Source of the DNA: an uncultured delta proteobacterium
GTDB lineage: Bacteria > Desulfobacterota > Binatia > UBA9968
Direction: 5' to 3'
Length of the DNA: 64,000 bases
NCBI GenBank assembly: GCA_963840855.1
Contig: CAWJBB010000046.1
Location: forward strand, 113,677 to 177,676
Below, one piece after another: positions 1 through 64,000 of this stretch; the stretch's first letter is position 1, and every line of letters starts with the position of its first letter. The notes under the pieces were generated by a model that saw nothing but the letters and a program-made list of their open reading frames with translations, was not told where the DNA came from and searched no databases. A program made the position numbers and the translations under genes.

Positions 1-507
1 ACCCTAGTAAAAATGTCAGGGGCTCTTATACGTCATAGAACCGTCAATAAGAAAGAGAGCACGGAATCAGACAAGCTGATTCCTGATTCTCTTTCCACCA
101 AATCGAAGAGAAAACTTACCCGGCCGGCGCCTGACGATCGGGTTAAACCGTTCTTGACTTGGTTCGCCGAAGAGTACGAGAGGCGCATCGGCGGACCGTA
201 CGCCCCCAAGTGGGGTAAGGATGGCAAGCTCATCAAAGAGCTTCCTCCGGCTTTCGACCTGCCGAGGCTTAAAGACCTGGCCGTTCGCTTCTTTGAGTCT
301 CCAGATCCATGGGTCCGGCAAAACGGCGGGTTCACCGTTGGCGTTTTCATTAGTCAGATAAACAAGATCAGTTCCACCGGACCCGGCAGCAACGGCCACA
401 CCAAGCCCACCGAAGTGAAAGACTTGGACAACGGCATGGTTGAGGTCGATGGGCGGTCTATGGATCGGCGGACATACGAAAGGCGATATGGAAGCACAAT
501 CAACTGA
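1..507 (+). CDS. Replication initiator protein, C-terminal part (5' end outside window)
   Basis: MSGALIRHRTVNK matches MSGALNHHRTVNK in the middle of initiator 10282-11061; precedes the DnaB-like gene as in element 2. Confidence 0.7.
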   Translation, partial: TLVKMSGALIRHRTVNKKESTESDKLIPDSLSTKSKRKLTRPAPDDRVKPFLTWFAEEYERRIGGPYAPKWGKDGKLIKELPPAFDLPRLKDLAVRFFESPDPWVRQNGGFTVGVFISQINKISSTGPGSNGHTKPTEVKDLDNGMVEVDGRSMDRRTYERRYGSTIN

Positions 508-1330
508 ATCGGCCAAGTTTGTTACCCAGGACGAAGCCCGTACCCGGTGGCTCAAATCTTTAGAGGCGCGCGACCATCGCCGCTATTTCAAATCAGGGTT
601 CAAGGCACACGAGCAATCTGTAGGTGCATTCCTGCGCGGCTCATTCAATCTTTTTGCTGCGCGTCCAGGCGTCGGGAAAACTGCTTTCTTGTTCGCCCTC
701 GCCTATCGCCAGGTGTTGGCCGGCGTAAGGGCTTATTTCTGCAATCTCGAAATGGGCGCCGAGCAAATGTGGAACCGGCTGGCATGTCTCCATGATGAGT
801 CTCTAACGCTGCGCGAATTGAACGAAGGCGAAATAACCGACAACCGCGTCCAATACTTGACGGCGCTATCCGAAAAGCTGGCGGGGTTCTCGCCGTTGTT
901 TTTCGAGAGCACCGAACTTAGGGCGCTGATTGCGGCGACCCAAGCGGAAATCAAGCCGTCGTCCGACTCGATCCTCTTTGTTGATTATATCGGCCTATTC
1001 ACTGACAAGCGTTTAGGCCCGCAAGAGCGTTATTGGCTAATATCCGAATGCGCGAAGGCTCTAAAACTTCTCGCCCGTCAATTGGACATTCCCATCATCG
1101 CGGCTGTGCAACTCAACCGGCAGCTAGAAAACCGCAAAGATAAGACACCGACGCTGGCAGACTTAAGAGATTCGGGCGAACTCGAAAACCACGCTGATTC
1201 AGTATTCGCATTGACCCGCGAGGATCGCGGCGTGTTGGAAATTGATTGCTTAAAAAATCGTCACGGTCCGCTTGCATCGTATTCCCTCCGATTCGACGGC
1301 CCGCGGGTGGCGCTGGAGGAATTTGATTGA
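488..1330 (+). CDS. DnaB-like replicative helicase (RecA-like C-terminal domain only)
   Basis: AARPGVGKT Walker A, NLEM, FVDYIGL, QLNR, DLRDSGELENHAD, KNRHG motifs. Confidence 0.9.
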   Translation: MEAQSTESAKFVTQDEARTRWLKSLEARDHRRYFKSGFKAHEQSVGAFLRGSFNLFAARPGVGKTAFLFALAYRQVLAGVRAYFCNLEMGAEQMWNRLACLHDESLTLRELNEGEITDNRVQYLTALSEKLAGFSPLFFESTELRALIAATQAEIKPSSDSILFVDYIGLFTDKRLGPQERYWLISECAKALKLLARQLDIPIIAAVQLNRQLENRKDKTPTLADLRDSGELENHADSVFALTREDRGVLEIDCLKNRHGPLASYSLRFDGPRVALEEFD

Positions 1331-2079
1331 TGCAATTCACCGCGCCTTACGCCCTAATCGGCGACAGTGCAAACCTTGCGTTGCATCTTCACCCGGATCA
1401 TCTGGCAGACTTGCGAGCGTCAGGCCTGCGCGATGAGACAATCCGCGCCGCCGGCGTCTATTCGCTCGCGCCACGATTCATTGAGCACTTTTTCGGGAGT
1501 GTACCAGCCGAGGTTCAAACCGCGCTTTGCTTTCCTTATCCGGGCGGCGACTTCGCTCGGATCAAGCTCTTTCCCGCGTTAGGTAAGATGAAATATTCCC
1601 AACCGCCCAAAACTGGCGCCCGGCTTTACCTCCCCTTCGAGGTGAAGGACGGCTCGTTGTACGTGTGTGAAGGCGAGAAAAAGACGTTGGCCGCACATCA
1701 GGCCAGCATGAACGCGGCCGGGATTGGTGGGCTTTGGAATTGGCTGACGAAAGGTGAGCCCATTGATGACCTAAAACTTATCGAGTGGGACGGCCGTGAC
1801 GTTATCATCATTCCAGATTCTGACGTGTTTCAACGCCAAGACTTACTTAGAGCGGTTTATGCCCTGGGCCGCGAGCTGAGAGGGCGCGGGGCGTCGGTCA
1901 GCGTCGCCGAGATCCCGCAACCGGGACAGGAGAAGATCGGACTTGATGACTACTTTGTGGCGGGCGGGCGCGTCGATGATCTGCAAACGTGCACTCTTGG
2001 CGGGCAAACCTTCCGGTCAGCGTCATTCTGGTATGGGCAATGGAAAATAAAAACGGCGACATTAGCGACAGCGGCGTGA
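1330..2079 (+). CDS. DUF3854-like TOPRIM primase domain protein
   Basis: KYSQP, VCEGEKK, GIGGLWNW, IIPDSD, GLDDY motifs. Confidence 0.8.
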   Translation: MQFTAPYALIGDSANLALHLHPDHLADLRASGLRDETIRAAGVYSLAPRFIEHFFGSVPAEVQTALCFPYPGGDFARIKLFPALGKMKYSQPPKTGARLYLPFEVKDGSLYVCEGEKKTLAAHQASMNAAGIGGLWNWLTKGEPIDDLKLIEWDGRDVIIIPDSDVFQRQDLLRAVYALGRELRGRGASVSVAEIPQPGQEKIGLDDYFVAGGRVDDLQTCTLGGQTFRSASFWYGQWKIKTATLATAA

Positions 2080-2123
2080 GGAGCAGGCGGCAACATAGGC
2101 GAGCGCAAGGAAGGGAAAAACCA

Positions 2124-2588
2124 ATGGAGGACGTGACTATGACTGACGCACAGGAGCTTTGGCTGATTGCCGAGAGGCGGAGAGCCTATGCTAAGAACGT
2201 GACGGCGCACGAGGTAGATTATAACGTTGACGATGATGGGCTTGCGCACATCGTGGAGGACTCGATCAGCGAGTTTATCAGGTGTTGGTATACGTTCTAC
2301 ATCGAAGGCCAGACTTGCCGCCGTGATGCCGCTGTACTCGATTGGGCACCAATACGAGCGATGACGGCGGCGCTTCTCATGAATCCAGAGCGTCTACGCC
2401 GGGTCATCGAAGAGTTTCAAAAGAGGCACAAGTACAGGGAGGACGAGCTGTTCGACCCGGTAGTGGCGTTGATCAGCGAGAAGCTACTGGACGCAGCAGG
2501 TGCGATAAACGATGGTAATGAATGGACGGTGCCGCAGGATGTCATGGAGAAGCTGCGAGAAAATGCGCACCCAACGGTGCGGCATTGA
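2124..2588 (+). CDS. Hypothetical protein
   Basis: Co-oriented ORF with purine-rich RBS; start could also be 2139. Confidence 0.55.
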   Translation: MEDVTMTDAQELWLIAERRRAYAKNVTAHEVDYNVDDDGLAHIVEDSISEFIRCWYTFYIEGQTCRRDAAVLDWAPIRAMTAALLMNPERLRRVIEEFQKRHKYREDELFDPVVALISEKLLDAAGAINDGNEWTVPQDVMEKLRENAHPTVRH

Positions 2589-2680
2589 AAGCGGCGAGGG
2601 ATGACTAGGCGGCGAATAGGCGGGCACTTTCTGAAGCCGATCCCGATTAAGCCTAACCAACGAAAAACCAACGAAAACCG

Positions 2681-2983
2681 ATGAAATTTCAGAGGGGCAA
2701 CAAACTAGCCGCAGGCGGCCGACGCGATCCGGCAGGCGGGCGGCCTACAAGGGCAGCTCTCGAAGCGCAGGAAGCTAGACTCGCCGTCTGGCAAAAGGAA
2801 TTGGAGAAAAACGAATTGATACTTGCGCGGCGCTACATCAAGCGAGCCATGAAATCAGACCGGGTTTTGATCGACGCTCGCAAGGCGACCGTACCGGATG
2901 CCAAGAAGGAGATCGAGCATTCCGGCGAGGTAGGCGTTCGGCCGTGGCTTGTCGATGCCTACGAGCCAAAGAAAAAGAAATGA
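2681..2983 (+). CDS. Terminase small subunit-like protein (DUF5681-like)
   Basis: FQRGNKLAAGG..GGRP N-terminus and KEIEHSG C-terminus are typical of TerS-like proteins; homolog at 7227. Confidence 0.6.
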   Translation: MKFQRGNKLAAGGRRDPAGGRPTRAALEAQEARLAVWQKELEKNELILARRYIKRAMKSDRVLIDARKATVPDAKKEIEHSGEVGVRPWLVDAYEPKKKK

Positions 2984-3176
2984 GGATGATTGCTCTTATT
3001 GGTCTGGGCCAGTTTTACGCGCCAAGCGCACAGATCGACTGCGACGCCGACCCGATAGCCCATGAGCGATAGATCGTCGTTTATGTACAGTGTGCACGCC
3101 GCAGAAATGCATCATTTGAAGGAATGCTTCGCAATCAAATCATCGACGCCATGAAGGGTGGGCATAAGCGACTTCT

Positions 3177-3530
3177 ATGATCGAGCAAACCCTAAACCCG
3201 TTTGACCCGTTCTTCGAGAAGATCCGGGAAATTGTCCGCGAGGAGTTAAAGGCGGCCGGGAACGGGAACGGACACGGGGGCAATATTACCGAGACAGACA
3301 AAAAGGAACTGCAACGCTTGAAGGCTTTGGCGGCTGGAAAGGCGGCAGTCCAGGCAGGCGCATTGCTTACCGCCGAGCAATTGGCCGCGATGTTACAGGT
3401 CGACAAAGCGACGGTGTACGAACGAGTGAAGAAAAAAGCTATCCCTTTCTATCAGGCCGGGCGCTTTGTGCGATTCAATCTCGATGAAGTTTTAGAGAGT
3501 CAACGAAATAAAAACGACAATCCTTCTTGA
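3177..3530 (+). CDS. Excisionase/AlpA-like HTH_17 protein
   Basis: LLTAEQLAAMLQVDKATVYERVKKKAIPFYQAGRFVRF. Confidence 0.8.
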   Translation: MIEQTLNPFDPFFEKIREIVREELKAAGNGNGHGGNITETDKKELQRLKALAAGKAAVQAGALLTAEQLAAMLQVDKATVYERVKKKAIPFYQAGRFVRFNLDEVLESQRNKNDNPS

Positions 3531-3556
3531 CGGACTGTAAGTATTATGCTTATAGT
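3527..3556 (+). promoter_or_regulatory. Putative sigma70 promoter for leaderless HTH-int transcript
   Basis: TTGACG-18bp-TATAGT, with GTG start at 3563. Confidence 0.5.
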
Positions 3557-3562
3557 GGGTTT

Positions 3563-3751
3563 GTGACTGGCAGGGACTTCAAGAAGATGCGGCTTGCGAA
3601 AGGCTACAGTCAATCACAGTTAGCGCGTGAACTGGACGTGCATGTGGTGACGGTTTCAAAGTGGGAGAGGGGAGTTGTACCGATCCCGCGCATGGCCGAG
3701 CTGGCGCTTTCGTCCTTAAAGCCCAGGTCAAAACCAAAGAAGGGGGTTTAG
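3563..3751 (+). CDS. Small XRE/Cro HTH regulator
   Basis: GYSQSQLARELDVHVVTVSKWERG. Confidence 0.85.
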   Translation: MTGRDFKKMRLAKGYSQSQLARELDVHVVTVSKWERGVVPIPRMAELALSSLKPRSKPKKGV

Positions 3752-3753
3752 CT

Positions 3754-4931
3754 ATGGCAGCAGTTTACAAAGTGGGCAAGAAGTGGCGCGCGGACTTTAC
3801 CGACAAGGAAGGCTTTCGCCACCGCCAGAGGTTCAAAACGAAGGGGGAGGCGGACGCCTATCTCACCGAGAAAAAGTCGGAGCTTAAAGACGGCACCTAT
3901 GTTTCACCCAAAGACATACCGACCTATGGTGCTCTAGCGGATTCGTGGATTGCGGGCAGGATCGAGCAGTCACGGACACCGGGGGCGGGCTATCGGCCGT
4001 CAACCCTGGCGCAGTGGCAAACCCATGTTGCGCACATGAAAGCGTGTTTTGGCGAAAACAAGAAAGTTAACGACATCGACGCGCAGGCAATTGAAAGGGC
4101 AATCGGCAAACTCCGGCTTGCGAAAGAGCAGGGCGGCCGCGGGCTATCGGTCAAGACCGTGGGCAAGGTGCTTACCACCATGAGCCGGATCTTCAAGTTT
4201 GGGATCCGCAATAAATGCGGTATCCAGACCGATCCGACAAAGCTTATCGAGAAGGTAAAGGACAGTTCTGGCGAGCAGACAGAAACGGGCGAGCGGCTGA
4301 ATGTCTTACATGAAGTCACGGAAAAGGAAGTGCTCACGCCCGAGGAAGCCAAGCGCGTGATCTTGGCGGCCAAGCCGGGGCTTTACAGGACTATCATTCA
4401 GACAGCGATCTACACCGGCGCAAGGATCAGCGAGCTCCTGGCGCTAAAATGGCCGGACGTGCACCTTGATGGCAGCGTTATCGACATTCGCCGAAGCGTA
4501 TCAACGGCAAAGGTGAAAGGGGAGATAACGCAAGAAAAGTACCGCTGGTTTGATCCCAAGACGAAGCGCGGGGTTAGAGAAATACCGATCCCCCCGCAGT
4601 TAGTCGCGGCGCTCAAGGAATGGAAAGAGAGGGGTCCGAAGAGCCGGCTTGATTTGGTATTCTGTAACGGGTTTGGCGAACCCTGCGAACGAACCGGAAT
4701 GGGGCGCTATGGGCTAAAGCCGGCGCTTAAGCAGGCGGGTATTGATAAGGCGGTTACGCCGCACGGACTGAGACACACCTATGCGTCAATGCTCATTCTG
4801 CTCAAGAGACCGATAACGGAAATCTCTCACTACCTGGGCCACGCGGATGTTTCAATCACGATGCGCATTTCTTGAAGCCGAAGAAACAGGACACGATGAG
4901 CGACTTGGAAAGGCTTATCGAGAATGGCTAG
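3754..4931 (+). pseudogene. Tyrosine integrase, frame broken at the C-terminal catalytic Tyr
   Basis: TGARISELLAL, HGLRHTYAS and LGHAD are present. ORF stops at 4875 (ITMRIS*), while AHFLKPKK..IENG* continues in another frame to 4931. Confidence 0.8.
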
Positions 4932-4941
4932 CCAAAAGTTC

Positions 4942-4971
4942 TTTGGCACAGTTAGGCACAGTTTGACACAG
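4942..4971 (+). repeat. Three 10-bp direct repeats TT(T/A)G(G/A)CACAG, putative arm-type sites of integrase 1
   Basis: TTTGGCACAG TTAGGCACAG TTTGACACAG between int end and tRNA. Confidence 0.6.
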
Positions 4972-5011
4972 AAGGGGAAAAATATAATTGTAAGTAGCTG
5001 ATATTGCTTAT

Positions 5012-5085
5012 GCCCCCGTAGCTCAGGTGGATAGAGCACAGGATTCCTAATCCTGGGGCCGCGTGTTCGAGTCACGCCGGGGGCA
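5012..5085 (+). tRNA. tRNA-Arg (anticodon CCT)
   Basis: Cloverleaf: GCCCCCG/CGGGGGC acceptor stem, GCTC/GAGC D-arm, CAGGA-TTCCTAA-TCCTG anticodon arm, GCGTG-TTCGAGT-CACGC T-arm; CCA not encoded. Confidence 0.95.
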
Positions 5086-5108
5086 TTTCTAAGTAATCAA
5101 ATCTCAAG

Positions 5109-5141
5109 GGGAAAGCTGGAAACAGCTTTCCCTTTTCTTTT
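5109..5141 (+). terminator. Rho-independent terminator after tRNA
   Basis: GGGAAAGCTG-GAAA-CAGCTTTCCC followed by TTTTCTTTT. Confidence 0.85.
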
Positions 5142-5156
5142 GTCCAAGCGTCCAAT

Positions 5157-5174
5157 GTCTCTAAAATGTCTCTA
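5157..5174 (+). repeat. GTCTCTA x2, putative arm-type sites of integrase 2 (left end)
   Basis: Same heptamer occurs x3 at the right end (16308-16335). Confidence 0.7.
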
Positions 5175-5323
5175 TGGCGGCGCCCGGGCGCCCTTAGGCG
5201 GCGGTTTTCGTCGTTTATGGTGCTCCGGTAGCTACGTGTGGCTAAAACTTTGAGCTTGTCTGAGATACTCGCCAAGGACAACGACACGCCGGCCAACCGC
5301 AATGGCGCCGCGGATGGTGGACA

Positions 5324-5563
5324 ATGACAAATATTGAATTCGCTCAAGCATGGACACGCAAGCTTGAAGCGTTGGGAATCGTCCTGAATAACGGCATCGT
5401 GCTGACCGGCCCGGCAAGGTTCGTCGAGCGCCCGCTTCATCCACACCCGAGCCGTGGAAGGAAGAAAATTCACGCTTCTGGCTACGCGAGACTCAAAGCA
5501 CACCGGTGGAGAAAGTCAGGCATCCGGATAAAGGTCACGGATGATAACGAAATAGGTTTGTAA
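5324..5563 (+). CDS. Hypothetical protein
   Basis: 79-aa ORF only. Confidence 0.35.
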   Translation: MTNIEFAQAWTRKLEALGIVLNNGIVLTGPARFVERPLHPHPSRGRKKIHASGYARLKAHRWRKSGIRIKVTDDNEIGL

Positions 5564-6027
5564 CTACCGAGATTGAAAGGAGAAAAAAGGGCCATTTTTC
5601 GCGTATGGCTATAACACCATTAACCGGGGATTTTCGTTATCATTGAGGGCTCAACTGGCCACCATAGCTTAGTAGGACACAAATGGGCTTCTCCCGGAAG
5701 CATCAAAATTGCGGCGATGAATATCAGACCGGTAAAGGTACCAGGCCATGAGCCTTTCGAAACGATCAGGGAAAAAATCCAGAATTGACGGCATTTAGGG
5801 AAAGATCGCCGAAGCGCCGTCCAGGTTTCATTTCGTTTATTTCCCTCTTGCCCTTCAAAGCTGTCAATCGAATGTCACCCATTGTCAAGACAAGCACGGC
5901 CGTTTAAAATGATTATTTCGGAACCATGACCCAAGCAGATGCAAAAGAGGCACTAGAGAGATTTAACCGGGTACAGGGGGCATGAGCAGGAAGAAAATAG
6001 GTCCGAAATGGAGGAGAAAGGAATCTA

Positions 6028-7089
6028 ATGAAGATATTCTTGGGTTTGGGTTTGGCGGCGGCGGTATTCCTAGCGAGCAGCGCCGGGGCAGCAGAGATTC
6101 CTCACAAGTTCAGGATTTTGGATATTAAGATACCGGGGCAGGCTTGGCCCCGCGCAGCCCTGGTAGATATTAACAAGTGGGGCAAAGTGCTTGCCCACAC
6201 GCCAATGTTAAACGGCGACACGGTGAGCATTTTGAGCGACGGCAAGACATCACACAAGCCTTTCGGCTGTAAGAAAGAAGCGGGCGAGACTCTAAGTTAT
6301 ACCTACGCAACAGCTTTGAATGATAAGAACTATTCGGTAGGTAATTGTTATCTCTGGAATCCTACAACGGAAAGCTATCGGACGATTGCATTTCTGGCGA
6401 CTCCGACAGGCCGGATAGTGGATCTGACGAGTCTCAATGTCGCGTACCAAGCTTTTAGCTTTTTACAACCACAAGGCATGAGTCCCGGCAGCCAATACAT
6501 TACGGGGAATTTTTATAACGGCGTGGACTCATTTCCACATTGCTTCTTGATCGACAGAGTTGCGGGATCTTTTACCGACATCGCTTTTCCATCTCCGATA
6601 CCGACGGCAGACGTGAATAGCAACTGCGTTGGCGTCAATAAATTCGGACAGGTTCTTGGGGAATATGTCGCTAATGACCTAGCGACAAACGAGAGCTTGG
6701 AACACGGCTTTTTCCTATGGGACAAAGGCGTTTTTTCAATTCCATTGCCCTTGAGCCACGATATTGATGGCGGGCCATACACTATCGCTTATGACATAGA
6801 AGGGGATACTGACGCCCTTCTAGGACTTTACAATGGCAACGACGGCACAGGGTATGCGGTTTTCTTCTTCGATGACGGGGTTAGCTACGGCATCGCCGAG
6901 CCCGCTAATTGGGCCGTAAATGATCTTGGCGGCATGAGCACTCGGGGAACATTCGTCGGCAATGTCACAATTTTCAAAGGGCTAGATAAATTTTGTATGG
7001 AAGTTGTTGGCGACCCGGATTATTGCGCCATTGAAGAAAGCCACGGGTTTGTCGCCACGCCGGCGCCTATCAAGGTCGCTTCAAAGTGA
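6028..7089 (+). CDS. Secreted HAF-like repeat (probable beta-propeller) protein
   Basis: Signal peptide; repeats such as ATALNDKNYSVG, GVNKFGQVLG, HGF; strong RBS. Confidence 0.7.
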   Translation: MKIFLGLGLAAAVFLASSAGAAEIPHKFRILDIKIPGQAWPRAALVDINKWGKVLAHTPMLNGDTVSILSDGKTSHKPFGCKKEAGETLSYTYATALNDKNYSVGNCYLWNPTTESYRTIAFLATPTGRIVDLTSLNVAYQAFSFLQPQGMSPGSQYITGNFYNGVDSFPHCFLIDRVAGSFTDIAFPSPIPTADVNSNCVGVNKFGQVLGEYVANDLATNESLEHGFFLWDKGVFSIPLPLSHDIDGGPYTIAYDIEGDTDALLGLYNGNDGTGYAVFFFDDGVSYGIAEPANWAVNDLGGMSTRGTFVGNVTIFKGLDKFCMEVVGDPDYCAIEESHGFVATPAPIKVASK

Positions 7090-7226
7090 AGCTGCGAGGC
7101 CAGTTCGAGACAATAGGTGAAAACGCAATCGAGTTTTTCAACAGGGTTTCAAGGAGTGGCTAATCGTGAGTAAAATCGTTCATATAAGGCGTAAAGCTTG
7201 GAACCCGCAAAACCAAAGGAGAACCT

Positions 7227-7604
7227 ATGGCAGACGGACCGGGCGGTAGATTCACGAAGGGTCATAAACTTGCCAAAGGCGGGCTAAGGGATCCGCCTGG
7301 AGGCAGGCCAACCAAGGCGGAAGTGGCGCGCCGAGAATCGCTCAAGGAGGTTCTAGAACGTCTACGCGAGGAAGAGGCGAACACGTTAGCGGCCAGATAC
7401 TACGAGATGGCCAAAGATGATCCGGCGACCATGCGGCACGCGGTTGACAAGGTTTTGCCCAACGCAAAGCAAGAGATAGGCGTTACCGGCGATGTCAACG
7501 TGGGCCTCAACCGCGAATCGATCATCGCCTTGATGGCGACCAAGGAAGGGCGCGAGGCTGCATTGGCTATCACTAAGGCGCTGGCGGGGCAATCTAAGCC
7601 GTAA
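7227..7604 (+). CDS. Terminase small subunit-like protein
   Basis: GRFTKGHKLAKGG..GGRPT and KQEIGVTG; homologous to 2681-2983. Confidence 0.6.
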   Translation: MADGPGGRFTKGHKLAKGGLRDPPGGRPTKAEVARRESLKEVLERLREEEANTLAARYYEMAKDDPATMRHAVDKVLPNAKQEIGVTGDVNVGLNRESIIALMATKEGREAALAITKALAGQSKP

Positions 7605-7712
7605 TGGAACCCGCCCAACGTTTACCATACCGGCAATTATTAAAGCGGCGGCGGCAGAACGGCGAATGCTTCGAGTGCTTTTGCGGCAGTGGGCGGAGCA
7701 AGTGAAAAAAGT

Positions 7713-7931
7713 CTACTCTCTTACTCGAAGGCAAGCAGTAGTAGAAGTGGTAGTAGCGCAAATCCATACGCGACCAGTCCAGTTGTCCATAACGTAAACC
7801 CCCGTATGACCCTCCGGGGTTATGACGGCGGCCGTCATTCGATAACGAAAATCCAACGCAATAAGAAAAAGCATAATAATCGCTAAAGCCAAGACGAGCG
7901 CCTTCAATCTATCCAAAAGTTTTTCCTCCAT
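7713..7931 (-). CDS. Small membrane protein
   Basis: One hydrophobic helix; RBS-like purine stretch. Confidence 0.5.
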   Translation of the reverse strand: MEEKLLDRLKALVLALAIIMLFLIALDFRYRMTAAVITPEGHTGVYVMDNWTGRVWICATTTSTTACLRVRE

Positions 7932-7995
7932 GCCATACTCTCTTCAAAACATCTATTATTTGGACGCCCATTTTGTCCATGCTCTAAGCGCCTCT

Positions 7996-8208
7996 TCAAT
8001 CGCCTTTGTGTCGCCGGTAGAGTGTTAGCCAGACGAGCCCGCAGATGATCCAGATTGCAAGCACAATGCTGACTTTCTCGACAATCCGGATCACAACGAT
8101 CCCAGCTCCATACATCCGAACTTCAAGACCATCGGGCCAACCGACCATCAGAGTGACGATCGAAAGCAATCCGCCTACCCACAAAATTATCAGCTGGCCC
8201 CGTTTCAT
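7996..8208 (-). CDS. Small membrane protein (2 TM)
   Basis: Two hydrophobic segments. Confidence 0.5.
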   Translation of the reverse strand: MKRGQLIILWVGGLLSIVTLMVGWPDGLEVRMYGAGIVVIRIVEKVSIVLAIWIICGLVWLTLYRRHKGD

Positions 8209-8319
8209 CTAGAAGGCCGAGATGATTTCCACTGTTCCGACGAACAAATGTTTCATTTTGTAATCTTGCCCACTGGGCTGCGTGCGCCTTAACCGATGGC
8301 ACGCGCGACGGACGGCAGA

Positions 8320-8736
8320 TCAAACGTCGTCATCGTGCCTCCATTCATCGTAGAGTCGGGCTCGCTCGTCTCTGGCCTTATCGATGCAGCGCAATACGAT
8401 AGCGGCGCAAAGCCAGTAAAGTACCGCCGCAAGTATACATCCGATGACCCCCGCTTCCTTACCGAATATTATGCCCACGAGGAAGCCGAGCATGAAAACT
8501 ACAAAAACCCCAACGACGATCTCTCCCGAGAAGTGTGCGTCCGGTTCGAAGCGATCATCCAGATTGTGATATTTCTCTCTGAGCTTGATCCGCTCTTGCG
8601 CGCTGAGGTATCCAAAACGAATAAGCCGGCGCCGATCAAACTCACCTCTAAGGTGTCGTTGTTCCAGATCCGCCTTTTCTTCTTGCGTTAGTTCAGACCA
8701 CGGTTTCATATGCCAGAATCTCCCAAGGGAGATCAT
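8320..8736 (-). CDS. Membrane protein (2 TM)
   Basis: GGAGG upstream; two hydrophobic segments. Confidence 0.55.
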   Translation of the reverse strand: MISLGRFWHMKPWSELTQEEKADLEQRHLRGEFDRRRLIRFGYLSAQERIKLREKYHNLDDRFEPDAHFSGEIVVGVFVVFMLGFLVGIIFGKEAGVIGCILAAVLYWLCAAIVLRCIDKARDERARLYDEWRHDDDV

Positions 8737-8860
8737 TCACGACTGTCTAACACCTCCATGAATAGCCGGGTCGCATTCTCGCGCAGGAAAGCAATCCCCG
8801 TCAAACGCATTTTTCGTTGCTTTTCCAGCCCAAATCCTTACATTGGGGAAGTGCATTCCT

Positions 8861-8954
8861 GGGGTCTAGGCTGATCACCGAAACGGCCCGGAGATTCTCA
8901 CACGCCGGGCCTGGCCTCTTTCTCTGCCAAAGGTGTGAGAGAAACAGTGTGAGA
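8861..8954 (+). ncRNA. Putative C4/CI-like antisense regulatory RNA and its target sites
   Basis: Hairpin GGCCCGG/CCGGGCC whose loop contains TCTCACAC, complementary to GTGTGAGA x2 (8933-8940, 8947-8954) at the RBS of ORF 8957. Confidence 0.55.
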
Positions 8955-8956
8955 GG

Positions 8957-9220
8957 ATGTCAAAACCTCCAAGCAAAGCGACCAAGCGTCGCACTCGAAA
9001 ACCGCTCGATGCAAGCGAGTTCTCAGACCGCCAACTATTGATCCATTGGGGCCGTGTTCTACAGAGCCAGCAACTGTGGCTCGCGCAAATTATTCAAAGC
9101 CTCGGCGCACCGCTACTGCCAGGTATACCCGAACGGCTCCGCCAGAACCTGTCTCGTGAACACTTGAGAGCTTGGCTGAATGATGGGGTTTCCGCTGAAC
9201 TTAATCAGTGGGCTGCTTAA
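8957..9220 (+). CDS. Hypothetical protein, first gene of the replication operon
   Basis: GAGG RBS; co-oriented with downstream genes. Confidence 0.5.
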   Translation: MSKPPSKATKRRTRKPLDASEFSDRQLLIHWGRVLQSQQLWLAQIIQSLGAPLLPGIPERLRQNLSREHLRAWLNDGVSAELNQWAA

Positions 9221-9971
9221 GGCATCTAACGAAGAAAGTTCAGTCAGGAAAGAGATAGCGGGAAGGCTGACAGGTGCGGTCGTGTCCAGATTGATCGATG
9301 TCCGCGGCGAGAAGGTCGGAAGGAGCGATAGCTTGCCGGATAACCTAAGAGAGATACGGCGGGCCTTCATGGTAGACAGGATTAAGGCAAAGCAATCCAT
9401 ACCTGATGATGAGGATGCCAGGAGCGATGTGTTTCTCGACGCCTGGACTGAGCTTAATCGACAGGCTGAGTCGATAATAAAAACTTCATGGCCCTTGCCG
9501 ACAGCAGAAAGCGCCTTTGAAGCTGACTTATATGAGCGATGGCAAACAGACGTGCTATCGGCCTTGAAAAACCGCTGGATTGCTTTCCTTCCAATCTTGG
9601 TGGAACGAGAAGCGGTAAACTACATGCCAGCAAGAATCAAGATGGATCAAATCGACAGGGCACGGTCTAAGGCAGCAAAGAAACGGAAAGGCATCGAAGT
9701 CGAGTATGATGAGACATTACACGAGGAGCCTTTGATGCCTGCCGGCGATAATTCAGAAGAAACCAAGCTCTTAGAATCAGAAGGTGTACGAAAACGGCTA
9801 AAAAAACTGGATGAGGCGGCAGATAGATATGCCCCAGAAACGGGCCGAGCTATTCGATTGATTTTAAGAGAAGGTTATAGCCAAAAAAGAGCAGCCGAAG
9901 CTGAAGGCATCCCAGAATCTACCTTGAGTGAGAGGATCATAAGAGAAGAAATCGAAAAAAGTGACCTCTAA
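9180..9971 (+). CDS. Protein with C-terminal sigma70 region-4-like HTH (putative activator)
   Basis: EGYSQKRAAEAEGIPESTLSER; start uncertain. Confidence 0.55.
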   Translation: MMGFPLNLISGLLKASNEESSVRKEIAGRLTGAVVSRLIDVRGEKVGRSDSLPDNLREIRRAFMVDRIKAKQSIPDDEDARSDVFLDAWTELNRQAESIIKTSWPLPTAESAFEADLYERWQTDVLSALKNRWIAFLPILVEREAVNYMPARIKMDQIDRARSKAAKKRKGIEVEYDETLHEEPLMPAGDNSEETKLLESEGVRKRLKKLDEAADRYAPETGRAIRLILREGYSQKRAAEAEGIPESTLSERIIREEIEKSDL

Positions 9972-10084
9972 CCCGTCCCATCAATCTTTTTCTCTGCCTA
10001 TAAATCCTTCTTAAATCAATCGGTTATCCTAGCACCGGATTTCCCCTTCTGTTTTTCGAGTATCTATATCAGGAGGAGAAATTC

Positions 10085-10285
10085 ATGCTTGTCATTGAAA
10101 TCGACCCGGCCGGAGGACAAATCGCTCAAGTGTTCGTGCGAGCGGCCAGCGTTGAAGCCGAGGATGCCGCGCTTCGCGCTTGGCAGAGCGTTAGGCCACT
10201 CGTCGACGCCATCGACCTTAAGTTGAGGCAAGACAACTCGCCGCGAACTATTACGGCTTCCCGGCCACTGGAGGCCGGGTTGTGA
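10085..10285 (+). CDS. Hypothetical protein
   Basis: AGGAGG RBS; 4-nt overlap with the rep gene. Confidence 0.6.
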   Translation: MLVIEIDPAGGQIAQVFVRAASVEAEDAALRAWQSVRPLVDAIDLKLRQDNSPRTITASRPLEAGL

Positions 10286-11061
10286 GCGTAAAAATCATGG
10301 CTAAAGTCTGGGCAAGTTCACACCGCAAGGACGGCGAGCTTCTTGTCATGCTTGCCCTGGCGGACTTTTCAAACGATGCCGGCGAGAGCTGGCCGTCAAT
10401 CCCGACGCTCGCGCAGAAGGCTCGACTAACTGAGCGGCAAACACGACGCGTCTTAAGGAAACTCGAAGAAGCTGGAGAGATCCGCCGAGTAAAGAGCAAC
10501 GGCGGCCGGAATCGGCGGAATCACTACTTCATTACCCTCACTGAAAACCCTGATAATATTACAGGGAAAGAATTACAGGGTAAAAATAACCCTGTTATTG
10601 GCGACACTAAACCCCTGACGCCCATGTCAGGGGCATTAAACCATCATAGAACCGTCAATAAGAGCGGCGCTAAAGCGCCTTGTGATTCTTCTCCATCCCG
10701 AAGGGAAAGAAAGAATACCCGCGGCGCCAGCATCCCGCCCGAGCTTCAAGCCGCCGTTTCCCGCATCGTCGCCAAAATCAACGAACTGGGTGGCACTCGC
10801 TACCATGACGACAGCCCGGACGCTCTCCACAATTTGATTGCCCGTTTGCGCGATGGCCGGACCGAGGCCGAGTGCCTGGCCGTGGTAGAAGGCCGCCACG
10901 CGGCATGGGCGGACAAAAAAGAGATGCAAGAGTATTTCCGCCCGAGCACGCTATTTGCCGCGGTGCACTTCGAGGATTATTTGCAGGCCGCGCAGAGACA
11001 GAGCAACGGCGCCGCCGAATCCAACCCCGAACGGCGAAAGGAACTTTTTATCAATGCCTGA
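10282..11061 (+). CDS. Phage-type replication initiator (N-terminal wHTH, conserved phage C-terminal domain)
   Basis: LVMLALADFSND-GESWPSIPTLAQKARLTER (HTH_36-like); YFRPSTLF motif. Confidence 0.85.
   Translation: MSVKIMAKVWASSHRKDGELLVMLALADFSNDAGESWPSIPTLAQKARLTERQTRRVLRKLEEAGEIRRVKSNGGRNRRNHYFITLTENPDNITGKELQGKNNPVIGDTKPLTPMSGALNHHRTVNKSGAKAPCDSSPSRRERKNTRGASIPPELQAAVSRIVAKINELGGTRYHDDSPDALHNLIARLRDGRTEAECLAVVEGRHAAWADKKEMQEYFRPSTLFAAVHFEDYLQAAQRQSNGAAESNPERRKELFINA
10548..10633. repeat. Iteron-like CCCTG/CAGGG array (putative origin inside the rep gene)
   Basis: Six CCCTG/CAGGG half-sites with mostly AT-rich spacers; a related site lies at 1-23 in element 1. Confidence 0.6.
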
Positions 11062-11926
11062 GAAGACTGCCCTGGAATACGTGGCGATGGCCGATGCCGT
11101 GCGCGATTTCGCCAAAGGCATGGACGCGCAGACCGAAGACGACTTTTTCCCTACCGGGTTTCGGTCGCATGATTTAGCCCTCGGGCGGCTGCGCCGCGGA
11201 TCCCTGACTTTTGTTGGCGCCAGGACATCGATGGGGAAAACCGCCCTCATGCTCAATATGGCGCTGGCGCAGATGAAAGCGGGCGTACAAGTCTATTTCT
11301 TCACGCTCGAGATGCCGCGAAACGATATGATTGCCCGCCTTGTGAGTATCGCAACCGGCATTCCCCTTTTGGATATCCTGCAAAATCGTGTTGACGAGAA
11401 ACAGGTACGCGAGATCGGCGGCGCCCTACCGATTCTATCGCCGCTTCCTGGGAATTGGACCGAAGAGGGAAACCTAAAACGAATCGGCGAACTGTTCAGC
11501 CGGATTGAACCGAAGAGCAGAAGCATCGTTTACGTCGACTTCCTGGGGCTTGTGCAAGTATCGGGACTAGACGCAACGCAGCAATACGCTGTGACGACCG
11601 AAGCCGGGTTATCGCTGAAGCGCGCCGCGATGGGGCTTCAGATTCCCGTGGTGGCCGGGGTGCAATTGAATCGCCAAGTCGAAGCCCGAAAAGAAAAGCA
11701 TCCGCTTTTGTCAGACTTCAGGGATAGCGGCCGGCTCGAAGAGATTGGCGATGTCTGCCTTGGGCTCTATCGCCCGGGCTTTTATGACAAGAACGCAGAC
11801 ACGGAGCTTCAGGTTTTTTGCCTGAAGAACCGTAACGGCCCGCGCGTCAACTATGTTTTGGAATGGTACGGACCATGCGCCAGGGCGACAGAGAAGCACA
11901 AACTGTCATGGCCGGAGGTTGCGTAG
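11054..11926 (+). CDS. DnaB-like helicase (C-terminal domain only)
   Basis: GARTSMGKT, TLEM, YVDFLGL, QLNR, DFRDSGRLEE, KNRNG. Confidence 0.9.
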   Translation: MPEKTALEYVAMADAVRDFAKGMDAQTEDDFFPTGFRSHDLALGRLRRGSLTFVGARTSMGKTALMLNMALAQMKAGVQVYFFTLEMPRNDMIARLVSIATGIPLLDILQNRVDEKQVREIGGALPILSPLPGNWTEEGNLKRIGELFSRIEPKSRSIVYVDFLGLVQVSGLDATQQYAVTTEAGLSLKRAAMGLQIPVVAGVQLNRQVEARKEKHPLLSDFRDSGRLEEIGDVCLGLYRPGFYDKNADTELQVFCLKNRNGPRVNYVLEWYGPCARATEKHKLSWPEVA

Positions 11927-11930
11927 GTCG

Positions 11931-12683
11931 ATGCAATTCCAGGCGCCATACTCTCTTGTGCCTTTCGGTGAGCTTGCCTTACGCTTTCATCCGGACCACC
12001 TAGCCGACTTGCGGGCGTCGGGCTTGAGCGATGACACGATCCGGGCGGCCGGCGTGTATTCGATTCGCCCGCGCGACATCGCATTGTTTTTCAATTTGCG
12101 CCGCGGTGTCCCCTCTGAGATTGAAAGCGCTCTTTGTTTTCCGTACCAGGGCAGCGACTTCGCCCGACTGAAACTTTTTCCGCCAGTCGGAAAAATGAAA
12201 TACTCGCAACCGCCAAAGACCGGCGCGCGTTTATACATGCCGTTTAAAATCGGCGACGGTCCCCTCTACGTTTGCGAAGGCGAGAAAAAAACCCTCGCGG
12301 CGTATCAGGCTGGGCTCAACGCAGGTGGCATCGGCGGCGTCTGGAATTGGCTAAGCGCCGGGCAACCTATCGACGATTTACGGTTGATTGACTGGGACGG
12401 GCGCGAAGTAACGCTGATTCCTGATTCCGATGTATTCAACCGCCCGGACTTGCTTCGCGCCGTCTACGCCTTAGGGCGCGAGCTGCAATCCCAAAGCGCC
12501 CGCGTTTATGTTGCGCAGATCCCACAAACCGGCTCGGCAAAAGTCGGGTTTGATGACTACTTAGTTTCGGGCGGCAAGGTTAATACCCTTGAAGTCTTTT
12601 CCTTGAGCCACAGCATTTTCAGGCGGCTTAGTTTTTGGCACAGCGAATGGAAATTCAAGAGAGCGCTAAGAGAGGCGGCATGA
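11931..12683 (+). CDS. DUF3854-like TOPRIM primase domain protein
   Basis: Close paralog of 1330-2079 (HPDHLADLRASGL, KYSQPPKTGARLY, CEGEKK). Confidence 0.8.
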   Translation: MQFQAPYSLVPFGELALRFHPDHLADLRASGLSDDTIRAAGVYSIRPRDIALFFNLRRGVPSEIESALCFPYQGSDFARLKLFPPVGKMKYSQPPKTGARLYMPFKIGDGPLYVCEGEKKTLAAYQAGLNAGGIGGVWNWLSAGQPIDDLRLIDWDGREVTLIPDSDVFNRPDLLRAVYALGRELQSQSARVYVAQIPQTGSAKVGFDDYLVSGGKVNTLEVFSLSHSIFRRLSFWHSEWKFKRALREAA

Positions 12684-12804
12684 TGGCGGCGGGGAATCGT
12701 AGAGACACCATAGAGACACAGGTCAAAAAGGCCAATGAAAACGCGGGCACAAAGCAGGGCGCAATATAAGCAATCCTGGGGCATTCGACGCGGGCGGGCG
12801 TGAA

Positions 12805-13095
12805 ATGAGCGAGCAAGCTAACAATAGAATGCTTGTGACGTTGACGGTTGACGAACTGCGCGAGGTTATCCGGGCGGAAGTAGCGGCATCGAAAACAGCC
12901 GTTAAGCTACTTTATACGACCGATGAAGCCGCCGAGCTTTGCAACGTCAAGCCGTCATGGTTGGCATGGGCCGCTAGAAACGGAAAGGTAAACTGCCGGC
13001 GCCTGGGACATAACGTGAGATTCGCCATTGTAGACTTAGAAGAGCTAATCGAGCAATCAAGGGCCGCGGGTGAAGAGGCGGAAAGAAAGTGCTAG
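12805..13095 (+). CDS. Excisionase-like HTH_17 protein
   Basis: LLYTTDEAAELCNVKPSWL..RRLGHNVRF. Confidence 0.8.
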   Translation: MSEQANNRMLVTLTVDELREVIRAEVAASKTAVKLLYTTDEAAELCNVKPSWLAWAARNGKVNCRRLGHNVRFAIVDLEELIEQSRAAGEEAERKC

Positions 13096-13416
13096 CACTC
13101 AAGGCCGCCAGAGCAGGTGGTCTTTCCTTGACAACCCCGTAGCAGTTGAGGTAAGCGAGGGCATTATTATAATGCCGACCGATTCTGGTTAGGCAATATC
13201 TGTGATCCAGTTTCTTTGAGCCCGACCGGCTTCGTGCTAGTCGGGCTTTGTATTTAAGAGGGGATGCCCATGTTTGCCAGAGGCCCTCCGTTTATATAGA
13301 GAAAAGATTTTTTATCGTCGGCATCTCTAAGAAGAGTCGGTGGGAGTACGATTCATTTACTTCTTTGCGCGAGCGGCTCAGTATGAGGCGCACCCACCAT
13401 AACGCTTTAAAGGAGG

Positions 13417-14304
13417 ATGCTCATGGAGACTATAGAAAGTTTGCGTGACCGCTTAGAGGTATTAGAAAATCAGACCCATGCCCTTGCAGACCAGACACGT
13501 GCTGCTGAACGACGACTGCATTGTTGGCGACGGATTGCATATGGCTTGCTGATAGTGGGGCTGGTGAGCTTGCCACTGGCGTCGGGCATCACGGCGCAAG
13601 ACGAATCGTCCGAGTATAGGGGGATGAGGAAACGCCTCGCCGCCCTTGAGTACAAGCTCCAGTATATCAGTGGCGGTCCCAATGAGGTTGTCATCACTGG
13701 AGCGAACCTGCGGATCGTGAATGGCCTCGGCGCCACGCAAACCACCAACGGCTTGGGCAACCTGATCGTGGGCTATAACGAGCCGCGTCGAGTAGGGTTT
13801 CCGACCGTGCGCACGGGCTCGCACAATGTTGTGGTAGGAGAAGCGCACAACTTCTCCCGCTTCGGAGGGATGGTGGTCGGGTTTCAGAATGAGATTAGCG
13901 GCGACTTCTCGTCCGTGAGTGGGGGGCTGGAGAACACGGCCAGTGGTGACTGGTCGTCGGTTAGCGGGGGACCTCACAACAGCGCCATCGGAACCTATTC
14001 GTCTGTCAGCGGAGGGCACGATAACACCGCTAGCGGCCCCGGCGCCTCCGTGACTGGGGGGAGGAACAATACCGCCAGTGGCATTGAGGCCGTGGTTAGT
14101 GGGGGCCCTTTCAATACGGCCAGTGGCCACTGGTCGTCGGTTAGCGGGGGGCAGCAGAACACGGCTAGAGGAGAACGGTCCTCCATCAGCGGCGGGGAAG
14201 GCAACGAGGCGAGCGGGTTCGTCTCCTCGGTCAGCGGCGGACTCCAAAGGACCGCTCCCGGGACAAACAACTGGGCGGCTGGCCCCCTCTTCGCCGCGCA
14301 GTAA
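13417..14304 (+). CDS. Membrane-anchored/secreted SVSGG-repeat (beta-helical) protein
   Basis: About nine 14-aa SVSGGxxNxASG repeats, NGLGNLIVGYNE motif, N-terminal coiled coil plus hydrophobic helix. Confidence 0.8.
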   Translation: MLMETIESLRDRLEVLENQTHALADQTRAAERRLHCWRRIAYGLLIVGLVSLPLASGITAQDESSEYRGMRKRLAALEYKLQYISGGPNEVVITGANLRIVNGLGATQTTNGLGNLIVGYNEPRRVGFPTVRTGSHNVVVGEAHNFSRFGGMVVGFQNEISGDFSSVSGGLENTASGDWSSVSGGPHNSAIGTYSSVSGGHDNTASGPGASVTGGRNNTASGIEAVVSGGPFNTASGHWSSVSGGQQNTARGERSSISGGEGNEASGFVSSVSGGLQRTAPGTNNWAAGPLFAAQ

Positions 14305-14554
14305 GGAGTTGGCGCACAAGTGAATGGCCACAAGAACTGGGCCGAATATCACGAGGGAGGGGTCGAGCGTCAAGCGGCTCCTCCTTTGCGACTGCAAACA
14401 ACACGGAGCGTAAGCTTCTTTTCCCAGTGGCGGGACAAACTGTGTTGACGCACAGCCCGCCCGTTTTTATTTCAGTCTAAGTAAACGGATTCGTTCCTGC
14501 CTCACAAAATTTGAGCCCGCCGGTTCCTAACCTGAATCGGCCTGTTGGTATTTC

Positions 14555-14880
14555 AATGAGGCTGCCGAGCTTTGCCGCGTTAATCCATCACTCCATTACT
14601 CCAACTGACATCCTTCATCGCAGTCCTTCGAGGTGGGTTTTGAAGTCCAGCGGATTTCACCAGGTTTTCTAGTGTCCCTAACTTTGAACGTTGAACCGAA
14701 CTTTCGCCACTCGAAGTCTTGCTTCAGGGCGCCGATTCAGGTTCAAGCAACGGGGAAAGTGAAGTCATCATGGTTGGCATGGGCGGCGCGCAGCGGAAAA
14801 GTGAACTGCCGGCGCCTTGGGCATAACGTAAGGTTCACCCTCGAAGATTTGGAAGCACTAATCGAGCAGTCGAAAACCAC
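14555..14880 (+). pseudogene. Split second copy of the excisionase
   Basis: NEAAELCRVNPS (14555-14590) and VKSSWLAWAARSGKVNCRRLGHNVRF (from 14759), separated by a 168-bp insert containing a stop codon. Confidence 0.7.
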
Positions 14881-14906
14881 CGGCGACAATAAGAGAGAGA
14901 TAGCGA

Positions 14907-14935
14907 TTGACATTCCACTCTTAAAATTATACGGT
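14907..14935 (+). promoter_or_regulatory. Putative sigma70 promoter for leaderless HTH-int transcript
   Basis: TTGACA-17bp-TACGGT, with ATG at 14943. Confidence 0.5.
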
Positions 14936-14942
14936 GAGGATA

Positions 14943-15128
14943 ATGATAGGCAAGCAGCTACGGGATGCAAGGCGCTATCTGAACCTTACACAAGGTGAGC
15001 TAGGCCGCCAATTGGGCATCCACTTAAATACGATTGCGCGCATGGAGCGCGACGAGTTAGCAATAGCGAAAGTCGTCGAGCTTGCCGTCAAATTCCTAAC
15101 GTCCAAAAAACAAAGGGGGACACGCTAA
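14943..15128 (+). CDS. Small XRE/Cro HTH regulator
   Basis: LTQGELGRQLGIHLNTIARMER; homolog of 3563-3751. Confidence 0.85.
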   Translation: MIGKQLRDARRYLNLTQGELGRQLGIHLNTIARMERDELAIAKVVELAVKFLTSKKQRGTR

Positions 15129-16306
15129 TGGCAATCAATCAAACAGCGGCGGGGAAATGGGTTGTTGACTGGTGGTTTTTCAAGGATGGCAAGCGAAAGC
15201 GCAAAGAGAAAACCTTCGGCAAGAAAAAAGATGCGACGGCGTTTTATGAATCGACGCGGAGCAAGGTTAGAGACAACGAATACACGCCACCGTCGAAGCA
15301 TACGGTTAAGGAAATGGCGGAATTGTACCTAGCAGCGACGAAGGCGAAAACCAAAATTCAAACACACGCGCAGTATAAGCGGCATATCGACGGCTACATC
15401 GTGCCGGCATTCGGCGAGCGGCGCATGACCGAGCTAGGCTTTGAAGAAATAGAAGAGGCGGGGCGCAAATGGGCCAAAGAGAAGAAAATCAATCCGGTAT
15501 CCGTCAATAAGATTTTCCGCACCCTGGGCGCCGTCTATAGCTACGCCAAGAAACACGGCGTCAACTACAATCCCATGACGAGAGTGGACCGCCAGCGTGA
15601 TAACAAAACCCTTGAGGCGATAGAGGCCGAAGCGATCCGGGGCTTGACGCAGGTTGACGACGACGGGGCCGGCGACGGGCACCTACGCGCCGTGGGGCCG
15701 CACGAAGTCTACAGCGCAGAAGAGGTAAAGAAACTAATCGACGCGAGCGCGCCGGGCCTTGAGCGGGCGCTGCACATGACCGCGGTTATGACCGGCATGA
15801 GACACGGTGAGATAAACGGACTGCAATGGGATAGGGTAGATTTCGAGAAGTCGCGGATTTTTGTTTCACGCAGTTTGACCGAGCTTAAAGGCGGGGCGAT
15901 CATCGAGCGGCCAAAGAGCCGGGCGGCATATCGTTATTTGCCCATGACACCCATGCTAGTTTCAGAGTTGAAGCGGTGGAAGTTGCAAAGCCCGGTAAAC
16001 GAGCTTGACTTGGTTTTCGCCGATCCGTTAGGCAGGGCATTGAACCGCAAGGCGAACAATCGGCGCCTGAAGCAGGCGGCCACGCGGGCGAAGGTCAAGG
16101 CGTTGTCGATGCACAATCTGAGGCACACATACGCGAGTCAGCACTTGATGGCGGGAACGGCGCCAGCCGAGATTTCGCAGCTAATGGGCCATGCCGATGT
16201 CGCGATAACTTTGAAGGTTTATTCACACTGGACGCAAAGAGACTATGCAGGCTCCGCGGCGGCGCTAGAATCGCGCTACTTCGCAAGCGCAACGGCGGGC
16301 GAATGA
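15128..16306 (+). CDS. Tyrosine integrase (intact)
   Basis: TGMRHGE, HNLRHTYAS, MGHADVAITLKVYSH. Confidence 0.95.
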   Translation: MAINQTAAGKWVVDWWFFKDGKRKRKEKTFGKKKDATAFYESTRSKVRDNEYTPPSKHTVKEMAELYLAATKAKTKIQTHAQYKRHIDGYIVPAFGERRMTELGFEEIEEAGRKWAKEKKINPVSVNKIFRTLGAVYSYAKKHGVNYNPMTRVDRQRDNKTLEAIEAEAIRGLTQVDDDGAGDGHLRAVGPHEVYSAEEVKKLIDASAPGLERALHMTAVMTGMRHGEINGLQWDRVDFEKSRIFVSRSLTELKGGAIIERPKSRAAYRYLPMTPMLVSELKRWKLQSPVNELDLVFADPLGRALNRKANNRRLKQAATRAKVKALSMHNLRHTYASQHLMAGTAPAEISQLMGHADVAITLKVYSHWTQRDYAGSAAALESRYFASATAGE

Positions 16307-16307
16307 A

Positions 16308-16335
16308 GTCTCTAAAAGTCTCTACGAGGTCTCTA
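16308..16335 (+). repeat. GTCTCTA x3, putative arm-type sites (right end)
   Basis: Helically phased (10-11 bp) repeats directly after the int stop codon. Confidence 0.7.
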
Positions 16336-16440
16336 TAACCTGCGCAAATGTGGGGTAAGGTAGGATAAAAGAAAAGTGCAAACCCTTGATTTTTCAACAC
16401 TGGAAACGTACAGAAAAGACTGGATAATCGCTCCCGCACA

Positions 16441-16483
16441 ATTCCTAATCCTGGGGCCGTGAGTTCGAATCTCGCCGGGGGCA
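16441..16483 (+). repeat. att site: displaced 3' half of tRNA-Arg
   Basis: ATTCCTAATCCTGGGGCC-GTGAG-TTCGAAT-CTCGC-CGGGGGCA. Confidence 0.9.
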
Positions 16484-16529
16484 ATTTAAAAGCGTAAGAT
16501 CGTAAGCTCTGATTGGGAGGGAAGTTATA

Positions 16530-17270
16530 ATGCCGTTATCGGGTCAAGCGTTTGTGAAAGAAATAGAAGGAATGGTGCAGAAAAAGCACTCGAAAGATCA
16601 TCCGATTATTGGCATGATCGAAAACGGCGAGCTGACGCGCGAACAATTAAAAGGTTTCGTCGGACAGTTCTATCTCTTTTTCCCAAAGCCGTTTCCCAAA
16701 CCCATCGCCGCCATGCTCAGCCGCTGCCCGGATGATCCCGAGTTGGAAAAGATGTGGATCGAAAACGTCGTCGAAGAGGGAACCGGCGAGATCACGGGCA
16801 CCGATAGCCATAAAGGGCTTTTCATTCGATTCGCCAAAGCTTGCGGATTTTCTCGGGAAGAACTCGATAAGGTTGAGCCTACGCCGGAAGCCCAGGCGTT
16901 TCTCGACTGGCGGGAATTGCTCATGTACCAGCGCACCTGGCTGGAGCTCTTTGCCTGCCAGGGATTTTGCCTCGAAGGGACGGCGAATCCGCGCATGACC
17001 CGCATCGTCAACGGTCTGACCAAGCACTACGGCTTCGACCGGGAATCGGAAGATATCCGCTACTGGACGCTACATATGGGCGTTGACGAAGAACATATGA
17101 AAGTGGGACCGCTGACCGTGGAACGTTACGCCACGACGGACTTTCAGCAAAATCAAGTGCGCGCCGCCGTGCAGAAGACGCTGGATCAGTTTTGGCTCGC
17201 CTTCGACGGCATCAAGCGCGCGTTCGTCGACAAAGATCCGCTCTACGCCCGTTGGCGCAACGGAAATTAA
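16530..17270 (+). CDS. Heme-oxygenase-like (TenA/PqqC/CADD family) iron redox enzyme
   Basis: HPII, ENVVEE..SH, LEG, YWTLHMGVDEEH. Confidence 0.8.
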   Translation: MPLSGQAFVKEIEGMVQKKHSKDHPIIGMIENGELTREQLKGFVGQFYLFFPKPFPKPIAAMLSRCPDDPELEKMWIENVVEEGTGEITGTDSHKGLFIRFAKACGFSREELDKVEPTPEAQAFLDWRELLMYQRTWLELFACQGFCLEGTANPRMTRIVNGLTKHYGFDRESEDIRYWTLHMGVDEEHMKVGPLTVERYATTDFQQNQVRAAVQKTLDQFWLAFDGIKRAFVDKDPLYARWRNGN

Positions 17271-17283
17271 GGAGGTTGATTCC

Positions 17284-17940
17284 ATGGAACTGGTCGATCT
17301 CTCGCGTGTAATTTATGACAGCATGCCGAAGATTCCCATTTTGCCCGACGTGCACGTGCGAAAGTTTTTCGACTTGGACAAGGGACATCCACTCAACGTC
17401 ACCGAACTGTCGCTGCCTTGTCACGCCGGCACCCACGTGGACGCGCCGATTCATATCGTCCCAAACGGCAAGTCGATTGAAGAGTTGCCGCTGGACGCTT
17501 TCGTCGGCAACGGCGCGACGATCTCCGTAAATAAGAGCGGCGGCGAGGAAATCACCGCAGCCGACTTGGAAAACTCCGGCGTGCCCGTGAATAAGGGTGA
17601 TATTTTGATGTTGCACACGGGTTGGGACGCGAAATTCGAAACTGCGGATTACAACATGCATCCCTATTTTTCGGTGGACGCCGCGGAGTGGATGGTCAAG
17701 AAGGGGATCAAGATGGTCTGCATCGACTGTATCACGGTGGATTTGCCGACACCGCTTCGTCCCAAAGGCTTTGCATTTCCGGTTCACAAGACGCTCCTCG
17801 GCAACGAAGTGCTAATCGCCGAGAACCTGGCGAACATCGGCAGCATCGTTGGCAAGAAGACCCGGATCATGGCGTTGCCGCTGCGCGTTAAGGGCAGCGA
17901 TGCGGGACACGCGAGAATCGTCGCGGAGGTTTTGAACTAA
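17284..17940 (+). CDS. Cyclase family (kynurenine formamidase-like) metal hydrolase
   Basis: HAGTHVDAPIH, HKTLL..IAENL. Confidence 0.9.
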   Translation: MELVDLSRVIYDSMPKIPILPDVHVRKFFDLDKGHPLNVTELSLPCHAGTHVDAPIHIVPNGKSIEELPLDAFVGNGATISVNKSGGEEITAADLENSGVPVNKGDILMLHTGWDAKFETADYNMHPYFSVDAAEWMVKKGIKMVCIDCITVDLPTPLRPKGFAFPVHKTLLGNEVLIAENLANIGSIVGKKTRIMALPLRVKGSDAGHARIVAEVLN

Positions 17941-17945
17941 ACGTC

Positions 17946-18914
17946 ATGGCAGCCACGAAACCGATCAAAGGAATCATCGGCGCCTGTCTGACGCCGTTCG
18001 ACGACAACGACAGGGTAGATTACAAGGCGTTGGAAAAAGAAATCGAGTTTCTCGTTCCGGATTGCGACGCCGTAACCATTGCGGCCGTCGAAGCCGCCGA
18101 GTACACGATGCTGTCGCGCGACGAGCGCAAAGAAGTCTTGCGCGTCGCCACGGAAATGGTAAATCACCGCGTCCCCGTCATCCTCGGTTGTTCGAGCCCG
18201 TCGCCAAAAGAGGTCATAGAATTGGCCGAATACTCCGCGAAAGTCGGCGGCGATTTTGTCCAGGTCCTCATGCCGCTTCGTCCCTGGGGCGGCCAGCCGA
18301 CCATCGCAGAATTAATGGAGTTCTATACTCAGGTGGCGACCGCGAGTCCGCTGCCGGTGACTTGCTATCACAACCCAGGTCCAGGAGCCGATCCACCTCA
18401 AGACGCATTCGTCAAAATCAGCGAAGTCGACAATATCCGCTATTTCAAGGAAAGCTCGCGAGATATTACAAAAATATCTAGACTCATTGAACAAATAGAT
18501 CTCGCAGGGCGTGGACATTACTTCACCACTATGCAGCCGCTGTTGATTACTTTGATGCTCGGGGGATCGGGCGCCACCATGCCGCCGCCGGGCACCAGGA
18601 TCGGCGCGCAAGTGGTCAGGGCGTTCAGAGCCGGCGACCTGGATCGAGCGCGTTTCTGGGCGCGTTGTTTCGCGCTCTTCCCTGGCAAGTGGGCCGCTTA
18701 CGGCCTGCCGCCGGTGATGAAATCGGCAATGAAGCACTTCGGTGTCGATATCGGCAATCCGGCGCGCCCCTACGCGCCGGTGAGCCCGCGGGACCACGCG
18801 CAAATCGGCCAGTTTCTTCAACAGGTCGGTTTGATTGGGGAAGCCGGGCCGACACCGCAATCATTGCTTGACGCCGGCGAAAAGCTGCGCCAGGAAGACA
18901 CTTTTCTGAGATAG
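17946..18914 (+). CDS. Dihydrodipicolinate synthase family aldolase/lyase
   Basis: TPFD..VDY, YHNP, FKESS. Confidence 0.85.
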   Translation: MAATKPIKGIIGACLTPFDDNDRVDYKALEKEIEFLVPDCDAVTIAAVEAAEYTMLSRDERKEVLRVATEMVNHRVPVILGCSSPSPKEVIELAEYSAKVGGDFVQVLMPLRPWGGQPTIAELMEFYTQVATASPLPVTCYHNPGPGADPPQDAFVKISEVDNIRYFKESSRDITKISRLIEQIDLAGRGHYFTTMQPLLITLMLGGSGATMPPPGTRIGAQVVRAFRAGDLDRARFWARCFALFPGKWAAYGLPPVMKSAMKHFGVDIGNPARPYAPVSPRDHAQIGQFLQQVGLIGEAGPTPQSLLDAGEKLRQEDTFLR

Positions 18915-18976
18915 CTAACGGGTATAATTCTGAGTGCGGTGATAGGCCGGAAATCAACGCTTCGGCGAAGTCTTAT

Positions 18977-19168
18977 ATGGAATTTTTAAAGCACCTTTCA
19001 GATGAATTTCTCATCTGGTTTCTTAAATCTACTTCCGGCTTCGGGCGAGAGCTGACGAGGGTGGGCCGGCACGAACAGAACTTGTGGCGCGAGCGCCGGC
19101 TGCGCGATCTCAAAGGGTTATCGATCATGTCAAAACAGCGCTACTCAAAAAAAACGGACCCGGTGTAA
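18977..19168 (+). CDS. Small hypothetical protein
   Basis: 63-aa ORF just upstream of the SQR-like gene. Confidence 0.35.
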   Translation: MEFLKHLSDEFLIWFLKSTSGFGRELTRVGRHEQNLWRERRLRDLKGLSIMSKQRYSKKTDPV

Positions 19169-19183
19169 ACAGGGCAACCGGCA

Positions 19184-20341
19184 ATGTTCAGACTCAACGG
19201 GCGAAAACAGATCGTCATTCTTGGCGGTGGCAGCGGTGGGGTGGTCGCCGCGACCCATCTGGGGCGCAGCCTAGGCGATCGCCATGACGTCATCCTGATC
19301 GATAAGCGACCGGATCACCTGTTCATGCCGGCTTTTCTTTTCGTCATGGTCGGCGAGCGCCAGTCCAATGACGTGAGTAGAAGCTTGAAACTCTTGGAGC
19401 GACGGAACGTTAAATTCATTCAGTCCGAGGTTTTGGGAATTGATCCTTCCAGGCAAGAAATTCATGTTCAAAAAGAATCCATTAACTACGATTATCTGAT
19501 CGTTTCTCTCGGTTTACAGACCAGGCCGGACCTCGTGCCAGGTTTTGCTGAGGCGTCGGTGCATCCTTGGGAGCTGGATGGCGCCTTGGAATTGCGCGAC
19601 AAAATAACGGCTTTTAGAAGCGGCCGTGTAGTGGTCGGCGTTCCGCTCGGTCCGTATCGTTGCCCGCCCGCGCCCTATGAAGCACAGTGGATGTTGGACG
19701 ATTATTTCAGGCGCAAAGGTATTCGCGAACGCGTGCAGATGGATTATTTCACCCGCGACCCTGAGCCGGCCGGAGAGCAGCGCACGCCTGCGGTCTGGAT
19801 GGACGCTGAAAGCCGGCGGCGCAATATCAAGCAGCACTATGAATTCGTCGTGCGTTCGATTGATGCCGAAGCCAAAACGGTGTCAGGGCTTTACGGCTAT
19901 AAGATTCCATACGATCTGCTCGTTATGGTGCCGCCGCACCGGCCCGCTCAGGTGCTTTCGGATTGCGGTCTGGCCGACACTGAGAACGGTATCCGCGTTG
20001 ACTATGAAACGCTGAAAACCAAGTGGGATAATGTATACGCCATCGGTGACTGCGCCGATTTGCCGGCGTCTAAATCCGGTGGTGTGGCGCACCAGGAGGC
20101 CGACGTCGTCGCGCATAATCTCACGGCTGAAATCACTGGAAAGGGCCGGCCCGTGGATCTCTGGCTCCACACCATATGACTGCTGGCGTTCGGCGCGGGC
20201 CGCGCCGCCGCAAATCGCACGACTTATCCAGGTGGCTGGCCGCCATTCGGCGCTACCGAAGCTCGAACTTGGGGGCCTTCGCGTCTGATTTACTGGGCTA
20301 AGGTAGGGTTTGAGAAGTGGTGGCTCTGGCGCTATTTCTAA
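19184..20341 (+). CDS. Sulfide:quinone oxidoreductase/FCSD-like flavoprotein, probable selenoprotein (in-frame TGA 20177-20179)
   Basis: GGGSGG FAD motif, YRCPPAPYE, AIGD. Frame stays open after TGA to PSRLIYWAKVGFEKWWLWRYF*; hairpin 20191-20207. Confidence 0.8.
20191..20207 (+). promoter_or_regulatory. Putative SECIS hairpin
   Basis: CGGCGCG-GGC-CGCGCCG; loop begins with G 19 nt after the UGA. Confidence 0.6.
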
Positions 20342-20344
20342 CTT

Positions 20345-20392
20345 AGTTGTTCCAATCGTTCAAAACGTTCAAGTAGTTCCAATCGTTTGAAG
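20345..20392. repeat. 9-mer tandem repeat (GTTCCAATC-like)
   Basis: gttccaatc gttcaaaac gttcaagta gttccaatc. Confidence 0.7.
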
Positions 20393-20562
20393 AATCGAAT
20401 CTGTGCGTCGAAAAATGATGAGCACTTCGGCAGTTCGCTTCTTTTTGATGCTTTGAATAGCTGAGGAGAGGAGGCTGAGGATAGGAGCGGAAGATTGATT
20501 GGCAAATTGAAGCTTGCTCGATAGTTGACATAATATATCTTATCAGACGTTATAGTCTAACC

Positions 20563-21247
20563 CTATTTTACGCTGGGTTGAGCGCCGGCTTTTGCCTCTA
20601 GATCTGCAAGCTTCACGGTTACGGCGGCTTCAGGATCATCCTTTAAATAGTCGCGATAACTCGCGATGGCTGATTGGATATCACCCATCTGTTCAGCGCA
20701 GCGCGCCTTCCCGAGGCGCGCCTCCTGTTGCAAGGCATTTTTGATCTTCTCCGCTTCGCCGTAGCGCGCAGTTGCTTGCTTGCATAGGTTTTGTTGTTCT
20801 TCGACGGCGGCAACCGTTATCAGAGCTATCTGGCGAAAAAGCGTATCCGGGCCGGTTGCCGCTAAGAAACGCTGCGCCGGCGCGGCCGCTTTAGCGGTTT
20901 CACCGAGACTGAGATAGCTATTCGCTTCATAGAGATATCCCAACACCGCGTAACGCGACCACCGGTAGCCCTGGACCTTTTGAAACTCCGCGATGGCTTC
21001 GCGGATATTTTTGCGCCTGATAAAGGGATAACGCGCCCCCGAACTCCCTGCTCGCCGCGGCGTTGTGGCGCGCCTTGAAAAGCTGCCACCCAGAGACAAC
21101 CAAGAGAAGGACTCCCAGGGCGGCCAGTCCGCCAAGTACCTTCACGCGGTGTTGGGTGAAGAGGTCGAGAGCTTTTTCAGTCGTTACTTGGAACCAGTCG
21201 GGCCGACGTAGCTCCTTGCGGGTGATTCTCTTACTCGACGTGGCCAT
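20563..21247 (-). CDS. YfgM-like TPR membrane protein (apparent +1 frameshift near 21004)
   Basis: Two overlapping ORFs join at QKY/REAIAEF. Confidence 0.7.
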
Positions 21248-21289
21248 TGCGGTAGAGCGGCGAACGGATAAACAGCGCGGCGGGCAAGT

Positions 21290-21817
21290 TCATGTCTTGT
21301 ATTTGAAGTCCTGCGGCGTCATTTTTTCGAGGATTTCTCCCCATTTTTCCTGGGAAACGTTGGAGATATTCTCCACCGGTGCTTCCCTGTTTTCTTCGTT
21401 CTGTTGCAGTACGCTCGACGCTTCCAAAACCGCTTTCGCTACGTAGATCGGACTTTTGGTTCGAAGCGCCAGAGCAATGGCGTCACTGGGACGGGAATCG
21501 ATGTTCAACTGCCGGCCCGCTATGTTGAGCCGCACCGAAGCGTAATAAGTGTTCTCCTTAAGCTCCGTGATTTCAATGGACTCTACCGCGCAGCCGACTT
21601 CTCCCAAAATGTTGCGCAAAAGGTCGTGGGTCATGGGCCGGGCCATCTTGACCCCTTCAATCTCCGTGGCCATGGCGGTGGCCTCCAACAGACCGATCCA
21701 GATTGGCAGATTAAGTTTGTTGTCCGGGTCTTTGAGAATGACGATGGGTGTTTTCGTGACCGGGTCCAACGTTAAACCGCCAACTGACATCTCAATGGTG
21801 TCTTCCCTTTTCGTCAT
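21290..21817 (-). CDS. Bifunctional nuclease family (DUF151)
   Basis: LPIWIG, RPMTHDL, DSRPSDAIALA. Confidence 0.9.
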   Translation of the reverse strand: MTKREDTIEMSVGGLTLDPVTKTPIVILKDPDNKLNLPIWIGLLEATAMATEIEGVKMARPMTHDLLRNILGEVGCAVESIEITELKENTYYASVRLNIAGRQLNIDSRPSDAIALALRTKSPIYVAKAVLEASSVLQQNEENREAPVENISNVSQEKWGEILEKMTPQDFKYKT

Positions 21818-23178
21818 GCCGTTTCCCCTTCTGCGTAGATATCGGTCTGGGCCGTGGTATTTAAAATTTCTGCTAAGAGCGAGTTCGCCGTGGCGCCCGT
21901 GATTCGAACCGTCTGAAATGTTCCAAGCAATTTTTCCGCACCCATTGCGTTAACGATTCTATTGCCGCGCGTGCGGCCCATGATCTGACCGTTCTTGAGC
22001 CTTGAGTTGCCCTCTACCAATATTGTTTCTATGTCGCCTATCCTTTCCCTATTCTTTCTCAGAGATATATCCCTTTGCAAGGACTGAACAGCCGTCAAAC
22101 GCTCTTTTTTGACCTGTTCCGGAATATCGTCATTGTAAAGTTTCGCGGAAACCGTCTGCGGCCGCGGTGAATATGTGAACGAGTAGATTTCATTATACTC
22201 TAGACTACTCAGCAATTCTAGCGTGGCTTCGAATTCGCTCTCGGTTTCGCCGGGAAAACCGACGATGATATCCGTGCTAAGCGAGATTTCCGGACAACGT
22301 TCGCGCAGTCGGTCGATGCGGCCGAGATATTCGGCGCGCGTGTAGCCACGGCGCATCCGCGCCAGCACGGAATCCGAACCGGATTGCACGGGCAGGTGCA
22401 AGTGCTCGCAAAGCTTTCCCAGTGTCGCGAAGGCCTCGGTCAGTTCCGGCGACAGGTCTTGCGGATGAGAAGTGGTGAAGCGAATGCGTCGAATGCCGTC
22501 GACTTGATCGACTCGGCGCAACAGTTCGGCGAAGTGGATTTCACCGGGCATGGTCTTGCCGTAAGAATTGACGTTTTGGCCGAGCAGCATCACTTCCTTT
22601 ACGCCCTGGCGCGCCAATGTTTCCACCTCAGCGATGATTCTGGAGCTGGGCCGGCTAATTTCTCGCCCACGCACATGCGGCACGATACAAAAACTGCAAA
22701 CTTTGTTGCAGCCCTGCATGATCGTGACAAACGCCTTGGCGCCCTGCACCTGGACGCGCTCCTCGGGATCTTCAAGGTACGATGGATCGCGGTAAAAAGC
22801 AGTCTCCATCGGGCGCGCGCTGTAGGTTTCTACCTGCTCGATCATTTCCGGGAGCTTGTGAATGTTCTGCGTCCCAAAGACGAAATCGAGATGCGGCATA
22901 CGTTGGAGCAAGCGTTCGCCTTCCTGTTGAGCCACGCAGCCGCCGACGCCGATGATCACGCCCTCGCGATGCTCCTTGATTTCTTTCCATGTCCCCAGCG
23001 CGCTGTAGACTTTTTGTTCCGCCTTGTCGCGCACGCTGCACGTATTGAGCAGAATGAGATCGGCGCTCTCGATGCGATCTGTAGGGATGTAATCAAACCG
23101 ACCCAGCACCCGGGCGATGCGCTCGGAATCGTACTGATTCATCTGGCAGCCGTAGGTCTGGATGTAAAGCTTCTTCAT
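21814..23178 (-). CDS. miaB: tRNA-2-methylthio-N6-dimethylallyladenosine synthase
   Basis: TYGCQMN, NTCSVR, GCNKVCSFCIVP, TRAM domain. Confidence 0.95.
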   Translation of the reverse strand: MKKLYIQTYGCQMNQYDSERIARVLGRFDYIPTDRIESADLILLNTCSVRDKAEQKVYSALGTWKEIKEHREGVIIGVGGCVAQQEGERLLQRMPHLDFVFGTQNIHKLPEMIEQVETYSARPMETAFYRDPSYLEDPEERVQVQGAKAFVTIMQGCNKVCSFCIVPHVRGREISRPSSRIIAEVETLARQGVKEVMLLGQNVNSYGKTMPGEIHFAELLRRVDQVDGIRRIRFTTSHPQDLSPELTEAFATLGKLCEHLHLPVQSGSDSVLARMRRGYTRAEYLGRIDRLRERCPEISLSTDIIVGFPGETESEFEATLELLSSLEYNEIYSFTYSPRPQTVSAKLYNDDIPEQVKKERLTAVQSLQRDISLRKNRERIGDIETILVEGNSRLKNGQIMGRTRGNRIVNAMGAEKLLGTFQTVRITGATANSLLAEILNTTAQTDIYAEGETA

Positions 23179-24581
23179 GGCGCGATCAAATCGACGATCT
23201 TGTAAAGCTGGCTGATACTGCGGCATTCCTCGGCGACGTCGCAATGGGGAGCGTAGCGCGGCATCTCGCTGTCGCCGACGCCCCAGGTCATGCGGCTTTC
23301 GGGGTTGAGCCAAATCAGCTGTTTGGCCTTGCGTTGGATCTCCCGGAGCACCCAATCGTTGGGGCGATTATAATTGTTACGCCCGTCGCCAATAATCAGC
23401 ACCGTGGTCTTGGAGTCAACGGCGGACAGATAATTTTTGTGAAACAGTTCGAAGGCGCGCCCGAAATTGGAGTGGGAAAAGACGTCAATCACGTCGCCCT
23501 TTAGCGCCGCTTCCACCGCCCGATGGATCTCGTTTTCTTCAAACAGTTTGGTAACTTCGCCGATGTCGCTGACGAAGACGAAACTGCGCACCTTGGCATA
23601 AAGATCCTGGATTGAATAGACGAATTGCAGCATGAAGCGAGAGGCATTCAACACGGAGTCCGAAATATCGCACAGCACCATGACCTGGGGTTTGGTTTTC
23701 TTGCGGCGGTCGAGCATGATCTCAAAGGGCACACCGCCATATTGAAGATTCTTGCGCAGCGTCTTTTTTACGTCGAAGCGGCCGCGCGCCGCTTTTTTTC
23801 GCCTTACCGACAGGCGGTTCTTCAGACGCTGGGCGAGGCGGGTGACGGCGTCGTTCATGCGCCGGATATCATCCTCGCTGTAGAATGCGAAACTCTTGTC
23901 GGCCAGCGAGCTGCGCGCGCTGGAGTCGCGCGGCTCATGTCCCTGTTTGCGTTGTTCCTGCTGAATAGCCTCGCGTAGCAAGCGGTTTAAATTGCGCAGG
24001 CGCTCGTCCAGATAGCGCATGATGTTCTTGAGATCGTCGCCGTTTTCGCCAAGCATCTGGAGCAGCGCTTTGAAACGCTCGATTTCACTTTGTACTCGCT
24101 CCAGTTCAAGGCGCGCCCCCAACCTCATGTAAGGCGTGAAACGGAAGCCGTCGAGACCGCCGCTATCCAGCTCCTGGCGCGCCGCCTCCCGGAAGAGTCG
24201 TTCCAGCTCGGCGTGGTTGGCGGTCAAGAGCGCTTTAGTCAGATCGGATAAATCCCCTTCCATTTGCCGCAAGAGCTGTTGGATATGCTCGAGCATCCTT
24301 TGGTACTGCTCGGGGGACAGTCCGAGCTCTTCCATCATGCGCCGGTCGAGAGCGTCGATGGCCTGGCCGAGGCCCAAAAAGAAAAAGTCAAAAAGTTCTT
24401 CGAAGGGTTGAATGTCGCCGACGCGTTTGACCAGCGTCGCCCGCAAGGCGTCCCTGAATAGCTGTTGGTCTTCGATGCCGAGGCGCTGCAACGCGCGGAA
24501 CACGTCCATGTTTTCCGAAAGCGACACCCGCACGCCGTTTCGGCGCAGCACATTGGCGAATTCGATGATGCGTTCTTCCAT
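23175..24581 (-). CDS. VWA domain protein (CoxE-like)
   Basis: CDISDS, IIGDGRNN, WLNPE. Confidence 0.85.
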   Translation of the reverse strand: MEERIIEFANVLRRNGVRVSLSENMDVFRALQRLGIEDQQLFRDALRATLVKRVGDIQPFEELFDFFFLGLGQAIDALDRRMMEELGLSPEQYQRMLEHIQQLLRQMEGDLSDLTKALLTANHAELERLFREAARQELDSGGLDGFRFTPYMRLGARLELERVQSEIERFKALLQMLGENGDDLKNIMRYLDERLRNLNRLLREAIQQEQRKQGHEPRDSSARSSLADKSFAFYSEDDIRRMNDAVTRLAQRLKNRLSVRRKKAARGRFDVKKTLRKNLQYGGVPFEIMLDRRKKTKPQVMVLCDISDSVLNASRFMLQFVYSIQDLYAKVRSFVFVSDIGEVTKLFEENEIHRAVEAALKGDVIDVFSHSNFGRAFELFHKNYLSAVDSKTTVLIIGDGRNNYNRPNDWVLREIQRKAKQLIWLNPESRMTWGVGDSEMPRYAPHCDVAEECRSISQLYKIVDLIAP

Positions 24582-24601
24582 GACGGCGCGCGATTTCGGT
24601 C

Positions 24602-25561
24602 CTAATGTAGATGATCCTCGTCGCCGCCCCTGGTCGCGCCGCGCTGGGCTTTGCGCTCGGCGAGATAAGCCTTAAGCTCCTGGTGCGCTTTGCGGATATC
24701 GGCTTCGTACTTCATAAGCACGGACAGCGTCTGGTCTACCAGGTCGTGGTCCAGTTGTTTGATATTGAGCAGGGCAAGCGCTTTTACCCAGTCGAGAGAT
24801 TCGCTGATGCTGGGAGTTTTCTTCAAGTCTAGCTTGCGCACCCGCTGGAGCAGACGCACGACTTCCTGCACGAGCTGGCTGCCAACCCCGGGAACTTTGA
24901 GCTTGATGATTTCCATCTCCCGCTCGCTGTCGGGAAAATCCAGATACAAATGGAGGCAGCGCCGTTTGAGCGCGTCGGACATTTCCCGGCTATTGTTGCT
25001 GGTTAGAACGACCAGCGGGATATGTTTCGCCTTGAGAGTGCCGATTTCCGGGACGGTGATTTGAAAATCGCTCAACACCTCGAGCAAAAACGCTTCAAAC
25101 TCGGCGTCCGACTTGTCGACTTCGTCGATCAACAGGACCGTGGGTTTCTCGGCTAACAGAGCGCGCAAGAGCGGCCGGGGCAACAGGAAACGGTCCGAAA
25201 AAAACACCCCGTCCTGGGCGGCGATGGAGTTCACCGCTTCCTGCAACGTCTCGGAGCCTTTGGTGATCTCACCGATCTTGTCTTTCAGGATCTGCGTGTA
25301 GAGCAGCTGCTTGGCGTATTCCCACTCATAGAGCGCCTTGGCTTCATCGAGTCCCTCGTAACATTGAAGCCGGATCAGCTCCAAACCCAAGGAGCCGGCC
25401 AGCACTTTTCCCAGCTCGGTCTTTCCCACACCGGCCGGTCCTTCCACGAGAATCGGCTTTTGCAGCGCCGCGCCGAGATATACCACTGTGGCCACGCTCT
25501 TGCCGCAAATATAATTTTGCCCGCCCAACCCAGCGATTACGTCATCCACTGTCTGAAACAT
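24602..25561 (-). CDS. MoxR/CoxD-like AAA+ ATPase
   Basis: EGPAGVGKT, RLQCYEGLD, LIDEVDK, DALKRRC. Confidence 0.9.
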   Translation of the reverse strand: MFQTVDDVIAGLGGQNYICGKSVATVVYLGAALQKPILVEGPAGVGKTELGKVLAGSLGLELIRLQCYEGLDEAKALYEWEYAKQLLYTQILKDKIGEITKGSETLQEAVNSIAAQDGVFFSDRFLLPRPLLRALLAEKPTVLLIDEVDKSDAEFEAFLLEVLSDFQITVPEIGTLKAKHIPLVVLTSNNSREMSDALKRRCLHLYLDFPDSEREMEIIKLKVPGVGSQLVQEVVRLLQRVRKLDLKKTPSISESLDWVKALALLNIKQLDHDLVDQTLSVLMKYEADIRKAHQELKAYLAERKAQRGATRGGDEDHLH

Positions 25562-25660
25562 GGTTTTCCTTTCCAATTTGCCGAAACTAACATAATCGTT
25601 TGGCGACAACAATAAAGCATGTTTGCACATAGCCGGGGCTTTCTGTAGTAAACGAGGTGG

Positions 25661-26421
25661 ATGTGTACTCTGGCGCTCTTTTTTGATGTTTTTGACAGAT
25701 ATCCCCTGCTGATAGGCTGCCAACCGCGACGAGCGCTACGACCGCCCCGCAACGCCGCCGGGCTTGATCGCCGCCAACCCCAAAATCATCGCAGGCAAGG
25801 ATCTGCGCGCCGGCGGCACATGGTTGGGAATCAATGAATATGGACTTCTGGTCGGAATCCTCAATCGCCGCGCCAATGGCGCGACACCCATTCATGCCCA
25901 ACCCCCGTTCGCGGGGGTTGCTCTGTATGGATCTGCTCGCTCTCCGAAGCGCAGCGGAGGCCCGCGAGTTCCTTGGCCGCCATGAGGAAAACTACAATCC
26001 GTTCACCGTGGTTTACGTCGATCCGGAAGGCGCCGGCGTGGCCTTCAATGACAAGGAGAGCATCACGGTACGCGCGCTGAACGCCGGGCTCCATGTATTC
26101 AGCAGCGCCGCGGCAGTCGATACCGCATCGGGTAAGGCCGATCGTGCCTACGGCCGATTTCTTAGCTGGGCCACCGGGTCGCCCGCGCAAAAACAATCGG
26201 GCGATTGGCTCGGCGGGCTCAAGCGGCTGCTCGGCGACCATAGTGTGCTTAGCGACGACGATCCCCGGGACGCTATCTGCGTTCATGGCACGGAGTCGGG
26301 GACGGTTTCGTCAAGCATCATTCATTTCTCGGCAATACAGAGACGTTTTGAGAGTTACTACTGCGCCGGCGCGCCATGCCAAAACTCTTTCGCCGCGCCC
26401 CTGGCGCTGGTTGTTTCATGA
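25661..26421 (+). CDS. NRDE/TANGO2 family protein (two apparent +1 frameshifts)
   Basis: MCTL..AANRDE, DLRAGGTWLG, SRGLL and GTVSS fall in successive frames. Confidence 0.75.
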
Positions 26422-27131
26422 TTCAAAAACCGCGCCTCGCAGCCACTGTAATATTGCTCAGGGCGGCCGAGCCGCGCGGCTTCGAGGTGTTTCTCACGCG
26501 CCGCCCCGAAGGCATGGCTTTTCTCGGCGGCATGTATTGCTTTCCCGGTGGCACGCTGCGCACCGAAGATTTCTCCGACGCCATGCTGAGCCGGTGCGCA
26601 GGAATGACTCCCGAGCAGGCGCAAAAAATCATCGGCGCCGAGTTTGCTCCGCGCCAAGCGCTTGGGCTGTGGATCGCCACGATTCGCGAATTGTTCGAAG
26701 AGACGGGGATTCTACTCGCGGTCAACGGCGCGGGCGAACGGATTCTTGCGAACACCGGGCTTGCAAGCCGCCTTACCGAAAAGCATGCCCGCTTGCTCGG
26801 CAAGACGTTAAGCTTTTACTCGGTCCTCGAATCAGAAGGACTTTTCTGCGACCTCGCCGCGTTGGCCCACTTTTCCCACTGGCAAACACCGGCGCAAGTT
26901 TCCATGCGCTTTGACACCCATTTTTTTCTGGCATCTTTGCCAGCGGATCAATCTCCCCTGCCGACATCATCTGAAGTCACCCAGAGCGTGTGGTTGACAC
27001 CCGACGCAGCGCTGCGCTTGTTCGGCAAGAATGAGCTGCCGATGATTTTTCCGACGTTCGCGTCGCTCAGAACTTTGGCCGACTTCGATTCTTTGGAAAG
27101 GGTGTTTAAAGAATATTGCGTCGGCAGCTAA
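26418..27131 (+). CDS. NUDIX hydrolase
   Basis: AATVILLR, FPGG, IRELFEETG, RFDTHFF. Confidence 0.9.
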   Translation: MIQKPRLAATVILLRAAEPRGFEVFLTRRPEGMAFLGGMYCFPGGTLRTEDFSDAMLSRCAGMTPEQAQKIIGAEFAPRQALGLWIATIRELFEETGILLAVNGAGERILANTGLASRLTEKHARLLGKTLSFYSVLESEGLFCDLAALAHFSHWQTPAQVSMRFDTHFFLASLPADQSPLPTSSEVTQSVWLTPDAALRLFGKNELPMIFPTFASLRTLADFDSLERVFKEYCVGS

Positions 27132-27184
27132 ATCATGACCCTGGCTGGGGGTCCACTAAAAGCCCCTATTACCTTACTACCGCA

Positions 27185-27856
27185 TTACTTTTTTGCCTGC
27201 CCCTTACGCGTCAAACTCGATGTCTGCATCAGGTTGTTGCCATCAAAAATGTACGACGCGCAAAGAGCAGTGCTCTTGGAATTGACCGAGCTGCAATACG
27301 TCAGTTGATTGCCTGAGAGCTGGTCTGGTTGACCCCCAGGACCGCTGGCGAGGCGCGATTTTTCTGTGCCGTCTTTGTGGCGCACCCGGACTCGATGGAG
27401 ACCGCCTCGACCATCAACCCGGAAAAACTCCACCTCATCCCCATTGCAGTTTTGGTACTGGGATATGGTGATGAGACGCCCGCTACTTTCCGGAAAGCGG
27501 ATCTCCTTGATTTCTTCGCCTCGATTTTCGGTAAAAACTCGTTTACCCACGGGGAGCGCAACGTGAAAAGTTCTATTCTTCAGACTGACGATCTGGTAGT
27601 TGCCCGTATACCTTTTGCTGCCGCTTTTTCCCCCGCAGGAGTCGGTCCGCAGGATTTCCATCTTCTCGTCATCGGCGTGAATGAACACCTCGATCAAGAT
27701 GGGACCAACCGTGAATGCGATCCGCGCGCGGCTGTGCTCTCTGAGTGACTTGATTTCAGGGTCGGTTTCTTGCGGCGCGGCGGCCATAGCGCCATGGTAG
27801 GCCCCAAACAACGATACCGTGAGTAAAACGATGGAAAACATTGTATGTCGTTTCAT
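27185..27856 (-). CDS. Hypothetical secreted protein
   Basis: Signal-peptide-like N-terminus; start uncertain. Confidence 0.5.
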   Translation of the reverse strand: MKRHTMFSIVLLTVSLFGAYHGAMAAAPQETDPEIKSLREHSRARIAFTVGPILIEVFIHADDEKMEILRTDSCGGKSGSKRYTGNYQIVSLKNRTFHVALPVGKRVFTENRGEEIKEIRFPESSGRLITISQYQNCNGDEVEFFRVDGRGGLHRVRVRHKDGTEKSRLASGPGGQPDQLSGNQLTYCSSVNSKSTALCASYIFDGNNLMQTSSLTRKGQAKK

Positions 27857-28239
27857 CAGAGTCACAGACGGATGACCGTTGACATGCCGATCACACGGTC
27901 GCTGGACGTAGTGCGCCGGGTTATGAATGTTTTTATTCTCAGTCACCACTGCTTTAAAACGTCATCGAGCTTTTTGCGGTCTCCGTCGGGGATATCTTCG
28001 CGCGGTCGCTGCGCGGGCAGAGGGCCGCGGTTTTTACCGGCTTCCTGATCCCGTGGCGAACTTGCACCTGGATCGGGTAGTGGCTTTGCCCGGAGCGACC
28101 AGCCGTATGATGTCGTGCCAAAAAAGCCAGATAAGGAAAGCAAGAAACCATAGGCTCAGCGGCGTTATAATAAAAAGAAAAAGCGACCGGAGCCAACGAT
28201 GCGTCTTTCTTCTTCTGCTCTGAGCCACTGCGACATGTG

Positions 28240-28326
28240 GTTCAAAGTTCAAGGTTCAACGTTTCAGATTCGGACTTTCCGATTCGAGAATCGGACCTTG
28301 AACTTTGAACGTTGAATCTTGAACGT
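28240..28326. repeat. Inverted pair of 7-mer tandem arrays (GTTCAAR / YTTGAAC)
   Basis: gttcaaagttcaaggttcaac ... cttgaactttgaacgttgaa. Confidence 0.7.
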
Positions 28327-28330
28327 GACA

Positions 28331-29281
28331 TCAGTAGTTGGGTTTGTGCTCGAAGAAGTGCGTCGCGTTGATGACGCGGACCGTGCGGGTCTTGGAGCGC
28401 ATCACCACCGACTGGGTTGTGGCGCCGCCGGAGAAAAAGTGCACACCTTGGAGGTAGTCGCCGTCGGTGACGCCGGTGGCGGCGAACATCACGTCGCCGG
28501 CGGCCAGTTCGTCGATCTTGAACTTTTTATTGATGTCGGTCACGCCCATTTTCATGGCCCGCTCTATTTCTTCGTTGTTGCGCGGTTTCAAGCGGCCGTG
28601 AAACTCACCGCCGACGCAACGCAGCGCCGCAGCCGCCAGCACTCCTTCGGGCGCGCCGCCGATGCCGAGCAGGAGATCGATTCCAGTTTCCGGCTTGGTC
28701 GTGGCGATGGCGGCGGAAACGTCGCCATCGCCGATCAAGCGAATCCGCGCGCCGGCCTTGCGGACTTCTTGAATGAGGGCATCGTGGCGCGGCCGCGCAA
28801 GGATAATGACCATGAGATCTTCCACCCTGCAGCCCTTCGCTTCGGCCAGCGCGTGCAAATTTTGCGTCGGCGTCTTGTCGAGATCAACGACGCCTTGGCC
28901 GATGGGTCCAGCGGCGATCTTTTCCATATAGGTGTCGGGACAATTGAGCAGGTTGCCGCCGTCGCCCATGGCGATGACGGCGAGCGCGTTGGGCGCGCCA
29001 GTGGCACAGATTGTAGTGCCTTCCAGAGGGTCGAGAGCGATATCGACTTTAGGACCGCCGCATCCGACTTTCTCGCCGATGTAGAGCATCGGCGCTTCGT
29101 CCCGCTCGCCTTCGCCGATCACCACCGTGCCATCGATGGCCAGGGCGTCGAAAGCTTTGCGCATGGCGTCCACGGCGGCCTGATCAGCGGCCTTTTCGTC
29201 GCCCCGACCCGTCCAACGGGCACAATTAAGGGCCGCCGCTTCCGTTACACGCACGGCTTCGAGAGCTAAGTTTCGGTCCAC
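28331..29281 (-). CDS. glpX: Fructose-1,6-bisphosphatase class II
   Basis: RVTEAAA, IGEGERDEAPMLYIGE, DPLEGT, GGAPEGV. Confidence 0.95.
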   Translation of the reverse strand: MDRNLALEAVRVTEAAALNCARWTGRGDEKAADQAAVDAMRKAFDALAIDGTVVIGEGERDEAPMLYIGEKVGCGGPKVDIALDPLEGTTICATGAPNALAVIAMGDGGNLLNCPDTYMEKIAAGPIGQGVVDLDKTPTQNLHALAEAKGCRVEDLMVIILARPRHDALIQEVRKAGARIRLIGDGDVSAAIATTKPETGIDLLLGIGGAPEGVLAAAALRCVGGEFHGRLKPRNNEEIERAMKMGVTDINKKFKIDELAAGDVMFAATGVTDGDYLQGVHFFSGGATTQSVVMRSKTRTVRVINATHFFEHKPNY

Positions 29282-30487
29282 GTTTGCCTCCCTTCGATGA
29301 GGGCCTCCATCAATCTGAAAGCCTCCTTCGCCACTATCCCTGTCTTGGCGGCATCTTTTTCGTTATATCCCACGGCGCCGTTGTTGCGCGGCTGGAGGGC
29401 GGAGTAGAGCACGAATGGCACTGGCTCGGCGACATGAGTCTTCAACGCAATGGACGTGGGATGATCGGGCATCAGCAAGACGCGCCAGTCCTTTCGATGC
29501 TCCATGCCTTTGAGCACGGTGCCCACGACCTTTTCATCGAAATCTTCGAGGGCTTGAATTTTTGCCTTCACGTCACCCATATGGCCGGCCTCGTCGGTGG
29601 CTTCGACATGAATAAAAACAAAATCGTTTTTTTCAAGCGAGCGAACACCATACTCGCCCTTGCCCTTGTAATTGGTATCGAGAAAGCCGGTGATGCCCGG
29701 AACATCGATGCGTTCCAAACCGGCGTAGACACCTAAGCCGTGAATAATATCGACGGCGGAGATCACCCCGCCCGTGATGCCGAAACGTTTGGTCAGCAAA
29801 GGCAGCTGTGGCGCCCTCCCCTGCCCCCAGAGCCAGATCGACGTTGCTTTTCGCCGCCCTTCAGCCTCGCGCTTTCTGTTCACGGCATGCTCGGCGAGAA
29901 TGTTGCGTGATGCTTCCATGAGCTTGAGCAGGCGATCGGCGCCGTCACCGGTAGGAAGATAACCGGCGATTTTCTGCCCCGTGATGTCGTGGGGCGGAGT
30001 GGTCGTCATTTTTTCTTTGCCATCGCGCCAGACCATCAGGTGGCGGTAGCTCACGCCGGGAAAAAACTCGATGTCGTCGCCGCCGAGCTTGCGTCGCGAT
30101 GTCATCGATGATTTCTTTGGCTTCCTCGCTGGAGATATGGCCGGCGGTGAAGTCTTCCATACTGGTTTCATGACCGCCACCGCTGAAGCTGACGAGGTTA
30201 CAGCGGAACGCGATATCGTTCGGACCGAGAGCAACGCCCATGCTCGCCGCTTCGAGCGGTGAACGCCCGGTGTGATAGACCGCGGGATCATAGCCCATGA
30301 TGCTCATATTGCCCACGTCGCTACCCGGCGGAAAGCCCTCGGGAATCACATGCGCCAGGCCAAATACGCCCCGCTGGGCGAGCCAATCCATGTTGGGCGT
30401 GCGGGCGGCTTCCAGAGGCGTTATCCCGCCTAGAACTTCCAGCGGATAGTCCGCCATGCCGTCGCCTTGCAGGATGATGTACTTCAC
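29266..30487 (-). CDS. apgM: Cofactor-independent phosphoglycerate mutase (apparent +1 frameshift near 30094)
   Basis: GDGMAD, PGSDV, GRSPLEA, GVSYRH, DEAGH, PDHPT. Confidence 0.85.
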
Positions 30488-31869
30488 TTTGCTCCCCAGA
30501 TCGGAAACCAAACCGGATCAACTAGGATATAGTCTCGATTGCTGAGAGAATCCAGAGCCTTGCGCATTTGCCGGACCGTAGCCCGCTCGAGTGTCATCAC
30601 GAAAGGCAAAACTTCCTGCAGTCTTTGTTTAAGTTTGTAACTTTGCGCGAGCCAGCGCACTTCTTCTTCGGTATGCCGCATTTGCCAAATCTCCGATATG
30701 TTAACGCCGATGCGGCCGAAGGTCCGACCGATATCGCCGACGATGCCGGCGCGGTCCCTAACGACTAAACGGAGGTAAAAGGAACCGTCGATTTCATCAT
30801 CGGACTGAATTTTCAAAGTTCCCGGCGGGATCAGACTGGGGGCGCCGGAGGACTTACGCCCGCCGCGTGCCAATTCACAAACGTCGCCGAGCACCGCCAC
30901 CGCGGTCGGCCCTCCACCCGCCCCAGGACCGACGAGAACATAATCGCAGTCACGCTCGCCGCGGCCGCCGCTGCTGCTCCTGGCGGCAAAACAGACCGCA
31001 TTCGTCGCGCCGTCAATGCTCGCCAGAATATTGTCTCGCGGCACCAACACTGGAGAAACAAAGGCCTGGACGGACTGGTTGTTTCGTCGGGCCACGGCAA
31101 GCTGTTTGATCGTGCTCGGACCGATTCTCTGGGCGTAGCGAAAATCCACCGCGTGAATCTCTTCAATGCTTTTTCGCCAAATCGTCCCCGGTTGGATTTG
31201 CAATCCAAACGCGACGAATAAAAGCAGTAGCAACTTTGCTTCGGCGTCACTGCCGTTAACATCCGATGCCGGATTAGTTTCGGCGTAACCCTTTTGCTGC
31301 GCTTCCCGCAACGCTTCGGCGTACGCTTTCCCGCCCTTTTCCATTTGCGAGAGGATGTAATTGCAAGTGCCGTTGACTATGCCGAAGACCGCTTCCGGCG
31401 TTTCCACGGCGAAGCTTTCGCTCAAAGAGCGAATGACCGGGATACCCCCACCGACGCAGGCTTCAAACCGGAGTTGCTGGCCACTTTTTTGCGCCGCCGC
31501 CCAGATCTCTTTGCCGTAGCGCGCCAAGACGGCCTTGTCAGAGGTTACGACGGATTTGCCGTTGCGGAAAGCCCGCAGCAAATAATCTCTGAACACCGGC
31601 AATTGCGATGGGCTCTGAAATCCCAGCGCTTCAATCACGATGTCGACGCTTGGATCGTCCAGCACATGCTCCGCTTTATTGGTAAAAAGCGCGGGCCGCT
31701 TCGAAAACCATTTTTTGCGCTTAGGACTGCGCGTATAGATTTTTCTGATTACGAGATCGACGTCGGCGCCCACTTCGCCCTTGAGGTCGTGAAACAGAAT
31801 GTCCTGGATCGCTTCGCCGACGACTCCCGAACCGAGCAAACCGATGCCGATCTTGCGACGTTTGTTCAC
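30484..31869 (-). CDS. hom: Homoserine dehydrogenase with ACT domain
   Basis: [34 protein letters not shown]. Confidence 0.9.
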
Positions 31870-31923
31870 GGGTGCCTATACCTAAATCCGGAGCGAATTG
31901 GAGTATTATGTTAGCGCCGCCTG

Positions 31924-33102
31924 CTAGTCCAGTAGTTTGCCCAACGCCCGCTTGATGTTGCGCACCGCCTGCTTGGTGCGATGCTCGTTTTCAATGAGCG
32001 CGAAGCGCACATGCTCGTCGCCGTACTGGCCGAAGCCGATGCCCGGTGAGACCGCCACCTTCGCTTCTTGCAAAAGATATTTCGAAAATTCAACGGAACC
32101 CATTTTTTTCGCCGGCTCGGGAATCTCCGCCCACACGAACATGGTGCCTTTGGGTTTATCTATTTTCCACCCCGCGCGGTCCAGGCCGTCGATCAGGGAG
32201 TCGCGCCGTTTTTGGTACATGAGGCGGATCTCTTCGACGCAATCCTGCGGGCCGTTGAGCGCCTGGATCGCGGCGATCTGCACCGGTTGAAAGATCCCAT
32301 AGTCGAGATAACTCTTGATGCGCGCCAGAGCGTGGATAACGTTTTTATTGCCCACGGCGAATCCGACCCGCCAGCCGGGCATGTTGTAACTCTTCGAAAG
32401 CGAGAAAAATTCCACGCCGACATCCTTGGCGCCCGCTACCTGCAGAAAACTCGGCGCTTGGTAGCCGTCGAAGGTCAGATCGGCGTAGGCGAAATCATGG
32501 ACGACGATAAAACCATGCTCCCGCGCTGCGCGCACCACGCGCTCGAAGAAATTCAGCTCGACGACTTCCGTCGTCGGGTTATGCGGAAAACTGATGATCA
32601 GCATCTTCGGCTTCGGCCAGGTCTGCTTGATCGCCTCTTCGAGGTGGGCGAAAAAAGCCTCGCTGGTCGTCAACGGCAGGCAACGCAGATCACCGCCGGC
32701 CAAGATCACGGCGAATTGGTGGATCGGGTAAGTCGGGCTCGGGCATAAGACCACGTCGCCAGGGTCGATGGTGGCCCAGGCGAGATGCGACAGGCCTTCC
32801 TTGGCGCCGATGGTGACGATGGCTTCAGCGTCGGGATCGACATCAACCCGATAGCGGCGCTTGTACCAGGCGCAGATCGCAACTCGCAATTTATATATGC
32901 CGCGCGATACTGAGTAGCGGTGGTTTTGCGGCTTGGCTGCGGCTTCAACCAGCTTGGCCACCACATGGGGCGGCGTTGGCAGGTCTGGGTTGCCCATGCC
33001 GAAATCGACGATATCCTCACCCCGGTGGCGCGCCGCCATTTTCATGCCGTCGATGATGCTGAAAACGTAGGGTGGGAGCCTCTTGATCCGCTGGAATTCC
33101 AC
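31924..33102 (-). CDS. PLP class I aminotransferase (AlaC/YfdZ-like)
   Basis: [34 protein letters not shown]. Confidence 0.9.
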
Positions 33103-33296
33103 GCGCCGCTACCTTGACCTTTCTAAAACGACGATATTTTTCAAAACTATAAGGCATGATGGTAATTCCTGCAACTATGTCTTGCCGCTGTACGCTCCCG
33201 CCTCTTTCCTCTCCTGCTTGCAGGATGAAGGACGAGGATCACCGCACGACCGTAGTGTTCATCGAGGATTTGGCGGAATTTTCTCCCGAACCTAAC

Positions 33297-33791
33297 TCAA
33301 TGCCGTTGTATTTCATGCAGAGCTTTCAGGAGTCCGGGGCCATCGGCGACGCTCAACTCAAGAAGCTCTTCGGCGCCGGTTCGATGGCGATATCGAATGG
33401 CCACCCGTGTGCTAAGAGAATTCTTTTCGCTTTCACGAGTCTCTAGGATAGTTCTTCCAGGAACCCGGTGATCCCATCCAAAGCCTTCGGCGAAAAACAT
33501 CAAATTAAAAGGGAAGTGTGGGCTGACATGCAACGTGTCTTTCGTTACCGCCACCCAGAGAATATGATTGGCGCTCACCAGCCGGGCCAGAAGGCTGCGA
33601 TCGGATCGTCCAGAGCGCCATGTTTCAGAAAAACGAAGCTCGGCGAATTGCGGCCGCAAAATCGGCTTTGCGTTATGCAGTCGATAGACGATCGAGCCGG
33701 TTGCCAATGCACAGCAGAATATCGCGCCCAGGCCTATCAGTTTAAAGAACATTGGAACGACGGATTGAGACGACTTTTCAAGTCGTCTCAA
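33297..33791 (-). CDS. Hypothetical membrane-anchored protein
   Basis: ORF with a hydrophobic N-terminal segment. Confidence 0.5.
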   Translation of the reverse strand: MRRLEKSSQSVVPMFFKLIGLGAIFCCALATGSIVYRLHNAKPILRPQFAELRFSETWRSGRSDRSLLARLVSANHILWVAVTKDTLHVSPHFPFNLMFFAEGFGWDHRVPGRTILETRESEKNSLSTRVAIRYRHRTGAEELLELSVADGPGLLKALHEIQRH

Positions 33792-33894
33792 TCCTTGTGG
33801 GCCGGCACTGATTCACGGATAGAGTAACGGTCTAACGAGACGGGGCGGTTGGAGAGACTGTTGTAGAGGCCAAATCCAACCGTTGCGAAACTCT

Positions 33895-34519
33895 TCACCC
33901 GATGTTTGTTCTGCGCAGTCTTCTCATCATAGCCATTACCCCAAGACCTGTTCCCAATAGCAAGAACGTTGCGGGCTCCGGAAGGGTTTCCGCCCTGGTG
34001 TTCGTGAAGAAAAATTTGAGATCGTCGTAATCCAGATCCCCGCCACCGAAGACATCTTCGAAACCTACATAGGTAGCATTCAGTGCATACTGGCCATCCA
34101 CGAACGCATGAGCAATACTATCCGGGTTGCGGCTCGCCGCGCCCGTGAAGTAGTTCCGCGGCGTGAGGTCCCCTTTCCCGCTCTCGTGACGCATAGAGCC
34201 GAAATAGCAGCTCTGTGCCCGCAGTGAATGTCCCCAGGTTAAACGTCGTGCCAACGGGGGTGGTATGGTTGTTAAAAATGAGGCCCATGCCGTTGGTCGG
34301 GCTACCGAGATAAAGATCGTTCGATATGCGCGCGGTGTGTCCCAGATAAGTGGCCGTCACATTGCCAGTGGTGTTGACGATCACGTTGGCGCCGAGTATC
34401 GGGACCGCCATAGACTCGGTGTGCCAAGCCACCGTACCGAAAGCCATCAAAGCGATCACCGTGGCACGGATTCCAGTTAGTAAGCTCATTAAACCTCGAA
34501 TTGTCAAATACGTTGTCAT
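33895..34519 (-). CDS. PEP-CTERM sorting domain protein (apparent +1 frameshift near 34191)
   Basis: Signal peptide, GFED..D.DYDD motif, LPEPATFLLLGTGL..RRLRR. Confidence 0.8.
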
Positions 34520-34563
34520 GCTGCCTTCCAGCTCAGTGTGAAAAGTTCTTGCACTTGCTTTAG

Positions 34564-34579
34564 AGCAAAAGGACGGCCA
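34564..34579 (-). promoter_or_regulatory. sigma54 (-24/-12) promoter of the PEP-CTERM gene
   Basis: TGGCCGTCCTTTTGCT on the minus strand; AT-rich IHF-like tract and PrsR-like enhancer around 34680-34746. Confidence 0.7.
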
Positions 34580-35070
34580 CCCATCCCAGGTGGCCATTTA
34601 TTGACTCGCGAAATTGGCACACTCGACTAGGAATATGATGGCAAAATTTGCCTTCTTACTTTCTTATCCGTGTCCAAACTTAAATCAAATAAAACAATGA
34701 TTTATACTGTAAAGGAGATGTAACTGTTGCGTGAAATTTTCCGCCAGAACTCGGTTATCAGCTTGTACGTGTAACTTATTGAATTAGCGTGCCTCGTGAT
34801 TAGCTTGGGCGGCGGCTAAGTGATAACACAGTATACGCTATGCGAGGTCTTACAGGCGGGTATGCTAGCCCGGATCGCACTCGATCTTTGTAATTCGGGT
34901 GAAAATGTATCGATGTTTTAAAGTTTACCCGATTAGGATGCGATTTTTTGCGTGGTCCAAGTCATGCGGATCAAACAACGTGCCGAGGGCTACTCGTGAT
35001 ATAAGTCTTTTACCCAGTTGAGGAATTCGTGGCGGTGTGGGGGTGAGATAAAATCTTGGATGTCCCGCCC

Positions 35071-36084
35071 TCAGCGGAAGGCCGGCATCACTTCTTTGGC
35101 AAAAAGCCGCATCGACTTTGTGATCACAGCATGGGGGATACCGCCGAAATTGAAAGTCGTCGTGAGGGTGTCAAAGTAATAATGTGCCGTGGCGTTGTGA
35201 ATGCCCTGGATGACCTGGTCGGGAGTCCCGTAATTGTTGCGCCCGGTGGCGAGCATCATGTCCCAATCATACTCGGCTGGTGTTACAGTTGACGATCTAC
35301 GCCCGATGCGTGAAATCGCGTCGTAGCGGCTGATGGCAGATGTGGCGATCGCCTTTGCGCGTTCGTCACTTTCATTTACATGTGTGCGCACGTGAAATTG
35401 GCAATGTTTCTGTTTCGGATCGAAGCCGGCTTCGATTAACCCTTGTTTCCAGGCTTCAACCGCAGGTCGTACCTTCTCCGGCGCATGCGGATGGCCCACA
35501 GTCATGATGTTATAACCGTTTCGTCCGGCCCATCCCAATCCTTCCGCCGAAGTGCCCGCCACCCAGATCGGCGGATGGGGCTGCTGCATCGGCCTCGGGT
35601 AAAGTGTCAGTTCTTCGAACTGCCAGAAATTTCCCCGGTGGCTTGCCCGCTCGTTGCCCCATGTTTTTAGGATCACATCCAGGGCTTCGTGCAACCGCTG
35701 CCGGTCGTTTTCCCGAGTGACACCGAACACCCTATAGTCCATCTCGGTATTGCCGGATCCGATGCCGAACTCCAGCCGCCCACCTGAAATGGCATCCACC
35801 ATGGCGTAGTCTTCGGCGCTGACCAGCGGATGGCGCAACGGCAAAATCGCAATGCACGGTCCCAGGCGGATGCGTGTGGTGCGCGCGGCAGCCGCAGCCA
35901 GAAGTACCGCCGGATTGGCGACCAGCCCGCCGTAGCCGAGAAAATGGTGCTCGTTGAACATGAAACATTCCCACCCTAACTCCTCGGCTAATTCCACCTC
36001 TTCGAGCACCTGCCGATAATAAACATCGTAGGACGGATCGATCTCAGGATGGTAGGTGGTCAGAATATTGATATAGAAACGCAC
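35071..36084 (-). CDS. LLM class flavin-dependent oxidoreductase
   Basis: EHHF, RIRLG, AEDYAMVD.SGGRLEFGIG, PIWVA. Confidence 0.9.
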   Translation of the reverse strand: MRFYINILTTYHPEIDPSYDVYYRQVLEEVELAEELGWECFMFNEHHFLGYGGLVANPAVLLAAAAARTTRIRLGPCIAILPLRHPLVSAEDYAMVDAISGGRLEFGIGSGNTEMDYRVFGVTRENDRQRLHEALDVILKTWGNERASHRGNFWQFEELTLYPRPMQQPHPPIWVAGTSAEGLGWAGRNGYNIMTVGHPHAPEKVRPAVEAWKQGLIEAGFDPKQKHCQFHVRTHVNESDERAKAIATSAISRYDAISRIGRRSSTVTPAEYDWDMMLATGRNNYGTPDQVIQGIHNATAHYYFDTLTTTFNFGGIPHAVITKSMRLFAKEVMPAFR

Positions 36085-36100
36085 AAGCGACCTTTCGCTG

Positions 36101-36197
36101 GTTCAAAGTTCAACGTTCAAGGTTCAAAGTTAGGAATACGGGCAACGGCTCGATAAAGCTCCGAAGTACGTTGAACATTGAACCTTGAACGTTGAAC
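36101..36197. repeat. Inverted pair of 7-mer tandem arrays
   Basis: gttcaaagttcaacgttcaaggttcaaag ... ttgaacattgaaccttgaacgttgaac. Confidence 0.75.
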
Positions 36198-36269
36198 CGC
36201 CATGGCGCCTTTGCTGTGTGAGATTCGGCTTTGTATCTGCACGGCACGTGACCGTTTACAATAGGTAGA

Positions 36270-37215
36270 TCACCTAGGGCAAGCCATGGCGATGACTTCC
36301 TTGGCCATCCACTCCATCCGTTCGAGGGTTTCGGTGATATTTGGACGGCGCACATCAAAAATCATCGTGTCCACGCCCACGTCGCGGTATGCGCAAATGT
36401 CGGATGCGATCTCTTCAGCGCTGCCCATGAAACGCCGCCTGCGCCCTTCTATCTTCTTTTCTTTGTCGAACAGAGATCCTTTAAGCGCGACGCGGATCTT
36501 TTTTGGGTCTCGTCCGGCGGCTTTGGCGAATTCGGCGAGCAGCGTGAGATCCCGATTCATGTCTTCGGGTTCCAGCGGAATCGTCGGCACACCGCCGATG
36601 GGATGCCAGCCATCGCCGAGTCGGGCGGCGCGGCGAATCGCCTGCCTGCTATGGCCGCCGATCCAAATGGGAATTGCCGGTTGCTGCACCGGTTTGGGAA
36701 GAAAAATAACATCGGAGAAGTTGCAGTATTTGCCGTCAAACGAAGGGTTGTCCTTGGTCCATAGCTCGCGGAACGCCTGAATATACTCATCGGTCACTTT
36801 GCCGCGGTCCGCGAAAGCTTGGCGCTTGCAGGTTTTCGAACTCTTCCTTCATCCAGCCGACGCCGAGACCGACAATCACCCTGCCCTGCGACAACACGTC
36901 GAGGCTCGCGAGCATCTTAGCGGTGATAATCGGATTACGATACGGCGCGATCATGACGCTGGTGATAAATCGGATCCGATGGGTCGCGCCGGCCAGAAAG
37001 CCCATCGTCATCAGCGCTTCGAGATGATAACCGGTGCCGGGATACTTGCCGTCAACGGTATAAGGGTAAGGGACCGAGATATTTTTTGGCACGATCACAT
37101 GGTCGGCGACGGTGATGCAATAAAAGCCCAGCGCTTCGGCGTTCTGGGCAAAACGAATCAGATCTGCCGCTTTCACGCCGGCGCTTGAGGCGGGCAAATG
37201 CAGTCCAAACTCCAT
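36270..37215 (-). CDS. LLM class (putative F420-dependent) oxidoreductase (apparent +1 frameshift near 36815)
   Basis: ADHVIVP, LDVLSQGR..GVGWMKEEF, PKPVQ..PIWIGG. Confidence 0.8.
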
Positions 37216-37256
37216 GCGAAGTCTCCTGTTGTGCGTGGGGTAGTGGATTTAGCCGG

Positions 37257-37820
37257 TTAAACGGATATCGTTTCGCGAGTTTCAGTCGCAAGCACAATTG
37301 GGTCACCGACTCGAATCAGGCCGTCGCTTATGATGGCGGCTTTGAGGCCGCTGCGATGTTCCAACGCTTTGAAAATACCCGGCAGGCCGGAAAGCTTCGC
37401 CAGATGGCCGCAGGGCTCAAACAGCCTTATGCCGCGCAAGCGCACGTGGCCGACGGTAAACTCACGTTGCAGCAAGTCGACCAGTGGCACGCCGCGAGTG
37501 ACGATATTGCGCCGGCTAATTTGCGCCAAAGATTCGACGCCCAGTTCAGCCGCCACGGCGTCGAGGGTTTCCGCTTCGATCAGGCTCACCGCTTTATCGG
37601 GGCGGTTGAGCGCCTGCCATGAGTCGCGAAAAAATCGATCCCCTTCAAGGCCGCGGTCGGCGAAGGCCCGCACCTGCGGCACCGAAACCATCTCTTCGGC
37701 GGCCCTGGGGGTGATAAAAATCGCGACCACGCTTGCTTGCCAATTTGCCGTTGAGCATTTAAAGCCGCGCCAAATCTCCGGCGGGGTTTCCCAAGGATAC
37801 TCTTGCTCACTTTGCGCCAT
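37257..37820 (-). CDS. MOSC domain protein
   Basis: GLEGDRF, RRNIVTRG, EPC, G.IRVGD. Confidence 0.85.
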   Translation of the reverse strand: MAQSEQEYPWETPPEIWRGFKCSTANWQASVVAIFITPRAAEEMVSVPQVRAFADRGLEGDRFFRDSWQALNRPDKAVSLIEAETLDAVAAELGVESLAQISRRNIVTRGVPLVDLLQREFTVGHVRLRGIRLFEPCGHLAKLSGLPGIFKALEHRSGLKAAIISDGLIRVGDPIVLATETRETISV

Positions 37821-38019
37821 GTTCCACCTCCAAAACGACACAGGCCACTGAGGAGTTCAGTGGCCTGTGTCCAGGTCGTTGATTTCTCGCGATGACTGCG
37901 AGTGCTGTCGCTCATCCGGCCGAGTCGGCGAAATACCGCGTATCCTCGACCGGCGGCACCGTTTTGTTCTCCGCGGAATCCGCCGGTTGCATGGATGCTC
38001 CCCTCAATTTCTGGACCTA

Positions 38020-39078
38020 TTAGTTAATACCGTCAACCTTCAGGTGATAGAGGTCGATGACGTTGTTGCGCACAACTTTGTCGATGGTCGCCTTGGGCAA
38101 GTGTCCCAGTTCTCTCGCGATCACGCTGCGTGAGTGCGGCCAGGTCGATGCCGCGTGGGGATAGTCGCTCGACCACATGAAGTTATCCTGGCCGAAATCT
38201 TCCATTAAACGGCCGCCCGCCGGATCGCTGAAGAACGTCGCGAAAACTTGCTCTTGGACGTATTCGCTGGGCAGCTTCTTCATATAGGGAAGCGGCGCTT
38301 TGGGACTATGACGGACGTAGTATTTGTCCCACTCGTGACAATAGAACGGGATCCAGCCCACTTCGTTTTCGACATAGACAAGTTTCAGTTTGGGGTAGCG
38401 CGCCAGAGCGCCGCCAAACACGAAATCGAACAAAACATTCGCCGCATCCGCGAGCTTCTGGTTTACCGTCATGCGGTACGTATCCAAGCCCTTGCGATCG
38501 AAGCGGCTGTAATTAAACCCGGTCAATATATGCACGTTGACCGGCATGTCGAGTTCCGACGCCGCTTCCCAGAAGGGATAGTAGTAGTCGCTGGTAAACG
38601 GTAAATGATCGGGCGGCACCTGCCAGATCATGCAACCGATCATGCCGGCTTTCTTGCAGCGTTCGAGCTCCTTGATGGCGTTCGGGATGTTGTACATCGA
38701 GATACTCGGAATACCAAAAAGTCGGCCCGGGGCGACTTTGCAATAGTCGCTCATCCAGTCGTTGGCGATCTGAAAACAGCTTTCCTGCAGTTCGGCGTCT
38801 TCCAAGGCATAGAGGCGAAGCCCAAAGGTCGGATATAAAACTTCGGCGCTGACGCCATCCACAGCCATCTCATCCAAGCGCGCTGTTGGATTCCAGCCCC
38901 CGGGTTTCTCGCCGGGCGAGTTGCGCGGTGGAAACTTAGGAAATTTAGCTCGTAACGAAGGTGTAAGACTCTTTTCCCAGAGATCGACCGGCTCCATGAT
39001 ATGGGAATCCGACGAGACGATTTTGTCGTTACCGAGTACCTGTTCCGCCGTTCTGGTGGCGTGGGTGGCTGTGCTCAT
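38020..39078 (-). CDS. Amidohydrolase family 2 protein
   Basis: SSDSHIMEP, WSSDYPH. Confidence 0.9.
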   Translation of the reverse strand: MSTATHATRTAEQVLGNDKIVSSDSHIMEPVDLWEKSLTPSLRAKFPKFPPRNSPGEKPGGWNPTARLDEMAVDGVSAEVLYPTFGLRLYALEDAELQESCFQIANDWMSDYCKVAPGRLFGIPSISMYNIPNAIKELERCKKAGMIGCMIWQVPPDHLPFTSDYYYPFWEAASELDMPVNVHILTGFNYSRFDRKGLDTYRMTVNQKLADAANVLFDFVFGGALARYPKLKLVYVENEVGWIPFYCHEWDKYYVRHSPKAPLPYMKKLPSEYVQEQVFATFFSDPAGGRLMEDFGQDNFMWSSDYPHAASTWPHSRSVIARELGHLPKATIDKVVRNNVIDLYHLKVDGIN

Positions 39079-39222
39079 AGTGTTGCCCTCCTGTGATTAA
39101 AGCTTATTGTTTCCCACTTTTATTCCTTTTAATTTTAATTGTCCAGGGTAACCTACGCGTGTCGGCAAAATCCCGAACGCAATTGGACAATCACCCTGCC
39201 TTGCGTTAAACCTTTTCTAAAC

Positions 39223-40074
39223 ATGACAGGAAAATTTTGCTTTCTTTGGCTGTATCTTTGCTTGTTCGCCTTGGGATTCCCATCCTTGGGGCTGCCCGGG
39301 GTGGCGGAAAACGCCTTCAACGACGGCGTTAAGCTTTACCGGGCGGGCAAGTATAAAGATGCCATCGCCGCCTATGACCGTGCCATCAAGGCCGCGCCGA
39401 ACTACGCCGATGCGTACAACCAGCGGGGCCTGGCTTATTTCAAGCTTGGCGACTACGCTAACGCGATAAAAAACTCCGAGCAAGCGCTGAAGCTCGACCC
39501 AAAACTCATCGACGCGCAGGTCAATCGCGGCAACGCGCACTTCGGCCAAAAACAATATGATCGCGCGATAAAAGACTATGACGAAATTGTCAAACAGAAA
39601 CCACAAGCGCCTGGACTATACTTCCAGCGCGGCTTGGCTTACTCCGCTTTGGGTCAGCATGAAAAAGCGATCCAAGATTTCAACCAGGCGCAAAAACTCG
39701 ATCCCAAAGACCCCGATGTTTATCAGAGCCGCGGCCTCGCCTACCGCCGCATCGGGCGTCATGAAGACGCGATCAAAGACTACAGTGAAGCGATCAGGCT
39801 CGATGCCAAAAATGCCGAATCCTACAATAACCGCGCCAACGTCTACTCCCTTTTGGGCAAATACGATCTCGCGCTTAAAGACTTTGATGAAGCCGTTAAA
39901 ATCGATTCAAAAAACGCCAGGATTTTCGCCAACCGCGGCGCGATAAAACTCCGGCTCGGCAGGGTCGGCGAAGCCGAGAAAGATCTCAAGCGGGCCATAG
40001 AGCTGGACCCAAGTCTCAAGGACAAGCTTGAAGCGCTCACGAGCGAGACAAAAGCGCCATCCGAGAAACGGTGA
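39223..40074 (+). CDS. Secreted TPR protein
   Basis: Signal peptide and multiple TPR repeats. Confidence 0.85.
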   Translation: MTGKFCFLWLYLCLFALGFPSLGLPGVAENAFNDGVKLYRAGKYKDAIAAYDRAIKAAPNYADAYNQRGLAYFKLGDYANAIKNSEQALKLDPKLIDAQVNRGNAHFGQKQYDRAIKDYDEIVKQKPQAPGLYFQRGLAYSALGQHEKAIQDFNQAQKLDPKDPDVYQSRGLAYRRIGRHEDAIKDYSEAIRLDAKNAESYNNRANVYSLLGKYDLALKDFDEAVKIDSKNARIFANRGAIKLRLGRVGEAEKDLKRAIELDPSLKDKLEALTSETKAPSEKR

Positions 40075-41144
40075 CAACTATGCAACGAGCGATCGCCGGG
40101 CTCATTCTAATGTCTTTACTCTCTTGGTTGGACTTCGCGCCGACGTGGGCTGCGCAAACTCAGGGGGAGCTCGATGCCCTCAATGAAGGGCTCAAATTGC
40201 ACGAGGCCGGAAAACCTAAGGAAGCGATCCGTGAGTACGACCGCGCCATCAAAGCCAATCCTAAACTTGCCGAGGCTTATTTCAACCGGGGCAATGCTCA
40301 CTATGACCTCGGCCAAAACATGCAAGCGTTGCGGGACTACAACGAAGTCCTGCGTTTCAATCCGAAAGACGTTGAAGCGTTGTACAACCGGGGCAATACT
40401 AACCGGCGCCTCAAAAAAGATGATTTAGCTTTGAAGGACTTCGACGCCGCTATCAAGCTCAACCCCGATGACGCGAAAATTTACGTCAATCGCGGTGCCA
40501 TCCATTTCGACGCGAAACACTACGATCTGGCGGTAAAGGATTACAGCGAGGCGATCCGCCTGGATCCGAACAACCCTGAAAATTATTATAACCGGGGCAA
40601 CGGCCTTCTGGCGCTGGACAAGAAAGAAGATGCCATCAAAGACTACGACCAGGCGCTCAACCTCGATGCCGCGTTAACGGAGGCGTATTACAATCGCGGC
40701 ATCGCCCGCGCCGACGCCGGCCAGTTTGACCGAGCGATTCAGGACTTCAACCAGGTGTTGAATCTGAATCCCAAGTCGGCCCATGCTTTTTACAATCGCG
40801 CTTTAGCCAAAACAAAGTTGGGCCACCATGAAGCGGCGATCGAGGACTATAGCGAAGTCATCCGCCTCGATCCCAAAGATCCGGAAGCTGTTTTCAATCG
40901 CGGGCTCGCTTATTTGAAAACTGAAAAATACGATCGCGCCGCGCGGGATTTCACCGAAGTGATCCGCATGCAGCCGAGCAACGCCGATGCGCATATCTAC
41001 CGGGGCGTACTTAGACTCTACCAGAACAAAGACAAAGACGCGGAGGCGGACTTTAAGAAAGCATTTCAGCTTAACCCTGGGCTCAAGAAAAAGTTACAGC
41101 CGTTCATCGACGAGGCCAGAGCCAAGGCTCGAGCAAAGGATTGA
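40071..41144 (+). CDS. Secreted TPR protein
   Basis: AY.NRG..DY TPR repeats. Confidence 0.9.
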   Translation: MTTMQRAIAGLILMSLLSWLDFAPTWAAQTQGELDALNEGLKLHEAGKPKEAIREYDRAIKANPKLAEAYFNRGNAHYDLGQNMQALRDYNEVLRFNPKDVEALYNRGNTNRRLKKDDLALKDFDAAIKLNPDDAKIYVNRGAIHFDAKHYDLAVKDYSEAIRLDPNNPENYYNRGNGLLALDKKEDAIKDYDQALNLDAALTEAYYNRGIARADAGQFDRAIQDFNQVLNLNPKSAHAFYNRALAKTKLGHHEAAIEDYSEVIRLDPKDPEAVFNRGLAYLKTEKYDRAARDFTEVIRMQPSNADAHIYRGVLRLYQNKDKDAEADFKKAFQLNPGLKKKLQPFIDEARAKARAKD

Positions 41145-41269
41145 ATCCGATGATCATCGGTTTAGATCGTCACGCGTACGGCGCAGCACCGGTAGAACGG
41201 CGTCCATTGACTTGTCATGGGGTTTTCCGATAGCTATCGAACACAACTCATAGATACGGGAGGTGTGTC

Positions 41270-41938
41270 ATGGGACAAATCGTCACTTTCAAACGGCCGG
41301 ACGGCAATGATTGTAACGGCTATCTCGCCAGTCCCGCCGCCGGCGATCAAGGGCCGGGGGTGGTTGTCATTCAAGAGTGGTGGGGTCTCAACGATCAGAT
41401 CAAGGGCGTTGCCGATAGATTCGCGGCCCTCGGTTATCGCGCTTTGGTGCCGGACCTATACAAAGGAAAAGTGGCCCTCGATGTCGCCGAGGCCAAACAC
41501 ATGATGACCAACCTCAACTTCGGCGACGCGGCCACTCAAGATGTTCGCGGGGCGACACAATATTTGAAGCAATCCAGCCCCAAGGTCGGCGTGGTCGGAT
41601 TCTGCATGGGCGGCGCCCTCACTGTGCTGGCGGCGATGTATGTTAAAGAAGCGAACGCCTGCTCGTCGTGGTATGGATTTCCACCCGAACAAGCGGGCGA
41701 CGTGAAGACCATCACGACACCGTTGCAGTTGCACTTTGCGGAGCAAGACCAGTCGTTCAGCCCGGAGGGGGCGCGCGGCCTGGAAGCCAAGCTCAAAGAA
41801 GGCAAAGTCCCTTTTGAGTCCTACTGGTATAATGCCGGCCACGCCTTTTTCAACGAAAAAGGGCCGAACTATAACGCGGAAAGCGCCAAGCTCGCCTGGG
41901 ACCGCACCGTCGCCTTTTTCGCCAAACATTTAAAGTAA
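41270..41938 (+). CDS. Dienelactone hydrolase family protein
   Basis: QEWWGL, GFCMGG, AGHAF. Confidence 0.9.
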   Translation: MGQIVTFKRPDGNDCNGYLASPAAGDQGPGVVVIQEWWGLNDQIKGVADRFAALGYRALVPDLYKGKVALDVAEAKHMMTNLNFGDAATQDVRGATQYLKQSSPKVGVVGFCMGGALTVLAAMYVKEANACSSWYGFPPEQAGDVKTITTPLQLHFAEQDQSFSPEGARGLEAKLKEGKVPFESYWYNAGHAFFNEKGPNYNAESAKLAWDRTVAFFAKHLK

Positions 41939-42068
41939 GCTAGTGGTTCAATTTAGTTTCAACTGGCCCCCGCTTCATTCCCGCGACGCGGGGGGATGAA
42001 GGAGGGGGATTAAACGGCTTGAACGATTGAAACTTTTTGCACGGGCGCAGTGACACTCCTATATAACA

Positions 42069-42566
42069 ATGACCAAGATCAAAAAAATTCTCGCGCCGGC
42101 GGATTTGTCCGAACTTTCAACCTCGGGGCTGCGCTACGCATTGGACCTGGCGGAGTGGCAGCAGAGCGAGGTCGTCATTTACCATATCATCACCGTCGAG
42201 GAGACCCCATTTCCGCAAGGCAAGGAAGATTGGGTCACGACGCAAGCCGAACACCCAAAAGTCAAAAGAATTCTTGAGCAGCGCCGCAAGCGGCTCGATG
42301 CTTTTGTGCGGGCGAATTTCCCCGATGGGCTCCCCAACGGCAAAGTGCGCCAGGAGGTAGCCATCGGCACACCATATAAAGCGATCGTTGACGCCGCTGT
42401 GGCTGAAGGCGTGGACCTGATCGTCATGTCCACCCATGGCCGCACCGGCCTCGCGCATATGCTCATCGGCAGCGTCACGGAAAGAGTTTTGCGCCGTGCC
42501 CCCTGCCCCGTCCTTGCCGTCCCCCCGCCGATGAAAGCGAAACGGCCGACCAAACAGACCTCTTGA
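42069..42566 (+). CDS. Universal stress protein
   Basis: DLIVMSTHGRTG..GSVTERVLR.APCPVL. Confidence 0.9.
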   Translation: MTKIKKILAPADLSELSTSGLRYALDLAEWQQSEVVIYHIITVEETPFPQGKEDWVTTQAEHPKVKRILEQRRKRLDAFVRANFPDGLPNGKVRQEVAIGTPYKAIVDAAVAEGVDLIVMSTHGRTGLAHMLIGSVTERVLRRAPCPVLAVPPPMKAKRPTKQTS

Positions 42567-42737
42567 ATTCCGAAATAACCGCACAAAGAAGCTGCGCGCA
42601 GCCGGTTCAAGTAGTTCAAGCCGTCCGAAGCGAAAAGAGTTTATTGAACAATGAACGTATTGAACGATTTGAACGTTTGGAACATACCCGAGCGGAAGGC
42701 GTGCCTTCGTGGTGAGACTAGTCAACACGGCCGGTTT

Positions 42738-43898
42738 TTATCCGTCTCTAACTACACTCCCTGCGCTCGTGCGCACGAGGGCCGCCTTCGCCGGGTCGCG
42801 AATGATCCCTTTTGGGTCCGTGCCCGCCCGCGCCGCCTGTATGGCCTCGCGCAAGATTCTCCGGAACATAATCACACCCTTGTCCGAAGTGACCAAATGC
42901 TCTAGACCATGCAGCGCGATGGGCCCCTGGCCCTCGACGGCCTCTTTGTCGTCGGGGTGACGCTGCGTGTATTCGTAACTTACATCTCGGCGTCCGCCTG
43001 GCGCCAATTGCTCCCGGCCGCTCAGTTGATCCTGCCCGTGTTCGGGCAGCCAACGGATGCTCGCCCCTAATTGATGGGTATCGTCGACGGGCACGCAGTA
43101 GGTTACCGCATGGACGCGTGCCGTTTTGGGCTCATCGGTATAGACGAGATGAACGTTGAGCGGCATGAGCATTTCCCAGATAAGCTCCCACCATTTGCCG
43201 TTGGGCAGTTTGCGCGTGAGCACGAAGCGCATGCCCATTTCTGTTTCTTCATACTTGAGCTCCTGGGGATCGATGCCATAAGCGGGTGACGGAAACTGAG
43301 GTTTGCTGTGCAGCGTGTGCAGCCAAAAAGTATGCAGCGCGTCCATCAGGTTTTCTTCCGCCTGGAGCCAATTGCAGTTAACCGGCCCGCCAACCCGAGG
43401 CCCTATGCGCGCCTTCAACATGCCGCCATCGTTGCGCCAGATGTCATAGATCGGAAACTCGGGAATCTTTTCCGGCGGTCCCATGTACGCGAAGAGCAAG
43501 CCGCTGAATTCGCGCACCGGATAACAGGGGTGTTGAAGCTGTTTGAGGAAGGGGTTGTTGGGCGGCTCCAGAGGCATGTCAAGAATGTTGCCTTCGACGT
43601 CGTAGAGCCAGCCGTGATAGCAGCACCTAAGCCCGCGCTCTTCCACCTTGCCGTACTCCAACGAAGCGCCGCGGTGGCTGCAGCGAAAAAAGAGCAATCC
43701 CGCCCTGCCCCTGCCGTCGCGAAACGCGACCAATTCCTCGCCGAGAACCAGCACGCGCTTGGGCAAATCGGTTAGCTCCGCAGACAGACACACCGGCTGC
43801 CAGTAACGGCGCATCAGCTCGCCGCAAGGCGTCCCCGGACCCACCCGAGTCAGCTCGGGATCGGGCTCGGGAACTCTTAAGCCATAGGCGCTCTTCAT
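42738..43898 (-). CDS. Rieske non-heme iron oxygenase (phthalate dioxygenase-like)
   Basis: CSHRG..CCYHGW, ENLMD.LH..LH. Confidence 0.9.
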   Translation of the reverse strand: MKSAYGLRVPEPDPELTRVGPGTPCGELMRRYWQPVCLSAELTDLPKRVLVLGEELVAFRDGRGRAGLLFFRCSHRGASLEYGKVEERGLRCCYHGWLYDVEGNILDMPLEPPNNPFLKQLQHPCYPVREFSGLLFAYMGPPEKIPEFPIYDIWRNDGGMLKARIGPRVGGPVNCNWLQAEENLMDALHTFWLHTLHSKPQFPSPAYGIDPQELKYEETEMGMRFVLTRKLPNGKWWELIWEMLMPLNVHLVYTDEPKTARVHAVTYCVPVDDTHQLGASIRWLPEHGQDQLSGREQLAPGGRRDVSYEYTQRHPDDKEAVEGQGPIALHGLEHLVTSDKGVIMFRRILREAIQAARAGTDPKGIIRDPAKAALVRTSAGSVVRDG

Positions 43899-44109
43899 CG
43901 GGTTTCCTCCCGGGTAATTGATTCGATGGGTTGTGGCCGAGGGGATCACAAACAACATACATCTCCTGAATTCTTGTTGCCAAGCGGCCAACCGGTTTCT
44001 TACACAGCGTTTCTACATTTGATAATGCCGGCGATAATCCATATAGAGGAGTTGATGGATCTCACCATGCCGCGAACCGTCGTAACACTTCACCGGAGGA
44101 TGAACGCCG

Positions 44110-45690
44110 ATGGGTGAGACCCGCGTCGACCTCTTACATCTCCTCGAAGACCTGCGGGATGCTTATCCCGGCTCCCTCGAGGAGACGATTCTCACCGAGA
44201 TCATGGCCAATTCCCTGGACTCGGGAGCGACGAACATTTCCTTTGACAGCGATCCGGCGGCGCGCACTCTCACCGCCGTGGACAATGGCAGCGGCATGCA
44301 GCGGCGCGAGCTGGCGCGCTTTCACGACATCGCGGCGAGCACCAAGAAGCGCGGCCAGGGCATCGGCTTTGCCGGCGTCGGCATCAAGCTTGGCCTGCTC
44401 GTGTGCGAGGAGGTATACGCCGAGACGCGCCGGAAAAAAACCCATGTGGCAAGTTCCTGGCGGTTGTCGTCGCGCCATCGCGCGCCGTGGAAATGGGCGC
44501 CGCCCGCCGGCTTGGTCTCGGAGCGCGGCACGGCGGTCCGGCTCAAGCTGCAGAACGCGCTGTCGCCCCTGCTCGATCCCGGATTTCTGGAAACCATACT
44601 GCGCCGCCACTTCCAACCGCTGCTCGACCCGGCTTTCGATGAATTCTTGTCGGCACACTATCCGAAGGGCATTGCTATCAGAGTCAACGGTCAACCGCTG
44701 GATAAGCAATCATGGACCGCCGCGCACCATGCGCCCTTGGAAATTCGCATGCTGCGCAAGCGCAAGCCTTCCGCGCTTGGTTACCTTAACCGGGAAGAGC
44801 TGCCTGTTTCGGAGGATCGGCGCGGCATCGCCGTCAGCACATTCGGCAAAGTCATCAGGCGCGGTTGGGACTGGATGGGGATGACGCCCGCCACCCCGGA
44901 ACGCATCGGTGGCCTGATCGAAGTGCCGGATTTAGCGGCTTGCTTGACACTCAATAAAGGCGACTTTATCCGCGCCGGCGCCCGCGGCGCCACTTATCTG
45001 GCGTTTCGCAAAGTGATTCAAGAAGCGGTTTCCCGGCAACTCGCCACCTGGGGCGACGCACCGTCGTCTAGCGCGGAAGCGCCGCCGCGGGAAGTGCGAC
45101 CGTTGCAGCGCGACCTGACGCATATGCTCGAGGACCTCGCGGCCGATTTTCCCCTGCTCGCGTCGCTCGTGGAGCAACGCGCCGGCGGGCAAAAAAAGCT
45201 CCCCCTCGGCGGCAATGGCGACGCCCAAGCGGCTCGCTCTTTCATGGCTGCGTCGGTCATCCAACGCGCGGAAGACGTGAGCCAAAATGGCGACGCGGCC
45301 GCTCCTGAATCCAACGGTGGTGAGGGTTCTACCGAAACGATAGCAGAGGCGCAAGCCGCCCAGGAGGCTTCGCCCTTACGATTGCCAGCCAGGGGAGGCA
45401 GCCGCCGCCCGGCGCATTACGGTCTCGTCATAGAATTTGAAGACCGCGCCGAGGATGCGGAGATCGGCCGTCTGGTGGATTCCACCGTCTGGGTCAACCG
45501 CGCGCACCCCGCTTACCGGCGCGCTCTGGCCTCGCGCTCCATCGGCTATCACATTGCCCTAGCCGTCGCCATGGCGCTGGCTCCTTTGGCAGTTGAAGCG
45601 GCTAACGAACATCGTTTCGTCACCGCGTTTCTGTCGTGCTGGGGGGCGGTGGTCGATAGGCCCGGCGCGCGCAGCCGGGCAAGGGCGTAA
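44110..45690 (+). CDS. GHKL (HATPase_c) ATPase domain protein
   Basis: EIMANSLDSGA, DNGSGM, IGFAGVG, GTAV. Confidence 0.8.
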   Translation: MGETRVDLLHLLEDLRDAYPGSLEETILTEIMANSLDSGATNISFDSDPAARTLTAVDNGSGMQRRELARFHDIAASTKKRGQGIGFAGVGIKLGLLVCEEVYAETRRKKTHVASSWRLSSRHRAPWKWAPPAGLVSERGTAVRLKLQNALSPLLDPGFLETILRRHFQPLLDPAFDEFLSAHYPKGIAIRVNGQPLDKQSWTAAHHAPLEIRMLRKRKPSALGYLNREELPVSEDRRGIAVSTFGKVIRRGWDWMGMTPATPERIGGLIEVPDLAACLTLNKGDFIRAGARGATYLAFRKVIQEAVSRQLATWGDAPSSSAEAPPREVRPLQRDLTHMLEDLAADFPLLASLVEQRAGGQKKLPLGGNGDAQAARSFMAASVIQRAEDVSQNGDAAAPESNGGEGSTETIAEAQAAQEASPLRLPARGGSRRPAHYGLVIEFEDRAEDAEIGRLVDSTVWVNRAHPAYRRALASRSIGYHIALAVAMALAPLAVEAANEHRFVTAFLSCWGAVVDRPGARSRARA

Positions 45691-45804
45691 AGCAGAAGAG
45701 TTATGTTACAGGATCTCCTCCAGGCAATTTTTCTTGACAGGTTTAACTCGGAGCACTAGCTTCAAATATCGGCTCCGTCCCCGACCGCGAAAGGAAGCAA
45801 TCCA

Positions 45805-46887
45805 ATGGCCAACTCATTTCCCATCATCGATGCTGACGCCCATGTAATCGAAACCGAGCATACTTGGGATTATCTGGGGACATCCGAACGCAAGTATCGA
45901 CCGATGCTGTTCTCCACGCCCGAGGACGCGACGCGCCAGTATTGGGTGATCGACGATAAGATCGCCGGTTTCCGTTTTCTCACGCTCAACGAGCGCGAGC
46001 TCCACGAATTCGCCCAGCGTGCCGGGCGAAATTTCGAGACGCCCCAGGCCGCCCGCGAACTGGACGATGTCGATTTGCGCCTAAAGCACATGGACGAACT
46101 GGGCATCGACGTGCAGGTGCTGCACAACACCTTTTGGATCGAGCGCATCACCACCAGACCCGAGGCCGAAGTCGCCCTGTGCCGTAGTTGGAACCGATGG
46201 TTGGCGGATATTTCCAAGAAAAGCCGCGGTCGCTTGTTTTACTCCTGCGTGGTGCCGGCGATGAACATCGACGAAGCGATCGAGGAGGTCAAGTTCGCCA
46301 AGGAGAACGGCGGCGCGGCCGTTTGCATGCGCCCGCTGGAAGGCGAGCGTCATCTCTCGGATCCCTATTTTTATCCGCTCTACCAGGCCGCCAGCGATCT
46401 GGACATGTCCATCGCAGTACACATTGCCAACGGCAATCCTGAAAACGCCGATCTCTATCGCCTGGCGCCCGCCGGCCGCTTCGCCCAATTCCGTGTGCCT
46501 ACCGTGACCGCCTGCTTCGATGTCATCATGAGCGAACTGCCAATAGTGTTTCCGAAGCTCCGCTGGGGTTTCATCGAAGCGTCGGCCCAATGGGTGCCGT
46601 GGATCTACCGTGAAGCGGCGATCCGCTACCGAGCCGGCGGCAGAACTTTTCCGCGAAACGTCTTCGAGGACTACAATATTTTCGTTACCTGCCAGACCAA
46701 CGACGACATCCCTTACATCGTCCGCTGCGCCGGCGAAAATAGATTGGTGATCGGCACCGACTACGGCCACACCGATCCATCCAGCGCGGTGACCGCGCTA
46801 AATGAATTTCAGCGGATGGAAGGTTTGGATTCAGCCGTTAAAGAAAAGATCCTGTCGCACAATGCCAAGGCGCTGTATGGGTTATAA
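45805..46887 (+). CDS. Amidohydrolase family 2 protein
   Basis: IDADAHV, GTDYGH. Confidence 0.9.
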   Translation: MANSFPIIDADAHVIETEHTWDYLGTSERKYRPMLFSTPEDATRQYWVIDDKIAGFRFLTLNERELHEFAQRAGRNFETPQAARELDDVDLRLKHMDELGIDVQVLHNTFWIERITTRPEAEVALCRSWNRWLADISKKSRGRLFYSCVVPAMNIDEAIEEVKFAKENGGAAVCMRPLEGERHLSDPYFYPLYQAASDLDMSIAVHIANGNPENADLYRLAPAGRFAQFRVPTVTACFDVIMSELPIVFPKLRWGFIEASAQWVPWIYREAAIRYRAGGRTFPRNVFEDYNIFVTCQTNDDIPYIVRCAGENRLVIGTDYGHTDPSSAVTALNEFQRMEGLDSAVKEKILSHNAKALYGL

Positions 46888-46908
46888 ATGGGACATCTGG
46901 CGAGAGTT

Positions 46909-47016
46909 TTAGCCAGGGGGCTTTCCATACCGAGTTATGACAATCTCCTGCTTTCCCGCCTCGCGCAGAAATCGCGAAAGATCATCTTTGATGTCGGACA
47001 AAGGGACTTCTCTTAT
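46909..47016 (-). pseudogene. Phd/YefM antitoxin fragment
   Basis: Manual translation IREVPLSDIKDDLSRFLREAGKQEIVITRYGKP*. Confidence 0.65.
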
Positions 47017-47039
47017 TCGGGCTTTCCTAACTGCTCCAG

Positions 47040-47200
47040 TAGCCAAGACCTCAACGGATTCGGCTGATACATCGTAAAATGCTCGAATCTCGCCAACGCG
47101 AAGTCGATATTGCGGTCATGCCAGGCCCCGCACTTGCACGGAGGTGTCGCTCCGCTCTTACTCGGAGACGATGCGCTCTTTTAACCGACCCTCTCGCTTT
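47040..47200 (-). pseudogene. RelE/ParE toxin fragment
   Basis: Manual translation PQYRLRVGEIRAFYDV. Confidence 0.6.
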
Positions 47201-47219
47201 ATACCTCTCGGATAGGCGC

Positions 47220-47264
47220 CCATAACGATCCCCTAGATAGTATTGGCGCAGCTTGCGATTAGGT
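47220..47264 (-). other. Degenerate attC-like remnant
   Basis: ACCTAAT (contains the GFA stop) ... GTTATGG. Confidence 0.35.
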
Positions 47265-47666
47265 TGGGTCCTTCTCGTACGACTTGGTACCTGGTGGTAG
47301 TTGAACCCAAGGATGTCTGCGGCAGTCATAGACCGAATCTTGAGGCGCAGGAAAGCTTGGGTCGGCGAAAGTGCCCACGGCGACGCCCACAGACGACTGT
47401 TCCTGATTCTCCTCGGTGTGGAAAACTGTTGTCCCGCAGACAGGGCAGAACCGGAATGTGAACTTGGCTCCCTGGTCACCAAGGCGAACGTACTCTGTTG
47501 CTGTACCAAAGACCTTGTACGGGGCGGCGAAGCTAGCTAAAGCTGCAAAGACACTGCCGGTTCGACGCTGACAGGCTAGGCAGTGACAAACGCCGACTCC
47601 GCGTGGTTCTCCTTGAACTTCAATGCGCAGCTGGCCGCAGGAACAAGAGGCTGTTTGAGAACGCAT
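47259..47666 (-). CDS. GFA (CENP-V-like) zinc-binding protein, probable gene cassette
   Basis: CSCG, CHCLACQRRTGS, FCPVCGT. Confidence 0.85.
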   Translation of the reverse strand: MRSQTASCSCGQLRIEVQGEPRGVGVCHCLACQRRTGSVFAALASFAAPYKVFGTATEYVRLGDQGAKFTFRFCPVCGTTVFHTEENQEQSSVGVAVGTFADPSFPAPQDSVYDCRRHPWVQLPPGTKSYEKDPT

Positions 47667-47695
47667 TGAGCACCTCGTTGGATATTGCTCGTGTC

Positions 47696-47753
47696 GCCTA
47701 AACCGCTTAGGATGAGCGACGTGTTTTTCGCGTTCGCTCCATCCTTTTGTGCC
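47696..47753 (-). other. attC-like site
   Basis: GGATGGAGCG..CGCTCATCC inner arms with an extra base, ending GTTTAGGC. Confidence 0.55.
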
Positions 47754-47997
47754 GCTTCTTCGTTGACTCATGCGCGCCGTACAAGGCTTCAGGGGCGATA
47801 TCGACACCGTTCCAAGCGAGCGTTCCCCCTTCGATAAAGAATTTCTTAAAGAGCTTCGGATCCTTAAGAGGTTCAAAGACAGGATCTTTGAACCACTGAG
47901 AAACATCAATGTACTTCTCAGTTCCATCATCGAAACGAGTTGAAACAATAAATCCGCGTATATGACGCGCCCCAACTACTTGTGGCAGATAGCTCAT
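47707..47997 (-). CDS. DUF2442 domain protein (TA module partner)
   Basis: FDDG..D, VFEPLKD, GTLAWNGVDIAPE.LY. Confidence 0.85.
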   Translation of the reverse strand: MSYLPQVVGARHIRGFIVSTRFDDGTEKYIDVSQWFKDPVFEPLKDPKLFKKFFIEGGTLAWNGVDIAPEALYGAHESTKKRHKRMERTRKTRRSS

Positions 47998-48001
47998 AAC
48001 A

Positions 48002-48263
48002 TTACTCCAACGGTCTAATTCGATTCAGTGGACGTCCTTTCTCAACATTCCTCCAATTTATCATTAGTTCGAGTTTGCGACGACGAGCCCAATCGCGTAC
48101 CAGCTTCCGGGCTGTTCCGAACGAAATAGATCCAGCAAGAAGCTGGCCGTTAAAGTCGAAAGTCGCCTTCTCGCCCTGAAACTCAACATGAAAATATGGA
48201 GGATTATGATCTCCGAAATACATTCGAATAATGATCCCGAAGAAAGTAGAAATGATCAGGCAT
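48002..48263 (-). CDS. DUF4160 domain protein (apparent +1 frameshift at the 5' end)
   Basis: MP-IISTFFGIIIRMYF.DHNPP. Confidence 0.8.
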
Positions 48264-48293
48264 GCCTGGCTTTTAGCATATTCGGTTATTCAG

Positions 48294-48352
48294 GCATAAC
48301 GCTACGCTCAGCCGACGCTTCCTAGCGATCGGTCTGAAGCGGTAAGTTAGGC
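48294..48352 (-). other. Integron attC site (59 bp)
   Basis: GCCTAAC (contains the hicB stop) ... TTCAGACCG/CGGCTGA arms ... GTTATGC. Confidence 0.75.
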
Positions 48353-48610
48353 CGCCACCTCTACTGTTGCGTAAAAATCCACCTGTTGTTGCGTGCGTTT
48401 TGGAGTAACCGAGCGATGTCGCGGTGAAGTTGGTCTGATGCCATCCTCGCGCATATCTTTAAGATGAAGTGTGATGGCTCTTTCGATTCTTCGCAGGGTG
48501 ACATCAATTGTCTTTCCGGTTGCAACGCACCCAGGGAGGTCGGGAACTGAGGCACCCCAATCACTGTTGGGATCTTTGTTGATACGAACCAAATACTGTA
48601 GCTTTTTCAT
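48347..48610 (-). CDS. hicB: HicB family antitoxin (no hicA partner in window)
   Basis: WGASVPDLPGCVATGKT. Confidence 0.85.
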   Translation of the reverse strand: MKKLQYLVRINKDPNSDWGASVPDLPGCVATGKTIDVTLRRIERAITLHLKDMREDGIRPTSPRHRSVTPKRTQQQVDFYATVEVAA

Positions 48611-49206
48611 TCGATGAATTGCTCAGGCTTGGCATTAACCGCTTGCGGCATGTTCCTGAACTCGTCGAGTACCGCTCTCACCTCGTCCAAAGTTGGAAAC
48701 GGCCGCGGCTGGATAAACTTCAATGCATAGCGGTAACCGTCTTCGAGAATATCCGCATCGCTAATGCGCATGTATTTTCTCAGCGCGTTCACGGCGAACT
48801 CTTTTCGTGTCCGGATGGCGTGGATTCCCTCGATCTCGCCCCGGAGAAAATTGAGCACCATCGCGCGCTGGCGCTGGATGAAACTTCGCGTGGTCGCGAT
48901 CACGGTCGCGGGATATTTGTAGTTGAGACTCTCGAAATCCGCCATTTCTTTGAGGCCCGCCTTCTTGGCGGCCGAGAGCGCTGGCGGCGACATCGAGCCG
49001 CCGGAAATAGCGCGATTACGGCCGCCATGATCGAGACCATATTTCTTAAAATAGCCGCCCTCCTGCGCAACCCACGTCGCCAACGACCAGCTGCTTTCCG
49101 CGGAATAAGCCGCATTGAGTTTTGTTAACTGCGCTGCGGCGCCGGCCGGCAACCAAAGACTTAGCAGGAGAACCGCGGCCGAGACTCGTGCGATCGGGTG
49201 CGTCAT
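48607..49206 (-). pseudogene. NMT1/TauA-like ABC substrate-binding protein, internally deleted and 3'-truncated
   Basis: Signal peptide; GYFKKYGLD joined directly to the C-terminal part; only 199 aa. Confidence 0.65.
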
Positions 49207-49218
49207 AACATCTCCTTG

Positions 49219-50283
49219 CTAATAGCCTTCACCCCAGGTCACTTCGATGCCCAGTTTCCGGCCGCGAGCCCTGGTGAGAATCAGATCGGCGATGGCCAAC
49301 TCCGCGATACCCTGGCCGCCATTGTTTTTAAAGACCGTGATGTCGGCATTGCTGTGCCGCCCCGCTCTTTGTCCAATGACAATTTCCCGCAGTTCGGCGA
49401 TCGCGTTCCAGGACAATTGTCCGGCCTGGACTTGTTCGTAAATATCACCTTGTTGGTCTTGAATCGCCAACTCGCGCGAGGCGATGCCGATGACCGCGGC
49501 GCGCCGCAGGGTTTCGTTATCAAGCTCGCGTCGCTTCTGTGCGATCACGCCGGCTTGAACCATTCCGACATTGCTTCCCACGATGGAGGTCACGTGGGTT
49601 CCCTCGCGCAGCCATTCTCCCGATAAAACCGGCACGTTGGCATTGGTCGCCGCCAGAACAATGTCTGCTCCGCTGAGGGCTTCTTGAGCGCTGCCAATGG
49701 GAACCATTTCTAGAGTCAGCAAAGCGCTCATTTCCCGGGCAAACTGCTCGCGGCGCTCCCGTGTCGGACTGTAAACGTTAACTCGCGACAAGCTGCGAAT
49801 CGAATTCATCGCGATCAGATGGTTGCGCGCCTGCTTGCCCGAGCCCAGCAACGCCATTTTTACCGAATCTGACCGGCTCATCCACCTGGTACCTACCGCG
49901 CTGATCGATGCCGTCATGAGATCAGAAGTGCGCAGCGGAATGCCATCCTTAGTCATGCCCCGCTGGGTCGACGACAAGATCATCGCCACCGGCAACGCCG
50001 TGTGGATGTCGAATAACACATCGACCAATGGACTGCGCGATGGATAGATTTGCACGCCGCCGCTGACGGCGAGAATCTCGCTCTGGATGCGCAGACCGGT
50101 TTTTCCGCCCGACGGGAGCACCGCCGGCATCGAACAAAATCGGGCATCGCCGAAATGGAGCCGGCGGCGCGTGAGATTGATTTCTGGATATTTTCCCCAA
50201 TCCGAGAAAGCTTTTTCTACTGCGTCGACAGCTTCTGCCATCGTCAGCAGGCCTTCCACTTCTTCCGGCCTCAGGATCAACAT
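49219..50283 (-). CDS. Ornithine cyclodeaminase/mu-crystallin family protein
   Basis: GSGKQA, VYSPT, ATNA..PV, ITVFKNNGGQG. Confidence 0.85.
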   Translation of the reverse strand: MLILRPEEVEGLLTMAEAVDAVEKAFSDWGKYPEINLTRRRLHFGDARFCSMPAVLPSGGKTGLRIQSEILAVSGGVQIYPSRSPLVDVLFDIHTALPVAMILSSTQRGMTKDGIPLRTSDLMTASISAVGTRWMSRSDSVKMALLGSGKQARNHLIAMNSIRSLSRVNVYSPTRERREQFAREMSALLTLEMVPIGSAQEALSGADIVLAATNANVPVLSGEWLREGTHVTSIVGSNVGMVQAGVIAQKRRELDNETLRRAAVIGIASRELAIQDQQGDIYEQVQAGQLSWNAIAELREIVIGQRAGRHSNADITVFKNNGGQGIAELAIADLILTRARGRKLGIEVTWGEGY

Positions 50284-50300
50284 GAAGCCCCTCCGTATTA

Positions 50301-52213
50301 CTATCCAAAAACTAAAACCAACATGTTTGTCATAGAGTCCAAGGATCAAGCGGCGAGTTTTAGTGTTTGGAGTGTGGCCAGCATCTCGCATTGAAGCTTT
50401 TGGTAATGGACATCCAGCGGATCAATGTTCTTGGGCGGACGACCGCGCTTGGGCCGACACACTCCGGCCAATACCGGTTTGATCACCTGCTCGCGCAGGA
50501 TGAACAACGCCGCCAGCGTGCGGATGCCTGCTCGGCGCACCCCATAGCGCTGCGTTTTACCGATCCGTTCCACCACCGACTTGCCCCGCAGCTTGCGCAA
50601 GTCGTAAGCCGCTTTGCGGGCCGCATAGCCCGCCATCGCTCGTCCTTGCTGCGCCCGCACTCGCTCAGCCAACTCTGCGGCACTGAAGCCCTCGGGTTGG
50701 ACCCCCAGCGCGATCACCGCTTTGGCTACCGCTCGCATCCGCGCCTTTTGCAGGTCCACGCCCGCCGTCCGTCGCGCACCCCGCACACTCGGCGCGGCCA
50801 AAGCATCCAATTGCCGGCCGTCCACAAAGCTCAAGTGTGCCGCCTGCACCACCCCCAAAAAGGCTACCACCATCGCTTCGAGCCGTTCCAACATCCCGGG
50901 CAGTTTCTCCAGCCGCTTGCCACAGCGCAACTCTTCGATGTTTTTGACGATGACCTCCACCCGCAGCACCCTAGCCCCTTTGTCATACATCTTAAGGGTG
51001 AGCTTGCCGAAGTGCACCTTGAACACCGTCAAGTCATACTCCAACCGCTCAATGATTTTCTCCAACCGCCCGTCCCGAGCTTGGGTTTTGCTGGGACGCT
51101 GCTTGCGACCGAAGATGGTTTTGAGTCGGGGTACGTCCAACACTCGGCGTGTGCGGTCAATCAGCCCTTGATACACTTCATCCATTTGCCGCCCGCTTTT
51201 GAACAAAAGATTACGGCTGTATTCCAATTGGTAGCACGAATAGGCATAGCGAAAGCCCGAACGTTTTTGTTGCTCGAAGTTCAGTGCAAAACACAGGCAG
51301 GCCGAATACACCCAGCGATCCACCACTTGCCCCAGGCGCGCCAGGCCCCGCACGCCGTCCAACTGTTGGGCCAGCCCATTGAGGCCGGCCAGGTCGGAAC
51401 CACCCACAAAACAGTTGCCCTCCTTGACCCAGGAGATGGCTCGTTTTTGGGCCTGGCGCTCCACCCATTCATGCCCATTGAGGGAAATTTGCAAGCCAAA
51501 GGGCGGATGACCGCTCATCTTGATGGTGAGGTGTCCCCACTGCCGGTCGACAATGTGGAAATGGTAGTGATAAACCAGCGGCCACTTTTGGGGCCGGCGC
51601 AGCACCACTTTGCCGTCGCGATTGTTTTTGGCTTGCCAGACCAGGGCCGGAGCTCTGGCCACGAATATGGCAAACACGCCGCGGAAATTGGGATCGAGGG
51701 GGCGAAGTTTTTCGGCTTGGGCGTGCTTGGTCTTGTCGCCGATGGCAAAATAGCGCAGCGTGATTTTATGTTTGTGCGCATAGGCATGCACGCGCCGGGC
51801 AAAGTCCCCCGCCAACTTGCGCAGTCGATCTTCGGTCAGCGCCGTGTTGGTAAAGAGCTGGTTCCACCACGTCAACAGCCCCCCGCTGGTTTGGCCCAGC
51901 GGAAAATAGCCGCGTACGGAAATGCGATCCGTGCAGTCGTAGCTGCCGCAAAGCCTATCCGCCAAGTAGGTCGACAAGTCGTCAGCAGTTCTCATGCGCC
52001 GAGACTACCAAAACCGGCTGTTCGCCGACAAGGCGAACCTCTTTTTCCCAGCGCAGTCTGGGAAAAAGCGTGTACTACTGTGGTTGAAAGTTTTTCTCAG
52101 CCTGTGGAAATTTTTCCACCGCCCACCGCCCTCCAGGAACGGAGATTTACTCGCGCCAAGTCGACGAGGGAAAGGCCAGAGGCCTGCCATCTCGAGCTAA
52201 TGCGAGGGTTCTA
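50301..52213 (-). mobile_element. Putative TIR-less insertion element (boundaries inferred)
   Basis: Single large ORF between two co-oriented OCD genes; hairpin-rich 5' end; CTA at both inferred ends. Confidence 0.55.
50346..51995 (-). CDS. Putative transposase/replication-type protein with Rep_trans-like motifs and C-terminal wHTH
   Basis: HYHFH, QLEYS, KMYDK..LRVE, AAYDLRKLRGK..ER. Confidence 0.7.
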   Translation of the reverse strand: MRTADDLSTYLADRLCGSYDCTDRISVRGYFPLGQTSGGLLTWWNQLFTNTALTEDRLRKLAGDFARRVHAYAHKHKITLRYFAIGDKTKHAQAEKLRPLDPNFRGVFAIFVARAPALVWQAKNNRDGKVVLRRPQKWPLVYHYHFHIVDRQWGHLTIKMSGHPPFGLQISLNGHEWVERQAQKRAISWVKEGNCFVGGSDLAGLNGLAQQLDGVRGLARLGQVVDRWVYSACLCFALNFEQQKRSGFRYAYSCYQLEYSRNLLFKSGRQMDEVYQGLIDRTRRVLDVPRLKTIFGRKQRPSKTQARDGRLEKIIERLEYDLTVFKVHFGKLTLKMYDKGARVLRVEVIVKNIEELRCGKRLEKLPGMLERLEAMVVAFLGVVQAAHLSFVDGRQLDALAAPSVRGARRTAGVDLQKARMRAVAKAVIALGVQPEGFSAAELAERVRAQQGRAMAGYAARKAAYDLRKLRGKSVVERIGKTQRYGVRRAGIRTLAALFILREQVIKPVLAGVCRPKRGRPPKNIDPLDVHYQKLQCEMLATLQTLKLAA

Positions 52214-52320
52214 AGAAAGATTTCTCTCTTCGTTCGAAATGACAATGTTTTTCCTTCGCCCCTTTGCGTCTTTGCGCGAGATATTCCGGTTCTTTTGGTC
52301 GCGGCTTTGCCGAGCTACGA

Positions 52321-53409
52321 TTATGGCGAAGGCATGAAGCCTTTGTCCATCCACTCACTTAAATCGGCGCCGAACCATTCGCTCGGCAAATCCCTGCCCA
52401 ATCCCTTCTTCTTGCACTCTTCGTAGATCAAGGCGCCGGCGGCGGCGAATTGGATGCCGACACCGGTGTTGCTTTTATAATAGATGATTTGCTGGTCACG
52501 GGTTCGACCGGGATGCTTGCCGATCAGCACTTGTCCCAGTTCGCAGACTTTGTCCCAAGCGAATTGTCCTCCGTCGATCAGATCGAGCAGTTCGCGCTGT
52601 TGGTTTGCGATTGCCGTCTCTTTGTTGTTGAGCACAATAAAGTCGCTGCGAATCATCGTCGCCGCATCGGCTTCGGTGCGGCGGTGAACGCCGTCGGTGT
52701 TGGCGATCGTTGTGACAAACTGGCCGGGCTCGAGCCAGTCACCGTCGAACACGGGCACACTCGAATTCGTCGCGCACATGACGATGTCGGAGCTCCTCAC
52801 CACAGCTTCTGCGTTGGCTACCGGCTGAACCTCGATGTTCAATAACTCGGTCATTTCTTCAGCGAAGCGGTCTCGGTGTTCTTTGGTCACGCTGTAGACC
52901 TTTACCGACTTGATATCGCGGACCGCACAAATCGCCGCCAGGTTCGTCCTGGCCTCGTTGCCGGAACCGAAGACGCCTACAATCTGCGCCTGTTTCTTGG
53001 CCAATGCCCGATGCGCAACGCCCGTCGTCGCCCCGACGCGGATCGCCGACATGCTGAAGTCATGGATCAGCGCCAGCGGCGCGCCGGTCTCCAAGCTAAA
53101 TAACAAGACAAATCCCCAACTCCGTTTTAGCGGCGATGGAAAATCCATTCGTTTGGTTCCACCGACGACGCGCTCTTGCACGATAGTCGAGTCGTAGCGC
53201 AACGCAGCCACGCCTGAGCTCGGCACGGCGCCGGGGATGATATTCGCCATGTATCCAGGCTTCTCTAGATCGGGCGGAACTTTGTAGCGCGTGCGCGGAC
53301 GATTCACGGCGATGCCTCGCGCTTCTTCGGCAAAGGCTCGCTCCATGGCTTCGATGCAGTCGCGCATACTCAATACTTGCCGTACTTCAGGATCGCTGAT
53401 CAACAGCAT
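52321..53409 (-). CDS. Ornithine cyclodeaminase/mu-crystallin family protein
   Basis: IRVGA, GSGNEA, ATNS, YKSNTGVGIQFAA. Confidence 0.9.
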   Translation of the reverse strand: MLLISDPEVRQVLSMRDCIEAMERAFAEEARGIAVNRPRTRYKVPPDLEKPGYMANIIPGAVPSSGVAALRYDSTIVQERVVGGTKRMDFPSPLKRSWGFVLLFSLETGAPLALIHDFSMSAIRVGATTGVAHRALAKKQAQIVGVFGSGNEARTNLAAICAVRDIKSVKVYSVTKEHRDRFAEEMTELLNIEVQPVANAEAVVRSSDIVMCATNSSVPVFDGDWLEPGQFVTTIANTDGVHRRTEADAATMIRSDFIVLNNKETAIANQQRELLDLIDGGQFAWDKVCELGQVLIGKHPGRTRDQQIIYYKSNTGVGIQFAAAGALIYEECKKKGLGRDLPSEWFGADLSEWMDKGFMPSP

Positions 53410-53445
53410 GGTTCCTCCGCCCGTGCCTTCCTCGCATGGATTTTT

Positions 53446-54547
53446 CTAAGGATGAACTGTTTCCAAAAACCAATCCGTGGGGATTTCCTTTCCCGCTCCT
53501 TTGGCTTTCGCCTCTAAGTAAACCGCGTGACCCACGGCGGCGAACTGAATTCCCAAGCCAATATTGTTGATGAAGCAGGTCGCCTCTTCCGGCGACTTCC
53601 GCCCCGGCGCCTTTCCACCCATCACTTCTTTGAGCTCCGGCGAGTTAATCCAAAACGGCGGCGCTTCGACTTCACTCGCCGATTTCTTTTTGCCGATGAT
53701 GAAGTCGATGGGATCGTGCTCGGAAATCTTTTCGTCACCAAAGCCGGCGATGTAATTTTCCGGCGCAAAGTTGCGCGCGTGGATGACCACGCGATCGGCT
53801 TTGCGAATCGTCTCATCGCCCAGCTCCGATATCTTCACGCAGGTGGCGTGCACGCCGGGTTTCATCCAGTCCGGCGGAATCACCCGCGTGATGGCGTTGG
53901 TAGCGGCGACCAGCATATCGGCGTCTTTCGCGGCGGCCTCGGCGGATTCCATGGGCGCGACGGGGACGCCCACGAGCTTCTCCATTTCCTTGGCGAATCT
54001 TTCCCGGTTCGCTTTCGTTGGACTGTACGCGTTAACCTTTTTGATCTTTGCGCACGGCGCAGAAGGCCGGCACGTGGGCGCCGGCCTGCCAGCCAGAACC
54101 AAATATCGCCATAACCGAGGCATCCGGCCGCGCCATTTCTCTAGCCGCCAGCGCGCTCGTCACCGCGACTCGCATGCGCTGCACTACCCCGTCAGGAAAC
54201 ATCGCCAATGGCTCGCCGGTCTCGGCGGAAAACAGTTGGATGACGCCGACCCACTTCTTTCCCGGCGCGGCTGGAACTTTCTCTTTTACGACGCGATTGT
54301 CGCGGTTTTCCCATTTGATCACATCTGAGTTTAGTCGCAGTGCGACCACTTTGGATTCCACCAGGCCGCCCTCCATCGACTTGAAAGCATATACGCTGCC
54401 TTCATGAACTCCGGGTAGATAAAGATCGCTGCGCGGACGGTTGACCGCGGTGCCGTTGGCCTGGCCGACGTACGCTCGTTCCAGCGCCTTCAACGCCAGA
54501 TTTACGGTGAGCAGAGATTCGATTTCTTCATTGTTGATGATTAGCAT
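53446..54547 (-). CDS. Ornithine cyclodeaminase/mu-crystallin family protein (apparent +1 frameshift near 54048)
   Basis: MRVA, GSGWQA, YSPT, NNIGLGIQFAA. Confidence 0.8.
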
Positions 54548-54646
54548 GATCGCCGCCTTTACACATGGGATGTTTAGGGCTATATCAATCTCAAATTCGC
54601 CCTGTCAACGTCGCGCATCGCGATTCTCACGAACGGAGCCCGCGGA

Positions 54647-55744
54647 ATGATTTTTCTGACCAACGAGCATGTCCGACAAGTTCTCGATATGAAAACTTGC
54701 ATCGATGCCATGGAAGACGCTTACCGCGAGCTTAACGAACAACGCGCCGGATATCGGCCGCGGATCGACTTCTATGTTCCCGAAGAGCCGCATTACTATC
54801 GCTGGGGCACGATGGAAGGGGCGTCGCGCAAGCTTGGCGTTTTCGCCATTCGTATGAAGTCGGACATGCTCGCCTGGGAGAACCAGGACGGCTTCATGGT
54901 CGAAGACAAGTACTGCATGGAGCGCGGCAGATATTGCGGTTTGATTTTTCTCACCAGCACGCGCAACGGCGAACCGCTGGCGATCATGAACGACGGCTAC
55001 TTACAGCATATGCGCGTGGGCGCCTGCGCGGGCTTGGGAACCAAGTATCTAGCGCGGAAAAACTCGAAAGTCCTGGCCATGATCGGCTCCGGCGGCATGG
55101 CGCGGACCTATGCCGAAGCCATCAAACTCGTCCGGCCCATCGAAGCGATGCGAGTGTTCAGCCCTACGAAGAAAAACCGTGAAGCCTACGCGACAGAAAT
55201 GACCGAGAAGCTTGACATCGAGGTGGCGCCCGTCGATTCGCCGGAGAAGGCGTTGAAAGGCGCGGATATCGTTGCGCTGACGACGGATTCGTTGGTTCCG
55301 GTGATCAAGGCAGAGTGGCTGGAGCCCGGCATGCATATAAACAACGTGCGCAACAATGAAGCCGGCCCTGACGTGCTGGCGCGCGCCGATGTCCGGGCGC
55401 GGCTTGGAACATCGACGCTTCACGCTGACCGCAATGCTAGCGACGTCGTCACCGGCAGCGACGGCATGTTTGGCTACATTGCCGGCAACGTCGAGGAGAA
55501 GAAAAAAATTCCCGCCGCGCCGCATCATGAGGTCGACAATCCGAATATCGGCAGCGTACCGGACATTATGGCCGGATGCTGGCTCGGTCGCACCAACGAC
55601 CAGCAGATTACGTTCTTGAATAACCAGGGCACTCAGGGTCTTCAGTTCGCGGCCGTTGGCGCCACGGCCTATAATCTTGCGCGAGCCAAGGGATTGGGAC
55701 ATCCGCTGCCGCTTGAATGGTTTACGCAGAATATTAGGGACTAA
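54647..55744 (+). CDS. Ornithine cyclodeaminase/mu-crystallin family protein
   Basis: QHMRVGA, GSGGMA, FSPT, QGLQFAA. Confidence 0.9.
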   Translation: MIFLTNEHVRQVLDMKTCIDAMEDAYRELNEQRAGYRPRIDFYVPEEPHYYRWGTMEGASRKLGVFAIRMKSDMLAWENQDGFMVEDKYCMERGRYCGLIFLTSTRNGEPLAIMNDGYLQHMRVGACAGLGTKYLARKNSKVLAMIGSGGMARTYAEAIKLVRPIEAMRVFSPTKKNREAYATEMTEKLDIEVAPVDSPEKALKGADIVALTTDSLVPVIKAEWLEPGMHINNVRNNEAGPDVLARADVRARLGTSTLHADRNASDVVTGSDGMFGYIAGNVEEKKKIPAAPHHEVDNPNIGSVPDIMAGCWLGRTNDQQITFLNNQGTQGLQFAAVGATAYNLARAKGLGHPLPLEWFTQNIRD

Positions 55745-55816
55745 GGAAGAATGGAATGTTGGAGTACTGGAGAGAGTTTTGGATCGAGCCATCACTCCAA
55801 CCTTCCCGGAGGTCTA

Positions 55817-56611
55817 ATGGCAACGTTGCGCTATGTCGCTTATCTAAGCGAGAACCCTGAGAAGCTCGTCGATTTCTACCACCGTTTTCTTGGCACCGAG
55901 GAGCTAGGCCGCTCCGCGGCGGGCGACATCACTATCACCGACGGTTTTTATAATCTAACCTTTTTCAAAAAGCGTCCCGCCCTCGGCGAAATGCAGATGG
56001 AAACCGGCTTACACCATATCGGCCTCGAGGTGGACAATCTGGAAGAAATCAAAGGCCGGTTTTTAAAGTTGAATCCACGCGGCATGATCATTGAGGAGCC
56101 CAACGACTTGCAGCATGGCGAAATTCGCATCCATGACCCCGAATGCCGCCCGGTCAGCCTATCGACCAGAGGCTTCGGTGTCCCAAAAGCCAAACATATT
56201 AAGTTTCCCCGCGTGCGCCACATCGCCTACAACGCCCTCGATCCGGAAACCATGCTGCTCTTTTATACGCAGGTGTTGGGGCTGCGAGAATTGCCCTCCA
56301 GCTATGAACGGCGCCGGCAAGGCCTCGGCAACCGCTTTTGCGGCGATGGTGAGACCAATCTAGCGATTCACCCCTTTTATAGCCCGGTGGAGGGGCATGA
56401 AGCCAAATACGGCATCAACCACATCGGGTTTCTGACCAACGAGATGCAGGCGGTAATGGCAGAATTGAATAACCTGCTTAAAATTGCGCCCCGGCCGTCG
56501 ACGCGGCCATACGCCGAATTCCGCTTCCGCGATCTCGAGGGCAACGCCCTCGACCTCTCTCAAACCAAGGGATGGGAAGTCGATGTAAACAAGTGGGAAA
56601 CCGCCGCTTGA
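55817..56611 (+). CDS. VOC (glyoxalase) family protein, two domains
   Basis: GLHHIGLEV, RHIA, GINHIGF, DLEGN. Confidence 0.85.
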   Translation: MATLRYVAYLSENPEKLVDFYHRFLGTEELGRSAAGDITITDGFYNLTFFKKRPALGEMQMETGLHHIGLEVDNLEEIKGRFLKLNPRGMIIEEPNDLQHGEIRIHDPECRPVSLSTRGFGVPKAKHIKFPRVRHIAYNALDPETMLLFYTQVLGLRELPSSYERRRQGLGNRFCGDGETNLAIHPFYSPVEGHEAKYGINHIGFLTNEMQAVMAELNNLLKIAPRPSTRPYAEFRFRDLEGNALDLSQTKGWEVDVNKWETAA

Positions 56612-56753
56612 CAATAAAGCTTCGATGTTCTTGTCGGAATTATCGAAATGGTACCGAAGACCCGGAGCCGTTATCTTGACTTTCCCATGGGCCGGTTTTA
56701 ACTTGGACCTCTAAGGTCTAAGAAGCATCTGACCCACTCGTCCAGGAGGAAAC

Positions 56754-57923
56754 ATGGCCAAGTCGTTTCAGGAGCTGATGTCGGAGGCACGCAAAGATGT
56801 GCCCGAGCTCAGCGCGCAACAGGTAAATGAATTATTGAGCAACGACGGAAAATCTCATGTAATACTTGATGTTCGGGAAAGCGATGAGTGGCGCCAGGGA
56901 CATTTGGCAGGCGCCGTTCCGCTACCCCGCGGCTTTCTTGAGATTAAAGTCGAAACGGCGATTCCGGATAAGACCACGCCGATCATTGCCTACTGCGCGG
57001 GCGGCGTCCGTTCGCTGCTGGCAGGCAAAATGCTAAAGGAGATGGGTTACCAGAACGTAACTTCCATGACCGGCGGCTACAATGCCTGGAAGAATGGCGG
57101 ATTCAAGTGGGTGCAAGATTTTCAGTATACACCGGAGCAGTTGATCCGCTACAGCCGTCACTTTCTGCTGCCCGAAGTCGGCGAGGACGGCCAGGCGAAG
57201 CTTTTACAGGCCAGAGTGCTGATGGTCGGGGCCGGCGGCCTGGGATCTCCCTCCGCCTATTACCTGGCCGCGGCGGGAGTTGGAACCATCGGCATCATCG
57301 ACAACGACGTCGTCGATATTTCCAATTTGCAGCGGCAGATACTCCACGCTAACGATCGCGTCGGCATGCCCAAGGTTGAGTCTGCAAAGAAAACCCTCGA
57401 GGGCCTCAACCCCGATGTGAAGGTGATTCCCTATCAGGCAAAACTCACTTCGGAAAATATCATGGAGATCCTCAAGGAATATGATCTCGTGGTGGATGGC
57501 TGCGATAATTTCCCGACGCGCTATCTAGTCAACGATGCTTGCGTGCTCGCCGGCAAGCCCAACGTTCATGGCAGCATCTTCCAGTTCGAAGGACAAGCGA
57601 CGGTATTCTATCCGGGCAAGGGTCCCTGCTACCGTTGCTTGTATCCCGAGCCGCCGCCGGCAGAGATGGCGCCCAGTTGCGCCGAAGCAGGCGTGCTTGG
57701 GGTGTTACCGGGTTTGATCGGCACCATCGAAGCCTTGGAAGCGATCAAGATCATTCTCGGCAAGGGCGACAGTCTGATCGGCCGGCTGCTCTGCTTCAAC
57801 ACGCTGACGATGGAGATCAATGACCTGAAACTGCGTCGTGACCCCAACTGCCCGCTGTGCGGCGACCACCCCACGATTCATGAGTTGATCGACTACGAGG
57901 AGTTCTGCAGCCTCAGGCATTAA
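56754..57923 (+). CDS. moeB: Rhodanese-MoeB fusion (molybdopterin-synthase adenylyltransferase)
   Basis: YCAGGVRS, RYSRH, GAGGLGS, SNLQRQ, CYRC, CPLC. Confidence 0.9.
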   Translation: MAKSFQELMSEARKDVPELSAQQVNELLSNDGKSHVILDVRESDEWRQGHLAGAVPLPRGFLEIKVETAIPDKTTPIIAYCAGGVRSLLAGKMLKEMGYQNVTSMTGGYNAWKNGGFKWVQDFQYTPEQLIRYSRHFLLPEVGEDGQAKLLQARVLMVGAGGLGSPSAYYLAAAGVGTIGIIDNDVVDISNLQRQILHANDRVGMPKVESAKKTLEGLNPDVKVIPYQAKLTSENIMEILKEYDLVVDGCDNFPTRYLVNDACVLAGKPNVHGSIFQFEGQATVFYPGKGPCYRCLYPEPPPAEMAPSCAEAGVLGVLPGLIGTIEALEAIKIILGKGDSLIGRLLCFNTLTMEINDLKLRRDPNCPLCGDHPTIHELIDYEEFCSLRH

Positions 57924-57944
57924 TGTCGACTTGGAAATTAATGC

Positions 57945-58046
57945 CGTTTCAATCGTTCCAACTGTTCCAGTCGTTCCAAACTTAAGAACAACTTCCCGAA
58001 GTTTTACGATTGGAACTATTGGAACGGCTGGAACGATTGGAACTAT
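57945..58046. repeat. Inverted pair of 9-mer tandem arrays between convergent genes
   Basis: gttccaact/gttccagtc ... gattggaac/ctggaac. Confidence 0.75.
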
Positions 58047-58047
58047 T

Positions 58048-58776
58048 TTACGCGAGTCCCACAGACTGCTTAAGCTCACGCACCTCAACGTTGGTAAGCG
58101 GGCGTAGCTCGCCGGGAGCGAGCCGTCCCAAAGACACCGTGCCGACGCGCACGCGGACGAGCTTTTCCACGAAGTAGCCCAAGGCAAGGAACATGCGGCG
58201 CACTTCGCGCTTGCGCCCCTCATGAAGCTCGATTTCAATCCAGGCGTTTTTCTTTAATTTCTGCAAAATTCGCCCGCGCGCAGGGGCGGTAACTCCATCC
58301 TCAAGGCGAATTCCCTTGCGCAGCTGCGCCCAATCATCCGCCGTGGGACAGGAACTGAGCTTCGCATGATAAACTTTGTTAACGCCGAAGCGCGGATGCA
58401 TGAGGCGCTGCGCCAGCTCGCCGTCGTTGGTGAGCAAGAGTAAACCCGAGGAATTAAAATCTAGCCTGCCCACAGGGTAGACCCGCGCCCTTTCACCAAA
58501 CTTTCGCAGGTACCGTGTCAGGTCGGGGCGGTGTTTGGGATCGTCGAGGGTGGTAATTACACCCGGCGGTTTGTGCAGCGCAAAATAGCGTGGCGCGCCG
58601 GCGAGTGTGATGCGCTTGCCATCGACTTTGATGCTGTCTTTCTTCGGGTCCGCGCGCACGCCAAGCTCGCGCACCACGGCACCGTTGACCGCCACGCGCC
58701 CTTTAACAATCCATTGCTCGGCCTCCCGGCGCGACGTCAGACCGGCGTGGGCGAGAATCTTCTGTAGGCGCTGCAT
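58048..58776 (-). CDS. rluB: rRNA pseudouridine synthase (RluB-like)
   Basis: RLQK.LA, PVGRLD, EGRKREVRRM; follows scpAB. Confidence 0.85.
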   Translation of the reverse strand: MQRLQKILAHAGLTSRREAEQWIVKGRVAVNGAVVRELGVRADPKKDSIKVDGKRITLAGAPRYFALHKPPGVITTLDDPKHRPDLTRYLRKFGERARVYPVGRLDFNSSGLLLLTNDGELAQRLMHPRFGVNKVYHAKLSSCPTADDWAQLRKGIRLEDGVTAPARGRILQKLKKNAWIEIELHEGRKREVRRMFLALGYFVEKLVRVRVGTVSLGRLAPGELRPLTNVEVRELKQSVGLA

Positions 58777-58891
58777 ACTGCTATTGTTGAACGTCTTCGC
58801 AGTTGGCACAAATTTTCCAATGCTCCGATGGCAAATTGGCGTGAAGATTCGGACTCTTCTTTGCGTTCTTTGCGGTTAATTTCTCTCTTAT

Positions 58892-59470
58892 CTAGTGTTC
58901 TTCATCGACGCCTTCGGCGAGAACCCCTGCGCCAACGGGCTCGGGAAGCGTTATCTCGTCCAACTCCTTGAGCGTTGGCAATTCGGAGAGATCCTTCATA
59001 TTGAAGAGTTGCAAGAACTCGGGAGTGGTACCAAAAAGAAATGGACGGCCGGGAACATCCTTGCGCCCGACGGCGCGAATCAAGCTTCGCTCCATAAGTG
59101 TATTGACCACGCCGTCGACATCCACGCCGCGAATTGCCTCGATTTCGGCTTTCGTCACAGGCTGGCGATAGGCGATAATGGCCAGTGTCTCCAGCGTCGC
59201 CCGTCCCATGCGCGCCGGGCGGCCGCCGAGAAACTTTTTCACCCAATCAGCGTTTTCCTTCGGAGTCCTGAGCTGGTACCCGCCCGCTACCTCCACCAGG
59301 CGCACGCCGCGCCGGTTCGATTCCAAGTCGGTTCTGATCTGCTCCAGCGCCGCAGTAATCTCACTCTTATCGGCGCCCTCGATGGCTTCCGCCAGGCGCT
59401 GCAGAGTCAGCGGCCCTTCCGCGACGAATAACAGGCTTTCCACGATGGACTTTAAGGTTTCACCTTCCAT
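58892..59470 (-). CDS. scpB: SMC-Scp complex subunit ScpB
   Basis: LETLAIIAYRQPVT, IRGV, PGRP..GTT. Confidence 0.95.
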   Translation of the reverse strand: MEGETLKSIVESLLFVAEGPLTLQRLAEAIEGADKSEITAALEQIRTDLESNRRGVRLVEVAGGYQLRTPKENADWVKKFLGGRPARMGRATLETLAIIAYRQPVTKAEIEAIRGVDVDGVVNTLMERSLIRAVGRKDVPGRPFLFGTTPEFLQLFNMKDLSELPTLKELDEITLPEPVGAGVLAEGVDEEH

Positions 59471-60233
59471 CCAGATCTTCCTCAATTGCTGCTTTGGCGA
59501 TCACTTCCGTCGCCTGCTCCACGCCCACCGCCGCCTCGATGATGATGGGCCCATCCAGTCGGTCCTGAAAAATACGAATCGCGCGTATTTTGACCAGTTC
59601 CAGCATCGCCAAAAAAGTTACGATGACCGCCATGCGCGTGCCGGCATCTGAGAATAGCGACTCGAACATGACCTGGCCGTCAACGCGCAAGCGTTCGAGC
59701 ACCAGGGTCATTTTCTCGCGCATCGTGATCTTCTCGAGAGTAACTTCGTGAAACTCGTCCTTCGGCAGACGTTCCAACACGCGGCGCAGCGCGGTCAATA
59801 ACTCGAAAACTGACAACTCACGGAAAGCCGTGGGCGCCGGTTTTTCCGTGGGTGGGGTAGCGCGAACGAACACGTCCCGCGTCAAAACATCGCGCTGGCC
59901 TAACTCACCGGCGGCCTCTTTGAACCGCTGGTACTCAAGCAGGCGCTTCATCAGCTCCTCGCGCGGGTCCCCGCCCTCCTCTTCTTCGTCCGTCTCTATG
60001 TCGCTTTCAGGCAAGAGAGTGCGCGATTTGATGTGAATCAGCGTCGCCGCCATCACGAGGAACTCACCGGCCATATCGAGATTGAGAGTTTGCATCAATT
60101 CAAGCGTCGCGAGGTACTGTTCCGTGATCGTGGCGATGGGAATGTCGGTGATGTTAACTTCGTTTTTCTTGATCAGATGAAGCAGCAGATCAAGCGGGCC
60201 TTCGAAGATTTCCAGTTGAACGTTGGTGCTCAC
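59460..60233 (-). CDS. scpA: Segregation and condensation protein A
   Basis: FEGPLDLLLHLI, KSR.LLP, TFLAMLEL. Confidence 0.95.
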   Translation of the reverse strand: MSTNVQLEIFEGPLDLLLHLIKKNEVNITDIPIATITEQYLATLELMQTLNLDMAGEFLVMAATLIHIKSRTLLPESDIETDEEEEGGDPREELMKRLLEYQRFKEAAGELGQRDVLTRDVFVRATPPTEKPAPTAFRELSVFELLTALRRVLERLPKDEFHEVTLEKITMREKMTLVLERLRVDGQVMFESLFSDAGTRMAVIVTFLAMLELVKIRAIRIFQDRLDGPIIIEAAVGVEQATEVIAKAAIEEDLDGR

Positions 60234-61231
60234 AGTCCCACCGCCTCGCGCACTTCGGTCATCGTTTCGGAAGCCTTTTGCCGCGCTACCTTATCTCCCG
60301 CCGCCAATACCTCGACGACTTCACGTGGCTTTTTCTCCAACGCGGCGCGCTTCTCATAAATCGGCGCCAGCTCGGCTACGACATGCTTGATCATAACCTT
60401 TTTGCAATCCAGGCATCCTATTCCAGCCGTGCGGCAGCCTATGGAAACCTCTTCGATCTCTTCGGCTGTGGAATAAACTTTATGCAGCTGAAATGCCGGA
60501 CATTTTTCCGGCTCGCCGGGATCGGTCCGCTTCACGCGCGCCGGGTCGGTCATCATGCGGCTTAGCTTCTGGTCGATCTCTTTGGGCGTGTCAGAAAGAA
60601 AAACCGCGTTGCCGTAGCTTTTGCTCATCTTGCGACCGTCGACGCCGGGGATTTTAGGAATTTCCGTCAGTAGCGGTTGGGGCTCGGGAAAAATCTCTCC
60701 GTAGAGGGAGTTGAAACGCCGGGCGATCTCGCGCGTGATCTCTATATGCGGCACCTGGTCCACCCCAACCGGCACCCGTTGCGCTCTATAGATAAGGATG
60801 TCGGCGGCCTGCAGCACCGGATATCCGAGCAAACCGTAATTGATTTTCGTCACCTCACTGTCATCCTCGGACTGAATGAAGCCCAACTCTCGCGCCTGTT
60901 CCTTGACCGTGGGGTTTCGCAGTAGCCACGGCGTTGGCGTGATCATGGAAAAGAGCAGGTGTAGCTCCGCGTGCTCCTTGACGTCGGACTGGCGGAAAAT
61001 TACCGCGCACGCCGGATCCAGCCCCGCACTGAGCCAGTCGATGACCATTTCGTCGGTGCTCTCGCGAATGATACCGCCGGTGACGTTCCCGGTAGTAAGC
61101 GCATGCCAGTCGGCAACGAAAAAATAGCAACGGTAACCTTGCTGTAACCGCACCCAGTTTTTTAGCGCTCCGTGAAGGTGGCCCAAATGAAGGCGGCCCG
61201 TGGGTCTCATGCCGCTAACGACGGTTTCCAT
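60230..61231 (-). CDS. trpS: Tryptophan--tRNA ligase
   Basis: SGMRPTG, HLGH, YPVLQAADIL, KMSKS. Confidence 0.95.
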   Translation of the reverse strand: METVVSGMRPTGRLHLGHLHGALKNWVRLQQGYRCYFFVADWHALTTGNVTGGIIRESTDEMVIDWLSAGLDPACAVIFRQSDVKEHAELHLLFSMITPTPWLLRNPTVKEQARELGFIQSEDDSEVTKINYGLLGYPVLQAADILIYRAQRVPVGVDQVPHIEITREIARRFNSLYGEIFPEPQPLLTEIPKIPGVDGRKMSKSYGNAVFLSDTPKEIDQKLSRMMTDPARVKRTDPGEPEKCPAFQLHKVYSTAEEIEEVSIGCRTAGIGCLDCKKVMIKHVVAELAPIYEKRAALEKKPREVVEVLAAGDKVARQKASETMTEVREAVGL

Positions 61232-61237
61232 GTTTTT

Positions 61238-61891
61238 CTACCCTATCACGAGTCCCTGAACTAATCGCAGAACAAAATAGACGAAAGGCTCCAAAAAAAA
61301 ATCCAAAGTGTGGGTCACCAGGAGCCCCAATAGAATGATGAAGCCGAAGGGTTCAATGCGCGCCACGATGGATGACAAGGGCTGAGGCGCCATGCCCACA
61401 AGAACCCTGCCGCCGTCCAAGGGCGGCAACGGCAACAGGTTGAAAGCAGCAAGCATGACGTTCATTTTAACGCTGCCCTCCGCCATCATCGCCAACGGAG
61501 ATTGGAGAATATCCGGCAGCAAGTTTCCCAACCCGTAAACAGCTTTGAACAAATAAACACTCGCCACGGCAAGGACGATATTTGTGACCGGGCCGGCAGC
61601 GGCAACCCAGATCATGTCGCGCTTGGGATTGCGCAAATTATGAAAATTTACCGGCACCGGCTTGGCGTAACCGAATATAAACGGCGCACCCACGGCCACC
61701 AGAAACAGAGGGATGAGAATCGTACCATAAATGTCAACATGAGATATCGGGTTAAGGGTGAGGCGCCCCATGCGCGCGGCCGTCGGATCGCCCAGGCGAT
61801 TAGCCACCCAGCCGTGGGCAACTTCATGGAGCACGACGGCGAAAAGCACCGGCAAAGCCCAGACGGCGATCTGTCGAATGGTTTCTTCCAA
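61238..61891 (-). CDS. Site-2 protease (M50) family
   Basis: HEVAH, AGP, FNLLPLPPLDG. Confidence 0.9.
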   Translation of the reverse strand: MEETIRQIAVWALPVLFAVVLHEVAHGWVANRLGDPTAARMGRLTLNPISHVDIYGTILIPLFLVAVGAPFIFGYAKPVPVNFHNLRNPKRDMIWVAAAGPVTNIVLAVASVYLFKAVYGLGNLLPDILQSPLAMMAEGSVKMNVMLAAFNLLPLPPLDGGRVLVGMAPQPLSSIVARIEPFGFIILLGLLVTHTLDFFLEPFVYFVLRLVQGLVIG

Positions 61892-61990
61892 TACTTACTC
61901 GGCAGGGAAACTACCAATATGAATACGGGAAGCCCTGACAAAAGACAAGCTGCGCGGTTTCTAAAGACCTGTAACAGTTACATAGCGTTT

Positions 61991-62062
61991 GCCGTTCATG
62001 GTTCGAGAGCCTCACCACGAACGGTTTGTGCCTTGACCGTTCACCCTGAGCTTGTCGAAGGG
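61991..62062. repeat. REP-like palindromic pair
   Basis: CCGTTCATGGTTCGAGAGCCTCACCACGAACGG and CCGTTCACCCTGAGCTTGTCGAAGGG. Confidence 0.7.
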
Positions 62063-62169
62063 TTCTTCGAACTTAGACGCGAACCAACTGTTACAGTTCA
62101 CTAGTTTCTGGCTTGAAGTTTCTGGTTGCAAATCCGGAAGTCTTTGTTTCCGTAACTAGAAACTTGAAA

Positions 62170-63105
62170 CTAGGAACTAGCAACTCTTCCTTTCTTACGC
62201 CCGTTGTCTTCGCGCGGGTGAAAGCGCCGGTGCGCTTCCTTGAGCCGAGCGCCGTTTACATGGGTGTAGATTTGCGTCGTCGAAATATCAGCGTGGCCGA
62301 GCATCGCTTGCAGGGCGCGGAGATCGGCGCCGCGTTCGAGCAGATGGGTGGCGAAGGAATGGCGCAGCGTGTGGGGTGTCACGCGCTTTTCGATGCCGGC
62401 GGCCAGGGCGTAGTTGCGAATCAATTTCCAGAATCTCTGGCGCGTGAGCGGCTTGCCGGAACGAGTGATAAACAAAAATGAGCTGGCGCGCCCCCTTGAC
62501 AACAAAGGACGAACGTCGCGCAAATAACCGAGCAACTTTTTCCGCGCCCATTGGCCGAAGGGCACGGCCCGCACCTTGGAACCTTTGCCTTTGACCGTCA
62601 GATAGTCGCCCTGAAAATCGATCTGCTGGGATTGCAACGAAACCAGTTCGGAAACCCTGAGGCCGGTCGCGTATAACAATTCTAGCATCGCCTGGTCACG
62701 CCGGCCCAGCGCTTCGCGCTGATCCGGTTGGTTCAAAAGACTTTGCAAATCTTCGACGGACAAAGTTTGCGGCAATTTTCGCGCGCCGGCGGGGAGATAC
62801 AAGCGCGGAATGGGATTCTCGCGCACCAGCTCTTCGGTTTCCAAAAAGCGATAGAAACGGCGTAGGGTCACGACGTGGCGGGCGATGCTTTTTGGGTTCA
62901 ACCTCTTTGCCGTCAACCAGGACACATAGGCGCGCACATGAATCTGTTTCACGTCGTTCCAGGTGGCCACCCGCTGCCCGATGAGAAACGTCGATAACCG
63001 CGACAGATCGCGGCTGTAGGCCTCCACGGTGTTTCGGGCCAGTCCCTTTTCCACCGCGATCATCGAAAGAAAAGCGTCAATGTGCGGGCTGAGTGTGTCC
63101 TTCAT
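62170..63105 (-). CDS. xerD: Site-specific tyrosine recombinase XerD
   Basis: EKGLARNT..Y, YATGLRVSEL, GKG.K, PHTLRHSFATHLL, LGHADISTTQIYTHV. Confidence 0.9.
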   Translation of the reverse strand: MKDTLSPHIDAFLSMIAVEKGLARNTVEAYSRDLSRLSTFLIGQRVATWNDVKQIHVRAYVSWLTAKRLNPKSIARHVVTLRRFYRFLETEELVRENPIPRLYLPAGARKLPQTLSVEDLQSLLNQPDQREALGRRDQAMLELLYATGLRVSELVSLQSQQIDFQGDYLTVKGKGSKVRAVPFGQWARKKLLGYLRDVRPLLSRGRASSFLFITRSGKPLTRQRFWKLIRNYALAAGIEKRVTPHTLRHSFATHLLERGADLRALQAMLGHADISTTQIYTHVNGARLKEAHRRFHPREDNGRKKGRVASS

Positions 63106-63106
63106 G

Positions 63107-64000
63107 CTACGGCGCCAGGCGCTGATAGAGCGAACCTTTAATTTGTTCAAGCCGGTCCGGGTCCATGACTTTTGCGCCGCCTTGATCGGCGACGTAAAAA
63201 ATATCCGCCACCTGATCGACATTGGTTGAAATCTTCGCGACATGGATCGACAGGCCGAGCTGATGCAGCTCGTGGGCGATGTCAAATAGCACGCCGATTC
63301 GGTCATCGGTAAAGACTTCGACGATATTGAACTGTTCTGAGGCTTCGTTGTCGATCTGGATCACCGTCGAGACCTTCGGCGCGCGCTTATGAAGCAACGC
63401 CCCTTTCTGCGACGCGGCCACCAGGCGGGCAACATCCATGTCCCCGGCCAGGACGCTATTGAGATTGGCGCGGAATCTCGCCCATTTGGTCTCGGCCATC
63501 ACCACCTCGGCATGGCCGTTGTGGGACACCCGAAACACGTCGAGAATGCGCCCATCGCTGGAAGTGAAGATGCGCGAGTTGAGAATATTGAGGTTGAGCG
63601 CGGTCAACACGCCGGTTATGGCCGCGAACAGTCCCGGCCGGTCCTGGGTGGCGACTACCAGCGAGCTGCAATGGCGCTCCAGGAAATGCTCGACGAGGCT
63701 CACCGCGCCCTTGCCGTTGTATTGCTCCATCAAGGTGAAGTGAGCCGGCATGTCGGCTTCCGAGACCGAAAGAAAGTAGCGCTCCGGCATCGTGTCGAGA
63801 AAATGATTGACCCGCTCTAGCGGCTGGTTTTTCGAAAGATCGCGGCGCACCCGCACCTGCACCCGTCTGACCGCCGCCTTGAGATCCGGCCGATGAAACT
63901 CACCCTTTTCGAACTCTTCAAGGATGCTCAACGATTTGACATAGAGCTCGCCGAGGAGCGAGGCTTTCCAAGCATTCCAGACCTCTGGCCCCACGCCCTT
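63107..64000 (-). CDS. glnD: [protein-PII] uridylyltransferase, C-terminal part
   Basis: GPEVWNAWK, two ACT domains (DRPGLF, DRIGVL). Confidence 0.9.
   Translation of the reverse strand, partial: KGVGPEVWNAWKASLLGELYVKSLSILEEFEKGEFHRPDLKAAVRRVQVRVRRDLSKNQPLERVNHFLDTMPERYFLSVSEADMPAHFTLMEQYNGKGAVSLVEHFLERHCSSLVVATQDRPGLFAAITGVLTALNLNILNSRIFTSSDGRILDVFRVSHNGHAEVVMAETKWARFRANLNSVLAGDMDVARLVAASQKGALLHKRAPKVSTVIQIDNEASEQFNIVEVFTDDRIGVLFDIAHELHQLGLSIHVAKISTNVDQVADIFYVADQGGAKVMDPDRLEQIKGSLYQRLAP

What the first reader, a model, noticed from the sequence alone, without database searches (positions are those of the whole stretch)
1..16483. Tandem pair of a possibly undescribed phage-satellite family (Rep + short DnaB + solo DUF3854 primase + TerS-like + xis-HTH-int)
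Seen: two elements share a gene set (lambda-O-like initiator, about 280-290-aa DnaB lacking the N-terminal domain, about 250-aa stand-alone TOPRIM protein, TerS-like ORF, co-oriented xis, XRE and integrase). Their primases are very similar while integrases and initiator C-termini are divergent. The complete 11.4-kb element 2 has no capsid, portal, TerL, tail or conjugation genes. Known: SaPIs/PICIs hijack helper phages via their own TerS, and most described satellites use a fused primase-helicase or a pri-rep pair. Inference: a satellite lineage with a three-part replisome, in a host group where I know of few described satellites.
Basis: partly seen in the sequence, partly recalled or inferred. 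Interest (0 to 1): 0.8.

Follow-up and report, generated by a model that had tools for sequence, protein, structure and literature searches.

The report
Satellite-like replicating islands flanking one tRNA
Two related small mobile DNA islands sit on either side of one arginine tRNA gene of an uncultured soil or groundwater bacterium; they carry their own DNA-copying genes and a likely phage-packaging gene but no virus shell genes, so they probably ride in the particles of other viruses.

Summary
Two elements share Rep, an N-domain-less DnaB, a solo DUF3854/TOPRIM protein, a small "TerS-like" ORF, an HTH_17 xis-like gene, XRE and a tyrosine integrase.

Both are bounded by repeats of one tRNA-Arg(CCT). 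E2 (11.4 kb) duplicates the 3' half. E1 runs 14.3 kb beyond the window (19.3 kb) and duplicates the 5' half.

The six-gene core recurs, under purifying selection, in 34 metagenome loci and in five loci of three related genomes, next to five tRNA types. No capsid, portal, TerL, tail or relaxase match appeared.

The TerS-like ORF matches no terminase model. However, 4 of 4 relatives in viral contigs lie directly upstream of, and overlap, a large-terminase gene. One family member keeps a dead TerL stub. A complete 9.9-kb relative carries an unrelated P27-type TerS.

Best reading (about 0.5): a PICI-like satellite lineage derived from temperate phages. No helper, packaging or excision evidence was obtainable, so a tycheposon-like cargo island remains a serious rival.

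The parts
1..507 (+). E1 Rep initiator, C-terminal part. The gene starts 389 nt upstream of the window.
   Evidence: The full 298-aa ORF hits HTH_36 at 2.6e-07. It is 59% identical to E2 Rep over 153 aa.
440..1330 (+). E1 DnaB-type helicase without the N-terminal domain
   Evidence: DnaB_C 2.3e-45 over residues 51-287; phrog_19 and phrog_243
1327..2079 (+). E1 stand-alone DUF3854/TOPRIM protein (putative primase)
   Evidence: DUF3854 3.6e-09. The CEGEKK and IPDSD motifs are conserved in alignment A1.
1989..2588 (+). Conserved unknown ORF. The likely start is at 2124.
   Evidence: No Pfam or PHROG hit. Homologues follow Pri in L052 and L067. The Atlas gave no usable hit.
2681..2983 (+). E1 TerS-like ORF (family A2, DUF5681-like)
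   Evidence: 39% identical to E2 7227-7604. For the positional evidence see E2 part 7227-7604.
3177..3530 (+). E1 HTH_17 excisionase/AlpA-like protein
   Evidence: HTH_17 1.6e-10; phrog_66 5.6e-07
3527..3751 (+). E1 XRE-type HTH
   Evidence: HTH_3 2.2e-10
3661..4875 (+). E1 tyrosine integrase
   Evidence: Phage_integrase 5.8e-23. 57% identical to the integrase of L035.
4945..4971 (+). E1 P-arm direct repeats (GGCACAGTTA, 2.7 copies)
   Evidence: Tandem Repeats Finder. A pair of GGCAC repeats lies about 100 nt inside E1's left end.
5011..5086 (+). tRNA-Arg(CCT), the shared integration target. The 5' half is duplicated at E1's far end and the 3' half at E2's far end.
   Evidence: ARAGORN; repeats
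5009..5050 (+). Right copy of E1's 42-nt perfect direct repeat. The left copy is at G000:C46:99372-99413.
   Evidence: blastn against the whole genome, E 9e-17; sequence read
5043..5088 (+). Left copy of E2's 46-nt direct repeat (attL)
   Evidence: the repeat finder family D3, 89% identical
5106..5135 (+). Terminator-like hairpin just after the tRNA, inside E2
   Evidence: 13-bp stem followed by a T run
5157..5174 (+). E2 P'-arm pair of GTCTCTA repeats
   Evidence: 12 GTCTCTA in the window against 2.57 expected; 0 of 100 shuffles reach 12
6028..7089 (+). E2 cargo: 353-aa protein. A hydrophobic N-terminus is read from the sequence.
   Evidence: No Pfam or PHROG hit. A 35% identical paralogue lies on C35.
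7227..7604 (+). E2 TerS-like ORF (family A2)
   Evidence: 22 homologues, none with a Pfam domain. 4 of 4 viral-contig relatives lie directly upstream of TerL. The nearest Atlas clusters are viral hypothetical proteins and DUF5681.
9180..9971 (+). E2 263-aa protein with a C-terminal HTH, directly upstream of Rep
   Evidence: HTH_psq 1.4e-4. L037:7030-8094 has the same architecture, with HTH_28 at 7e-4.
10282..11061 (+). E2 Rep initiator (lambda O-like)
   Evidence: HTH_36 4.6e-11; Phg_2220_C 2.9e-15; phrog_428 3.9e-30; phrog_391 7.4e-22
10955..11926 (+). E2 DnaB-type helicase without the N-terminal domain
   Evidence: DnaB_C 8.6e-45
11853..12683 (+). E2 stand-alone DUF3854/TOPRIM protein. The likely start is at 11931.
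   Evidence: DUF3854 9.6e-10. 65% identical to E1's.
12700..12717 (-). Pair of GTCTCTA repeats between Pri and the xis-like gene
12805..13095 (+). E2 HTH_17 excisionase-like protein
   Evidence: HTH_17 9e-09; phrog_1840 3.4e-06
13417..14304 (+). E2 cargo: 295-aa beta-roll repeat protein, lying between the two HTH_17 copies
   Evidence: LbR_Ice_bind 1.6e-08; 45-nt tandem repeat at 13909-14162
14633..14998 (+). Degenerate second copy of the HTH_17 gene
   Evidence: 131-nt repeat 12943-13073 and 14756-14886, 76% identical; phrog_1840 9.8e-05
14934..15128 (+). E2 XRE-like small protein
   Evidence: BLASTP: 34% identical to E1 XRE and 48% to L033:13172-13384. Not scanned against a family library.
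15128..16306 (+). E2 tyrosine integrase
   Evidence: Phage_integrase 3.5e-24; Phage_int_SAM_3
16308..16335 (+). E2 P-arm triple of GTCTCTA repeats
16441..16486 (+). E2 attR: the displaced native 3' half of tRNA-Arg
   Evidence: In relative L128 an intact tRNA-Arg(CCT) lies about 50 nt upstream of the same flanking gene.

Best explanation
E1 and E2 belong to a family of small elements (about 10-19 kb) that integrate into tRNA genes and replicate on their own.

SHOWN.
- Each element carries a conserved block: Rep, a DnaB-type helicase lacking the N-terminal domain, a solo DUF3854/TOPRIM protein, an HTH_17 xis-like gene, a small XRE-like gene and a tyrosine integrase.
- Each is bounded by repeats derived from the tRNA.
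- Short direct repeats spaced about one helical turn apart lie on both att arms.
- The block recurs next to different tRNAs in other genomes and metagenomes, and its replication genes are under purifying selection.

INFERRED.
- After excision by Int and Xis, Rep opens an origin and loads the short DnaB, and the TOPRIM protein primes synthesis. The element thus amplifies as a circle.
- The small A2 protein acts as a small terminase. It marks the element's DNA for the large terminase and capsids of an unidentified helper phage.
- The elements are therefore phage satellites with PICI/SaPI-like logic.
- They probably arose from temperate phages that lost TerL and the morphogenesis genes.

INTEGRATION GEOMETRY. 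Both elements cross over in the anticodon loop (ATTCCTAA). E1's attP supplies a copy of the tRNA 5' half and E2's supplies a 3' half plus a terminator. The working tRNA between them is therefore assembled from element DNA.
For: BOUNDARIES AND ARMS.
- E2: 46-nt repeat. E1: 42-nt perfect repeat, E 9e-17 in the 7.1-Mb genome.
- Native site: an intact tRNA-Arg(CCT) lies about 50 nt upstream of the same right-flank gene in relative L128.
- GTCTCTA occurs 12 times in the window against 2.57 expected. Eight copies lie in E2: tandem sets on both arms, a pair upstream of xis and one inside int.

FAMILY.
- The same gene order occurs in 5 loci of 3 related genomes.
- It also occurs in 34 metagenome loci with Pri at least 62% identical. 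In 30 of these a short DnaB lies directly upstream; the other 4 have at most 251 nt upstream.
- Neighbouring tRNAs are Arg-CCT, Arg-TCG, Ser-CGA, Ser-GGA and Met-CAT.
- L037 is a complete 9.9-kb member bounded by a 25-nt perfect repeat.
- dN/dS is 0.05-0.35 in 29 pairs, and at most 0.204 in 28 of them.

NO VIRION OR TRANSFER GENES.
- E1's right part and E2.
- 111 neighbouring ORFs of relatives: nothing in the 25 most frequent Pfam families.

TerS LINK.
- 4 of 4 IMG/VR relatives of A2 abut or overlap a 471-481-aa ORF.
- That ORF is a TerL homologue: L118 is 43.8% identical to annotated large terminases at 2e-105, and L120 gives E about 1e-18 to 6e-21. L118 also has a P22-type portal at 1.5e-84.
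- Family member L053 keeps a 53-aa TerL N-terminal stub without the Walker A stretch, overlapping the end of its A2 gene.
- A2 genes recur in E1, E2, L053, L060 and twice in a third element on contig C50.
- L037 and L033 carry an unrelated P27-type TerS candidate instead: phrog_1496 at 9.1e-08 and 1.5e-05, and Terminase_4 at 6.2e-05.
Against: - A2 matches no terminase model. Pfam and PHROGs gave no hit. Only 1 of 24 family members touches DUF5681, at 0.0018. PDB sequences gave nothing below E 0.57.
- The AlphaFold model is poor (pLDDT 64.8) and has no significant fold match.
- A2 is unrelated to the P27-type protein (hhalign probability 0.1%) and to the ORFs upstream of TerL in two GenBank phages.
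- E1's and E2's A2 proteins share only the N-terminal two thirds with the phage forms. Their C-termini differ.
- No helper was found. The own genome (94% complete) gave no Terminase_6N, TerL_ATPase, TerL_nuclease or Phage_portal hit and no L118-type TerL. None appeared in 81 family genomes either.
- The close family was not found in IMG/VR. The only hit was one 38% fused relative.
- No capsid-size gene was recognised.
- Cargo upstream of Rep is not shared among elements and includes a histidine kinase. That pattern fits cargo islands.
- Int lies at the 3' end, co-oriented with the rest, unlike PICIs.
- 3 of the 34 metagenome loci have split Pri or DnaB ORFs (L060, L064, L066).
- The A2-to-TerL gene order comes from two contig pairs with TerL about 85% identical within each pair, so there are effectively two independent cases.
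Confidence: 0.5

Rival explanations
1. These are cargo-carrying integrative replicative islands (tycheposon-like, or integrated plasmids). They excise, replicate as circles and move by a route that needs no terminase, such as vesicles, transformation, generalised transduction or mobilisation by a conjugative element. On this reading the A2 protein is a DNA-binding regulator or a leftover, not a working small terminase.
For: - The regions upstream of Rep are variable and not shared.
- Cargo includes a MASE1-GAF hybrid histidine kinase and a NosD-like protein in E1, and secreted and beta-roll proteins in E2.
- DUF3854 is the N-terminal domain of proven cyanobacterial plasmid Rep proteins (passages of PMC10079941).
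- A2 was seen in only 5 elements (E1, E2, L053, L060 and the C50 element) and P27-type TerS candidates in 2 loci. The other loci show neither in the stretch assembled.
- The tycheposon preprint describes the same modular logic of integrase, xis, primase/helicase and cargo, with tandem arrays at tRNAs (passages).
Against: - No relaxase, coupling protein or T4SS match was found.
- Two unrelated TerS-type genes were acquired by the same backbone.
- A2 is kept intact, even in duplicate, in a truncated third copy. Its dN/dS is 0.30 over 78 codons.
- All three complete elements (E1, E2, L037) hold a TerS candidate.
Confidence: 0.3
2. These are decayed remnants of temperate prophages that lost their late genes and are no longer mobile.
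For: - L053 keeps a dead TerL stub.
- A distant relative with a fused DUF3854-helicase (L008) has TerL close by.
- A phage contig (L120) shows the order primase-helicase, A2, TerL.
- A truncated copy and another Pri fragment exist on C50.
- E2 holds a degenerate duplicate of its xis-like gene.
Against: - The same compact architecture with intact ORFs recurs at five tRNA types and in 34 metagenome loci.
- Purifying selection acts on DnaB and Pri.
- The att repeats and arm repeats are intact.
- E2's 3' half differs from the native one at 5 of 46 positions. The T-stem still pairs by eye. This points to arrival from another host rather than decay in place.
Confidence: 0.08
3. These are small temperate viruses of an unknown, non-tailed kind, whose structural proteins are among the many ORFs that match no family.
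For: - Most accessory ORFs match nothing. 9 of 9 accessory ORFs tested from L034, L035 and L033 had no Pfam hit; a tenth query there was a 578-aa ORF of a neighbouring unit, also blank. Several ORFs of E1 and E2 also had none.
- A size of 10-11 kb fits small membrane-containing phages. This comparison is recalled, not tested.
Against: - No accessory gene set is shared across elements, yet a virion module should be conserved.
- No packaging ATPase or jelly-roll-like family was matched.
- The presence of TerS-type genes points to tailed-phage packaging.
Confidence: 0.05

Closest known systems
Phage-inducible chromosomal islands of the SaPI/PICI type that encode their own TerS (as defined for SatelliteFinder; PMC10085698, passages read)
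   Same: - Small size.
- Site-specific integrase and an AlpA/xis-type HTH regulator.
- Own replication module.
- A small-terminase candidate without TerL.
- No tail or lysis genes.
- Multiple and tandem copies per genome.
   Different: - The replication module is Rep plus a short DnaB plus a solo DUF3854, not a Pri-Rep protein.
- Int lies at the 3' end, co-oriented with the other genes, instead of divergent at the left end.
- No capsid-morphogenesis gene was recognised.
- The TerS candidate belongs to no terminase family.
- The host lineage lies outside Proteobacteria and Firmicutes, where that paper found more than 99.9% of PICIs.
- No helper or induction is known.
Tycheposons of Prochlorococcus (bioRxiv 10.1101/2020.12.28.424599, passages read)
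   Same: - Tyrosine-recombinase elements at tRNA genes, flanked by partial tRNAs.
- Tandem arrays.
- An optional small replication module (primase, DnaB-type helicase) and xis.
- Variable cargo.
- A subset that is PICI-like, carrying terS.
   Different: [quoted passage not shown] Here int reads outward, toward the att site.
- The preprint says the integrase lineage is specific to tycheposons; this was not tested here.
- The hosts and habitats differ.
- Its supplementary gene profiles could not be seen.
CyRepA-type plasmid Rep proteins (DUF3854 fused to a helicase; PMC10079941, passages read)
   Same: A DUF3854/TOPRIM domain works with a helicase in autonomous replication. More distant relatives of the window's protein are fusions of the same layout, 485-1002 aa long.
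   Different: Here the TOPRIM part is a separate protein of about 250 aa, next to a separate DnaB_C helicase and an O-like initiator. The elements are integrated, not plasmids.
Genomic islands with a 5' tDNA fragment (Islander database; PMC4383910 Table 1, read)
   Same: E1 duplicates the 5' half of its target tRNA and restores the gene from its own end. This matches the 159 of 3919 islands listed there. The crossover is centred on the anticodon loop.
   Different: Here a 5'-type island and a 3'-type island of the same family occupy the same tRNA, one on each side.

Membership tests
PICI (SatelliteFinder definition, PMC10085698) | Integrase | tested here: met
   Phage_integrase 5.8e-23 (E1) and 3.5e-24 (E2)
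PICI (SatelliteFinder definition, PMC10085698) | Regulation module homologous to alpA, merR or stl | tested here: met
   HTH_17 at 1.6e-10 and 9e-09; phrog_66 'excisionase and transcriptional regulator'. SatelliteFinder's own profiles were not run.
PICI (SatelliteFinder definition, PMC10085698) | Primase-replicase module | tested here: inconclusive
   A functional analogue is present (Rep, DnaB_C and DUF3854). It consists of three separate proteins of other families. SatelliteFinder's profiles were not available.
PICI (SatelliteFinder definition, PMC10085698) | Capsid-morphogenesis gene | tested here: not met
   No such match among the scanned ORFs of E1's right part and E2. That paper notes the gene is also absent from many accepted PICIs (Type B).
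PICI (SatelliteFinder definition, PMC10085698) | Small terminase subunit | tested here: inconclusive
   There is no terminase-model hit for A2. However, 4 of 4 viral relatives lie directly upstream of TerL. Relative L037 hits phrog_1496 at 9.1e-08, and Terminase_4 at 23.8 bits, below the 24.7-bit cut-off.
PICI (SatelliteFinder definition, PMC10085698) | No tail, holin, portal or head-tail connector genes | tested here: met
   None matched in E1's right part or E2. E1's left 5.5 kb was not fully scanned.
PICI (SatelliteFinder definition, PMC10085698) | Induction and packaging by a helper phage | not testable with these tools
   No sequencing run was listed and no helper was identified.
P4-like satellites | The psu-delta-sid operon, epsilon and the alpha primase-helicase | tested here: not met
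   No ORF of E1's right part or E2 matched such PHROG families at E<=0.01. Only an AlpA-type HTH and a non-homologous primase and helicase are present.
Tycheposons | [quoted passage not shown] | tested here: not met
   Int is at the end and the replication module is beside it. However, int is transcribed outward, toward the att site.
Tycheposons | Tyrosine recombinase of the tycheposon-specific lineage | not tested
   No tycheposon integrase sequences were at hand, and supplements are closed.
Integrative conjugative or mobilizable elements | Relaxase, with or without a coupling protein or T4SS | tested here: not met
   No such Pfam match in E1, in E2 or in the 25 most frequent families of 111 neighbouring ORFs. 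An oriT cannot be excluded.
Complete or cryptic tailed prophage | TerL, portal, major capsid and tail genes | tested here: not met
   None in E1's right part or E2. No L118-type TerL was found in the genome.
tRNA-integrating genomic island (Islander criteria) | Integrase, plus an intact tDNA and a co-oriented displaced tDNA fragment marking both ends | tested here: met
   E2 has a 3' fragment and E1 a 5' fragment, both co-oriented with the tRNA, and each element has its own integrase.

The most novel reading that the evidence does not exclude
This is an undescribed family of phage satellites in Binatia-like soil and groundwater bacteria. It arose from temperate phages by loss of TerL and all morphogenesis genes, while keeping a split replisome of Rep, short DnaB and TOPRIM. 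Members swap between unrelated small-terminase types (DUF5681-like or P27-like), which would let them parasitise different helpers. Members with attP sites that carry opposite halves of the same tRNA can occupy both sides of one tRNA gene, so that the working tRNA is built entirely from satellite DNA.
Probability: 0.45. Interest if true: 0.7.

Novelty: new variant of a known kind. Interest (0 to 1): 0.55.

Why it matters
By the SatelliteFinder survey, known phage satellites come almost entirely from Proteobacteria and Firmicutes (passage read). A compact, recurrent family in an uncultured soil and groundwater lineage would extend that map.

The family has a different replication module and two interchangeable small-terminase types. 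It therefore offers a natural series for asking how satellites arise from phages. The TerL stub in L053 is a direct trace of that step.

It also suggests a function for the DUF5681-like small proteins that sit in front of TerL in several uncultured phages.

The pair of elements that rebuild one tRNA from both sides illustrates how integration hotspots grow into islands.

If the elements are not satellites, they remain a well-delimited example of tycheposon-like replicative cargo islands outside the ocean.

Tried and rejected
- Direct terminase homology of A2. Pfam and PHROGs gave no hit. Scanning 24 family members gave only one DUF5681 hit, at 0.0018. A profile against PDB sequences gave nothing below E 0.57. 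tblastn against 50,697 phage records found no match.
- Structure of A2. The AlphaFold2 model had pLDDT 64.8 and pTM 0.26. Foldseek against BFVD gave a best E of 1.9.
- hhalign of A2 against the P27-type protein of L037, and against ORFs upstream of TerL in two GenBank phages, gave probabilities of 0.1-0.2%.
- Complex prediction of the L121 TerL with its A2-like neighbour gave no verdict (score 0.20, mark 0.32).
- The look-up of sequencing runs listed no run, so excision junctions and circles could not be sought.
- Pfam did not recognise the four ORFs of about 475 aa as TerL, nor did a PDB profile search. tblastn to annotated phage genomes did.
- The Atlas gave no usable hit for E1 2124-2588.
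- A search for circular contigs found terminal repeats only in L108, a distant fused-type relative.
- E1's left flank is a multi-copy gene and is not syntenic with the right flank in relatives. An empty site spanning both flanks was therefore not recovered.
- A GGCACAG motif search around E1 showed no enrichment.
- I considered and rejected a chance origin for the 42-nt repeat. It is a perfect match with E 9e-17, and matching arm repeats lie on both sides.

Full report
WHAT IS THERE

The window is G000:C46:113677-177676 of a 7.1-Mb, 93-contig genome with 94% completeness and 8% contamination. ARAGORN finds one tRNA in the window, tRNA-Arg(CCT) at 5011-5086.

To its left lies a co-oriented gene block:
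- Rep, which starts 389 nt before the window and ends at 507;
- a DnaB_C-only helicase at 440-1330;
- a solo DUF3854 protein at 1327-2079;
- an unknown ORF at 1989-2588;
- a 100-aa ORF at 2681-2983;
- HTH_17 at 3177-3530;
- XRE at 3527-3751;
- an integrase at 3661-4875.

To its right, E2 holds:
- a 353-aa protein with a hydrophobic N-terminus at 6028-7089;
- a 125-aa ORF at 7227-7604;
- a 263-aa protein with a C-terminal HTH at 9180-9971;
- Rep at 10282-11061;
- DnaB_C at 10955-11926;
- DUF3854 at 11931-12683;
- HTH_17 at 12805-13095;
- a beta-roll repeat protein at 13417-14304;
- a degenerate second HTH_17 copy at 14633-14998;
- an XRE-like ORF at 14934-15128;
- an integrase at 15128-16306.

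BLASTP between the two elements gives these identities:

| Protein | Identity |
|---|---|
| Pri (DUF3854) | 65% |
| Rep | 59%, N-terminal 153 aa only |
| Small ORFs (A2) | 39% |
| DnaB | 35% |
| XRE | 34% |
| Int | 29% |

BOUNDARIES

E2 is bounded by a 46-nt repeat of the tRNA 3' half, at 5043-5088 and 16441-16486, 89% identical.

A whole-genome blastn of the region around the tRNA found a perfect 42-nt copy of the tRNA 5' half (window 5009-5050) at C46:99372-99413. That is 14.3 kb upstream of the window start, with E 9e-17. No other copy of the core exists in the genome. E1 is therefore about 19.3 kb.

Its left part holds a MASE1-GAF hybrid histidine kinase, a NosD-like protein and ORFs without Pfam hits. 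One search scanned 10 ORFs, of which 7 were blank. Several smaller ORFs in the leftmost 5.5 kb were not scanned.

The two repeats overlap only in ATTCCTAA, the anticodon loop. The layout reads: native 5' half, core, E1, E1's 5'-half copy, core, E2's 3'-half copy plus a terminator-like hairpin, E2, core, native 3' half.

Relative L128 has an intact tRNA-Arg(CCT) about 50 nt upstream of the same right-flank gene. This confirms the native site.

E2's 3' half differs from the displaced native one at 5 of 46 positions, all in the T arm, and by eye the T stem still pairs. This suggests E2's att site evolved in another host.

Both elements have short direct repeats on both arms, spaced about 10-11 nt apart.
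- E2: GTCTCTA occurs 12 times in the window against 2.57 expected, and 0 of 100 shuffles reach 12. Eight copies are in E2: two after attL, three before attR, two upstream of the xis-like gene and one inside int.
- E1: GGCACAGTTA, 2.7 copies, lies before the tRNA, and a GGCAC pair lies about 100 nt inside the left end. A looser motif search showed no enrichment for E1.

Islands with a 5' tDNA fragment are known but uncommon: 159 of 3919 in Islander's Table 1 (PMC4383910, passage read).

THE FAMILY

A pattern search with the two Pri proteins found 13 loci in species-representative genomes. The two closest (71% and 66% identity) are titled 'Candidatus Binatia bacterium' and 'Deltaproteobacteria bacterium' MAGs.

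Among 60 relatives of the window's genome, 7 have a match. Three of them hold five close copies at 66-75% identity. The window's own genome has two more broken fragments on contig C50.

These five loci show the order Rep, DnaB, Pri, HTH_17, small ORF, Int, ending next to tRNA-Ser(CGA) or tRNA-Ser(GGA) where the contig reaches that far.

The metagenome scan returned 80 loci.
- In 34 of them Pri is at least 62% identical. Where complete, Pri there is always a solo ORF of about 250 aa.
- A DnaB of about 280 aa lies directly upstream in 30 of the 34. The other four have at most 251 nt upstream.
- Three of the 34 have split Pri or DnaB ORFs (L060, L064, L066).
- Further neighbouring tRNAs are Met-CAT, Ser-CGA and Arg-TCG.

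L037 is a complete member. A 25-nt perfect repeat (2643-2667 and 12560-12584, the latter at the tRNA-Met 3' end) bounds 9.9 kb.

Two DnaB types and several Int and Rep types are shuffled around a well-conserved Pri.

Nei-Gojobori dN/dS was computed for DnaB and Pri pairs with at least 75% amino-acid identity. It is 0.05-0.35 in 29 pairs, and 28 of them are at most 0.204. One further pair was saturated. The replication genes are thus maintained by selection.

More distant Pri relatives (30-48% identity) are a mix. Many are N-terminal domains of fused proteins of 485-1002 aa. Some are short solo forms of about 200-250 aa. They come from MAGs titled as several bacterial phyla, and two as archaea.

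DUF3854 fused to a helicase is the Rep of cyanobacterial plasmids (PMC10079941, passages read).

WHAT IS ABSENT

No capsid, portal, TerL, tail, lysis, relaxase or T4SS family matched any scanned ORF of E1's right part or E2.

For the relatives, I selected 129 non-core ORFs of at least 80 aa from 39 family loci. I passed 111 of them through Pfam and PHROGs. The 18 I dropped by hand were mostly short antisense ORFs over core genes.

The 25 most frequent Pfam families were HTH_17, integrase, Y2 transposase and single host-type families. The other 32 families were not shown.

The PHROG top 25 added two 'terminase small subunit' hits and single 'head maturation protease' hits. I did not trace which ORFs gave the protease hits; they may be host proteases beyond the element ends.

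The regions upstream of Rep are not shared among elements. Nine of the nine accessory ORFs tested from L034, L035 and L033 have no Pfam hit; the tenth query in that call was a 578-aa ORF of a neighbouring unit, also blank.

IS THE SMALL ORF A TERMINASE SUBUNIT?

By models, no. Pfam, PHROGs, PDB sequences, phage tblastn, a low-confidence AlphaFold model and Foldseek all fail.

The family (alignment A2) has 22 database homologues, all unnamed and without Pfam domains. The nearest Atlas clusters are small viral hypothetical proteins and a DUF5681 cluster. That is a lead only.

By position, yes.
- A scan of IMG/VR with close A2 members found four loci.
- In all four the A2-like ORF abuts or overlaps the start of a 471-481-aa ORF.
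- Those ORFs form two pairs, about 85% identical within each pair.
- One ORF from each pair matches annotated large terminases. L118 is 43.8% identical over 90% of its length at 2e-105, with 816 phage records matched. L120 is 26-27% identical, with E about 1e-18 to 6e-21.
- L118 also has a P22-type portal downstream (1.5e-84).
- L120 shows the order primase-helicase (Toprim plus DnaB_C), A2-like, TerL. The elements' order of Pri then A2 mirrors this.

Family member L053 (Pri 80% identical to E1's) carries an intact A2 gene. Over its 3' end, in another frame, lies 53 aa of TerL N-terminus at 53% identity. This stub has lost the RRSGKDKT stretch and ends in a stop. It looks like a relic of a TerS-TerL junction.

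A2 genes occur in E1, E2, L053 and L060. They also occur twice, both intact, in a third element of this genome on C50. That element reads: Pri fragment, A2, A2, HTH_17, XRE, Int, tRNA-Ser(CGA). Its Int is 46% identical to the L032 integrase.

L037 and the upstream unit of L033 instead carry an unrelated P27-type candidate. It hits phrog_1496 at 9.1e-08 and 1.5e-05, and Terminase_4 at 6.2e-05 with 23.8 bits, just under the 24.7-bit cut-off. hhalign of A2 against it gives 0.1% probability.

All three complete elements (E1, E2, L037) thus hold a small-terminase candidate and no large one.

Caveats:
- The positional argument rests on effectively two independent phage lineages.
- The C-termini of E1's and E2's proteins differ from the phage forms.

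HELPER AND MOBILITY EVIDENCE

None was obtained.
- The own genome shows no Terminase_6N, TerL_ATPase, TerL_nuclease or Phage_portal match. It has one HK97-type capsid gene, on C41.
- It has no L118-type TerL, and none was found in 81 genomes of the family with that query.
- The close family was not found in IMG/VR; the only hit was one 38% fused relative.
- No sequencing run was listed.
- A complex prediction of TerL with its A2-like neighbour gave no verdict.

READING

It is well supported that these are mobile, self-replicating, tRNA-integrating elements. Whether they spread as phage satellites is an inference.

Four points favour the satellite reading:
- a TerS candidate without TerL;
- no virion or transfer genes;
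- small size;
- a phage-derived module order together with the TerL stub in L053.

I put that reading at about 0.5.

The main rival, at 0.3, is a tycheposon-like cargo island or integrated plasmid that moves by another route. The variable cargo and the absence of any helper trace fit it. Decayed prophage remnants (0.08) and an unknown small virus (0.05) fit the data poorly.

COMPARISON WITH KNOWN SYSTEMS AND NOVELTY

Measured against the five PICI core components quoted in PMC10085698:
- the integrase and the AlpA-type regulator are met;
- the primase-replicase is present only as a non-homologous three-protein analogue;
- a capsid-morphogenesis gene is not found;
- TerS is inconclusive.

Gene order also differs from PICIs.

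Tycheposons share the modular logic but not the integrase orientation.

Literature searches gave the following.
- 'DUF3854' returned 7 papers, none on satellites, judged from the listing plus passages of one.
- 'DUF5681' returned one paper, a phage virion proteome.
- A five-term search for phage satellite, primase, DnaB, integrase and tRNA returned none.
- A satellite and small-terminase search was seen as a listing only.

None of these turned up the family. The supplements of the SatelliteFinder and tycheposon papers were closed and might hold overlapping profiles.

I rate the finding a new variant of a known kind, with interest 0.55.

Noticed in passing
window 5011-5086, with G000:C46:99372-99413 and window 16441-16486: The working tRNA-Arg(CCT) appears to be assembled from element DNA. 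Its 5' half (and whatever drives it) comes from E1's end, and its 3' half plus terminator from E2's start. The native halves are displaced 14 kb to the left and 11 kb to the right.
   Followed up: partly
G000:C50:109685-113220: A third, truncated element of the same family: Pri C-terminal fragment, two intact A2 (TerS-like) paralogues, HTH_17, XRE, and an integrase 46% identical to that of L032. It ends at tRNA-Ser(CGA). Rep, DnaB and most of Pri are missing.
   Followed up: partly
G000:C50:55473-59970: Another Pri fragment with an internal TGA, at 59677-59970. About 4 kb away are beta-roll repeats similar to E2's 295-aa protein.
   Followed up: no
L053:6852-6992: A degenerate TerL N-terminal stub of 53 aa without the Walker A stretch. 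It overlaps the 3' end of the intact A2 gene of a family member. In phage contigs L118 and L121 the A2-like ORF and TerL overlap by about 170 nt in two frames.
   Followed up: partly
L033:1-7099 (also fetched as L006): Upstream of the family element in this relative lies a second integrase-bearing unit. It holds a P27-type TerS candidate (596-955), ORFs of 253 aa and 578 aa (the 578-aa ORF gave no Pfam hit; the 253-aa one was only in the pooled scan), an XRE and a 321-aa integrase-like gene. This may be another tandem arrangement.
   Followed up: partly
L125:120-215, L129:1400-1470, L127:950-1010: In a same-genus relative and in two other genera, the gene to the right of the site is preceded by a tRNA-Arg 3' half, or a decayed one, without a 5' half. 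This tRNA therefore looks like a recurrent integration hotspot in the family.
   Followed up: partly
window 12805-14998: E2's xis-like HTH_17 gene is duplicated. The second copy is broken, and the beta-roll repeat gene sits between the copies. This suggests an internal duplication or a recombination between two elements.
   Followed up: no
G000:C41:227178-227981: A lone HK97-type major capsid gene (Phage_capsid 6.4e-36, 432-aa ORF) in a genome with no portal or large-terminase Pfam match. It could be a prophage remnant, an encapsulin-like shell or a divergent phage.
   Followed up: no
L108 (5045-nt metagenome contig): A 127-nt terminal direct repeat suggests a small circular replicon that encodes a 1002-aa fused DUF3854 protein.
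   Followed up: no
L008:6308-10752: In a MAG titled Nitrospiria, a 666-aa fused DUF3854 protein lies about 1.2 kb upstream of a TerL 43% identical to that of L118, with an HTH-type TerS-like reading frame between them. The fused form therefore occurs in a phage-like context.
   Followed up: partly
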